Origin: Gnetum montanum
Lineage: Eukaryota > Plantae > Gnetophyta
Direction of reading: 5' to 3'
Assembly (NCBI GenBank): GCA_015680685.1
Contig: MNCI01000248.1
Location: 22,811 to 86,810, forward strand
Length of the DNA stretch: 64,000 nt
Positions 1 through 64,000 of this stretch are shown here, one piece after another. Positions within the stretch are counted from its first letter, which is position 1. Each line of letters starts with the position of its first letter. The notes below the pieces were generated by a model, which worked only from the letters and a program-made list of their open reading frames with translations, made no database searches and was not told where the DNA came from. A program made the position numbers and the translations under genes.

Positions 1-229
1 ACTATAGGAGGGGCCTATTCCAGTCGGCAAGGTGAGTATGTGGCAAAAGCAAGGTAATGCATGGTAAAACAAGGTAAAAATAAGATTATAACATGGTAAA
101 GGCAAGGTAAAAATCAAGTTAAAACTATTTTAGACATGGCAAACCAGGTGGAGAAGGGTAGAATAGCATTAAATATAATATATATTTAATAAATTTTTTG
201 GTATTCTTTTATTTATTTTATTTTATTTT

Positions 230-1320
230 TATTTTGCCCCACAATAGCTGCAGGGTTTCTATCGTGAGGCCGTGACGGTCCAGGCGGGAGGGGCGATGAG
301 GCCGCGGCAGGTGACGACGGTGCACAGGGCAAAGGTGCAGCGAAAGCTGGGGGGGCCAGTGGAACCCTAAACAATGCAGCTCGACCTTTGCAGGACTGTG
401 TAGCCTGCAACATTTTTTTATTTTTATTTTTATTATTTTTAAAGAATAGTTCGTGATGGTCCTCAACTCGGCAGCGGTGAATCTGCAGCCCCTCCGTGTG
501 GACGACGCTTTTCTTAAATTCGAAGCCGTCGCCACCATTGCTGCGCTTTGGCTCCAACATGAACTTTGTTTCTCTTTCTTGTTCTCTCTCTGTTTGGATT
601 CTGCCAAAGTACTGCATGGCTTTGATTCTTCTTGGTCTGCTATGCTGAGTGTTGGATTGATGAAAAATCATATTAGTAGCATTGATCTTTTTGTTTGTTT
701 ATATATTGTGTGATGCGCTTTTGTTTTTGTTGCATTGCATCACTATTGGGTATCCGTCGATTATAATTGCTATCAGTGAAACTGCTGGTGCTTGGGCTTT
801 GAACAGTCTATGAAGCTGAGAGTGGGCCGGGTTTCGTTGAAAAAATTGCAGTTTTAGACTTCCAGCCCATTGAATTGTCTTATTTCTTTCTTTTCATTTG
901 AGCCCATTCTCATTATTTTCTGCAACTTTTTTCTGTAACAGCATAGTAATAGTTTTATCCGAATTCTTTGTAATCTATCTCCTTTATAAGACTTTGGGAT
1001 AAGTCTGATCCACAAGACATCTTGTTCGAAGTATGATGATCATGGAGATCAATCTTACACCTGTCGATCCTAACAATGGCAACATATTAGTGGAATAAGT
1101 GGAAGCACCACAAAAATCATGGAGCAGCAGTAGCAGCAACTTTAGGCATCAGAGGTTTTATTAAAAATATGGTGGCGCCGTTACTGCTTTCATCAGGGAC
1201 ATCAAGATCTCTTTATTTGTACATTAAATTTGCAATTTTTTTTTTTTAAAAATGGCATGTTCAGTTTCATCAGCAATAATTCCATGAGACCATAAAAACT
1301 TGTAAGTAGCTTCAGAACCA
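230..1320 (+). other. CpG-rich, gene-like 5' region (possible promoter/first exons of a host gene or non-coding transcript; product unidentified)
   Basis: CpG dinucleotides are abundant at 260-560, unlike the rest of the window. There is a telo-box-like GAACCCTAA at ~362 and T-rich intron-like tracts with an acceptor-like ctctcctttataag at ~977-990. No recognisable protein is encoded. Confidence 0.4.
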
Positions 1321-2109
1321 ACGTTAAGTCATAGTAATAGATTGTCGATAGCTATTCTATAAAGATTCAGTTCAAACTTGACAATGCTTTTATTGTACTC
1401 TAAAACCTTGTAAGCTAATTGTGGGATATAATGACATGCATAGCTGTCACCGTTTAGAAAAAGTTGTTTGGAAATCTTTTAAACCATTTTAGAAGAAATG
1501 TGAGCAAGTCCTTGGCTGTACATTCATCATTGCATGTATAATTAGACGTATTGTATTGGCTTAATCACCCTGTAAATTGAAAAGGCAGGGCTATGGTGCT
1601 TATTTCAGCATATAGTTTGTAACAGTCATTGCTAAACTTTAGGGTAGCCAATACATATTTTTATTAGTTTTCAAGACATTTTGGTCGCACAAGGTGGTTT
1701 CATGTGTGATTGTTTTGGTTATCACGTTGTATTATTTTTGCCCAAAAATGGATGTCATTGTTTTGGGTTATTAAAACCTTAGAGAGTGTATTATTTATTG
1801 TTATCTTGTTGCAATGTGCAACTATGGCTATTGTTGATGGATATTTTTCTATAGACTTTTAGTTGTTTTCATCATGTTTTGTATTTTCTATGTTTTATAT
1901 GTTTATGCAAACATTAATAATGGATGTAATCTATAAGTTGAGATAGAATGAAAGACCAGGATATGAAGTAAAATGCATGAATAAAATGTGATGTAAAAGA
2001 ATTGTAAATCATGGTATAAATATACAATTGAAAATGTAAATTATATCATTAAGTAAACTTGTCAAATTGTTTGTGTAAAGGAATATAAAGAAAAGGCTAT
2101 TTCATTCAC

Positions 2110-2225
2110 CAATTTTAGGTCCTAGTAGGCCACTAGTTTTTGGCCATGGTAGGTCATCATGTTGCCAGGTTTAGGACTTTGCAGGCCACGATGTTGCTAG
2201 TTTTAGGTCTTAGTGAGCTATGGTC
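2110..2225. repeat. Array of ~28-30 bp TAGTTT(A/T)AGGYCTTAGYAGGCCA-type units downstream of protease
   Basis: Four degenerate copies. The same unit occurs at 24830-24900, 28630-28710, 38435-39220, 44200-44480 and 54410-54530. Confidence 0.8.
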
Positions 2226-2349
2226 CATATGTGCCTAGCAAGTATGATATAGCATTAATATAGCATATAATGATAAAACCAACAAGGAAACATGATACAA
2301 GGTTGCGAAGGTGAACAAACAACCATTGACAAAAGAGGGGATAAGACAT

Positions 2350-5300
2350 TTACTATGTAGTTGTTTGATCTTTGATAGATCAAAGAATCCTTTTTGCACA
2401 ATTCAATGCTCACCATTTCTCTTGTTCAACATGGTGACTTGTAGGCATTTTCGTTGGTCACCCCATATCATAGGGTTGGTATTGCTAGCATTGTTGTTGT
2501 TCTTATTATTGGTCCTGGTCTAAGTATCGAGAGTTTCCTCTTAAAACTCCACCTTTGAAGCTCAATCAATGTTGACATAGTTATGAGAATATAGTGACAT
2601 ATTGTCTCCATGAATTATAATTTTACCATCCTCATATGATAAGTGGATCTCCTGATGTATACGAGATGAGCTCACATGAAGCTTAGCCAACCATAATCTT
2701 CCTAGAATCAAGTTGAAGCTGGGTGTCTCTTCAACCACTAGAAAGTTGGCAAATGTAGGGAATTGCTCATCAGCTATGAAATACCAGGAGATAGAACCTA
2801 ACATCGCTAATCATCACCCATTAAATGACTTGAATGCTAAGGTAGTGATTTCTTAGATATTCTTAGTTAAGCCTAGTTTCTTGAGAATAGTGTATAGTAT
2901 CATGTTGGTTGTTGCTCCATCATCCACATGAACAAGATGAACCTTGTATCTACCAACATGTATAATAGTAATGAGGAGAGGAGTGGATAGCACTTCTCTA
3001 TTTCAAGAGTTGACCTTCATCTCACTATTATGAAAGTTGAGCATTGTCTAATGCCTATTTTCCCTAAGCGAAGCTTGCTCAATGATAGAGTTGATTGACT
3101 CTTTGTTCGTGAGCATGTCTTCACTCATAGGGATAGAAGTCAACACTTGAGCTAATGTGTCTCTATGAATTAGAAAGGTCATGACTAGGTTGTACAAGTT
3201 CAACAATATAGTTTTTTATTTTACAGACCATTTAGCTTGTTCCATTATTGTGCGGAAGCTCTTTTTCTTGACATATGATCTTTCAACCTTAGTGGTTCCA
3301 ACTTCCTCCATTCTTCCAAGAGTTTTTGGCTTAGGTTTTAATGTTTTTTCCTTAGGCCCCTTGTCCATGGATGTTGTTGATGTTTATGTAGGTCTAAGTG
3401 GGTTAATGTTTTTTGAAGACTTTTGTTGTTGGCTATGTTTAGTGGGATTTGTTGTTGATTTGATGACAAGTTATTTTCATTGCTATTATGGTGTTGATTT
3501 CTTGCTTATTGCTAAGTTTTTAGACACTATAGGTGGGCTTTGGTCATGGGTAGTCATAGGTTTTCTTGTTGAAGGTGGAGGGACTTGAATAATGAACACT
3601 TCCTTAGGCTTTGGATGATTGGTAACTCATGGTCTAGGTTGTGAAGTTGATACCACTAATAGCGAAACACATATGATGAAAGGCTTCTTAGGGGCTGGAG
3701 ATTGTGGTACTCTAATGATGAAGGGCTTTCTAGGCTTTGTGGTTAGGGACCAAGATGGTACTTTGATGACAAAGGATTCCCTAGGATGATTATACAATTT
3801 GGTTTCTATGAATGAGGCTATGGTATAAGAGTTATTATTGGAACTTGGAGAGTTGGGCTTGTTCAATACTAGCTCTCCATGGTCAATCATCTTTTGAAGG
3901 ACATCCTTTAATGCTAGACAAAAATTTATGTCATGACCAACCATTTCATGATAATGTTAAAGCCTATTCTGTCTAAAGTACTTTGGTAGATTTAAATCAT
4001 CTTTGGTCATTATCATTGAGTATCTAGCTATGTCACAAAGATAATTGTGCCTCTTACAAGATTCCTCAAATAGTTGCTTATGTTGTATACAGTTGTCTTT
4101 ATGAAACTATTCTAAAAGCTCATAGGGCTTCATCAGTAATCCATTGTACTTCGACCTATCCTTTTATCCAAAGTTTGATCTTGGTTGATTTGGGGTGTAG
4201 GAGGTGGATGGTTGCAATGAGTCAGAAGGTGTGTTGCATGGTAGTGATTCTTGCCTCTCTACTTGTTTTAAACCCTTCAATATTATAATCATGATTGTAT
4301 ATTTTTACCTAGTTCTATCCATATCTCTCCTTGTATGTTGATTTTTGTATGCTATGTAGGCTAGATTTTTGCTAGCCTTGGTTTGCAAAAGGGCTTGGCT
4401 CAATGATTGGGGCTCTAAGTAGTAAAGCTTTAACTTGATGAAGTTATTTACTACTTCCTTGAAAATGGCCAAGAGGTGAGCTTTAGAGATAGGCTTTGGA
4501 ATCTTGTTAATCATTGAATTCCATCTCTAAATGAACCTTTTGACTAGTTCAAGTGGCCCCTACCTCACCTTCATCATTTGATCCAATGTGGTAGCTAGCT
4601 TTAAGTTGTATTTGAAGTGTTTGACAAATTGGTTTATTAGGTTCTCAAGGAAAGACATGGAAACTCTAGTTAAGGTTTGATACCAATATAAAGCCTTTCC
4701 CTTAAGGACCACAGGGAAAATGCATAATACTATATGTGGCCAAGCTTGCTAAGAGAGGCATTCAGACTAGAAGGTGATAAGGTGTATGTTGGAATCCCCC
4801 TCATCATTGTATTTCATGAAATTTGCTATGGGTATGCCCATGTGTAAGGTTATTTGAGGAATGGTAGGACTTAGAGGATTATCCTAGTAAAATTCTATAA
4901 CCTTGATTATTTAATTTGTACTAGCTTTAAGCTTTCACAACTCTTTAGTAAGGTCTTGGATCATCTAGGAGGCCTGATCCAAGCCTTGGGATGTCCCTGT
5001 ATGTTGAGATGCTTATATTGATGGTTAAGGAAGAATTGAGTAGCTTGAGGTTGTGTGATTGGCATTGATATAGATGGAATAGGTTGTGTGACCACTATTG
5101 TAGGTGGGTTGAACAAGGAGAAATAGGTTTATGTTGGGACTTATGATATGAAGAAACAAAGAAAGTGTAAGAGGCTTTTAAGATTTGGGGCCCTAATGAG
5201 GGTCTTGTTGGTATGGTGAAGGGAGATGACATTATAGATACCACTAGGGGTGGATGAATAGAGTGAGGTTATGTGGTGAATGGCATTGATGAGAATAGAA

Positions 5301-5860
5301 AGGTAGATTTGGAAATAGGCTAGGCTTACTACATAGCAATGAAAAATTTTGGTCCAAACATGATTGAATAGGTAGGAGAAGATTGAGGTACCTTCCCTAT
5401 AGGGGATAGTAGGGGTACAAAGCTAGAGGTGGTTGCTTGGGAATCCAATTTTTGGAGAAGGTTTTCAATAAATGTGATTGGCTCTTTCTTTGCCTCAAAC
5501 TCGTCATGCTCCTCTTGGCTATACACTAACTTAACTTCCTCACTAAGCTCATCTATGTTTATTAGTTGAGCTAGCATATGTGTATGAAACTCTATCAACC
5601 TTATTTGATCATAAGAAGAAGTGATGTACTCCTTCCCATTTTAGTGAATTATGTCAAAATCACACTTGGATTTAGATTCTGCACATAGAATGAGTAAGCC
5701 TATTTGAATCTTGGCACAAATTAAGTTGTAGTATTTTTTATCTATGCTTTAGTAGAAGGGGTCTAGGCTAAGTCTTCTAAGAGACTGTCTATGCTCTGCA
5801 ACCACTAGATCATTAGGATCATATATGAAGATAGCTTCTTGGGTAGGGGCCATGTGTGTA
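2350..5860 (-). pseudogene. gag-protease polyprotein remnant (element A)
   Basis: Gag core KYNDEGDSNIHL..FPVVLKGKALYWY (~4680-4830). Ogre-type knuckle HYHEMVGHDINFCLALKDVLQKMIDHGEL (~3870-3960). Protease VHVDDGATTN..FLVVEETPSFNLILGRLWL (~2680-2940). Many stops. Confidence 0.85.
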
Positions 5861-6159
5861 AGGTTTAATGGAAATATAGTTGATTTGCTAAAGGGCCTTA
5901 GCTAAGTTCTCAACTAGATTTTAAATTTAATAGTTTTAGCAAGTGAAACTTCTCATCTTATAAATGGTTTTATCTCTGGAATTTAGTGAAAACTATAACT
6001 ACAAGTGTAGTGTAGGTGACAATGTTTTGGGTTTTGAATTGTAGGGAGCAAGGGTTGCACTACAACTCATTATTGAGAAAATTTTTTTGTGTAAAATTAT
6101 TATAGGTAGGCTTTAAGTTTTTATGCTAGGTTTGGATGACCACCCATCAATAGCCTATA

Positions 6160-6472
6160 TTACAGAAATATGTTAAGCTTTGTAAAAATATGCTGGCACC
6201 AGCACAAAATACGTTGGCACTAGTACAAAATATGTGGTGCTCACCTCACCTAGCCTATACTAAAAAAATACACTTCCCTTATGAAAAAATACACTAGGTT
6301 GGCTCTATGAAGAATAAACACGTTGGGTTTCTTTAGTAATAAATATGTTGGGTTTTCTAGCAATAGATACACTAGGCTTTCTAGCAATAATTATGTTGGG
6401 TTTTCAAAAAGTATGTTGGGCCAAAAAAAATACATTAATCTTTAAAAGTATGCTAGGCTAACAAAAATACAC
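6160..6472. repeat. ~20-22 bp degenerate tandem repeats (AAATA(C/T)(G/A)(C/T)T(G/A)G core) in the 5'UTR of element A
   Basis: aaatatgctgg, aaatacgttgg, aaatacactag, aaacacgttgg and similar recur about 14 times. Confidence 0.75.
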
Positions 6473-7352
6473 TGATGAGTGGCAAGGTACCCTTACACTC
6501 AACCATATGAATACAAGAGTTTCACGCACGATCCGTTTGAACTCCGTAGACGGGCTAGTTGTGGTATTTAGATAGTTACTCATTGATTGTAGTTCATTAT
6601 CTTCCCATTTGGAGTAGTATTTGCTTTGTCATGTATGGTTTAGTCCAGAGTGAGGTGTATGATGTGGTCCTAAACTAGTGCTACTCCTAGAGGCAATAGA
6701 AAATAACTTTAATTAAGCTAAGAGGAAAAAGGAGAGAGAGTTAAGCTAATAGGATGTAGGGGGAGAGAATCTAAACTAGCCTAAGTGCGATGAGCATCCG
6801 TTCCTTAATCATCCATGCACATCTTGGACCTCATACTTGCCTACCACTAGGATTACTAAGCACATGGCCTAGGTACGCTACTAGGATGCCAAGTAGTCAC
6901 ACTTGAATGCTCGTGATTAAGTCGTACTCATTCTATATTTAAGGATTTTAGGGTGAAGAGATATTAACTACAAAATCAATAAATAACAATAAAAATTAAA
7001 TAATTAAACTAAGTGAATGCTATAATGATGAAGTAATCTCAATCTTTATTTCCAGTCATGTGCATGTCCAAGTACATCACACTTGAATAAAGGTGTTGCA
7101 CAATTACAATCATCACACTGTGGGCATGCATTGGGAGAAAGGGTTGAGAAGAACTAAAAATGAACTAACTTCTATCTACTAACCGAAAACTAACTGACTC
7201 CTTTTCGTGTGCCCACATGTGTATCTATAGGCTCACATAGGAGTCACAATATCATGTATTCGATATTGTTATTTGGATCATGATATCGCATACCGAATAT
7301 CGTGGATCCAATATCAAGGGTCCAATATCGGAGCCTTATGAATCATAATTCA
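6473..7352 (-). repeat. 3' LTR of element B
   Basis: Starts TGATGAGTGGCAAGG and matches 14150-14858 over ~710 bp. It ends at ..ATTCA, next to a PPT-like tract (minus: aactcaaggatgagttttc..atgggggtacaa, 7353-7392). Confidence 0.8.
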
Positions 7353-7509
7353 TTGTACCCCCATGATTGAATGAAAACTCATCCTTGAGTTAAAAAAAAT
7401 GAGAACAAGCTCCATTGATTACATAGTGGATAGGTATGGGATTATTAACTGACTAGGAATTTATTCATGCCACAATGGAGAATTGAATAGAACAAAATTT
7501 GGATAGACA

Positions 7510-10313
7510 CAAAAATACAAAATCACAAAATTATAAAATTTCGTGGAACTCATGTGGTTCTAGGTGGCAATGGCTCCTCCATGGGTCACTTCCCATTGTT
7601 TTATGCTCCAAGTTCTGGGATTTGATGGCTCTAAAGGAGTGCTTGGAGCTTTTCCTCTTTGATGCAAGGATCCTATGTTGTCTACACTGATGCTCCAATG
7701 TTTAATGGAGTTGATACCTCCCATGGACATAGTAGTTGTGGAAACATTTAATTTTCTTTAACATAATAGGCTGAAAACAATTGTCATTCCTCCTCATAGG
7801 CTTTGGATTTGTCCTTGTACTCCTGGAAATTTGTATGTTGTCAAGCCAAGTCTACTATGACATCTTTCTACCCTTGGTAGCTAGCCTTAGCCACCTCTAG
7901 TTTGGAATTTATGACTTCTAGCTTCTGCAACTCTGCAAATTTTGCTTCACATTTGGCATAGGTGGTAGCTACCTACTTCTTGAGCTTTGTTCTCAGGCAT
8001 CTTGTTATCAACATGGCTAGATTGGCATACTACAGGTTTGCCAATTCCATGTACTCTGTGAGATCTTGAATCTGTAGGTCTTGGCTTTTAAGCTTTGCTT
8101 GGTGGAAAAATGCATATGTGTCCAATATGGCCTATCAATTAGTGTGTTGAGCACTAAAAGTGTTGATGTGGGTCTTGGCCATATGGATCTCCTTCTTAAT
8201 GACTTGCTTGTACATCCCCACCTAGTCTCTAAAATGCTCCTTTAACTTTTCATGCTGCTTGGCCTTATTTTACCATGCACTTATTTCAATGTCCATTTTC
8301 TGACAGATTGCATGTACCTCCTCCATTGAGAGGGTTCGATTCTCTTTGTCCAAATAGTTCATTTCTTGGTTGAGCTTGATCAATTGTTCTCGTAACTACT
8401 AAAATTTTTCTTTGAGAACATTCTTCTATTTGTCCATAGTGGTCAATTAAAGAGTGAGCTGTTTATTCTCTTCTTATAAGGCTTTGAGTGCCTTGGCATG
8501 TGCATAAGTTTGCGCTTGTGCCTTGAAGGCATCCTAGTCAACCTTCTCCTCTCCTCCACCAATCTTTTATTGCCTACTAGTATTTTATTGAGTTGCCCCA
8601 TTCTGAAAGTGTCTAGATGATCTATGGGAATGAATTGAGATGGGTCCTGCTATGCAACTTGTAGGGAAATGAGCCTTTCTTGGAGTCTTGCCAACTCCAC
8701 TTCTGCATGCTCAACCCTGATCTTTGCCAAGACCATCTTTCCTTTGGTGGAGATGAGGTCTGATGACACTACTGTGACATCTTGTGGGATGTCAAAAAAG
8801 GACGTCATTACTTATCCTATTTGTAGCAATTTATCAAGGACATTCTCATGCTCCGCAAGAGTCATTGATAGACCAGCCAAAGTTTGAGCATCACGTGCTC
8901 CTATGAAATCTATCAATGGAACAATAGGGACATTGAAAGATTCTTTGATGTGTTCTATGACCACTTCTATGACTCCTACTACATCTTGGTGCTACATGAC
9001 GACTACTATGGCCCCTTCACCTATTTCCAATTGCACATGGAAAGACATAGCATTCCTTGAAATTTTTTGTGACCAATGGGTCTACCCTCCTCCTATTTGG
9101 ATGGAAACCTCACCCAATGTGTGATCAATAGAAACTATGGGTTGTATGGTGTCGTCAATGATGCAGAAGAGATTAGCATCATCACAACTTCCCCAACTGA
9201 TCGTCTTAGCAATGGCCCTAAGATGGCTCATCGACGGTTGATAATCCTGTGGCGGTGGTGGCAGTTGGTCTTGCTTGCTCATGTTGGTCCCTACTTGTTG
9301 TTGACTAGGCCTTGTGCTTGGGAGTTGGCTAGGTCCTACAGTTTGAGTTGCAATGGGTCCCATCGTCTATTCTTGCCCTAGCTCCAGTGTCTCACTAGCA
9401 CTTTTCCTTGGGGCTGGTGGCTTTAGCAGTTCCGTGAATGAAGCATTTTTGGCTCTTCTGGGAACGTCATTGGTGTACACCAAAATACTAGCACATTTTC
9501 ATGGCTTCCTAATAAGATAAGGGAAGGGCAATACAAACTTCCCTATCTTGCATTCTTCAAACTACCTTAAGATCTCCATGAGATACAAATGAGGAATGTT
9601 AGCATTAACCTTTCCCACCAATATCACACTTCTTCTTGCCACATATGTTGAAATTCTATTTAATCCTCTTATGGGGAAGATGTGATAAGTACCAATCTTG
9701 AAATATATACTTTCCTCCAGTGTCAACTCTCCATATGTCTTATTTTCTTTATTTTATGTCGTCTTCAACCAAATCTTTCATGCATCATCATTAGAGTAGG
9801 TAGGTGAGAAACTTTTGGCCCTATATTCAGAAGGTTTAACACTTTTGAAATGGCCTTGATGAAAAAATCAACAGATATACCACCAATGTCAATTGTGGTG
9901 CCTTCTTCCTTATTGTGCCAAAATTGGTACATTTCTCCTAAGTACCAGGCACGACTTTCAGAGAGGATAGGCCATAATGGGGACCCTTTGAGTTGGTTGC
10001 TAATAGCCTTAGGAGAAAATTCTATAAAAGGTTTGAAGTTTAATTCCATGATCAAAGCTACCAATGTGGACCTTTCTTGGATAGCCTGGACATACTTTGG
10101 GGATAATGTGAGGTGTTGTCCTTGTTTAGGTGCTTCAGTAGCTCCTCCTTCTTCTTGTCTGGACTACATAGTAGCAGGAGTCTCTTGATGGATGCTAAAT
10201 GATTGCACCTGCTACTTTGCACATTGCTTAGGAGATGCTTGTCCTCTACCTCTCCTAGGTCACTTGAACACACCTTGACAGGGTCCTTCTTGTTGTCCAT
10301 GTTTAGGGGCCAT
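7510..10313 (-). pseudogene. Accessory (env-like / plant transposon protein-like) ORF of element B with C-terminal coiled coil
   Basis: Starts ttgcag|ATG GCC CCT AAA (MAPK) at 10313, in frame with ORF 9765..10064 (EMYQFWHN..IDIGGISVDFFIKAISKVLNLLNIG). It continues through a P/Q-rich linker and a K/E/Q-rich region at ~7.8-8.6 kb. Many stops; the 3' end is approximate. Confidence 0.65.
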
Positions 10314-10819
10314 CTGCAATCACACAAGGCTGACCATTAGTAAGGTTGTTTACAAAATTTAAGTTATACCTTACTTCTACCTTAATGGATTTGTTTCTTA
10401 TTTTGTGTGATTCAGAGTTATAAAATCTTGTGAAAATGTCCTCTAAAAGTTTTAATATTGGGCCCCAATTTGATTAGGTGGCTTTAAAATTTAATTCCTT
10501 GGTGTAGGTAAGAAGATGAGATTATTTTTAGTAACATGTTTATTATCTTTATAATCAATTATCCTTTGTAGTGTCCTTCAAGCGATGACAAATTTTAAAA
10601 ACATTATGCACAATTTGGAGTGTACCCCTCCCCCACAACTAAGTTGAACACTCCATGTTCAAGTAGGTTCTTTTAGAAGAAGAATTGGAGTGCTAGCGAG
10701 CGAGTGATGGCTATTGGAACAAGAGGTGTGCAAGTTGTAACTCGTGGAAGAAAATTTAAAAAACTTCCCCTGTGTGAACAGTTGAGAATGATGTTGATGT
10801 GCATTGGGGGGGGGGGGGG

Positions 10820-10858
10820 NNNNNNNNNNNNNNNNNNNNNNNNNNNNNNNNNNNNNNN
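10820..10858. other. Assembly gap (N run) within a poly-G tract
   Basis: Run of n flanked by G homopolymers. Confidence 0.95.
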
Positions 10859-12359
10859 GGGGAAGGGTCCATATATATAGTTTTTGAGGACATGATATTG
10901 TGTTTGACCCGATATTGAGGACCTAATATCGTGGCCCATCGAAAATCAGGTACTTAGGAAAATTGATAAATTTTTGAAATTATAAACTCAAAAATGAAGG
11001 ACTTGAGGTTGGTGTGAAAGGTCCAGGGTAATATTAAATAGTCCTAAAGGTACAAAAAGTATAATGGTGTAGAATCTGACAATGAAATACATGAATTGGA
11101 TGAGGAGAAAGGACATGTTTTGGTACATAGGAATGTTTGAACTAGAAGGATGATGAGGGATAGAGCATTGTAATACTTGTAGGGTATAAAATGATGTGAT
11201 GGTGATGTGTTATGAGTGCAAATTACAAGTATAATGCAAGTGGTTCCTCCCCAAAGTAGGTTCCTACATATGATGCCCTTGCATAACCACACCTGAAAAT
11301 GTCTGTAGGCATTCAAAGAGTTAAATGTAATCCACACCAATTCCACAAAACACACATATCTATGCTACACAAGATACAAGTCAGAAATACATGAAAAATG
11401 AGATGAGGTGAATTGTAGAAGGAATTGCAGAGATTGGGACATGAGGTAACTAGCCTATGACACAATGAATCCTCAGTGTAAGGCATGATTAATGTGTCAT
11501 TAACTCGTTGCTCAAAAATCAGGACCAAGCCCATTCCTTTGATCAGTGACATCGCATTGTTTCATCCCAATGATAGACAATAATGAGAGCATCATGATGG
11601 TAAGGCATACGATCACTTGGCGTTTCATAAAAGGGAGAAGTGATTCTTGCTTTGTGGTACTTTTTTTTGCTATTTCTTTTGAAATGCTTAATCTAGAGAA
11701 GCCACCTACCTGTAGGCATGGGTACATGTCTTTCCTTTGGGACCCCCTAGAATGGCATTGGGTTTTTTTTATTGAATGTCTTTTTATTACTCTTACTTCC
11801 ATTTTCTGTTAGATCTACAAGGATCTTAGTACAACCAAGCTACATGATAACTCTCACAGATGTCACCAAAGAGAATCCACAAGTCCCCTTGATGTCAAAC
11901 CCTAGCCATTCCTGCTTAGTCCATCCTTCTTTGCTCTGGGTATAATGAACACAAGATTACTTTAAGTTTTAATGATTAGGAATATCATTGTACCTAGGGT
12001 AGAACCTCTTATTAATAGAATGGGTGGATGGATGTTGTGGACTCATTGTTAAAATAATTAGTCACCTGAGACTTGATAGCATAGAACAACACCTCAACCA
12101 ACGATTCACATGAGTGATTTATTCATAGATGAGATTACTTATAAAATGATAAAAAGATAAAATAATAAATTGAAAGATGAAAAACTGGAAAACAAAAAAT
12201 TGTAAAATTAAAGAAAAGGAAAACATTTATTAATTCTACTATTGTTAGAATGGGGAATACCCCCCACAACTAAATGGTTGAGCATGGCTAGAATTAATAA
12301 ATGAAAGGTTAGGATCCTTGCATGTTGGAAATATTAGGACCTAGTCATACTTACCCCAT

Positions 12360-13950
12360 TAGGATTCACACAATTGATTAGAGTTGACACAGTGGGGAAA
12401 TTTATAAGTTGTGGTTAATTTATAAGGAGTTTTCCCACTATGGTACTTATGACCATAAGATGGTATGAAAGGATCAACATGTCTCCCCATGTGGCTATAT
12501 TCATTAGGCCCCATGGTTGTTGGAGTATTGAGTGGTGGCTCTGATAAGGTAACATGAGCTGTTGGGTTTGAGGAGAAAGATGTATCATAGTTTTGGACTT
12601 GTGTTGAGTTGAAACATACGATGGTTTTTGAAATATAGTGTCCATTTCTACGGTTATGTATAAAGAAGGGATGCCTTTGATGTTGTAGAGGGTTTCCACT
12701 ACTGTTGATAGTAGAAGCACAAGTAATGTTCATGGGTTGATGCTATGGTGCAAATCCTTTGGGCACAATTGGTGGTGATATAGAAGGAGCTGAAGGATGG
12801 GAACATTAAAATTGAGGAGAAGTGTAAGGTATCCAAGGTGGTGGTCCTATTGGAAAGGATATGGGTAGATGGTATTGAGGAGAATGATAATAATGTGGTG
12901 AGATAGAGGATGTTGACTTAGTTGGGAAAACATGATGTTCAACTTGATAAGCACTTAGGTTTGGATGGTATGAAGGGTGTAACCAATTTGGGGATGGCCT
13001 CCCCCATGACTAGGATTGTTGCCACTGTGATTGAACATAGTATTTCTACACGAACTCTAGATGTAACATTCTTCCCCAATGCTCATGTAAATGTGACAAG
13101 ATTGGGCATTGGCTGTTGGGGTGATCGTACAGGAAAATGTTACATTGATATGTATGATTGGTAGTTAAGTTCTTATTCTCTTCAACCCTTCTTTTCGATT
13201 GTCTAAAGGTGTTTTGTCCTGTTTCTTGGTTTTTCATAACTCTATCTCCAATAATGTTGGCATATTCTCTACATTTTTCATGTATCCATTCCATCATCCT
13301 ATTGATCTTTGCCTCAACTTCATCCAATAATTGTAGTACTGGCAAAGATGGTTACACCTCCTTACGGTGAGTTGATTTCTCCTCTTCATAATCATGGGCC
13401 CTTGTTGATTTTTGGGCTTATTGANTCTAAGGCCATGTCCATGGGTTCATGTTGCACTTGTTTCCACTCTTGGATTTTTCTCCTCAAGGCTAACACTCTT
13501 GCATAAGTTTGATATCTTTCGTTGAATATTTCTACCATTGTTGGCCAACGTCAGATTGATTTTGGTTTTAAATACCTATACCATACTTTTGCATGCCCAA
13601 CGAGTGTCATAGGAAAGAGCTCAAGTTTTTTCCATCCATTATCAATGTTGTTCCATGCAAAGGCATTGTAGAAGGCTTGTAAATGTTGTTGTGGATCTAA
13701 TTCATAGCCTCTTGAAAATTTGTTAAAGTTTTTTAAATCAAGCCTTGGTAGATGGCTTTCCTTGCGATGCCTACAGAATATTCGAACAACCTCTTGTATA
13801 TGTATTAAGGTCTTAGTGGCCAGTAGGGGTTCATTGTCACTAGGTGAGTTATGAATTTGTGAGTTGGGATGATGTTGTTTTCATTTATGTTCATAGGGAA
13901 TCCCTACACCAGATCGAGTACTCCAAACTTTGTCTTCATCATCATATAAT
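12360..13950 (-). pseudogene. gag remnant of element B
   Basis: DPQQHLQAFYNAF..KKLELFPMTLVGHAKVWYRYL..WPTMVEIFNERY (~13510-13710) matches the retrotransposon gag core. A P/Q-rich region follows; boundaries are approximate. Confidence 0.8.
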
Positions 13951-14130
13951 TTGTTGGTTCTCCAATGAATTGCCTTACTAGTTGTTGTGTTATCATAGTC
14001 TTGTGAGAGAGACATGGTTGTAAATTTATGTGTGATTTAATTACAATTATTATTTTTTCTAAAATATATATCATTAATACTTTGTTACAGCAATCTTGTA
14101 TGATGTAACTAATCTAAATAACTAGCATCG

Positions 14131-14149
14131 TCCTCGGCAATCACACCAA
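14131..14149 (-). promoter_or_regulatory. Primer-binding site, degenerate tRNA-Asp type (Athila-like)
   Basis: The minus strand reads TGGTGTGATTGCCGAGGA immediately after the LTR, resembling the Athila PBS TGGCGCCGTTGCCGGGGA with CpG-type changes. Confidence 0.7.
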
Positions 14150-14858
14150 TTATGAGTGGCAAGGTACCCCTACACTCAACCATACGAATACAAGCATTTC
14201 ATGCATGATTTGGTAGAACTCTGCAGATGGACTTGTTGTGGTATCTAGATAGTTAACTTGTTGATCGTAGTTCACTATCCTTCCATTTGGACTAGTATTT
14301 TCTTTGTCACATATGGTTTAGTCTAGAGTTAGGTGTATGATGCAGTCCTAAACTAGTGCTACTATTAGGGGCAATAGAAAATAACTTTAATTAAGCTAGG
14401 AGGAAAAGGGAGAGAGAGTTAAGCTAATAGGATGTAGGGGGAGAGAATCTAAACTAGCCTAAGTGTGATGAGCATCTGTTCCTTAATCATCCATGCACAT
14501 CTTGGACCTCATGCATGACTACCACAGGGATTACCAAGCACATGGCCTAGATACACTACTAGGATGCTAAGTAGTCATACTTGAATGCTCGTGATTAAGT
14601 CGACTCATTCCATGTTTAAGGAGTTTAGGGTGAAGAGATATTAACTAATAAATAAATAAATAAATAAATAAAAATTAAATAATTAAACTAAGTGAATGTT
14701 GCAATGATGAAGTAATCTTGATGTTTATTTCCATTCATGTGCGTGTCCAAGTACATCACACTTGAATAAAGGTTTCGTACAATTACAATCATCACACTAT
14801 AGGCATGCACTGGGAGAAATGGTTGAGAAGAACTAAAAATGAACTAACTTCTATCTAT
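14150..14858 (-). repeat. 5' LTR of element B (truncated by the insertion starting at 14859)
   Basis: High similarity to 6473-7180. Similarity stops abruptly after ctatctat, where TGATGG.. begins. Confidence 0.85.
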
Positions 14859-17800
14859 TGATGGAAAAATTAGTATATGTTCAATCTTCTTATAGTTTAT
14901 ACCCTAGACTTTGCAAAGTCTAGCATTTGCTATGAAAATTGTAGGTTATCCAAACTAGTTGTAATAAATGGCTATGTTAAAAGTTTTAGGGGAATAGATG
15001 GCTATGTTGATTTTTAGATGATTACAAGGAAAAATTTGAAGATTTAAATTGGTTAGAATCAAATTTTGTAAGAGGGAAGAGCAAGAATGGACAAAGAATT
15101 TGGCTAGAGATCCTCCTTCTAGTGTTAGAAATTGTAACATTGGAAAAATTCAATGCTGGAAAAACTAAAATATTTTAGTAGAATAGTTTAACCTTAGATC
15201 CCATGGACCACGAAAAAGGAATTCAAAACATCTTGGATGATCTTGCTGATCACCCAGGGACTTAGAATACATAAATGATGCAAATAACTTTAATTTAAAA
15301 TGCAAATCTAATGCCATAGAAAACACAAAATAAACTTGAACTATAATTTTTTATTAAAATAATAAACTATCGTAGGAAATTTTTTTGAATAAGTACAAGC
15401 TTATTTACTTTGAATGGATCAAAAAGCTAAAAATATGGTGCTTGAAGCTTGATGAAGCTAGTAGAGTGTGTCCTGCAGTTAGCTATGTCATCTGGAGGTT
15501 CTAAGTTATGCTCCTAAAGCTCTTTGCTTTTCCTCTAGCATTAGATCTATGTTATGATGGTGAAGTGGTTACTAGAATTTTGGTTGATCTATAGTAATTT
15601 GAGAGTTTCATTGCTTAGCCTAAATGCAAATTTTCAAAAAGGTCCTTTTAAAGTGATCAAGCTTGGTTTATATAGGTCATTTGGTGTTTGATCCATCACT
15701 ACAAATTTCTACCATGAATGTTGTAAATTTTTTATGTTGTAGATAATTCAACCTTGGTGTATTTATCAAATTTAGCAAGTTTTGCCAATGAAGGCCATCA
15801 TAAATATGTTGCCTTACACATAAATACACTATTTTCCACATAAATACAATGGCCTTAATATGAAAATTAAAGTCCAAAAATTCATACTCTGGCTATAGAT
15901 GGCTCTAGTATATAAATTACTATGGCATAAAAACTATGAAAAACTCAAATTTGATGACTCACAAGGCATTTTCAACCACTCCAAGCCTAGATACATGCAT
16001 GATACAACTTTGTTTTGTACTTGGAAAAGAAGGAAATCATAACTTATGAAGCATTTTTTAGCCTCCATAAGCTAAGGTATGTGAGATTATAGCTTATGAG
16101 CTATAAACTTCATATTTTGCAATGAGATATGACTAGATCCCTAGAATTGATCTCTTACTTATCATAGTCATATGGAGATTTCACTCTCCTTATGTCACTT
16201 TATACTCAACACTCTTTCACTATGGTAGAAAAGAGAGACTCATTTAGCCTTACTAATGTGAATATAAAGAGAAATGAAAATATATGAGGAGAGTGTGTAA
16301 GAGAAAGAATAGAGAAATATAGTATAGGAAGAGTAAAAATAACAACATACAAAAGGAGAAACAAAAAAAGCATGAAAATAAAAGAGAATATCATCCATAC
16401 AACTATCATGAGGATGGTGCTATGTCATAAAAATGGGACATGGCTAAATCCTATACACTATATGACTAAAAATGATTTCACATGCATGATGAAGTAAGCC
16501 CTTCCTATCCCACTCAATAATACACTCAATCAAATCCTGATATGAAATAATGTGATATAAGGTCACTAAAAAATCCCACTAGTTATGTAGAACACATAGA
16601 GTATAACAAGATAGATAGCATAGAGGAATAGGAAGAAATAGCTAGAGAAATAGCAGAAAATGAGATATAGAAGGGGAAATAGAAAAATTATGTTTAAGAA
16701 AAATAGAGTTTAAAATAAACTTATTATCCTAACATAGTAAACAACAAACTGATGCTAGGAGAATACTCCTTCAGTCTCAATCAAGCAGTAGGTTTAGTGC
16801 TATAGCATGGCTAGAAGTAATAGTAATTAAAAAAGCTCTTATTAATAAGATTTAGAAAATAATGTCTTTCTAGATTAGACATAATATAGGTGTTATTCTA
16901 TAGAGATTGAATCACCTAGAAATAACTCTACTAGTTGGGTGAGAACTTCATATCTCTAGAGTTTAGGAAATGGCATAGTACTAAATCACCTTCATGAATC
17001 TCTTTGACTCAAATGAATTTGGAGTCATAACATGGAAGATTTGCTTGATATTCATACAAATGATGAAGAGTAGCCTATTGATGTTCTTCAAGAAGATCCA
17101 ATTCAATGCATTACATGCTATTGTTATCTTGATTTGAACACCAATCATGTAGAGCAACATGGAGAGATAAGATATGGAGCTAAATTGGTAAGAGTTCCTC
17201 AAAGTCATAGGTTAGAAAGTAAGGGGTATGAATGATAGCTATATGGAAAGTGATACGATAAATCCAAAGGGCATGAAGTCACTTTAAGTGCTAGTTATGT
17301 TGGGTTTTATCAACCATAATATGAAGAAAGAGTGCAAGAGCCATATTAGCAGAGTTATCTTGCCCATTAGATTGAGGGTAATAAGGTGATGAAAAGGATT
17401 AAATAATATGATACATAGAACAAAAATTAGCTACCTTCTTACTTTTTACCTAAGATCTATTATCAGTTACAATTTGGAGAGGTACATCAAAGCAAGCTAT
17501 GATATGATTGAGGATGAAATGATAGATAATGTGGGATTTGGGATAGCAAAAAGGAATGGCTTCTACCCACTTAGTAAAATATTTGGTACCAATTAATATA
17601 AATTGATGCTAAGAAAATGAAGAAATATTTATAGCACCAATTAGATCTAAACCCTAATTTTGAAAACGTCATGTGATTTGAGATATATTGAGCTCTTGTG
17701 AAGGACTAAGAATAAGAAAAATATGCGTCTAGTATGTATCACATGTTTTAACCATATGATAATCATATTTGGTTAAGGTTAGCCACCAATAGCCTAAAGA

Positions 17801-19145
17801 AATTAAACCTAAGTGTCCACTGTAAACTCTTAAGTGAACCTGATCAAGGATTATCTAAGACTCTATAGGAATAAGACAACATAGAAGAACATCCATGAAA
17901 GAAAATTGAAAAAGGATATCAAGGTTCATTAGTTAGAAAATATGATAACATTTATGTAGGAAATCTTTTTGAGCAAGCATAAGATGACTAGGAGTTTCCC
18001 TAGTTGTAAGGTAGTGAAGGAGATCAACATATTTCTTATTATCATAATCTATATTAATAGTGCTCACCAATGTATTGGAAGATTTCATGATAGGTGTTAG
18101 GTAAGTAGGCTAGATGAGTTGATCATGCATAGTAGTAAGAGCATCATAAATGGCTAGAGTTTCAAGTGCATCAGCTAGCATGTTCTTAGATTAAAGAATA
18201 TGGCTTAAAGTATGAGCAAAGAAGGAAAAATTAAGTTTCTTATCCATTTGAATGTAAGGAAGAAGGTGGGAAGCCTTTCAATCATAGTCACCATTAACTC
18301 GGTTTATGACAAGCTATGAGTGACTGTAAATACTAATAATTTTGACTTGATTTTGCAAAACAAGTAGGAGACTTATTATGAGGGCATCATATTCAACAAG
18401 ATTATCAGTACAAGGGAAATCAAGTTTGTAAGTTCAATAAAGAAATTATTTATTAGAAAGGATAAGGACACAATTTATACTAGATCTAAGGGATGTATAT
18501 ATTCCATCAAAATAAAGAACAATGTTTGAGTTCCCTACATCAAGTTTTAAACTATGTAGAATATTAGTTATTTTTAGAATGACAGATGAAATCAACTATA
18601 GGTTAACCTTTGATTAAGTGTTGGTAGAAGAAAGAAAGATCAAAATCTATAACAAAATTCTTTCATTGAGCTAAATGATGGTTATCAAAAGGATTATTAG
18701 CCATAATCTTAAGGATATTATCTTTGCAAATGATAAAGAACTTAGCATTTAATAGGTAGCACCTTCACGTTTTAAGAGTGAAGACAAGACTTAAGCAAAA
18801 TCTTTTAATGTTAAAATATATAGTCATATAATCTAAAATGGGATAAGATATGTAGCATATAGAAAGATCAATTTTGTATTCTTGTCATTGAAAAAGAATA
18901 GCAAAATTGGAATGGTTATACTTAGAAAGATAAAGATGAAAAGGTTGATCAAATTCTAGATGATTAAGAATAGGAAGAATATTCAAGGCTTCTTTGATAG
19001 AATTAAAGGCCTTTTGGCACTTATCTTCCTAGATAAAGAAAGTAAATTTATGATGCAAATGAGTTGAAGACTGAAGACTATTAGTAAGGTTGGAAATGCA
19101 ATGATGAATTGATTGAAGATAATCTTGAAAGACATGCATACCTTG
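14859..19145 (-). mobile_element. Element C: truncated Tat-lineage Ty3/Gypsy (putative 3' LTR ~14859-16210 plus 3' part of pol)
   Basis: Begins with TG exactly at the break in the B LTR. Minus-strand TATA-like cctatataaac at ~15670. Pol remnant at 16.8-19.1 kb. The LTR right boundary is uncertain. Confidence 0.6.
16780..19145 (-). pseudogene. pol remnant: RT end/RNase H, additional archaeal-type RNase H (aRH), integrase
   Basis: aRH YKLDFPCTDNLVEYDAL..IYSHS*LVINRVNG (~18290-18440). Integrase ILIGTKYFTKWVEAIP..VTDN..SSPYYPQSNGQ..HALWIYR (~17250-17600). Confidence 0.85.
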
Positions 19146-19659
19146 AACATCCTTAGGAGGTTTAAGATCTAGGATTATGGTACATCTCACTCACATGTAA
19201 GATGTATCACCTCAAATGATTGTTACTCATTCAAGGCATCTCCCTTGAATCTATGAAGATTTCTTCAAGCTTAAATCTTAGATAAGATATCTCTTGGAAT
19301 TTTAAGATGTATTTATAGATCCTAAAACCTATAAAAACCACTTGTAAAAAAATATAATGATATTAGTAGAGGTATCTCTATACTTGTACTCCCATCCTTT
19401 TAAAAGTGAATTTATATAAATAAGAGAGTAGGGGTTGAATTGATCCCCAAATTAACAAGTTTGGTCTTATGGATCCATATACTATCATTAGTGGATTGCT
19501 CTTTTTAATGAATTAAATACTAATACCTCTTCACTTACTAATTTTGTGAAGATTTCCTCGACTTAAGCATGATTTTCTTGCTCTTTATTAATGGCTTGGA
19601 CTACTCAATAGTCCACTTTAACTTATCAATGCTATCTTATATGGTCTTATCTTTAATTG

Positions 19660-22250
19660 GTCCATGACAGTATACAAGATTTGAAACATTAAATAAAAAA
19701 TACATAATTACATAATTTAATATGTTAATTTTAAAATCATTATCATTAATCTTAACATTTATTGTAAAAGGTTCCATCTTCTTGGCTTTCAACTTGTAGA
19801 AGTTAACACCTCTCAATCACATTTTATTAAAGTGCATCCAAATCAAGCTCCAAATAGAAAAGTTTGTCTTTCATTTAATTTCATTCCTCTTAAGGACTCT
19901 CCCTTTAGCTTTCTTATCAAGATTTGATTTTACTTGTGCATGTGGATCCCTCATCTCTTGTACAAAATTAGCACTTACTTGAGCTTTACCATTAAAGGTA
20001 TTTAATTTGTCCAACATCTTTGAACAAAAATCATAGTTCACCTCAAATAAATTTTACCAATGGTAAAATCAATTATTATAGAAAACCTCAGTATGAAACA
20101 ATAATATTTTCCATTTATTTTACTATTTGTTACACAAACAACTTAAAATATTCAGAAAGGATTTCTTTACCAACTCTATTTGGCCATTAGATTATGAATG
20201 ATATGCACTAGAAAAATTCAAATTTGTTTGTAAACCTTTTTAGAGGAACCTCCAAAAGTATCTAATGAAATTGGAGTATTTATCACTAATATTATTCAAA
20301 GGAATTCCATACAACTTCATATCATGTTGAAAAAATAAATTTTCCACATGAGAAGCATTACTCATCATTTTACATGAAATGAAGTATGTCATCTTGGAGA
20401 AATTATACACAACAACAAAAATAGCATCATTTTCACTCTTAACATTTGGAATATCACTCAAAAAATCCATTAACACACTTTTCCATGAATCATTGGGAAT
20501 TGAGAAAGGCATGTAATGTGCATCCACTCCTTTATCTTCTTCCAATCTCTTATAATTCAAAGACTCCTTCACAAATTTTAAAACTTGAATTGCCATATCT
20601 ATCTAAAAATAGAACTTACCCACAAGTTCCAATGTTTTATTCTTGTCCATGTAACCTACCATGCAACTACAATGCTTTTTGAACAAAATTTTCTCCCTAA
20701 AATCACAATTAGAAATACATATAATGTAATTATCAAATGAATGTTCATCTTGAATATGGTAATTCCTCCATTGGTCTATAATACTAAAAAATGGCTCCTT
20801 AAGGCTTTTTCAAACATGCACAAAATTAATATCTTGTTCATAGAAATCAACAAAATTACCCATACCTTCCACATGAGGTACACTGAAATTAACCATATGC
20901 ATCATTTACAATGCGTTACCAACCACATTGGTATTTCACTTTTTTATTTTAGCACAAACTTAAAGTCCTATAATTATGTAATTTAGTTCATGTGCTTTGC
21001 ACTCAACTTCTTTTGAGAGTTTAGAAATTGTAGTGCTTTGTGATTTGTCATCAAGGTGAACTCCTTGGGAAAGAAGCAATGTCTCTAATGCTTAATTAAT
21101 TAAATAATATTATATAAATTCTTCTCATATACACTATATTTTTATCTTGATTGATTCAACATTTTAGAAAAGAAAGTAGTATGTTTACCTTCTTATGAAA
21201 CTTACCACCAAGTGCAAGTCCACTTTCATCTACCTGTAAGTAAAAAACCTTTTGAAACTTTGGACTTTCAAGCACTAGTTCATTGATAATATTTACTTTT
21301 AGGAAGTTAAAGCTCCTTTGGATTTCATCACACCACCTAGAATCTTTATTTTTCTTCAACAAAGCAAATGTAGACTAAGAAATATCCCTAGAATGTTTTA
21401 TGAAGCTTTGATAAAAACCTGCTATACTAAGAAATAATCTTACCTTCCCAGTAGCCTTATAAGTTGACAAATCTCTAATAGCCTTTACCATAGTAACTTT
21501 CATCCAAATTTGATATTTAGAAATCACATGCCCCAAGTATGTAATTACTATCTTGAAGAAATGACTTTGTTTCACATTGATTACTAGTTTTTCCTTTTTC
21601 AATTTAAGATACAACATATGTAAGTCATTCAAATGTTCTTCCTCATTAGAGCTATATACCAAGATATTATTTAAAATGATAATACAAAAATTACCAATCA
21701 AGTCCATCAATACATCATGCATCAATCTCATGAATGTATAAAGTACATTTGTAAGTCCAAATGACATCACCAACCATTCAAATAATCCATATGGTATGTT
21801 GAAAGTTATCTTTCATTTGTCACTAGGTCTACTCTAAATTTGATAGTAAACACTCTTTAAATCAATCTTGCTAAAATCCTCTACATTGGTAAGGACATCA
21901 AGGATATCATTCATCCTTAGAATAGGAAACTTATACCTTACTATTATCCTATTCACTATCCTAGAATCAATGCACATCCTCCATTCATCATTGTCCTTCT
22001 TTGACACTAGTACTACTAGAACTACACAAGGTGAAATGGATTTCCTCATGAAGCCATTTCAAGTAACTACTCTACTTATCTTTGTAATTCTTCCCCCTAA
22101 TTCAATTTCATCTAGTATGATCTCTCATTTAGAATGGTAGCACTAGGAATAAAATCAGTCTAATGCTGTACATTCCTCCTTGATGGTAATCTATCTAATC
22201 CCCCTTGAACACCTTGGAAAATTTCTCCTTTAAGCCTAGAACATCTATAA
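19660..22250 (-). pseudogene. Element D: CRM-like (chromovirus branch) pol remnant, RT-RNase H-integrase
   Basis: RT SPCVVLVVLVSKKD..WRMCIDSR..YKFPILRMNDILD..FSKIDLKSVYYQI. VMSFGLTN..TFMRLM. Integrase SWKSVLMDF..IFVVV.NFSKM..ASHVENLFF..LYGIP..SD..F..YFW, ending FNVSNL (~19690). Confidence 0.85.
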
Positions 22251-22959
22251 GAATTTTATCCTACACATCATTATGGTTAGAAGTAATTGTTGATACAACA
22301 AAAAAAATTGAAAATGTTCTCATTATGATACTTATTATATTTTCTCTCTTCTATAAGGATTAAGAAAGCATTTAGTGAGCTTTGTTGCCTCACTTGTTTA
22401 GTCATCATAGGAAACAACTCATGGCTTCCTTTAGATCTAGCTACATTCCATATATTTCTTGCTTTAGAAAATTAAGCACCATTATCAAAATTTTAAGATA
22501 TACTAAGAATTAATTTAGCATAATGAATTGAAATAAGATCACAATTTATAACATATTGAAAATTTCTAATTATAAATTTCAAAGGACATTATTCTCTCAC
22601 CTATTGAGAGAAATCTCTAGAAAAATAATGAATCTTGTATGATCTACAATAAGGATTAGTTACCAAATCCAATCTAGAAAATGCCTTAGAAGAAATAACA
22701 TTTTCTTGAGCTCCCTCATTATTCAAAACACAAATCCATCTTCCACTAAGAAAACCTTTAGCTCGAATTTAAAGTAACAGTTTCTTATTATCATGGTCTC
22801 ATCCATGTGGCCCTTCTTGGGACCTTCATGGCCCTTCTTGGAAATAACATGAGCCTCCACATGACTTGCATAGTCCTAAATGAGGCCAACACAAACTATC
22901 AATAAGGCTTGCATGGCCCTAGAACGCATTGATGATGAGGGTTTTTCTAGTGCTAGAGG

Positions 22960-23185
22960 AGAAGGTGATGATCAGTAGTAAGAAGGCGATGTTTTATGGC
23001 ATAAGAAGTGATGATTGGTGATGGGGGTGGTGATGATTAGTGGTGTGAGAGGCAATGATTAGTGGCATGGAAGGTGATGATCGGTAGCATGGGAGGAAAT
23101 GATCTATAGCATGGAAGGCAATAATCCATGAAATAGGAGGAAATGATCCATGTCATGGGAGGTAATGATTGATAGCATGGGAGTC
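22960..23185. repeat. ~21 bp minisatellite (GGAAGG(T/C)GATGATC.GTAGCAT-like)
   Basis: About 10 degenerate tandem units. Confidence 0.75.
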
Positions 23186-23618
23186 AATGATCTATGGTGT
23201 TGTCGATGCCCATGGAGCAACCAAATAGGTGATGATCAATGACATTAGTGGATAACAGGTAGTGCAAAAGGTAGTTGAGGGTGGTCACAGTGAAGGGTAG
23301 TAATGGAACATGCAATAAGATAGTGGCAAAATCTGCTATAGGTGGCATGGAAAACATGAGGATTTTGGTCATTGACTAGAAAGAAAGTAGCACATCATGG
23401 TTGACCATTATTGCTGACTAGTGGCTTATGATCATTGATTCAACTTGCAGGTCCTACCATGGAATGGTCGATGGAGGCCCACTAGCATAGCACCATGGTG
23501 CTACTCATGGAAACAACTATTGTAGAAGGCCCTAAGAAGCAATAAATAATGGGCTATTGTAGGGCATGGGCTATAGCTAATAGAAGGCAACAAAGGGTGG
23601 CATAGGCCATTTATTCAC

Positions 23619-24693
23619 TATGATGCTATCAAACCTTCCTTCACTACTACAACCATAGATCTACAAGTTGGTTCACTCAAGGATACAATGCTTCGATGTT
23701 GGGTTTCAAGAGAATGCAGGTATGGGAACTTTCAAGAGATCTTGAGTGTTTGAAAATGCCACAAGTGTGGAATTGTAAAAAACTGTATATGCAAATTCCT
23801 TGATAATGCTACCCTTGCTTAAGATTTTGGAACTACCAAAGTTCTTGGATGCCAAAAGTTCTTGAACTGTGAGTAAAATTGTTGGAATCCTTCAATGATG
23901 TTTGAAGATAGCTTTTATAGGATCTTTGGGCCATGAATGATACTACAAATTGGCTATGATTTGGCTACAAATTGGTTGCAAATTTAGGTGAGATGGATGC
24001 TCAAATTTGGAGGGTTACTATACATGGTAAGTGCTTCCCCCCATGGCCATTCTATTACTATAAATAGTAATTGGGGCACATGTTCCACACTGAGCTCTTC
24101 ATTATGCTTGTTGAAGTGGTTGGTCAATGTTGAAGTGCATGAATTGATGAATTTCTACTTTTTATGGCTTTCATGATGGGGGATTGAATTTTCTATAGGG
24201 GGGATGAAGGCTCCACGCTAAGGGGAAACTTTCACACTAAGTGGGAAAAGTCTCCAGATTGGGGGAAAACCTCCACTTTGAGGGGCAAAGGTTTCTACGC
24301 TATGCATGTGGTCTCCATGTTGAAGGGGGAAAGTTTCTCAAACCCCCATCCTTCCATGTTTTGGGTAGGTGAGATCTACCTTCCTACATGTGTTTCAAGC
24401 ATAGAAAAATGTGTTCCACATATAAAACCCATCAAAGTGGCTTTTTGGCATTTCAAAAGGAATTTTTGACCCCTCCAATCCAAAATATAAACACTAGATG
24501 ACTTTTTTCACTTGGTGAATGAGACTTTGACCACTTATGAGGCATTTTTTAGTTCCAAAAGTATAAAGTATGTGAAATTTCTTATTGTGGGTTACAATTT
24601 TCACATTTACAATGAAGTTTTACCTCAAGTTTCATGGGGTGAAAGCTACATGATCAAGATTGGTCATAACATGAAAATTTTTTGGGTGTTTCA
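23619..24693 (-). repeat. 3' LTR of element E
   Basis: (ta)TGATGCTATC..GTGTTTCA, followed by the PPT complement atagcccctctttg. Minus-strand TATA cctataaaagc at ~23915. Confidence 0.85.
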
Positions 24694-24710
24694 ATAGCCC
24701 CTCTTTGTTG
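24694..24710 (-). promoter_or_regulatory. Polypurine tract of element E
   Basis: The minus strand reads CAACAAAGAGGGGCTAT directly before the LTR TG, nearly identical to the PPT of F at 36979. Confidence 0.8.
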
Positions 24711-24949
24711 GTGTATGGAAGATTGATGCAAGAGGCACTGACAAAGAACACAAAAAATCATTGCATACTATAACACTACAATCCATATAGGTCACATGAG
24801 AATGAGGCTATCTAGGTCACCAAAGTTTCTAGTTTAACATCATGGTGGGCCATGGTACCAATTTAAGGCCCTAGCAAGTTGTATTGCTAGTTTATCGTTG
24901 TAGTAGATCATTTTGAAAGGAGGCTCACTTGTCGATGATTTTTCAGTTG

Positions 24950-27900
24950 CATGTAGTTTGGCTTTAGATAAGATTGATTGATTAGATTGGCCAACTCATT
25001 CCCATCCATGTCAGCTATTTTGAATGCTCCATTACCATAGACTCTAGTGATATGAAAGGATCCTTTCAAGTTAGCTAAGAATTTTTTTGCATGCTCATAG
25101 AAAACCTTGATGGCTAGGTCCCCTTCCTTGATCTTGTGCATGGTTAAGTCATGGTGATTTTGGTGCTTCTACCTCTCTTGATAAGGTGAGCAAGCACTTG
25201 GATATGCTACTCTTCCACTGAATCTAGGGCTACCATCTACAACTCCTTATTTTTCTTGTCATTGATGAAATTGGTCAAGGCTACTTGAAGTGATGGCATC
25301 TACAATTCAAGAGGTGAAAATGCTTCAAAACCATAAACAAGGCTATAACAAGTCATGCTAGTTGCGATGCGATAGGTTATTCTATATTCCCATAGTGCAT
25401 GGACAAGCTGCTCATGCCACTTTTGCTTGTTGTTGTTTAGCACCTTCTTGAGCAAGTTGATGATGTCCTTGTTGGTTGCTTTCACTTGTCCATTGGCTTC
25501 AAGGTAGTAAGGTGATAAGAAAGAATGCTTAATACCTAGGTTTTAACAGAAATCCTTGGTTTCTTGGCTACTAAATTGAGGTTCATTATCCGTAACTATG
25601 GTCATGGGTATTCCAAAATAAGCTAGAATGTTATCTAGGATAAATTTGTAAATCTATTTAGATGTGGTCTTCCTTAGGGAAATAGCCTCAAACCACTTGG
25701 TAAAGTATTCAGTTGAGGTGATGATGAAGCTATGTCCTATGGAAGACTTAGGTGTTATAGGTTTAATGATATCCAATTGCCATCATTGAAACAACCATGT
25801 TACCTGGGTTGTATGTAACTCAGTTGGTGATACATGTATTAGGTTGTTATATTGTTGGTAGCCATGGCTTAATCATTTCTAGGTAGTAATTTTCCATATG
25901 GGGCTAATAGTAGCCTAACCACCTAATCTTAGCAGCCACAACTATAGGTCCTATATTTTCTCCATAAACACCTTGGTGAAAAGCTTCAGTTTTACCTAAG
26001 CACTTTAGGAGTATACCATCATGACATAATGTGTTATCACCTATGATGACATACTACTTTGATCACTTGTATATGGCATATTTTTGAGTAGTAGTTAGGC
26101 CTTGTAAGGATTCACCATGCATAAGGTAAAATTTGATATCATCGTACCACTCCTATGGAGGATCAGTATGAACGATGGCCATAAAGGTATCCTTAGTGTT
26201 CTATGTGATGCGAGTAGCATAGTTAACAGTTAATGTGGGCAACTTGCTAAACACATCTAGTGTCACACTAAGGGCTAATGTTGCAATTGCATCAGCTATG
26301 AAATTTTCATTTTGAGGTATGTGTTGGATATCAACATCTATGAATTTTTGTAATAACTACTTCCCTAGGTCATAATAAGGTTATAAGTGCTTGGCTTTGC
26401 ATGCATAGACTTCGATTACTTGGTTAACCACAAGTTGTGAATCATCTTTGATGGCTAGGAATCTAATTCCTAGGTCATGAGCTACCATTACCCCTTTGAT
26501 CAAACCCTCAAAATCTGCTATGTTGATGGTACATGAGAACCCAAAACAATAGACAAAAGAGAAAATCTCACTAGATGGGAATGTTACAATGGTAGCAACA
26601 TTAGCCCCATGGGCGGTTAAAGCTTTGTCCAAGTTCATGACTACCTCATAATTGTTGGGCACTTGGCTAATTAATTTAATGTGTTCATCATGGAACTTAG
26701 GATCTATGGCTACTTAGTCATCAACAGGTGAAATTGTGACTTGTATGACTATAGTTTGAACTTTTGTTGAGGATTGAGAGATGTAATGAAGGTTAAACTC
26801 CACAATTATGGGTTTACATTTGGCTATACGGCTACTTAAGTAGATGTTGGTCATTTTGGCTTTGAGTATGTTATCCTAGCAAATTACGTTGACATGGCTT
26901 CTGAAGAGGTAGTGTCTCCATTTCTTAAACGAGAAGAGTAGTGCTAGACAATACTTCTCTACTTCAATGTATCGAGTCTCATGGACAACTAACGCATGGC
27001 TATGGTAGTATATAGGAATTTATACACCATCATCACATTTCTAATAGAGTAGAGAGGCAATTGATGCATTAGAGATGGTGAGATAAATGTAAAATGATTT
27101 ACCCTCTTATGGAGTATAGACTATCAGTAGTTGTGTCAACTCTTGCTTAAGGTTTTCAAAGGTCTCTTGGTATTGAGCTATCCACTCATAGTGAATTCCT
27201 TTCTTAAGCAAGTGCTACATGGGTTGTAACTTATCCATAAGCTTAGTGATAAACCTATGAATAAACTATAATCTACTGTGTAATCCCCAAAGCTCTTTTA
27301 GGTTGGTAGGTGCTACCAATTTGGACATGGCCTTAACCTTATTAGGATTTATGTGTATCCCTGCTTCAAAGACAAAAAGGCTAAGAATCTTACCAGTCTT
27401 GACATCAAAGACACACTTCTTATGATTGAGCCTAAGCTCATAGTGAGGCCTCATTTAAGCACAAGATCTAGGTCATTAGCATGGCCATTGGATATCTTAG
27501 TCTTCATGGCTATGTCATCTAGATAATCATTACACAAACCTAACATGTAATCATTGAAGGTATAGGTCATGGCTCTTTGTTATGTCACTTTGGAATTCTT
27601 AAGGCCAAAGCGCATTATGGTATAACAAAGAGTACCCCATGGGATCATAAAGGTTGTGCTAAGTTTGTTCTTTGGGTTGATATTAATTTGGTTATATCTC
27701 GACAATCCGTTCATAAAGGACAACAAGGCATATTTGGCTATAGTATCAATAAGTTGATCAATACTAGGTAAAGGGAAATCATCCTTGATGATTGCTTTAT
27801 CTAGGTCTCAAAAACCAATGCAAATATAGATACTCCCATTTTTCTTAGGGACTACCACTATGTTGGATACCCATTCTATGTAATCAATAGCCCAAATGAA

Positions 27901-28431
27901 ACTTACTTGGTAGAGCTTTGAGATTTCATCGTGAACTACTAAGGCCAAATCAGGTCTAATCTTGCACATCTTTTGGTTAACTGATCTAATGCTAAGGTCC
28001 AATATGATGTTGTGCTAGACTAGAAATGGGTCTACACTTGGCATATCTTCATATGACTAGGCAAATGCCTTAATGTTGTTTAGTAAGATCTTGATGATGT
28101 CTTAAGTGCATTGAGGCTCCAGTGAGGAACTTAGTTTAAGGATTTTCTCTTCACCACTGTGTTTTGTGATAGGAACCTCAACTAGAGAGTCTTTAGTTAT
28201 GCCTTCCACTTCTAAGTCAAGGATTTTGACTAGAGTTTCAAGCCATTCTATAGGTTTCTCTATTAAGGCTATGTGTTCTACAAGACTCTTAGGCTTAAGA
28301 TCTAAGCAATTAGGGCTAATACACCATTTAATATTACCATGAGGTCCATGTAGATAGAAAGGAAAACTAATTTTCTCCTAGGTACTCATACTTTGATTTT
28401 GCATATCAACCAAAAGCTTATTAAGTGGCAC
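24950..28431 (-). pseudogene. pol of element E (RT-RNase H-aRH-integrase, without protease)
   Basis: FA*SYEDMPSVD; EWVSNIVVVPKKNGSI; YLDD at ~27514-27525; RLNHKKCVF. aRH CTINIADFEGLI.G..DDSQLVVNQV. Integrase EYFTKWFEAI, ALWEYRITYRIAT..YSLVYGFEA, GSFHITRVYGNGAF. Confidence 0.92.
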
Positions 28432-28462
28432 CTAGATAAAAGTGAATAAATAATGTTAAAAT
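28432..28462 (-). promoter_or_regulatory. Putative 3' splice acceptor in front of RT
   Basis: Minus strand tttTAACattatttattcacttttatcTAG|GTG: branch point, pyrimidine tract and AG. The following frame (VPLNKLLVDMQNQSM..) runs into RT with no frameshift. Confidence 0.65.
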
Positions 28463-29099
28463 GCCATAAGACATGTAAATATAATGCAATCAAGACCATC
28501 CAAGGTCATCAATGAGATAAGGTCAATTCAAAAAAGTGAAATAGAGGTAAGAAAAGATCACATAAAGGTCAAGCAATGGCAAGTATAATAAGTAAGGCTA
28601 CATATGGCCAACAAAGGTCATAATTTTGCCAACTTAAGGCCTTAGTAGGCAATGATGCTAGTTTAGTCTTGGTGGACTATGATACTAGTTTAAAGCCTTA
28701 GTAGGCCATTATCGTATGGTGTCAAATAATGGTTAGAGAAGGTCAAACCCTACTATTTGATACAATTTAAAGGCCAAAAAAAGTAAATAGAGAGGTAATA
28801 AGATAAATAGCAAACATATAAGGTTGTATAAAGGCTATAGAAGGTCAACCATGTCATCAAGGCAACATGAGTCCAAAATCAAGCTAAAACATTATGTAAT
28901 AAGGCAAAAAGAAAACAAAATAGGATATATATGATAAATTTTAACTAATATATGCCAAAAATGGTTAAGTTTTTTCTAGTTTTAAGCCTTAACATGCCAT
29001 GTTTTGAGGCTACAATTAAGGTTATTAGGTGAGTTCAGGCATCAATCAAGGCTATTTTTGGGCTTTTTGTAGCCAAAAATTAAGTGTTTTGAGGCTTCC

Positions 29100-31800
29100 A
29101 CATTGGGCTTAGCATGGAAATAGGGACCCTTAGTATGGAGAATAAGGAAAATAGGTTTTGGGATGCTTAGAGGTCCAAAATTGAGGTTCTAAGACCTTCC
29201 CAAGGTACTACAAGGTTAGATCCCTAAAAATTGAGCACTCTAGAGGTTTGTAAAGGCCAAAAAGTAGGTTTTGAAGACTTTCCCACTTGTTTCTATGATG
29301 GCCAACATGGAAAAGATGATTTTAGCATGGAGAACCAAAATCCAAGCAAACCCAAGATCAAATATGATCAAACACGTAGCTAGAGTCAAGATCTAGAACT
29401 TGTGCATCTTCTGACTTTGTTCTAAGATAATTTGAGGCAATTTCATGTGTCTATAGATTTCAAAATGGATTTCCCCATTCTTATGTGAGGGGAAAAATAT
29501 CCTCCATGTGAGAAAATAGGGAGACACTTGTTTTATGAATTTAGAGTAATTTAGAAATACTTTGACTAGGTTTTTAGGCCCCTAGGACTATAGACTTTGA
29601 TTCTACAAGTTTCTGTCTAATTTTGGGCATGTTGAAAGGTTTCTTAAGGGAACTTAAGGTTATGCCCCAATTATTTCTATGCTAGGTAAGTTAATAGAAT
29701 GTATAATAATCGAAGGAATGGGTTTTAGAGGTTTAAATGAGGTCAAACAAGTAAAATATTGAGGCTATGAGGTCCTAGGATTCTCCAACGTAGATCTTTG
29801 GCTTCCAGGGTGCCATCTTGATAGAAAAAATGGAAAACCAACTTTCCTCTCTATTTCCACACTAGGTGAGTTACTCTAGCATGGAAGAAGAAAGAATCCT
29901 AGATCTAGGCCAATTCAGATCACAATCTATTATGCATGATACCTCTCGGAGTTGCTAGGTTTAAGAGCTATGGATCCATGTAATAATTTAGCAATTTTGA
30001 GCATCCCTAAGTGGTTTTTGGCTTTTCCACTATTTCCACACTATAGATGGAGATCTTAACATCCAGAAAAAAGGAAGAATGAAATTTTTGGCAATCTGGG
30101 ATTAGATTTATGAAGTTTAAGGGCTGCAATGGTTGCTACTTGAGTTCTAGAATGCATGCAAGGTCATTTAATGTCATTCTGAAGTGTTTAGACATCCCAA
30201 ACAAGCCCCCCCTAAGTTTCCATGCTAAAAATAGATCACTAGTGTGGAAGAATCATGCAGCTTAGATCTAGGCCAATTTTTACCTCAATCAACTATGCAT
30301 TTAGCTTCCAAGGCTACTAGGGTTGAAGACTAGGGTTTGGAGTCAAAACTTGTTATTTTATAGGCTTTCCAAGTGGATTTTGAGCATCCCCCTATTTTTC
30401 CATGTTGGGGATAGTATGACCATTGTAGAAAATTTTGAGGAAATAAATTTTCATACTTTTTTATCATTTTTAGTCATGCATGTAGGTCCTTGAGGTTGCT
30501 AGTGGCATTGGGCAATTCCTATGTTAAAATTTTGTTGTTTTGAAGGTTGATGAGTGGTTTTTGGACTTCCCTACCTTTTCCCATGCCAGGATTCCATGAT
30601 CAACATGGAAAATTGGGGTGAAAGCTTTTTGGTCATGTTTGGTCACTTTCGATCATGCATGCAGGCTTCCAAGATTGTTAGTGTTGATTGCTACTACTTG
30701 ATGTCAAAATTTGATTGTTTCAAGGGTCACTAGGCATTTTTTGGGCTTCCTTCCCTTTTTCATACTATGGCTTCCAAGGTTGCTAGCATCAACTATTAAC
30801 ATCTAATGTTAAAATTTGTTTATTTCAAGCATCACTAAGAAAGTTTTAGGCTTCCAACTTTTTCCTATAATAGGGCTTCTATGATCAATGTGGAAATTTT
30901 GGGAGAAAGCTTTATGGCCCTTTTATGATCAATCTAGCTATGGATGAGTGTCTATAGGGTTGCTTGTGTTATCCATTCGTGCCTAAGGTCAAGATCTGAT
31001 TATTTTGAAGGCTATGAGGGGGTTTTAGGATTTCCAAATTTTTTCATGCTAAGGGTGGAACGATTATTATGGAAGAGGTCTCCCCCAATTAAGAAAGTTA
31101 GATCTAAGCTAGATCGATAGTCGATCAACCATGCATGTCAACCTTCAAGGTTTTCAATGTCAACAGTTAATGTTGGGTGTTAAGATTTGATAATTTAAAG
31201 GCTTCTAAGTGCCTCATGAAATCTACCCCCTTCTTCCATGCTAGGCATGGTGGCCCTAGTGTGGACAAGAGGGGATGACATCTTTGTGCCATATTTGACC
31301 AATTTTGGAAGCTCTAGAGGGTTTTAGCAAGGTCTAGGGATCATTGGGCATCAAGAAATGGTCATTAGATCATCAATTTAGATTATTTTTGTCTTTCCCC
31401 CATCTATCCACACTAAGGGTGAGATTCTTAGCATGGAAGAAGCTTTCACCAACATGGAAAGCATCAAATCCTTATTTCAACAAATTTTGACTAAGTCTGG
31501 TGGGGTTCTGAGGCTATTGGTGGGGTTCACTTTGGGGTTAAAATTATGTTAGATGAGTCTTGGGAGGTAAGAGTGATTGCTAACCCATTTTTTCCATGTT
31601 GAGCACTATTTTCCTAGCATCGAAATCCATGGTGCTTAGCCTTACTCATGTCTTGTCCACTTTTGGAAACCCAGGGTTGAAAAAGGTAGGTTTGGTCTAT
31701 CAAAAATAGAAAAATATTTGTAATTCTAATGAATTTATAAAATAATAAGCATGTTTCCACCCTAGGCATGGTAGTCCCAATGTGGATGCATGAGGTTAAG
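29100..31800. repeat. ~180 bp-period degenerate satellite with palindromic TTCCA(C/T)(G/A)CT-N12-14-AG(C/T)(G/A)TGGAA core
   Basis: Cores at ~29855, 30035, 30218, 30397, 30578, 30862, 31043, 31235, 31406, 31592 and 31755. Confidence 0.75.
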
Positions 31801-32241
31801 GTTTCCATATTGTTTTAAGTGTCAAAATTGGCCAAAATCTCAACGTTGATGTAAGTTTTGGTCAAAAGTGAAGGTGTAGGGTGGGGCCCATAATCCAAAA
31901 ATTTAAAATTTTGAAAAGTGAAGGTATTCTCCACCCAAAACCAATGTAAACTAGGCTTTCACCTTTTGTACTTCAATGCACTTTTAGTTATGGTGCACTG
32001 AATTGATAGCTGGGGTTCCAAGGTGTGTGTTTAGGTTTTAGAAGAGTTTTATATATCAAAATTTTCAAGTTTTCATCACAATTTTCATTATACATCAACA
32101 ATGCATTGGAGGAGAGCTCTAGTAGAGGTTCTTGTGGCAACCACAACCAATTCTCAGCATGGAATCCTCCCATCTCCCTTGTAGCCAGCATAGAACTTCT
32201 ATCTTCTCTTAATCTCAATCATCCTTAGCATTGAGCCTACC

Positions 32242-34594
32242 ATGGCACCCGAGAAGTGAGGGGTAAAGAGAAAAAACCATATGTTACAGAGGATAGATGA
32301 ATGTTCTTGATCTATCTCCATCTAAGCTTCTTCTGTTACTTCTTTGAGGTAGGTAGTTCTGCCTATTTTTGCCTTTGTTTCTTATGGTTTTTCTAGTTTT
32401 TTTCTTCCTATGTGGTAAGGCAACTTTTTTCATATCTACATTGGTGGAGGAATTAGGATAGAATTATGACAAAATCCAACCTCCTATTTTAGTGTGAATT
32501 TTAATGGTTTTCAATGATTTTGGCTATTTCGACTATCTCAATGGCTATATGAAATTTAGGCCTTAAGGTTTTTGGAAGTTTTAGCATGAGGTTTTTGGAA
32601 GTTTTAGCATGAAAAAGCAAGCAATGTTGTGTATTTTTTTTTTCATGCTAAAATGGCTACATATTTATAAAATTTAAGGTCATGGGACTGTAGCAATTTT
32701 TTAACCTTTCCTATGGCTATTTTCTAATTTAATTTGACCTTGAAATAAAGACATTATGGCCATTTTCCTAACATTGCACAGGTAGGTTGCTCATGCCGCT
32801 TTTACAATTTTGTGTGACTTTACAAACTTTTTCTAATAAAATGACAAAGTCTTTGGCTATTTTCTAGTAATGGCTACATAGGAATTGGCTTCAACTTTCC
32901 AATAAAGGTGGAATTACTTTGATTGGATTTAAAATAAATTTTTTACAAAATTTTTACTAAGCATGTATAATAACAATGTTTATGTTATTTTTAGATTATT
33001 GTCCAAATTGATAAATTTTTTTTGCATAAACAAAAAAGGTTTTAACTTTTTTCTAAGCATGGCTACATAGGGCTTTACATAAGCTTTCAAATAGTGGTGG
33101 AATCACTTGGTTTGAAGCTCAAACAAAGTTTTTATGAATTTTTTGCTATGGCTATGTTAATCAAGGTAAAACTCATGGTTGTGGTACATTACCCATTTGA
33201 AAATAGAAGTGGTTGATATTATAAACTTATGTTTTTCTTTTGTGAACATGTAAAACTTAATTATTCTTTTTTAAGAAGAGTAAAAGCATTTTTCTATTTT
33301 AAATAAGCTTTTACTATGGCTATGTGGCCTTTTCTAAGTTTATTATGTTTTTTCTAAATTTGTGCATAGTTTAGATGATTTTTCCAGATTTATGCATACT
33401 TTGCATAATTTAGATGTTTTTTCTAAACTTGTGCTTACTCTTTCCAAATTTATGCATAATCTAGATGCTTTTTTCTAAATTTATGCACAATGTAGACTAA
33501 GACATAGTTTTGGGCTATGAAATTTTGGCTATAAAGACCATAAAATATGGTAATAATGCTTTCATGAAATTTCTCAAGCTAAGTTAGATAAACATCTAAG
33601 AGCTTTTTATGGAGGCTAATTTCACCTCTAACTTAGAAAGTTTTTTCTAAACTTTTTAAGAAATTCCAATGGTTCATAATGTAAGGTTATGCAAGGTTGT
33701 AATAATGTTTTCTTGTGGAATTACATAGACTAATTTAGATAAATACCTTAGAGCTTTTTACAGAGGCTAATTTCACCTTCAAATAGATGTTTTGCCCAAA
33801 TTTTTTAAGTAATTTCCATTGGTCATAACCTTTTTTGTGCTTTGCTTCATGTAGGGTCTTCTTAAGGCCTATTCTCATCATAATGGAGCTAGTTGGTATC
33901 TTGTGCTACATTGGTCATTCTAAGATCAACACCCTACCACATGACATGCCTTTCAAAGACCTCTCATTGTGGTTCCAGCTTGGGGTAAGAGACTTCCTTT
34001 CCTACCTTCTTAGAAAATTTATCGTAATGTTGTGGTCACACTTATCTATAGATGTAGCTAGGGTTGTTGTGGAGACCTTGTTGCCTCAGGCATCTAGCCT
34101 AATTGCTAGATATATTACTAATAAGAAATTCCCTAAGACTATAGGGGGACCAACTAATGCCATAAGTCCACATGACCTTATAGAGATCTAGATGATGTTA
34201 GTATAATACTAATGATACTCTGATGGTTGTGCATTGACCCCACACATTATTCTAGAACCCACCTGTTACCATGTACAATATACAAGGGTAAACATGACTA
34301 TTGTAATGATTTTATGCTTTTGGCTTAATTAGCTTACCTAACTTCATCAATTTAACTTCTTGAAGGTACAAGGTCAATGATTAGGACTTGATTGTCAATA
34401 ATCAAATCTTGTTAGTGGCTCAAACTACTTTGGATGAATTCACCAAGAGTCCTAAAATTAGAGCTGCTGTGTATCAACAATTAAGAGGGGACTTTGATGA
34501 ATATACCACTAGGTTTAACCTCATATAAAAAAAGTGTAAGGATGATGGAATGATGCACAACTAGTGGGTATATTTCAATAGCATAGATTACTCC
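32242..34594 (+). pseudogene. Antisense accessory gene of element E, 5' part (exon 1, FCP1/NIF-like HAD exon, next exon), split by element F
   Basis: TATA-like at 32050, ATG GCA CCC at 32242, donor gag|gtaggt at 32349, acceptor catgtag|g at 33854. Exon RPILIIMELVGILC..WFQLGVRDFLSYLLRKFIVMLWSHLS is homologous to the exon at 40575 in F. Confidence 0.75.
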
Positions 34595-36978
34595 TGTGAT
34601 GTCTAAAAATGTCGATGGCTAGAACACCAAGAGGTTATCGGGCATATAGCCTAACCCTGAATCTGTGCAAGGGCTGTGCTGGAGAAAATGAAAATGAGGT
34701 GCCTTGAATAGTCTGATCGATTACTCGGGGACTTACGTGATGTACAATAACCATATGCAACTAGTATTTTTAAAATGTAACATGTTGAGGTTGAAATGGA
34801 AGAAAATGAGAGGCACACAACAATAGGAATGCATCAAAGTATGTAACCAAGACAATAAGCATGAACAAGTATACAAAGATGCAACATATATGTTATAGTA
34901 AAAATGGAATGAGACTTTAGGTGAGGTAATGCACCACCCAAAAATCATGGGATCTAATCTTTTTTTGGTTGATGAATGTGTACAACTAGTGTGTAGTACT
35001 AGATAGGCACAGTTGGCAACAAAACGATATGGTCACAACTCCTAGGTTGCTACCAATGGGACGTTAACAGGAACCAATGAGCTGATGCTTGCTAGGATGA
35101 GAGCCACTATGAGGAGAGATCTGAGAAGTTCTACTGCTAGGATTTGTTGTTTATCAACTTTCTTTTTTTCAAACTCTTTGCCAATGCTTACTGCCAAAAG
35201 CCAACCTCTAGAAGCCAACATGAAAATCCAACCCTTAGAATGTTGTTTGCTAGGGTATTTATAGAGCCAAGAGTGAGAGAGAGATGTGTCTTGGATTTCA
35301 TGTGTCTTGGGTCCTAGAGGACACAAATGTGAATGTGCTTCGCTAACATGTGGTGTTATGTTGATGTGCTACACTGAATGGAACAATGCTACAAGTGAAA
35401 CCTATTGAGCTATGAACATATCGTTCAGATTGGATGTACCCAAGGGACTACCATATTTTTACAAAAAATTCTTATGAAAAATGTAACATGAAGCTTATGC
35501 TTCAAGACTACATCTTCCCCTCTCTTACAAGTAGGGTCAAGCATAAAGATAATTTTAGGACTCAACAAGGGCTACAACAAGCAAAGAAAACTACTGATCT
35601 TGGCTGCCAAGGAGATGCTGGGGCTGAAATAATCATCGACAACAAGTCCTAGAGCTTCTAGAGATTCCTTGTGGCATCTTTTCAAGTGTTACACTACTTA
35701 TGCTGCTTAGCATAGGAAAGGAGCATGAATACCCACTTGCTACATTATGCTACACTACATAGCGTAGCAGAGTGTAATAGTCACTTTTGAGACAAATCTT
35801 GCTCAAAAACTAGAAAATACCCCTCTGAGGCTTGCCAAGGTAAGCTATTTCAGCAACTAGCCATTACAATTTTCATCTTAAAAGGGCCCAAGTCTTCCTG
35901 GTTTCATCCTTGGGGCACCTTTTATCGTTTAGGTCCTTGCTACATTGTGCTACGTTATGCAGCATATCACAATGTAGCAGTTAGTCTGGGATGAATTTGA
36001 GTCACAACCTGCAATGTTTTGTTAGGAGACTTTGATTGGGACCTAAGGGTGAAGTGGTATAGGTAGTCTTAAAGGTTAAAGCATGGCCAAGTGCAATTAT
36101 TTTTCTTGAACAAGTTGATGCAGAATCTTCTGGCATTATCACCCTGCTACATTATGCTACGCTATGTAGCGTAGCACAACATAGCACCTAGTTTTGTCTG
36201 AATTCTGACCTATTTTCCAAGTGTTCTATCATGGGCTATTAGTCATATTCTAAGGTGGTAGTAGAGCAAGCATTTTTCATGGTTGAAGCATGGGCAATTG
36301 TGTTTTCCATATCAAGATAGTTTGAGAAAATATTTTGTCATGATAGGGCCCTACTACGTTGTGTAGCGTATCACATCATAGCACTCGGAATAAGGTGATT
36401 TTTGATGAAATTTTCTCTATTTTTCTATGTTATACTGATCATACTTCAAGGATGAAGTGGGTAACGCATCTTTGAAAACCAAATATCTACCAACTGCATC
36501 TTTTTCATCTGATCTAACACTTGCAATAATTTTGACACCACATCACCTGCTACACTATGCAATGTAGCATAGTGTAGTAGGGTTCACAGTTAGAAAATTT
36601 GCCAAACTATTTAGTCCATCGTAAAAACCTTCGATAGCTCCTAGTTTGGCACTTGGGTGGACCACCGACTGGGACATTTGTCAAGCTGGACAAGCTAGAG
36701 AGTGTAGCAAGCTTGATAGCCTAGGAGAGAGAAAATTTGCTGAACTACATGGTCCACTTTTAGTGCCTCTATTATGCAAACTGGCCTCATGACTGGGTGC
36801 TACATTGACTATGCTATAGGGGGTGGTAGGCAGGCCCAGAAGTGGCTTCGTAGACATTAGGACCTTTAGAGCATCGTGTTGTCTATGTGACCCAACATGA
36901 TACTTCACTTGTAGAGATACTTGCCCAAATTTTGGGACTGTGTTGAATCATGAGAGTCCCAAAATTGATGGTGTTTCA
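34595..36978 (-). repeat. 3' LTR of element F
   Basis: Colinear with 48932-51335. Minus-strand TATA ctctataaatacc at ~35258. Followed by the PPT complement atggctcctctttg. Confidence 0.92.
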
Positions 36979-38434
36979 ATGGCTCCTCTTTGTTGATGTC
37001 TAGAGGATCTTCCCAAGAGATGTCGATAAAGAAAATGAAACACCATGCTGAACGTGACACCCACACCATTCTTCAGTGCTTGCTTAGATAATGCTTTACT
37101 ATGCTTGGGAGTGCTAGGAAAGCTAGGTATGATAGAGAGAGGGGATGGGTTTGAGGAAATTTGGCTAGGGAAAAGGAAAGGTGTAGGATGCATTATCATG
37201 AACTGTTACCATAGTGTGATCCCTTGTCAGGATGCTTATGAGGGATTCAACACACACATGAGTGGCTTCTCCCTTTGGATTTTAACCTCTCATCGGAGTG
37301 CTTAGAGGTGGTTGATCTAAAGCTAAGATGATTGCAAAGCAACTATGCCATTTGTTTTGGCCACTTGGCTATGTCACCATTTTTCATTTCCTTTTTTTCC
37401 TTAGGGAAATCACACACCCATGTTCATTCGAAGGTAACTATGTCATCATTGTAGGATAAGTGTTTCCTCCCTGGGATGAGTCTGTGTTACATCCATGTGG
37501 GCTTTGACTAGTCTACAGGGGATTCCCATGGGACAAGCTGCATTACGTCTATCATGAGCTTGGTGCTTGGGCATGTGAAAGGGCTTTATGTGCATTGGGA
37601 AAGCTTGTGAAGAAGATGTTAGAAATTGTAAGTATAGGAAATGGAAATTAATTTGGCTAAAGAGAGAATGGGATATGCACTCTCAAGTAGCTAAGTTGAT
37701 CTAAGTGGGTACTTCTGAATAATGTAGTGTGTTGTTCTCATGGTGGAATGCATTCATGAACGATGCCATCTTGGCTTTTATCCTACAAATAAAACAAAGA
37801 GAAAACTAGAAAAACTACTAGCATGTGAGGTGAGGGCAAAGCTCTATCTACTCAATATATTGTTGAGGCAAAAATTGCTATGTCTGACATGTGTAATGTT
37901 TGAAGCAAGAAGACCAGCATTGACTTTGAAGGTGGTAGGCTAGAAAAATTCAATGGCCATGCTAGAAATGAGCATTCAAGAGGCTAGGAGTAATGGTAAT
38001 ATAGGTGCTCAGGAATCCCCACCAAAGGTAAGAGCCATGAAATCCAGTTGCAAGGTGAGAAGTCCAACAACTGAATGCTTTTTTAGACTTTGATGATGGT
38101 AAGGGCTAGAGGATGGTAGCATTGTGGCTAGGCAACAATAGTGTTGGGACTCTAGTAGAAGGTGTTGATGGTGAGAGCTATGACCAAGATGATTGGTAGT
38201 GATGGCAGTAGCTTCGGAAGGTTAGCAAGATGTCAAATGACATCTTTGGAAGATCAACAAGATGTTAGGGATGGTGATGCTACATGTGTCCTAGAGAGTT
38301 TTTCCTTGATGCTATGAACTTCATTATAGAACTACAAAATCCCACCCCATATTACCTAGGAAGCTCAAAGATATGCATGCTTGTTTGTTCACAAGTTCAC
38401 ATGTGTGAGCTAGGAGGTGTTACACTGCAAACCC

Positions 38435-39220
38435 AGTTTTAGGTCTTGGTAGACCATCATATGTGCTAGTTTAAAGTCCTAGCAAATCATGGTCCTAGTT
38501 TAATGTCTAAGCAAATCAAGCTATACTAGTTTAAGGTCCCAATAGACCGTTGTGCTAGTTTAAGGTTCTAGCACACAGTTGTGCTAGTCTAATGATGTAG
38601 CGGACATAGGATGGCCAGTTTAAGGTCATAGCGGACCATGTTGTGGGTGCCAATTTTACGTTATGGCCTAAGAATAATTTGTGCTAGTTTAACATCATAG
38701 AAAATATTCTATGCCAATTTTATGTTGTAGTAGATGATCTACTTACCTTGCTTTATGTTTGGCCAGTCTAGGGATGTTTCTAAGGATGCTATGTTGGTGT
38801 CACAAGGGGATGGTTCCAAGTCTACCAACTCTACATTCAAATGTTTCATAAACCTACCATGGGGTCTTGTCAGAGTTAAGGACGAATGTAGATTATCAAT
38901 AGTAGCCATTTTTAAAGCACTCTTGCAATAATAAGAAGAACAAAAAAAGTCAAGTGGTACTTGCTTAACACAACAACATGTAATGAAATATATGCAAGGT
39001 AACTATGCAATGTTAAAAAGTTTCCAATTTAAGGTCATAGAAAACCATAACCATGCAACATTACATGCCAAAAACTACTAATTTAAGGTTGTAGCAGATC
39101 ACTACTATGATTATAATATAAAAGAAAAACCCCAAAATTACTACTTTCAGGTCATAGCAGACCATAATTGAGCAACATTGTAAGTTAAAATTGCTGGTTT
39201 AAGGTCGTAGCAAACTGTTG
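38435..39220. repeat. TAGTTTAAGGTC-type hairpin-unit array
   Basis: About 10 units at 38435-38735 with ~29-32 bp spacing, plus about 4 more widely spaced units at 39025-39220. Confidence 0.8.
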
Positions 39221-39431
39221 TTGGGCAACATTATAAAAATGAGGTGAAAATTTTGATGCATTTACATGCTATGCTGCAGCTGTGTGCTATGATGTAGTAG
39301 ACATGGGGTGTCCCATCCTATGCTGCAAGGGACAAGGACATTCCGCATTACACGTGAAATGCAGGACGTCCTACATTACATGCAGGACATGGAACATCCT
39401 GAAAAGTAATAGGTGTTGTAATCCTATAAAC

Positions 39432-42400
39432 TATAAATAGGGGGTTACCCATGGTAATCTTGTCATTTTCATTGTCAGAGCTAACACCTAGAGCATAGCA
39501 CGGTTTGGATAGAGAGGCAGTGTAGCAGTCGATACGCCTCAGTTGGTCAATAGGATGATGGTGCACAGGAGTGAACATAGGCATTAAGGTCTTGCCAATG
39601 TGGATGAAGGGGAATGCACTTTACAACATCTCCCCAGGCCATGCATTGAGGAACGATGGGAATCACCATCTACCCAGTAAGTTGCTATATCACCCTTGCT
39701 TATATTGTGAGATCTATTAAATGGGGCCTTTACTGTAATCACCGCACCTTGGTGGCTACGATCGTTACCCTTGCTATGCTATGACTTTTGTCATTATGCC
39801 TTAGCTGCCACTATAGCTACTACGTTGTGGTTATTATGCACCACTACCATGGCTACCATTGTTCTGGGTGGGACAATGTATCATTTTGAGGGTTTAGAAG
39901 GTTCTGGGGGATGTAGTACACATTCTAGGTAGCATAGCACCCATGGAGGGAGGTCTAGTTTGCAAGGTTTCCAGGTAGCGTAGCACATGTTTTGGGCAGT
40001 GTAGCACATGTAAAGTGGGCTTTTTGTTTGTATTTTATTTTGTTACATTCCATGTAGTGGAATAGTGCTAGGGCAATGGAAACATTGTGTGTTCCCTCTC
40101 GGGCAGTGTTACTTTTGTCAGCATGACTGATAGGGTGTGTTGTGTTTTTGGTGCCTGTTATGCTATGGTGTCATGCTGCTACACTACCATACTTGCTACA
40201 CTACTATGCTTGCTATGCTGTTATACCTACTACACTATTATGCATGTTATGCTACTACTCTTGTCACGTTGTGTAGGGTGTACCTGTTGCATTGCCATGT
40301 TGTGCATGACGTGGCTGCTACACTACTTGGGGTGTACCCACTACGTTGTGTCATGTGCTACACTACTACGCTATGCGTAACATAGTTGCTACGCTATATA
40401 GGATAAGTCACAAAAATGGTGAACTGATACTTGACACAAATTTTGGGTTTACTTCATTGGTCCAAAGGCATAACATTTTGTACTTATGAAAAATTTGCAT
40501 ACTAGGAGCTGCTACGCTATACAGTAATTGTCACTTAAATACTGTGAACTAATGTTTTGTGCTACACCATGTAGGATCATGTTAAAATCCATCTTGATCA
40601 TCCTTGAGCTAGTAGGGGTTTTGTGCTGCCTAAGTGTTCCTATGGCTAATCTCCCCCCTCCTCATGCATAGATAAGGGACCAAGTGGTCTGGTTTTGGGA
40701 AAGCATGCAAAAATTCCTAGAGTTCCTCCTTTGCCACTTCAGTGTGATGGTATGGTCACACTTGTCGGCCGAGACTACCAGTGTTCTAGTTAAAATGTTG
40801 TTGCCTAAGGCAAACTGAGTCATCTTAAAGTTTATGGCCAATGGATCTATTAAAGGAGAAGGGTTCAAGAGCTCAAATCGGCATCCAAGAGGTTTGAGAT
40901 GCTTGTATTGGGTTTGGACTATGCTTGAATTTAAGTGTAACCATAAGTACAACACCTTGTTTGTCACTCGTCACATGGGCACTTTCTTTCAAAATCCACC
41001 GGGGACCATCTACTGTGCCAGTGGGTGAGCCCTATGAAGATACTTAGACATGTTACATCATTTTTCTTGCATAGATGAAATGCTTATTGTGCTCTATATG
41101 TTGCTAAGCTTGTAATCAATAAGGATGGGCTCCATGATCAAGAGGGGGCATTAGAATTGGCCCAAAAAACCTTACAAGACTTCTCTTTTGCCAAGAATGT
41201 GCATGCTGGCATTTATAGAACAACTTGGAACTGCATTTAGAACAACTTGAATGGAAAATGGACGTCTCATCATGTACTCACCATGGAAGAAGTCCTGGTG
41301 GAAATCCCAACATTCCCTATGCCATTCACACATAGTGGGTTAAATTATGCAGTTGTTTTCATGTGTTCAAGTGATTGATTTTGTTTTTTCCCTTTGTTAG
41401 TTTTTTTATTGATTATTGCAGTAACGTCCGAGTCTACAGAGGTTATGGTAATCACGTCAGGACGTGATGAAACTAACCTCTTCTTTAAATATGGTGAAGT
41501 GAATGAGACCCAATGCTAGTTATGCAATGGGACCCTAGCCATCCTTGCTTATAATTTCCAGGAGGCTAGGCTTATGAACCTATTCTTAGCAAGAAATCCA
41601 AGCATTTCGACTGTAGATATGCTCATCCTTGTTGATTCTTTTACAGAAAGGGCTGACTACTTTCACACACATGTGCATAATGTGAGAGTGGTGTTTGAGA
41701 TCACCTACAGCCTTTTCATAGAGCTCTTCAGTGTCCCTTACGATGGTTTACATATAGGGGAGATGATCAGAAAAGATGTAAACCATCAAGGGGACATAGA
41801 AGAGTGGCTAGGGATGAGCAAAGATTGAAAGGGGATTTACATGCAAAAGATCAAGCTAAAGGTAGTCCATAAGGTTTACCCTATTTTTTAGGCTCGTGCT
41901 TTCCCCAAGTTACTCTCCCAAGGAAAAATTCTTGGGGTAGAGCAAGCTTGGATTATGAGAGATGTCATGGAAGAAGGGACTCACTATAATTGGGCCAAGT
42001 ACCTCACTAAGGGTTTGTGGGCTAAAACGGTTAAGCTTTGTGAGAAGTTTGATGCATGTTTTAATGTGCATTTTACCTTTTTTATTGCTAGCCTATAACT
42101 GTTTGCTGAATTCTTGGTGGTCCAAGAGAATGTCATCTAGGTTGCAGGATTGCACCCAGATATCCAAACCATGGATCTGCCAAGTATTCCACACCACTCA
42201 ATCCCATGATCCCCCAAAAGGATTGGGTGGGACAACCCTTTTATGCACAAGACAACGTTGGACAAGCACCTCCCACTAATGTAGGCAATGCAGTAAGGGG
42301 GGCATGCCTTATTACTGAAATAATGAAATAAAAATTGTAACGCAAGAAATCTTGTCCTGTGGAAGAGCCTCCATATACTGATGAAGAAAGAGGAAAAAGA

Positions 42401-44065
42401 TTATGAATCAAGGTTTGTAAAGTGCAGCTTGCATTTTCTGGTGAGTATGGTTTAATTGTCTCATTAGCTAAAGCTACTCCCTCCCCACCTTTTATGTTAG
42501 ACTAGCATGCTCACATTAGATGTGTTTAATAAATGATGAGGAAGAAGCTTTGGCCCTTGCTATAGAAGAAGAAGAGGCCCTTGCTGTAGAGGAAGAGGCC
42601 CCTACCACAGAGGAAGAGGCTCCTATTGTAGATGAACCTTTCACAGAGTGTGCCCCAGCACCCCAGGGGCATATGACGGTTGAAGATGCTGCTACATTGT
42701 TAAGTCAACTTGAGGGGGAAGGGCTACAATTTGATGTTGGTGAGTTTGACAATTTTCTTGACAATGTGCCAATGGATGATCCCCCTGCTCTCATACTTGA
42801 GGGTTTGCTAGGTAGGAGCTTTGCACTATTTTTTATGTTACTTTTCAATTTTTTTTCCTCTTCTTTACCATGCTAACATGCTTTTTTGTGTAGCAGACAC
42901 TACCACTAAGGCTCTCGATTCTCCCTCTTCATTTCACCTCCAATCATGGACTGAGATCCTAGATAAGTTTGCCTTTATGGAGGGGGTAGTTGATGACATG
43001 ATTCATTGGTTAAGGAAAATTGATCTTGAGTTAGGTGTGTTTGCACTATGACATTTTCACTCTGTGTTGTTATATTTTTGTCATCATCTCATGACTAACG
43101 CTTCCTCATGTTGGGTATAATAGCTTCTTGATTGAAGTGGAACTCAAGATAGGCAGTTGAAGTTGATGTTGTGCCTAAGCTCCCCCTAGAGGTAATCAAG
43201 GTGCCTCATGATGTATATGAGGAGGTGAGTAAATGCACACTATACTTGGCACAATCCATGTGAGAGTGTAGGCATGTTAATGAAGATCTCTGGAAGCAAG
43301 TCCAGAAGCTAGAAAAGGAGAAAGCTAGTCAAGTGATTGAATTGGAAGATCTATGGTCAAGGAATGAGTTCTTGATGGCCCATGACACTTTCAATGTTAG
43401 TTGGCGTATGACCATGATTGATTACATAAGATATTGATTGGCCATACGGGGTGAAAACGAGGTTACCTGTGGAATAATTGAACAACACTTGCAAATGGAC
43501 CTACTAGCCTAGAAAAACTAGGACTAGAAAGATTATAGCACCAAGGTGTATGAATGGGGGTAGGCACAGAAAAATCATAAACACATGTACAATGTGAAAT
43601 GTGCTACCTATCATCAGAAATATTGAGATGCTTCTATTGACTTGCATATTCATAAGCTATTTCTTGATGTGATTGGTGCTACTAAGGCCTTAGATAAATT
43701 TGGAAAATAGGTGGTGGTTAGTAAGTCTCCCAAGAGAGAGATGACCTTGCCTTCCAGGGAGACCACTACTACCACCTTTTCTCCAGGGCCACCCACTTGG
43801 ATAGCTATGGAGAAGGGGAAGATTGTAGCGAGCATTGACTTGGGGGAGGAAGATTGGGTGAACTTAAGTGAGGATGAAATACTTCAACACTTAGTAGCTG
43901 GCATGGATAGAATACCTCTAGAGATGCTTTATGATATTGTAGTTTATTTTATGATATGTGATTTTAATTTGCCTCATTATTTTATTCTTTCTTTATGTAG
44001 GACTCGAATGAGGATGTAGGACCTAGTGGGGTGAGGGATAAAGATACCAGTGGAGACTCATAGCC
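39432..44065 (+). pseudogene. Antisense multi-exon accessory gene of element F: FCP1/NIF-like HAD domain, PMD-like domain, acidic linker, coiled coil
   Basis: TATAAATA at 39432. GT-AG introns at approx. 39677-40574, 41025-41074, 41340-41421, 42441-42500, 42812-42896, 43035-43123 and one ending at 44000. Exon translations align with the copy in E. Confidence 0.8.
39770..40570. repeat. Dense array of GCTAC(G/A)CT motifs in intron 1 of the F accessory gene
   Basis: gctacact/gctacgct/gctatgct repeated many times, at ~18-20 bp spacing around 40175-40400. Confidence 0.8.
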
Positions 44066-44199
44066 CATTGGCAATTTTTTTTTGAAATGAAATGCTTATT
44101 GTTATGTATTCTAAGTATGGACTTATATTTAATGAAAAGTAAAGCACTTATTTTATTCCTTTTGGCTAATATTTTTGTTAATGTGCTTGGGGCCCCTTG

Positions 44200-44480
44200 T
44201 TTTAGTTTAAGGCCTTTTCAGGCCATTGCTAGTTTAAGACCATTTTGGGCCAAACATAATGTAATTTTCAAGAGTGGGGTTGCTAGTTTTAGGCCTTGGC
44301 AGGCCATAGCGATAATTTAAGGTTATTCCAAGCCATGTGTAAACTGGTTTTTGAAAGTGGTGTTGCTAGTTTTAGGCCTTAGCAGGCCATGATAGTAGTT
44401 TAAGGCCATTCTAGGCCATAGCGATAGTTTAAGGCCCTTCTGGGCCATAGCAGTAGTTTAAGGCCATTTTAGGCCATAAT
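44200..44480. repeat. TAGTTTAAGGCC-N5-7-GGCCAT hairpin-unit array between protease end and antisense gene end
   Basis: About 8 well-preserved units, e.g. tagtttaaggccattctaggccat. Confidence 0.85.
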
Positions 44481-44589
44481 TGCTTTAACTAATGCTAATG
44501 ACAAAGATGCAAATAGAAAAATTAATGCAAAATGGAAATCATGTGAACAAAAGTATAAAATTTATTTAGGCAAAGTGGAGGTAAACTTT

Positions 44590-47500
44590 AGTCATGCAAT
44601 TGTTTCCTAATCTGACATGGGTTAGGCAGGGGATAGGCTTGAGAAGCCTTGTAGTGGTTTTTCTCTATGCTATCATCTATCATTTGGAAGGGCAATTCAG
44701 CCCACATGGTTTCTTCATTTAAGTCAATAGTTCTGGATGGATCATTTGTCAAACATGGAATTTTAGCCTGAATGGGTGATTTGTTTTCAGAGATTTCTAT
44801 CTCTGATCCTTACTCCACGTCTATATTGTTTATGGCTTAGGGAGCTACTTCATCATGAAAGATCACCACCTCTTCATCCACATAGGGTAAGTGGATCTCT
44901 TGGTGTATGGATGAGGAGACAACTCTTAGTTGGGCTAACCACGATCTTCCTAAGATCAAGTTAAACCCAGGAATCTCCTCCACCATAATGAATACTACGC
45001 TAGTGGGAAACTAGTCCCCTACTATGAAGTTGATGGTAATAGTTCCCTTGAGCACAACACATGCCCCATTGAATGACTTTAGACATGAGGTTGCTATGGG
45101 CTTGATTTGATCCACCAGGCCCAACTTGTCCACAATGGGGAATGGTATCACATTCGTGGCAGCCCCATCATTGACATGTACTCTATGAATTTTATACTGA
45201 CCTATCCAAATCGTGATAAACATGGGTATGGTAGTCACTTGACCAGTTTCAGGGTCATCTTTGATGGCTTTGTGATGAAGTGTTAACTAGGTTGGTTGTA
45301 GTTCTTTAGCCACAGAGGAAAGCATAACAACATGGATAGCTTTCTCTTCAACTGGCATGTTTTCACTAACATAAATAGATGCTAGCATGCAAACCAAGGC
45401 CTCATGATGTGCCATAGAGGTCATTATTAAGTTATACAAGCTTAATGTTGTGTTCTTTTATTTCAAGGCCTGCTTAACCTATGAAAGTGCATTTAGGAAG
45501 TCTTGTCCACTGTATGATTGTTTGCTAATATTTTCTTCTTCTATGCACCCTAGAAGATGAATCTCCCAAGGGGGAGTGGCTTTAGGTTGGAGATAAAGCT
45601 TTTTTGAACTAAAGGGTGATGGTTGCATATGTGTGTTACCACCAATGGCTAATAATGAAGAGGTCATGGGAATTTTGGACAAGGGGGTGGGCTTAGGAGG
45701 GTCCAACGCAATGTGTTCTCTAGCCAACTTATCTGCTAAACATTCTTTGTGTTTCCTTAGATGAGGAGCTGAGATGTAGTGCTTGTCACTTGACTTTGGG
45801 TGGTAGGGAAACTCGCATGCTTTGGCACCTTGATAACAAATGGTGCCTAATTTGTTGTAGTGGGATGCGATGTAGTTTTAAGTACAAAAGGTGTAGCAGA
45901 TGTCTATGGAGAGGTCCTAATGACAAAGGGGGTTTGTGATCTAGTTGTTGTTGAAGCTTCAACATTGCAAGGGGGGGGGGGGGGNACATGAACCATGAAT
46001 GGTTCATGTTGTGATTCTACATTATCATCAATGCCAACGACATTGATAGTGCAACTTGCATTGTTAGTGTTCAAAGGATCTTTGTAAACATTCATCGATT
46101 GGTTGTCAAGTCAAACAAGACTACTCTCATCCAGGACCAACTTACCCTAATCAATCATTCACTATATATCATCTTTCAATGCCAGGTAATAATCTGTATC
46201 ATGCCCACACAATTGATGATAATTGCAAAAACACTCTAGCTTGAAGTTCCTAGGTACTGGTGGTTCATTAGGCATAGCTAAGGAGGGATCTCAAAGGACT
46301 TCATAGTACCTTTGGTGACACTTAAGGACCTTCTTTGACATCTATTTATGTTGGATATGTCCAATCCCCAGTAATTGACTCAAAATATCTGAAGGCTTAA
46401 TTGGTAATGGGGTATATTTTTAGTGATCCTTGCACTCAAAATTTGACCTTGGCGGAGTTTGCATTGTGGGTGTTAATGCTGGGGGCTAACTCATGCTACT
46501 AGACTCAGGTGTTGTGTTAGTGGAGGATTTAGTTGTTGTGGCAGTCTTTTTACTATTGTTGGACTTGGTCTCATTAGCCACAGTAGCCACTGTGGTTGTT
46601 GTTGCCTATCTTTTCTCCTTTTCTTTCTTTGTATGTGTGTTTTTATAGGCTACGTAGGCTAGATCTCTATTGGCAGCTACTGCATCCTGAATGCTTTTAG
46701 TTTGAGTGAATGCTTGGCCAAGGGAACAAAAAAGCTAAATAATATAGTTTGGACTTGATAAAATTGTTTACTACTCCTTTGAAAATAGCTAGCAAATGGG
46801 CCTCGGCAATTGATTCATGTATTTCATTTAGGGTAGCACTCCAATATTGTATGAATTTTTGTACGAATTCTAGTGGTTCTTGTTTAACATTCATGAGTTG
46901 ATTTAAAGTGACTTTCCATTTCAAGTTATACTTAAAATGAGTCACAAAGTAGCTTATAAATTCTTCTAATGTTGAGATAGAAGCGTGAGAAAGCGCATGG
47001 TACTAGTCTAAGGCCTTTCCTATTAAGGACATGGTGAACAGATGAATGATGGTATGGGGCCACGGTTGTAGTAACAAGGATTCAGACCTAAAAGTGACTA
47101 GGTGGGCATTCAGATCACCTTCCCCATTGTATTTTTTAAAACTAGAGAAGTTATACCCCATGGGGAAACATAAGCACGAGAACAATTGGACTAATTAGGT
47201 CATCTTGGTAGAATTCCATGACTTGAACAATTTTAGAACTAGCAACTTTGAGCCATTTAATTTCTTCGATGAGGGTTTGGATGAATTGAGGGCTTGGCCC
47301 AGACCCAAGGGTGTTACAAGGGGTTGTGAAGCTACTAGAGTAGCCATCATTGGTGGCACTGTTGATGTAGCTACCAATCCCATTGTGGATGCTATTGGAA
47401 TAGCTCTTGGTAGTGGTGTTGTTTGAGCAAGCCCCAACCTAGTGGGTAGTGCCGTTGGAGTAGCTAGCATTGGTGGTGCTATGGGGGTGGTTATCTACCC

Positions 47501-48375
47501 AATGGTTGGGATGGTCCATAGTTCCATGTTTGGTTGCATTACATGTAAAACTTGGTATGTTTGGGGCTATGCATATTGTGGCACATGAGACATTTGAGCT
47601 GCAAGAAAAGAGGTCATTGTTGTCCACCATGTGGTTGAGGTTGGGCCTACTACCGATGATGGAATGGATGTAGAGGAGGGGACAAAAATAGAACTTACAT
47701 GTAGTTGTGATGTGGGCATGTTGTGCATGTATGATAGTATGGGCATCATAGACATTGGGTGTGGGGCTTGGACAGACTAGGAAGGTTGATTAATGAGGAA
47801 TGATGTTGAAGGACCTGCATGCTAATACATTGACAATATTTGATGACTACCCATCACTAAAGAGGGTCTAGGTTGTGGTAGTGTCATGGCAGTAGAAAAA
47901 GAGGTAGAAAATTGCTATTTGTGTGAACGAACAACTAAGGTGGAAGGGACAATCGTAGCATAGTTTGGGCCACCACCTTCAGAATGGGAATCTAACTCCT
48001 CTTGGCTATCATGAAAAGGTTCATTGTAGTGAGATGTTGTGTCCCATTCTCTTGATTTGTTCAATTGCAAAAGTTGGCTTAAAAGCGATTAGTACATTTA
48101 TGTGAGTGGAATAGTGATATCAGAAGTGGAAATAAATTCTCTTTCATTCCAGTGGATGATTTCAAAGTTATGTTTTTCCTAAAATTTATGATGATCCAAT
48201 GGTAGATTTGCTTGGATCTTGGCACATAAGAAGTTATATCACTCTACGTTTTGAGGTAGACGTTCAGGTGATTGATGATACAGTCTAAGAGATTGCCACT
48301 ATACTTGTATTGGGCTAGGCGATCACTTGGGATCCGCTATGTGTGGAACAAAGTGAGACACCTCCACACTCATCG
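44590..48375 (-). pseudogene. gag-protease remnant of element F
   Basis: FKKYNGEGDLNAHLVTF..LFTMSLIGKALD*Y; knuckle CNYHQLCGHDTDY; protease IHRVHVNDGAATNVIP..FIMVEEIPGFNLILGRSWL. Confidence 0.88.
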
Positions 48376-48904
48376 TAGGAACCAAAGTGGTAATAGGATT
48401 AATTTTTTTGATATGAAAATAGTATGTTTTATGTTAAACAGTTAAGGTTTGAAGCTGTAGAGAATATTGATTGAAACTGGGGACATCTAAAAATGTTGAA
48501 AGGCTAGTTTTCTTCACTACGCTACATAGGACATAGGTAGCGTAACATAGTAGATAATTTAGAACCTGCTACACTAATAGGGTCGCTACACTACACAGAA
48601 CATAGGCAGCATAATGCAGTAGATAGGTAGCATAACATACTAGACAGTGTAGGAAATGCTATACTAATAGAGTCACTACGCTACATAGAACGCAGGCAAC
48701 ATAACGTAGTAGATAGGTAATGTAACACAATAGATAGTTTAGGGATTTCATCCTACAAGGTTCTAGAGGAACTGTCATGGCGACCAATCTACACCACCTA
48801 GTGCGTAGACAACCACAGGGGTGTCATGTCTATGCTAGCAGGCTACTAGTGATAGGATACAGATAGCATGTAGGATTACCCATGACACACAAAAGAGACA
48901 TGGA

Positions 48905-48926
48905 AGTTCAGGCCCTCCTAGTGCCA
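48905..48926 (-). promoter_or_regulatory. Primer-binding site of element F (tRNA identity not assigned)
   Basis: The minus strand reads TGGCACTAGGAGGGCC five bases after the LTR's terminal CA. Confidence 0.7.
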
Positions 48927-48931
48927 AAAAC

Positions 48932-51335
48932 TGTGATGTCTAAAAAATCAGTGGCTAGAACATCGAGAGGTTATCAGGCATATAGCCTAACCCTAGATTT
49001 TTGTGAGGGCTATGCTAGAGAAAATAGAAACAGGGTGCCCTAAATAGTTTGTTCAATCAATCAGGGACTTACATGGTGTACAATAACCATATGCAAATAG
49101 TAATTTTAAAATGTAACACGTTGAGGTTGAAATGGAAGAAAACGAGAGGTTCAAAACAATAGAAATGCATCAAAGTATATAACCAGGAAAATAAGTGTGA
49201 ACAAGCACACAAAGATGCAACATATATGTTATAGAAAAAATGGAATGAGAGTTTAGGTGAGGGAATGAACCACCCCAAAATTGAGCGATATAATCTTTGT
49301 TTAGCTAATGAATGTATACAACTAGTGTGCAGTACTAGATAGGCACAGCTGGTAATGGAATGATATGGTCACACCTCCTAGATTCGTATGGATGGGGTGC
49401 TAACAGGAACCAATGAGCTAATGCTTGTTGGGTTGAGAGCTACTATGCTAGGTTGAGGAGAGATCTGAGAAGTGCTACTGTTAGGATATGTTATTTATCA
49501 ACTTTCTATTCACCAGTCTCTTTGCCAATGCTTACTGCCAGAAGCCAACTACCCAAAAGCCAACCTCTAGAAGCCAACGTGAAAAGCCAATCCCTAGAAT
49601 GTTGTTTTTCAAGGTATTTATAGAGCCAAGAGTGAGAGAGAGATGTGGCTTGGATGTCATGTGTCCTGCATCCCACAGGACACAAACATGGATGTGCTAT
49701 GCTGATGTGTGCTACTATGCTAATGTGCTATGATGAATGGAATGATGCTAGAAGTGAAACTTGCTAAGCTATGACCATATCATTCAGAATACATGTACTC
49801 AAGGGACCACCATATTTTTACAAAAAATTCTTATGACAAATGTAACATGAAGCTAATGATTTGGGACTACATCTTCCCCTCTCTTACAAGTAGGATCAAG
49901 TGTAGAGAAAATTTTGGGACTCGACAAGGGATGCAACAAGCAAAGAAAATTATTGATCTTGGCTGCCAAGGAGATGTTGGGGTAGAAATGACCATTGATG
50001 ATGAGTCCAAGAGCTTTTGGAGATATCCTATGGCCTCTTTTCAAGTGTTATGCAACTTATGTTGCTCAGCCTAGGGGAGTAGCATGAATACCCACTCGCT
50101 ACACTATGCTACATTGCACAGCATAGAAATCACCTTTGAGACAAATCTTGGTTAAAAACTAGAAAATACCCATTTGAGGCCTAGAAAGGAAAGCTATTTC
50201 AGCAACTAGCCATTGCACTTTTCATGTTTAAAGGGCCCAAGAATTCCTAGTTTCATCCATAGGGCACCTTTTATCTTTTAGGTCCTTGCCACATTATGGT
50301 ACACTATGTAGCATAGTACAGCGTAGTAGTTAGTCTAGGATAAATTTGAGTCACAACCTATAATGTTTTGTTAGTTGACTTTGATTGTGACCTAAGGGTG
50401 AAGTGGGATAGGAAATCTTGAAGGTTGAAGCATGGCCAAGTGCAATTCTTTTGCTAGAACAACTTAATGGAGAATCTTCTTGCATTATCACCCTACTATG
50501 TTGTGCTACATTGTGTAGCGTAGCATAGCATGGCACCCAATTTTTCCTAAATTCTGACCTACTTTGCAAGTGTTCTATCATGGGTTCTTGATCATATTCT
50601 AAGGTGGTAGTAGAGTAAGCATTTTTCATGGTCGAAGCATGGGTGATTGTGTTTTCCATACCAAGATAGTTTGAGAAAAGATTTTGCCATGCTAGGGCCC
50701 TGCTATGTTGTGCTATGCTGTGTAGCATATCACAGCATAGCACTTAGACTCAGCTAATTTTTGATGAAATTTTCTCTATTTTTCTACGTTATACTAATCA
50801 TGCTTTAAGGATGAAGTGGGTTAGGCATCTTTGAAAACCAAATATCTGCAAACTGCATCTTTTGTGTCTAATCTAACACTTGCAATAGTTTTGACACCAC
50901 ATGGCCTGCTACGCTGTGTAGCGTAGCATAGCATAGTAGGCTTCATAGTTAGAAAATTTGCTGAACTGTTTAGTCCATCCTAAACATCTTCAACAGCTTC
51001 TAGCTTGGAACTTGGGTGGAATTTCACCTGGGACATTTGTCAAGCTAGAAAAGCTAAAGAGTGTAGCAAGCTTGATAGCCCAGGAGATAGAAAATTTGCC
51101 AAAATGGATGGTCTGCTTTCAGTGCCTCTTTTGTGCAAACTAGCCTCATGACTGGGTACTACATTGACTGTGCTGTAGGGGGTGGTAGGCAGGCCTAGAA
51201 GTAGCTTTGCAGAAGTTAGGACCTCCAGAGTGCTATGTTGTCTGTGTGGCCTAGCGTGGCATTGCACCTGTAGAGATCCTTGCCCAAATTTTGGGACTAT
51301 GCTAAATCATGAGTCTGAAAATTGATGGTGTTTCA
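48932..51335 (-). repeat. 5' LTR of element F
   Basis: Colinear with 34595-36978 and adjacent to the PBS. Confidence 0.92.
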
Positions 51336-54100
51336 ACACCCTTATAGCTAGAACCTTCAAACTGCAAAAGAAACCTAAAGGTGAACATATATCTTCTAGT
51401 GTTTTATAGTTGTAAGAATTTTATTACTTTTTCTAGTTGTTGAAATTGCTCATATTGATGCTAACCTTTAGTTATCTCTTTGCAAGACCTTCCACCTCAA
51501 CTGATGTCACTATACCACTTTCACATTCATGTAATGAGGATACCCGCATCCTGAAGTTTGGTGATGTGACATCAGCACAAGAGTGGCTAAGGGGGTAGGT
51601 GCTTGTATACATTCAAGTGAACATCTAGCATGTAGGTTTGCTTGATGTGTACATGGCACCTATCCCTTCCATTCTTGCTACGAAGATGCTACATGTCATC
51701 AACTCCTTCGATGAGAAGCTTAGTCATTTTAGCACCAACATCCAAGGTGTTAAGATGAACATGGACATAGGTGTTGGCCTCTTTGGTGACTTGTTTGGTG
51801 TCCTTACTAATGGGGCAAAGGTTCCCACTAGGAGGGCAAGGGAATCAAGCCATCACAAAGAAGTTCTAGAGTGGCTTGGTGCTAGCATGAGGCACTCTAG
51901 AATTTCTATGAATAGCTTCATGAACCTTGATGTAAAGGAATCATATCCTTTATTTAGGTCTTGTGCATTCCCCAAACTACTATTTCAAAAGAAGATAATT
52001 AGCCTAGCATAGGGATGGACCTTTAAGAAGGTCTTAATAGAGGGCATCATATTTGATTAGGCAATTACTTTGGCTATTAAGCTTCGAGAGGAGATCCTTA
52101 GACTCTATGTTAACACCTCTATGATAATCCATATGCACTTTACATTTTTTGCAAGTTATCTACAATGGTTTGTATATTTTCTAGTGATATATAGGAATGG
52201 ACGATGGGTTTCCCAGGTCCCAAGCTAGCTTTCTAGGCCTTGGCTAAAGCACATTTATCTAATAGTGTAGGCCTAGAATCCACCAGAGGGGATGGATGAT
52301 ATGTTATCCATTACCACCAAGAATCTTGATCTTAGGTAGTATGAGTCTCCCAATAGTACTGAGGATGATAATCCCCTCTTGTTTCCTACTAGTGTTCAAG
52401 ATGGTAGATGATAATGCATGGAGCCTAAAGGTGCAACTAGAGAGAAACTCAAAAGGCCTATGGATGGGGCATCCTCAACATCAGATCAGCCTACCCCAAA
52501 GAATCTTAAGTTTAAGCTTAAGCGCTCATAATAGGTAGTAGTAGGTATACTTTATTTAAATTTTTCTATTTCATGTTTTAAAATTTTATGGCTACTTTAT
52601 GATTTCATGTGTTATCCTACTTTCTATGTGCTATGGTTGTACATAAGTGTCAGGTTATAGTATCCCAAGCTACACGAGAGGTCAAACAAAGACATGTAGA
52701 AGAGATGCTCTTAAAGTAACCTATGGTTGAAGGGCTTGCCAATACCTCTCCCATCATCACCAAAGAGTAGAGAGAGGAGGAGGAGCAAGGTATGCCTATG
52801 CCTTAATATTTTTGTTATATCTCATTGGTTATCTTTGGTTATCATCCTAACCTTTTGATGATTATTATGCTTATAGTAGTTTCTACATTACTGGCACAAG
52901 CTCCTATCCATAATTTTCATGTGAAACCATGGGTAGAGACTCTAGACAAAGTGGAGCTCCTATGTGGAATGGCTAAGGACAACATTGATCGATTGCATCA
53001 GGTCACACCTGAGATAGGTAACGATTTTGTTCTATGTGTCTCAATCATGGGCTTTGCTTGCATTATGGCTATTTTAGGTTTTTTTTTATGGTTGTATTTT
53101 ATGCTTGTGTAGTACCCTCCATGAAATAGGACCCTAACAAAGACATAGAGATAGACTCCTTGCCTAAACTTCCCTATGATGTGTCTAATGTAGTGATGAA
53201 GCTATACGAGATTGCTACTGATTTAGCAATGTCATGCACAAAAGCTTCATGGAAGCTAGAGAAGTCCAATGAATCCCTATGGGAGGAAGTTGTGGCCTTG
53301 GGGGAAATGACTCAAAGGTAGGAGGATATGATTAGAGATCTCTAAGACTGTAAGGCCTTTGTGGAAGCTCAAGTAGCTAACTCAAGGGAATTACAAACTA
53401 AGGAGATCACATGGGCTTGCTATTGGCATGTTGTTTAGGATAAATTAGTGGTCCTATGAGAGATGGTAGAAAAATGTATGCAAATTTACCTCATCTTCCA
53501 AAATGTTATAGACTAGAAGGATCAATACACTTGGGTCCTAGAGTGGGGCAAGACAGAAAAGGCCCACAAGCATTAATACAAAGCCAATCATGGAGCCTAC
53601 CTAAAGGGGCTTAAGGAGGAGTCGATTGAAAAGTGCAAGAGAGACTTATTAATTTAAGGGATCTAGGTAGAGAGTTCTTCAATTTTTTGAAAATAATCTA
53701 AAGGTGGAGCAATGCCCTACTCTTTAGATCACAATGGTTGGAGGTGAGACCTCTACAATTGCTACTACTCATGAGCCTTCTACTTGGACTTCTATAGATA
53801 GGCCAACATTCTTTTTGACATTTATCTTGGGTATGTTGATTGGGTCAACATGAAAGAGGACCAAATCCTCCATTTTTTGGAGGAAGACCTTCCCCATCTA
53901 CCCTCAAAATTAATGGAACTGAAATCTCCCTAGGTTTGATATATTTTATGTTTTAGTCTTTGTTTCTTAGGTCATGATTTTGGATATGGGATACTAACTA
54001 GCTATATGTTGTTTCATTTTACACATCAAGAGACATTGGTGGCCCTAGCGATGATAGTGGGAATGACCCACCACTTCCTCCTCTAGATGCCACTCAATAG
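51336..54100 (+). pseudogene. Antisense accessory gene of element E, 3' part (PMD-like exon, linker, coiled coil)
   Basis: Donor at 51381 and acceptor at 51486. LDVYMAPIPSI..INSFDEKLSHF..LFGV.TNG..EWLG..YPLFRSCAFPKLL aligns with F. FHVKPWVETLDK matches FHLQSWTEILDK, and DWVNMKEDQILHFL matches DWVNLSEDEILQHL. Confidence 0.8.
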
Positions 54101-54729
54101 CCTTCTTCAATTTAGTTTATTTTTGTTTTTATGTTGATGGATATGATTAACCAAGACTATGATATAGATGGTTTTTACTCTTTGACATTTTTGCCACAAA
54201 GTGTGTTCATGGCTATGCATGTTATGGACATTTTAATTTTCAATTTAAATATTTATTTTATTTTGGCTATATGCATTTCTAGTTGTAGTGAATATTGTGA
54301 ATATTGTAAACCTTGAAAATGGCTATCTTGATGTTTTTGATTATAAAATCAAATTGCTAATTGATGCGATAATAGGCTAAGAAAAGAGAGATGTAGTAAT
54401 AAAAGGGATATTTGCTAGTTTTAGACCATTATGGGCACAAGTTATATAGTTTCTCTAGTTTAAGGCCATGGTAGGCCATATTGCTAGTTTAGAGTCTTGG
54501 TGGATTGTAGTGCCAATTTAATGTCTTGGCAGACAAAGTATGAAAGAGACACTTTTTTTATGTTTAAAACATAAGTAAAAATAAAGAAAGGTTATAGATA
54601 AAAATGCAAAAAAACTTAGGCTAGATACATTCAGCTATGTGCATAAAGCATAAAACAACTATAAATGAAAAGTAACGCTAGATGGCTATCTATGCATCTA
54701 GTCATAGAGGCATGGAAATGTTAAGGAAA

Positions 54730-56580
54730 ACTTATGTAGATTCTTCCGAATCTTTGCAAGATTAGGGAGTGAGTAAGGCCTAATCTACACAAGCTTGTAT
54801 TCACCATCCCCTTCACCTACAATGCTAAAGGAAAGTTCATATCATAATATATCCCATTGCCTATTGTTGTCATTGTTGGCTATCTTGGGTTTTTGCTCTT
54901 CATGGCTAGGAACTTCTTCTTGAAGCTCCAATTTAGACCCCTACTCTATGTCTATATTGTTGATAGCTAGGGAAACTGCATTATTACCATGAATGATGAT
55001 TTCACCTCCCTCGTAAGGAAGTTGAATATCTTAATAAATGGAAGAGGATATAGCTTGTAACTGAGCCAACCAAGGTGTCTTGATGATCAAGTTCAATCTT
55101 GGTGTGTCTTTCACCACCAAGAAGTTTGTGGTTGTAGGGAATTGTTCTCTAGCTATAAAATCCAACAAGATATACCCCTTGATGGAAAATCTTGATTCAT
55201 TAAAGGACTTAAGAATTGTAGTGATTGTAGGTTGTACTTGCTCAGCTAAGCCCAAACATTCAATGATGGTACATGGGATGATGTTGGTTGTAGCTCCATA
55301 ATCAGCATGCACTTGATGTATTTAAATTGTTCTATGTGTGTGGTTATGAATAAAGAGGTTGTAGTAACTTTTCCATTTTTTGGATTAACCTTATTTTGCT
55401 ATTGTAAAATGTTAATGGTGTTAACTTCTCCTCCTCTAGTGAGGGAGGAATCCTTACTGCATGTATGGCTTCCTCATTAGCAAGAATACCCTCACTAACA
55501 AGTATGGAGGTCAACATTTTGACTAGCACCTCACAATGTGTGGTAGAATTCATGATCAGGTCATATAATCTTAGGGCTATGTTTTTTTCATTTGTCATGG
55601 GCTTGTCACCCTATTTATACTTTACTTCCCCCATGTATCCCAAAATGCAGACTTTGGCTTTAGGATTTGGCTATTGTCACTCTTTCTTGTTGTCTTGGTT
55701 ATGGGCTTTGGTGTTCACCTATGACCTATTGGTCGAAGAGGTTGGGGTAGAGGAGGCCATAGGTATAGCCAAAATGGGGGTGGGCTTTGATGGGACTACT
55801 TCTTTTCATGCCTACATCTACTTATCTCCCATATTGTTAGTCCTTTGCATATGCTTCTTCCTTTGGTTGGGTGTAGTTTTCTTATTACCAGTCATTAGCT
55901 GTAAGGAAGAGGCAATAGCATTATCCACCATAGGAGGTCATTGTGTAACTAGTTGATCTATGGTTATTTTGGTTGTATTGGGTTGGGAGACATTGATGAA
56001 AAAAGGTTTTCTTAGAGACACTCATGATGGTACTTTCATAATGAAGGAAGATCTTGAGCTATGGAAAATCGAAGAAGCTCTTTCATTGTAGAGGGATACT
56101 TGAATGAAAAATGGTTCTCCTATAGGTCTACAATTATCATTAATGTTGAACACTAAAATAACATAGGGGCTATCATTAGCATTCAATGAGTCTTTGCAGA
56201 CATGCATCAACTAGGTTTGTGACTTAACTAGATTAGAAGCATTTAAGATCAGTTCCACCTCCACCCCACCCCCNCCTTTCCTATGTATCATTCTTTGTAG
56301 CTCATTCTTTATTGTAAGGTAGAAGTTTGTATCATGACTAAGAATTTGATGATAATGCGCAAAGTAGTCTAGCTTAAATTATCTAGGCAACTGGGGATCA
56401 TCCTTCATTGCTTGAGTGGGATATTTGGCTATTTCACACAATCACTCATGTTTCTTTCAAGTGGCTTCGATAATTTATTTATGTTGCATGCAACCACTTC
56501 TTAATAGTTGGTCTAGTACCTTAGATGGTTTTAAAGATAATGTAGTGTATTTAAACCTATCCTTCTTTTCAAAGGTTTGC
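54730..56580 (-). pseudogene. C-terminal gag and protease remnant of element E (gag N-terminus missing)
   Basis: AHYHQILSHDTNFY..IKNELQRMI knuckle region; VHADYGATTNIIP..FLVVKDTPRLNLIIKTPWL. Confidence 0.85.
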
Positions 56581-57158
56581 AAAAATACCCAAATACACTA
56601 CCTTATCCTTCAAAGATTAGTATATATTCTTCAAAGGTTGAAGGTAATGTAGTGTATTTAAACCTATTCTTCAAAGGATTTGGTTGCAAAAATCAAGAAA
56701 AGGCTTGCAAAAATGGCAATAAGAAGAATAGATTTGGTCACAAAATTTAGGTGAAGGCCCTCCTAGGACCAAGAAAAACTATTGCAACCAAAAACCTTGA
56801 TCATTGGAGAAAAACCAATGATCCTCAGTGTAGTAATTCCCCAACCCTGAATCCCTAGGGCCTCCATAAGAGAAATGGAATTTAAGATGCCCTAGTCGGT
56901 CCAATAGATCAACCAGGGACTTATGAGATGTGCAATGTGGAAATACAAATAAATCCAAATAATGCATAGAAAATAAATTTATTTTTGAACATGAAACTCA
57001 AAACTTAAAACTTTAGTAAGAAAAGAATAAATAATAAGTTAGAGAAATGTGTGAAAATGGTGCCTAGATGAGAAAAAAAATGGAGGCTCACTCATGTAGG
57101 AGTTCAAAGCCCATTGAAGCTAATGTGATCTGCTCCATGATTTGGGGGCTAAGCCACT

Positions 57159-58161
57159 CGTGATGCTATCAAAGTTTCCTTCACTATTGTAGCCTTAGAT
57201 ATGCAATTTGGATCACTCAAGGCTATAATGCTTCCCTCTTGGGTTCAAGAGAATGCACATATGGGAACATGCAAGAGCTCTTGAGTGTTTGAAAATGCCC
57301 TAAGTGTGGAATTGTGAAAATTTGTGTGTATGAAAATTACTTGATAATGCTGCCCTTACTAAAAATTTTGGAATTGCCAAAGTGCTTGTATGCCAAAAGT
57401 TGTTCAACCATGAGAAAAATTGTTGGAATCCTTCAATGATGTTTCAAGTTAGCTTTTATAAGATCTTTGGGTCATGAATGGGGTTGCAAATTTTCTATGA
57501 TTTGGTTGCAAATTTTCTATGATTTGGTTACAAATTTAGGTGAGATGGGTGTCCAATTTGTGGGATTACTATACATAGTAAGTGCTTCCCCCATGGCCAT
57601 TCTGTGTACTATAAATAGTAACCATGGCATATCTTTCATGCTTGAGATGAATCTTTCACACTAAGCTCTCCATCATGCTTGTTGAAGTAGCTAGTAAATG
57701 TTGAATTTTTGCTTTTTGTGGCTTCCACACTAGGGAATTGAATTTTCCACCCTAGGGATGAAGACTCCATGTTGAGGGGAAACTTTCATAGTAGGGGGGA
57801 AAGGTTTCAAGGCTAGGGGAAAACTTCCACATTAAGGGGAAAAAGTTTCCAAGTTGTGTATGTGGTCTCCACATTGAAGGGGAAAAGTTTCCAAAATCCC
57901 CACCCTTCCACACTGTAGGTAGGTGAGATCTACCCCCTTGCATGTGTTTCTAGCATAGAAAAATATATGGCCCTCATAAGACCCATCAAATTGCATTATG
58001 TAACTTTTTGCACTTGGGGAATAAGGCTTTGACCACTTAAGGCATTTTTCTATTATGGATTACAATCTTCACATTCACAATGACGTTTTTCCTTAGGTTT
58101 CATGGGGTGAAAGCTACATGCTGAAGAATGGTCATAACATGCAAACTTTTGTGGTGTTTCA
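57159..58161 (-). repeat. LTR of the E family (putative 5' LTR of element E)
   Basis: Colinear with 23619-24693 and ends GTGTTTCA. Confidence 0.85.
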
Positions 58162-58189
58162 CTGACCTCTTGGCTTTTTTAAAATGTAA

Positions 58190-58322
58190 ATACATACACA
58201 CACACATACATACATACATACATATATATATATATTAAAATAAAACTAACAAGGGAGTGGACTTGGGTTTGAACCCATGACCTCCCATTTCAAATTATTA
58301 TTATTATTATTATTATTATTTA
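58190..58322. repeat. Compound microsatellites (CA)n/(TACA)n/(TA)n and (ATT)n flanking a B-box-like fragment
   Basis: Seen directly. The minus strand reads GGTTCAAACCC at ~58266-58276. Confidence 0.8.
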
Positions 58323-59087
58323 AGATAAAAACATTTTTGGGGTTGAGGTCAAACCCATGACATCCTGCATCTCAGAAACTTTTTTTTTGAAAATAATAAT
58401 TTAATAGTGTAATAGTATTTAATGAACACCTAATGAGAAACTTTTAAACAATGATATCTCTCAAACGGTAAGTATGATCAAGACGAAATTTGTACCATTG
58501 GAATCATCTCAATGATTACTACACATTGGATATAGTCTTAGGCTTTAAAAATAAAGTTGACTTTTTTAGAAATAAAAAATATCCAAATAGCCTATTTTTT
58601 TGAATTGACATTTCTAGGTTGAAATATGGTAATTTGAGATCTTCTAGATTACTTAAATAATGGGCTTTAACAAAACAAGATTAATTATGCTCATGGTTAC
58701 TAACTTTTTTCGAAAGAAATTTAATAATGATCTTAATCAATTAATAATTATATTATTATGATGGGCAATAGTTACTAGGACCGATGTATCATTGTCTTAC
58801 CAACATCTCTTGTAATTAATAAATCTTGATTAGGCATGATCAGATCTTCATCGATTATTAATATCCATGAAAGAATTTTGTTGATTGCTGGGATCTAGAT
58901 ACTTGATATATTGTTCATGAAATTAATGAAAATGTATCTTTTAACTTACATCATAAATATATGGTACATCTGGTGATGATTAATGGCTTTCTCTATGTTG
59001 TTTTTTCAACGTTCATCATTAGGTTCATGTTGTAGTCAGTCCATGGTTCTGAATGGCCCTTGGGTCATGGTCTATTTCAATATCAGT

Positions 59088-59630
59088 TGTGACATCCCAT
59101 CCCTAGATGTCATGGAAAATGTTGTGTATGAAGAAAATATATCAAATGCAAAATATATGTGATATTCGACATTATGTATAAAGAAAATAATAGGAAAAAT
59201 GAAAAAAGATAAAAAAAAACATAATGCTTTATTAATATGGAATAGCATTTTTGGATCATGTTATTCCTTGGGGTTTTCTTCCTTTGGCATCTATCCCTTA
59301 GAGGCAATCCACCACTTCCAGCATGGTTAGGCCTATTACCAGCCACAAGAATTGGCCAATCCACTTCTTGTCCTACTTCACCTAGCTCTCATGACTTGCA
59401 TGTATTGGCTTCACCACTCCATGCTAACACAACCTCCAACCTCAAGTATAAATGCCTTAGGTCAAATGTCCAATGATTACCTAAAGAGACATGTCGGTTA
59501 TTACAACATGCCCTTTTGGGTCTTAATTACAACTACCCTTTCAAGTCTTGTTATGATAACAATAACGCTTGTTATGAAGAGACATCATCTTTGTTATGCA
59601 ACAACATCATTTGGGAATGGGGACATGACA
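59088..59630. mobile_element. Probable solo LTR (~540 bp, Ty3-type termini)
   Basis: TGTGACATCCC..GGGGACATGACA imperfect inverted termini with no coding remnants. The TSD is not clean. Confidence 0.55.
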
Positions 59631-59999
59631 TTAAGTGTTTTGTAATAGCAAAAAGCTATGAAAGCTATTAAGGATGGCTTTTATCCTTAGGTTATTTTTT
59701 TCCAAAATAAAGAAAAGTTCTATCCATAGGTTTTTTCTCTCATATTGATGTTTTCACATGGTAGAAATGTTTTTGTTTTTCTTATTTTCATTGTTGTTTC
59801 TATTTTGAAATTTAATTAATTTCAAAATAATACGTTGATATTGGTGCCAAGAATTAGCACTAAAGGCTGAGGCAAGGACAAGTGATTTTTATTTATTTAT
59901 TTATTTTTTATTGAAATAGTACTAAAATTCTCTTGTCCTCCTTTAAATTTAAGCTAGATGTGATGGCTACTAGAAACAAACAATATCATTATAAATAAC

Positions 60000-60620
60000 A
60001 TGATAGGAAAACGATAGATATCAATATATTACATGTATTATACACGTCACAAAGTGAGATGTACAAGTGGCTACTCACGTTGTCACACATTATTAGGTTG
60101 GACATCCAATGGAAAGGGAAATTAAAAATTCTTGAAATTTTTTTATTATCTAGGGTGAGACAAGTCCCAAAGCCAAGTTATTCTTGATAGTGGAGATGCT
60201 GAACGATAAAAAGAAAAAATTGGAAGTAGCAATGCTTAGGACATGAGTGGAAGGATTGGAAACAAAAAGATTTTAATTATGTCCACATAGTTAAACTAGA
60301 TATACAACTTCACCCACATTTTAACTATTACCATCAAAATCCTTATTGGATCGTATTAGTTGATAGAAGATTAAAATAGTTTAAAGATGCAATCATTACA
60401 TAAGCTAAAGAAAGGCTAGAATGAGATGCCTTAGTAGTAATGCTACCTAACTTTACGTTCTCACTTAGAGATAGAAATTTATATAGGCTTTAATGTTAAT
60501 AGTTTACGTTCCTCTTGATATGGCATATAGAAGTATATGTGCAATAATTGGAACAAGGTTATGCTTTAAGATGTTCTCAATAACTAGTATTATAGCCTTA
60601 CTTCCCTTCAGACAATAGTT
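60000..60620 (+). pseudogene. 30K-superfamily viral movement protein remnant
   Basis: DFNYVHIVKLDIQLHP..WIVLVDRRLK*FKDAII..PNFTFSLRDRNL (60269-60480) matches the caulimovirid MP core. Confidence 0.85.
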
Positions 60621-61699
60621 ACTTTTGGTAGGATCTTCTAATATAGAATATGATACAAAGATAAATAATGAGGAATTTTCCCCAAATTGATGATACATTA
60701 CAAGAATTCTATAATCTTGTTCCATCAAGCCAATCAATGAGTTATAGCAAAAAAACTCTACAAAGTAAAACTAAAAAACTGCTAGCTTTACAGAAAGTGA
60801 TCCCTTTGCCATAGAAGATGTCCTTGAGCAAAGCTTTAGTAGAAACATATTGCCTAAACCACTTGTTGCTCTCTTCCCAAGCTAATGATCATTTAGGATC
60901 ATTGAACCAAAACAAAGCCCTGATGAACAAAATGAAAAAAGAATTCAAATCTTATTCATAGAAATAGGAATAACTATTGATGCCAAGAAAATACTCACAA
61001 GAGAAAGTTCAACAAAAATAGAAGAAGTTGAGTCAAATCTCGAAGGAACAATTGATCCATCTTCTAAACATCCTTTTGCCACTAAGTATGAATCTTTCTA
61101 TTATTGTATAGTGCAATTCTTTACTCAAGATCAACACAAATATAACAACAAAAAGTTTAGTTGATAAATCTAACAAATAGTTCATCTCATAAATTAACTC
61201 AGCTAAATAAGAAAAGCTAGTAGAAAGACTCCACCTCATGTACCAAAAACATTCAGTAGATCCACCTATGGATACCATAAAACTATAGAATTTAGCTAAT
61301 GCTCACATTAGTTCTAACCTATATAATATGAATAAATGCTTTACAAATATCAAGAAATCCCAATGAGACATTAAAGGCTTAAGTCTAATAGTATAAAAAT
61401 GGGTATCAAAACAAAGATAGCATAGTCCTACTAGTCCTACAACTACATCAATATGAGCATATGGAATGAGCATAGACTCTCCACCTAGATATAACTCCAA
61501 TCATAAGATTAATTAGAATAAACATAGACAACCAATGAACATAAGGGTAAAGATAATATGCTTAATGCCAATGAAGAATCCTCATGAGTAATGGAACATG
61601 ACCACAAAGAAGAATAAGAAGAACACCAAATAGTAGCTCCAAAAGATCCTAAGTATTGCATAGATGATTTAGATCTTTTATAAAGGCAAAAACTGATTA

Positions 61700-62480
61700 A
61701 TAGGATTAATGCCATCATATATCGACAAGTTAATTTGGAGAGAAAAATGACCAAAACATGCTATGAAAAATTGTCTTCAACTTCATAGGGAATTTATGTA
61801 GATGGTAAAACTAGATATCTATTGATATTAGGAATTAATACTTAGATGGACCTCCAATACAATTTCTTAGCACTATAACTAAAAGAATTTATTAGGAATA
61901 TAACTAGTTATGATGATGAATTCTGAGAAAAATTCCTACAAGAAACACTAAAAGATATTAAAGACTTTGATCTATACACGAAGAAAATGTAAAATTGGTA
62001 TTATAGAAGAAAATTAGCCCATGATAGGACTACAAAGAAAAGATTAGTAGGCTCTTTCCCTCTTGAATTCACTGAAAAATATAAACATGAATTAGATTTA
62101 GTAGGTAAAACAGTTGAAGCCATACTAAACAATTTTTAGAACATACAAATGTTATAATATGTCAAAATATGTAAGCATAGGAAAAATGGAAAAAACTTAG
62201 TGAAAATGAGGACATTGTTTTTATTATGACATATGCCCTAAAAACTATGGCTTCAGGCCACCAACAAAGGATAGGTCTCATTCTAAACATCACTATAAAT
62301 GTATCTATTTCCAAAACTATCACAATTGGAAGCCAAAATTATATAAACCCAATTCTAATAAAGTATTCCATTGTATGTTTAAATGTTGAAAAAACATACC
62401 TCAATAAGAACATCCACTATTTTCTCTATTAGGAAAATCACTATGCTCATGACTATCCCAAGAAACAAAAGCATCCATGT
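61700..62480 (+). pseudogene. Caulimovirid coat protein remnant with degenerate zinc knuckle
   Basis: HYFLY*ENHYAHDYPKK (~62415-62465) is consistent with a decayed CxxC..HYAxxCP knuckle and follows a basic region. Boundaries are approximate. Confidence 0.6.
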
Positions 62481-62978
62481 AAGATAAATTTCATAGAAGA
62501 ATATAATTTATTGAAAAAAATATTATGATTTTGTTATCAATGAAAATGTAGCATTTGAACATCGGATCCCATAGACCCAATCAAAAGAGATCCTATGTAC
62601 CAAATGATAAAGTTAGAGCTATCAACATGACAAAAAGAAAAGGAAAAGTTACCCATCTTTGAAACCAACAAAATCATGACCTTGAATAGATGAATAGAGG
62701 AGAAAGAGGCATAACTTGTTGACCAACAAAAGATGGTTCAAGTTCTAAGATTTCAAGCTTCTACAAAAAGACCAAAAGAATGAGAAGAATCTAGAGAATT
62801 CCATCAAGAGAATACACTAACTATATTCCAACCCCCAAACTTGAATAAATATTTATTACAAATACAAAAAATCCAATAGTTAAAGAGATTCATCCAAATG
62901 GAAACAATAGAATTAGAAGATCTAGAGAGTATAGAAGAAAGCTACCAATAAGAGCAATAGCAAAAGAAAACCCAAGCT

Positions 62979-63380
62979 ATGTCAATACTAATCGTAAGTA
63001 TAAATGCTAGGCATAAAACTAGTTTACCTATATTTACTTTGTTTATTAAGATTGAGAATTATAATATGTATCCTATAGATGAATTAATAGATTTAGGTGC
63101 TAAAGTCTCATTAGCAAAATGGCACATAATTCCCTCAAGCCTTTGGGAAGAATCCCCAAAGGCATACATTAGGTTTAATACACAAAAGATAGCAAGCAAC
63201 CAAAAGGCTACCATCCCTATCAAACATAATAGCAACATAACCTACATCACAATAATCCTCTGTGAAATCTAAAGTTATGAGCTACTTATAGGAATTGATA
63301 ATTTATAAGTTTTAGGAACATACACTATTGTTCCAACCTTCATTGAAATTAGTGGTATAAGACTGCAATGATAACACTAG
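62979..63380 (+). pseudogene. Caulimovirid aspartic protease remnant
   Basis: LIDLGAKVS..IIPSSLWEE..LLIGIDNL. Confidence 0.8.
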
Positions 63381-63539
63381 TACAACAATAGGTTTTCTGA
63401 AAAATAGACACTGCATAAGGAACCTAATACATAATGGGTAGTAAATAGTGTCAAAAAATTAGAAGATAAATTTAGTACTATAAATGATGAATTACTAAAA
63501 TTAGTAAGTGATTATCCAATAGCCTTCAGGCATGAATAG

Positions 63540-63830
63540 GAGCATTGGTGCATGATAGAATTTAAAGATAATGTCAAAATCAAAACCAAAGCTCACTACA
63601 TATGAATGCTACCATCACTCAAAGCTAAATGTCATAAAGAAATTAGTACTCTTCTAGAAAAGAGACTCATATAGCTAAGCATCAGTATATTTGTCTATGC
63701 TACCTTTTACATCGACAAACAAGCAGAATAAGTTAGAAGTAAGAAATAGTTAGTTAACTATAAACATCTAAATCATTTAATCAAACTAGTTTAGCATCCA
63801 ATCCCAAACAAAGATGATTTGTTCCAATGG
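63540..63830 (+). pseudogene. Caulimovirid reverse transcriptase N-terminus (truncated by LTR insertion)
   Basis: CHKEISTLLEKRLI..ATFYIDKQAE*VRSKK*LVNYKHLN..HPIPNKDDLF. Confidence 0.88.
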
Positions 63831-64000
63831 TGATGAGTGGTGAGATACCCCTACACTCAACCATATGAATACAAGCGTAGCAAGCGCGATCCGATCAAAC
63901 TCCGTAGACTAAGTGCCTACACACCCCATGGAACACTTAGGGTTAATTATTTGTTGTCTTCCCAGACTTACTTGTAGTTTTCATGGTGTATGGTTAAGTA
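63831..64000 (-). mobile_element. Start of an LTR related to element B LTRs
   Basis: TGATGAGTGG..ACCCCTACACTCAACCATATGAATACAAG matches 6473 and 14150 for ~80 bp and then diverges. Confidence 0.85.

Follow-up and report, generated by a model that had tools for sequence, protein, structure and literature searches.

In the Ogre elements of pea and Medicago, the gap between GAG-PROT and RT is an intron removed by splicing in a subset of transcripts, according to the accessible parts of two reports (PMC6317226; PMC4408406), the first of which gives a mean gap of 274 bp and element lengths of 7.7-24.1 kb (Additional file 5). The same portions of the REXdb paper (PMC6317226) place aRH between PROT and RT in TatI/TatII and after INT in TatIII. 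Retand, Grande and TatIII elements, as far as the available text of their descriptions goes (PMC11963269; PMC4408406), carry, between pol and the 3' LTR, an antisense accessory gene that is conserved and flanked by tandem repeats, and these extra ORFs encode Transposase_28 or PMD plus a coiled coil. For gymnosperm Tat J elements (Cryptomeria SUGI_0456270, L001-L007), the accessible sections of two papers (PMC10508981; PMC13468544) describe a "retroviral" RT-RH-aRH-INT order, and neither an intron nor an extra ORF is mentioned as lying between PR and RT. In foamy viruses (Spumaretrovirinae), an excerpt of PMC7828637 describes Pol as a separate product of a spliced mRNA.

Element E, a decayed Ty3/gypsy Tat LTR retrotransposon on the minus strand of a 64,000-nt stretch of Gnetum montanum DNA (the window), is like Ogre (REXdb Ogre, Ustyantsev lineages IV-V) in having PR on the gag ORF, a non-coding gap before RT-RH-aRH-INT, tandem repeats and an extra ORF, and its total length of ~18 kb lies within the Ogre range. 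The gap, however, measures 5.6-9.6 kb in E and its nested relative F, as against the Ogre mean given above, and its splicing is predicted here and demonstrated in Ogre. Like Retand, Grande and TatIII, these Tat elements have a conserved antisense gene and tandem repeats flanking it, but the gene lies upstream of pol, between PR and RT, a position outside the two (5' or 3' of the polyprotein) at which REXdb scores extra ORFs. The order RT-RH-aRH-INT is shared with Tat J, a comparison in which E is tied to Cryptomeria P0001 by RT and cluster J is compared by description only. Foamy viruses would be comparable only if Pol were a separate product of a spliced mRNA, and they differ in that PR is on Gag here, whereas foamy Pol has a protease of its own, env is absent here and the lineage is unrelated. 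Our best explanation, with about an even chance of being correct, is that E and F have an Ogre-like giant intron, a far larger version of the short one known from Ogre, and that splicing into an acceptor at pol yields a Gag-PR-Pol fusion.

Layout of element E

The 5' LTR of E (56780..58163, ~1.38 kb, minus strand like all E and F features below except the antisense gene) is followed by a PBS-like motif at ~56772-56757; such motifs are present after three LTRs, the PBS of Ogre being complementary to tRNA-Arg, and the stretch 56755-56990 has matches at the ends of the F and D LTRs. The 3' LTR (23621..24695) is truncated at its 3' end, with ~380 bp missing, and the pair is 83.3% identical over 969 aligned columns (57161-58163 versus 23621-24695). 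The gag-protease remnant (54698..56570), recognized by tblastx to F and to a third element, A, lacks the capsid core present in F and A gag. Its protease region is 41% identical to that of F and of A and is matched by tblastn to the protease region of two relatives, L002 and L007; Pfam did not detect the protease, which was assigned from tblastn to relatives together with a D-x-G-[AST] motif that we take to be the protease motif of the gag-pro ORFs. The remnant ends in KIRKNLH, with the His ending at 54734 and a stop at 54698.

An array of 29-nt repeats follows (54412..54546), then an antisense gene interrupted by F, then a non-coding spacer with degenerate internal repeats (28713..33854, multi-copy in public DNA runs) and a second 29-nt array (28603..28712), which is 70% identical to 54430-54532 over 104 bp. 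Pol (24910..28431) consists of a ~95-aa leader, RT (27852-27451), RH (27184-26885), aRH (26536-26276) and the INT core (25788-25507), in the Pfam order RVT_1, RT_RNaseH, RVT_3 (aRH), rve, with many stops and frameshifts. Only ~200 bp separate pol from the 3' LTR, and they include a third 29-nt array (24825..24920) and a purine-rich tract (~24710-24697). By coordinate arithmetic, the gag-pro tail and the pol acceptor are 9,558 bp apart once the 16,744 bp of F are subtracted; the first-pass annotation of this DNA had placed the protease tail at ~54730, the pol start at 28431 and the two ~9.6 kb apart without F, and these figures stand.

A nested relative with the same module order

Element F (34595..51338, 16,744 bp) is a pol-deleted relative inserted in the antisense gene of E. 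There is no clean TSD at the insertion, and the F LTR pair is 84.5% identical over 2,376 columns. Its gag-protease (44588..48372; Retrotrans_gag PF03732, E = 1.2e-4) ends in QIRKQLHD-stop, i.e., with the stop two codons past the His, and is followed by a 29-nt array (44170..44490), an antisense gene, and repeat-like units with a T-rich tract (38961..39210; motif at 39204, 39088 and 39034; T fraction 0.42) before an acceptor-like site. The next ~70 codons (38751..38960; VPL...MAT...PHG...DL.P...W) are homologous to E from 28431 onward: the match scores 62, is the best non-self one of 3,186 windows, is reached in 0 of 2,000 shuffles and is the reciprocal best of 1,950 windows. Pol is deleted between 38750 and a repeat array (38430..38625) that matches the E post-pol array in position (blastn 38526-38600 to 24829-24903), and no further pol similarity was found in F; nor did any of 793 candidates prove to be a longer homologue of the F protease region. 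F thus has the module order of E (gag-pro, repeats, antisense gene, spacer, repeats, acceptor-like site, pol start) with a gag-pro to pol-start gap of 5,633 bp. E and F each represent, in decayed form, one of two related Tat (Ty3/gypsy) families, and F would be a non-autonomous derivative that lost pol after ~70 codons. The gag-protease of A (2119..5860, minus strand) ends in KIKQLH at 2355; T-rich DNA and the same repeats come next, and no RT is seen from there to the window edge.

The first-pass annotation had named contiguous pro-RT in other copies as the sign of a chimera; both F and A have gag-pro without RT following it and F has a homologous pol start, so that the layout belongs to the lineage and not to a chimeric locus. 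That E is a chimera or one-off rearrangement, and that typical members have pol adjoining gag-pro, is thus very improbable. The idea draws on contiguous PR and RT in relatives (see below), on the ~100-bp direct repeats that flank the inserted block in E and on the lack of a long contig bridging the E gap in the DNA runs, but these relatives belong to other families (43-46% identity in RT), the gap holds no LTR remnant, and the antisense gene of E is collinear across the F insertion. A chimeric origin of E is therefore unlikely and, as judged from the sequence, largely refuted by F.

An antisense gene in the gap

The first conserved exon of the E antisense gene (33855..34594, plus strand) has a plus-strand acceptor (score 8.9) homologous to F 40575 and is 41% identical to F over 95 aa (93.6 bits). 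The 3' part of the gene (51339..53971, plus strand) aligns with the predicted multi-exon F gene (40575..44001, plus strand) by plus-strand tblastx at 35-125 bits and a constant offset of ~10 kb, and a predicted 141-nt exon (52877-53017 in E, 42894-43034 in F) has its AG and GT at identical positions in both. Collinearity holds across the F insertion to within ~40 bp and the exon borders are common to E and F; this backward-facing gene likely contains introns. With such a gene in a gap of 6-10 kb, splicing to pol would likely have to span another complete gene; no element with an antisense gene in its PR-RT gap was found in the literature searched.

The antisense protein has no Pfam match, including to PMD and Transposase_28 (PF04195), none of 150 candidates was retained in a protein search, and the AlphaFold model has a pLDDT of 30.7. 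Four PDB profile matches (E = 0.03-0.04) to an unrelated dehydrogenase were rejected. As none of these attempts identified the protein, a PMD/coiled-coil likeness of its motif is conjectural.

A predicted acceptor at the start of pol

The predicted 3' splice site of E pol (28432..28470) has a YTRAY branch-like motif, a T-rich tract and an in-frame TAG directly preceding the pol start at 28431, and ATGs occur at codons 10 and 15, as the first-pass annotation had described. Scored with approximate, untrained plant splice weights, this acceptor ranks first among the 327 minus-strand AGs in 28100-33800, and a score this high is reached by 25 of the 3,904 AGs across the window. Its conservation, on which the first-pass annotation had made its case depend, is borne out in part: F keeps a homologous pol start and acceptor context, but the homologous position reads AA rather than AG, and an AG of that phase lies 3 nt upstream. 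At the DNA level the E-F match at the acceptor does not stand out (the F site is outside the top 8 of 845 windows), and a 9-mer common to both acceptors carries no significance by itself (0.72 expected per window), the figure being 1e-4 only at that in-frame position.

RNA reads on 24600-34700 numbered 627 and 225 in two sets; 88% and 85% of them continue into unlike sequence, and among the matches listed, at this sparse coverage, none had a joint or loose end at 28431. A strand bias in run X18 was left out of the evidence, as was a contig joint 24866-28643 because both of its sides are repeats. One could suppose from the lack of a joint among the listed matches, and from the missing AG in F, that pol has its own promoter in the spacer, the acceptor-like site being a T-rich leader or what is left of a former intron no longer in use. 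Retand and Grande antisense genes reportedly have their own promoter (work of Gomez-Orte from 2013), so the spacer may be a promoter region. We regard this as improbable: no nearby AG scores better than this site, which lies exactly where the pol frame begins, and RNA coverage is too low, and the listing of matches too short, for the missing joint to count as an absence.

Fused or separate Pol

On the fusion reading, a donor in the gag-pro tail would be joined in frame to the acceptor. Both copies have a stop-free frame from the acceptor to a shared Met (14 codons in E, 17 in F), and the two leader lengths differ by a multiple of three. At the spacer stop frequency of 7.1%, such runs have chances of 0.36 (E) and 0.29 (F), and our own arithmetic puts the combined chance at ~0.01 after adding two 1-in-3 frame coincidences. 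V-P-L at the acceptor junction is kept in both E and F. Protein conservation among the gag-pro copies stops abruptly at the shared LH, directly after which the T content jumps in all three (0.29 to 0.45, 0.23 to 0.41 and 0.21 to 0.41), as expected for a U-rich plant intron. Together with the rank of the acceptor and the Ogre precedent, the in-frame leaders, the kept V-P-L and the T jump support a fusion, which is weakened by the AA in F, the lack of an RNA joint among the matches listed, the F stop just after the His, the start of E-F similarity at the Met and the lack of an intact shared phase-0 donor.

Donors were sought from 70 codons upstream of the His to 15 codons downstream of it, a stretch in which E has 3 phase-0 GTs, A has 4 and F has 0; every one of them scores below 0, and they do not align between copies; the earlier observation of no conserved donor after the KI(R)K.LH tail is thus upheld. 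Across the whole gag-pro alignment, 5 of 50 shared-GT columns exceed a low score cut, and the only phase-0 column found in two copies is weak (0.1) and upstream of the protease. The donor of the antisense gene, by contrast, survives in both E and F.

A Pol made separately, from the conserved Met or an earlier in-frame ATG, would use the same acceptor with a non-coding or out-of-frame donor in the LTR U5 (foamy-like), in a spacer leader exon or at or after the gag-pro stop, and Gag-PR would process it in trans. We hold this to be plausible but short of an even chance. Besides the missing shared in-frame donor, it is favored by the start of E-F protein similarity at the aligned Met (E codon 15, F codon 18), which in F has a strong context (A at -3, G at +4), and by a stop at the fourth codon after a phase-1 join in both copies. 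The base that makes codon 5 an ATG, at 28418, accounts for 95,787 of 95,935 in summed contig depth, which is not a copy number, in run X1. GTAAGT also occurs in U5 of both F LTRs, inside a TAAGTCCC block shared by all 4 of the LTRs in which U5 is retained (a fifth TAAGTCCC, inside A gag, is there by chance). Against a separate Pol, however, the U5 GT is intact only in F and is lacking in E and the D/A LTR, donor scores of at least 3.5 occur at 41 of the 2,872 GTs in the window, no spacer donor is common to E and F, and leaders that stay in frame and free of stops in both E and F would be unlikely without translation. Moreover, Pol of Ty3/gypsy elements normally enters particles fused to Gag. 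Should Pol be separate, and we rate this as a minority prospect, the lineage would have uncoupled Pol from Gag, with free RT-RH-aRH-INT translated from its own spliced mRNA in foamy-like fashion, PR kept on Gag, and two interleaved spliced units facing opposite ways, each with a conserved acceptor. A question would then arise as to how a Pol that is not fused to Gag gets packaged; it might be recruited to particles via RNA or via the basic KI(R)K.LH tail that is conserved in Gag-PR.

Under the giant-intron reading, an intron would have split the PR-RT linker in this lineage, in an event independent of the one in angiosperm Ogre, and the accessory antisense gene and the spacer would have come to lie inside it. 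Unspliced RNA would then serve as genome and Gag-PR mRNA, the enzymes would come from a spliced minority, and transcription of the antisense gene would use the opposite strand. Of the two options in the first-pass annotation, a giant Ogre-type intron or a separate pol mRNA, what has held is a layout shared by the lineage; the element is not Ogre proper, and the splicing is predicted.

Relatives and wider occurrence

E shows the Tat clade features of a GAG-PROT-RT-RH-INT order plus aRH, and its RT groups with aRH-bearing Tat elements rather than with relatives lacking aRH; aRH between RH and INT fits Ogre and is unlike TatI/TatII (PROT-RT) or TatIII (after INT). In an IQ-TREE analysis of 30 rows (RT matches of >170 residues from 22 chosen proteins, of which 21 passed, plus the L loci; midpoint-rooted, with the chromovirus RT of the window omitted), the RT of E, on a long branch (1.19), clusters with Cryptomeria P0001 and the L loci with support 95/91 and 43-46% identity, and falls outside both angiosperm groups (Ogre/Retand-like rows, labelled by host only). 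As far as sequence can tell, E is not Ogre proper.

In L001, L002, L003 and L007 the protease and RT motifs are 1,206-1,485 nt apart in one frame, and P0001 is contiguous. Relatives of the L001-L007 type thus differ from E in having PR, linker and RT in one frame, ~1.2-1.5 kb apart, with a stretch in the linker that we take to be G-patch-like. Because PR and RT are contiguous in relatives at this RT identity, the split is specific to the present lineage, and if true it would have originated two or more times among Tat elements. The region 3' of pol in L002 gave no Pfam domain. Protein searches with the pol N-terminus gave RT-proximal matches only (12 proteins), and locus searches gave 84 and 4 pattern matches, none confirmed, and 0 in a further search; the equation of E pol residues 25-95 with the linker of the relatives was rejected (best E = 0.034).

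The locus would add a Gag/Pol expression strategy outside the main plant LTR classification. The accessible parts of the REXdb paper state that elements of unexpected or chimeric-looking structure were removed (PMC6317226), and elements with PR and RT 6-10 kb apart and a gene in between would likely be split or discarded by domain-order annotation. Since the family is abundant, with more than 100,000 contigs per DNA run mapping to the E pol-plus-spacer region, annotation may wrongly present many of its copies as fragments without pol or without gag.

Layout of element E

The window is CpG-poor plant DNA with nested, decayed LTR retrotransposons, and self-comparison yields three LTR pairs. One belongs to E, a decayed Ty3/gypsy Tat element on the minus strand (LTRs at 58163-56780 and 24695-23621, 83.3% identical over 969 columns, the 3′ LTR lacking its last ~380 bp), and another to the related element F nested inside it (51338-34595, minus strand; LTRs 84.5% identical). 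All coordinates in the first-pass annotation held: the protease tail of E, KIRKNLH, ends at 54734, and pol (RT, RH, aRH, INT by Pfam) starts at 28431, 9,558 bp away when F is subtracted. The strong in-frame acceptor that it had described ahead of pol was likewise recovered. The TAG preceding 28431 is in frame, ATGs form codons 10 and 15 of pol, and, with approximate plant splice weights, the predicted acceptor ranks first among 327 AGs in 28100-33800, with 25 of 3,904 AGs window-wide scoring at least as high. Arrays of a 29-nt repeat lie after gag-pro, before the pol acceptor and after pol.

The split layout is common to two families

F was considered as a pol-less element and rejected as such, the 5′ end of its pol being retained at 38960. 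There, VPL is followed by a Met aligned with that of E (codon 18 in F, codon 15 in E) and by ~50 more homologous codons. The match to the pol start of E scores 62, the best non-self value in 3,186 six-frame windows (next independent match, 48); it was reached by none of 2,000 shuffles, and the reverse comparison again ranks the match first, among 1,950 windows. A T-rich tract and repeat-like units precede the F pol start. Three observations count against the match: F reads AA at the position homologous to the acceptor, an AG of equal phase sitting 3 nt further upstream; the 9-mer common to the E and F acceptors has a chance expectation of 0.72 per window; and DNA-only local alignment to the E acceptor region left the F site outside the best 8 of 845 windows. 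In F the gag-pro/pol gap is 5,633 bp. Because the protease regions are 41% identical and the LTRs are unrelated except in U5, E and F represent two families with one layout.

The first-pass annotation had reasoned that contiguous protease and RT in other copies would make E a chimera of separate insertions. Within the window the opposite was found, and such a chimera is very improbable: F retains the same layout, including the pol start, and the third gag-pro copy, A, also lacks an adjoining RT, as do all three copies. The tail of A, KIKQLH, leads into T-rich DNA with the same repeats as in E and F; A is cut off ~1 kb past the tail and has no match to the antisense gene, which precedes the pol start in both copies with intact downstream DNA (E and F). 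The gag-pro/pol split with its antisense gene is thus real, common to two families and not a chimera.

Two local features stand apart. The window's top minus-strand acceptor (37782, score 10.2) lies in a 1.4-kb 3′ region of F, after the pol deletion, whose equivalent is absent from E. Sequence at 1-1300, which truncates A, is CpG-rich and apparently young (28 CpG in the first kb, versus 0-15 elsewhere).

The antisense gene

The plus-strand gene noted earlier within the gap of E was upheld by tblastx against F, with plus-strand blocks of 125, 93.6, 38.6, 38.2, 35.9 and 34.5 bits at constant offset; reverse frames of the same region give 33-44 bits. The first two blocks are spaced ~950 bp apart in E after subtraction of F, and 908 bp apart in F itself, which argues that F inserted into an intact antisense gene of E. 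A 141-nt exon (52877-53017 in E, 42894-43034 in F) has identical AG and GT positions. A shared acceptor (33855 in E, 40575 in F) opens the first conserved exon, so that the 5′ exon would lie anywhere from the spacer back to the 3′ LTR. Pfam, protein search, PDB profile search and an AlphaFold model gave the protein no name.

Expression of pol

Two options had been proposed for this layout, an Ogre-type intron and a separate pol mRNA; the layout itself stands, and both options retain weight. Chances are about even that pol would be expressed by Ogre-like splicing as a Gag-PR-Pol fusion, as suggested by the frame that is open from acceptor to Met in both E and F, the retention of VPL, and the end of conservation at LH with a rise in T content directly after it in all three copies.

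Free Pol, initiated separately from its own spliced mRNA (compare foamy-virus Pol, PMC7828637), is a serious minority possibility. As first reported, no conserved donor follows the gag-pro tail: weak GTs number 3 in E, 0 in F and 4 in A, with no intact shared phase-0 donor, and the 50 shared-GT columns hold a single weak candidate of shared phase 0, on the 5′ side of PR. The F stop lies two codons past His, E/F homology begins at a Met in strong context, and GTAAGT is present in both F LTRs, although absent from those of E and D/A. Pol codon 5 also reads ATG in most contig depth (95,787 of 95,935 at 28418, in one public DNA run). Unspliced Pol from an internal promoter is improbable. No splice joint was seen among the matches listed from 627 and 225 RNA reads over 24600-34700. 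Over the same interval, 131,585 and 118,520 contigs from two public DNA runs map at a threshold of at least 80%, covering 30 of 30 bins, thinly at some positions, with collinear spacer indel joints; no contig in these runs crosses the gag-pro/pol gap of E.

The LTRs of E, F and D/A share a conserved TAAGTCCC block in U5 (56923, 49071, 34735 and 15264), where surrounding identity is only 61-65%; the block forms a full GTAAGT donor in F only. A phase-0 GTTAGT is common to E (55499) and F (45370) and precedes the protease core by ~60 codons (position 3128 in A); its exon side is weak and V-S-E codons explain it too, so that it ranks low as a candidate donor for a Gag-Pol fusion skipping PR.

Relatives and comparison with Ogre

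The top RT match to E is a Cryptomeria japonica protein (46%), and a degenerate RT pattern found seven metagenome loci with RTs 43-46% identical to E. In the four with both motifs (L001, L002, L003, L007), protease and RT share a frame and are separated by 1,206-1,485 nt; tblastn shows them contiguous in L004 and L005 likewise, and L006 is too short. A 30-row RT tree groups E, on a long branch, with these loci and the Cryptomeria protein (support 95/91), apart from angiosperm rows. Contiguous protease-RT in relatives, together with this tree, suggests that the split is derived within the E/F lineage, and it is probably independent of the Ogre intron. In L007:1-7234, a related contiguous Tat element is present twice on a single metagenome contig, the copies lying back to back with opposite orientations.

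Ogre elements have a mean GAG-PROT/RT gap of 274 bp, which undergoes splicing in pea and Medicago, extra ORFs are classed as 5′ or 3′ only (PMC6317226), and Ogre and EVADE are named as intron-bearing exceptions (PMC12786077). Gag and PR are fused in angiosperm lineages, and antisense PMD ORFs are described from the 3′ end (PMC4408406); Retand antisense ORFs sit after pol (PMC11963269). Ginkgo, yews, cypresses and gnetophytes carry RT-RH-aRH-INT elements, according to PMC13468544 and PMC10508981, the main texts of which contain no occurrence of "intron". The literature searched, which leaves most subscription papers outside its coverage, contained no account of an additional gene lying between PR and RT. 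E and F would most likely work like Ogre, through a spliced gap, but by RT clade (E) and gap size they fall outside it.

Other elements in the window

An LTR at ~16211-15135 (minus) is preceded by the pol of a further element, D, and followed by a PBS-like motif, a leader and A gag-pro. D and A thus resemble tandem Tat elements with one LTR in common, the stretch (19170-15135 and 14868-2355, minus) being interrupted by element B (6475-14868). At 22200-19500 (minus), D is interrupted upstream of its RH by an AT-rich, heavily decayed RT-RH-INT segment without aRH, which we take to be chromovirus-like.
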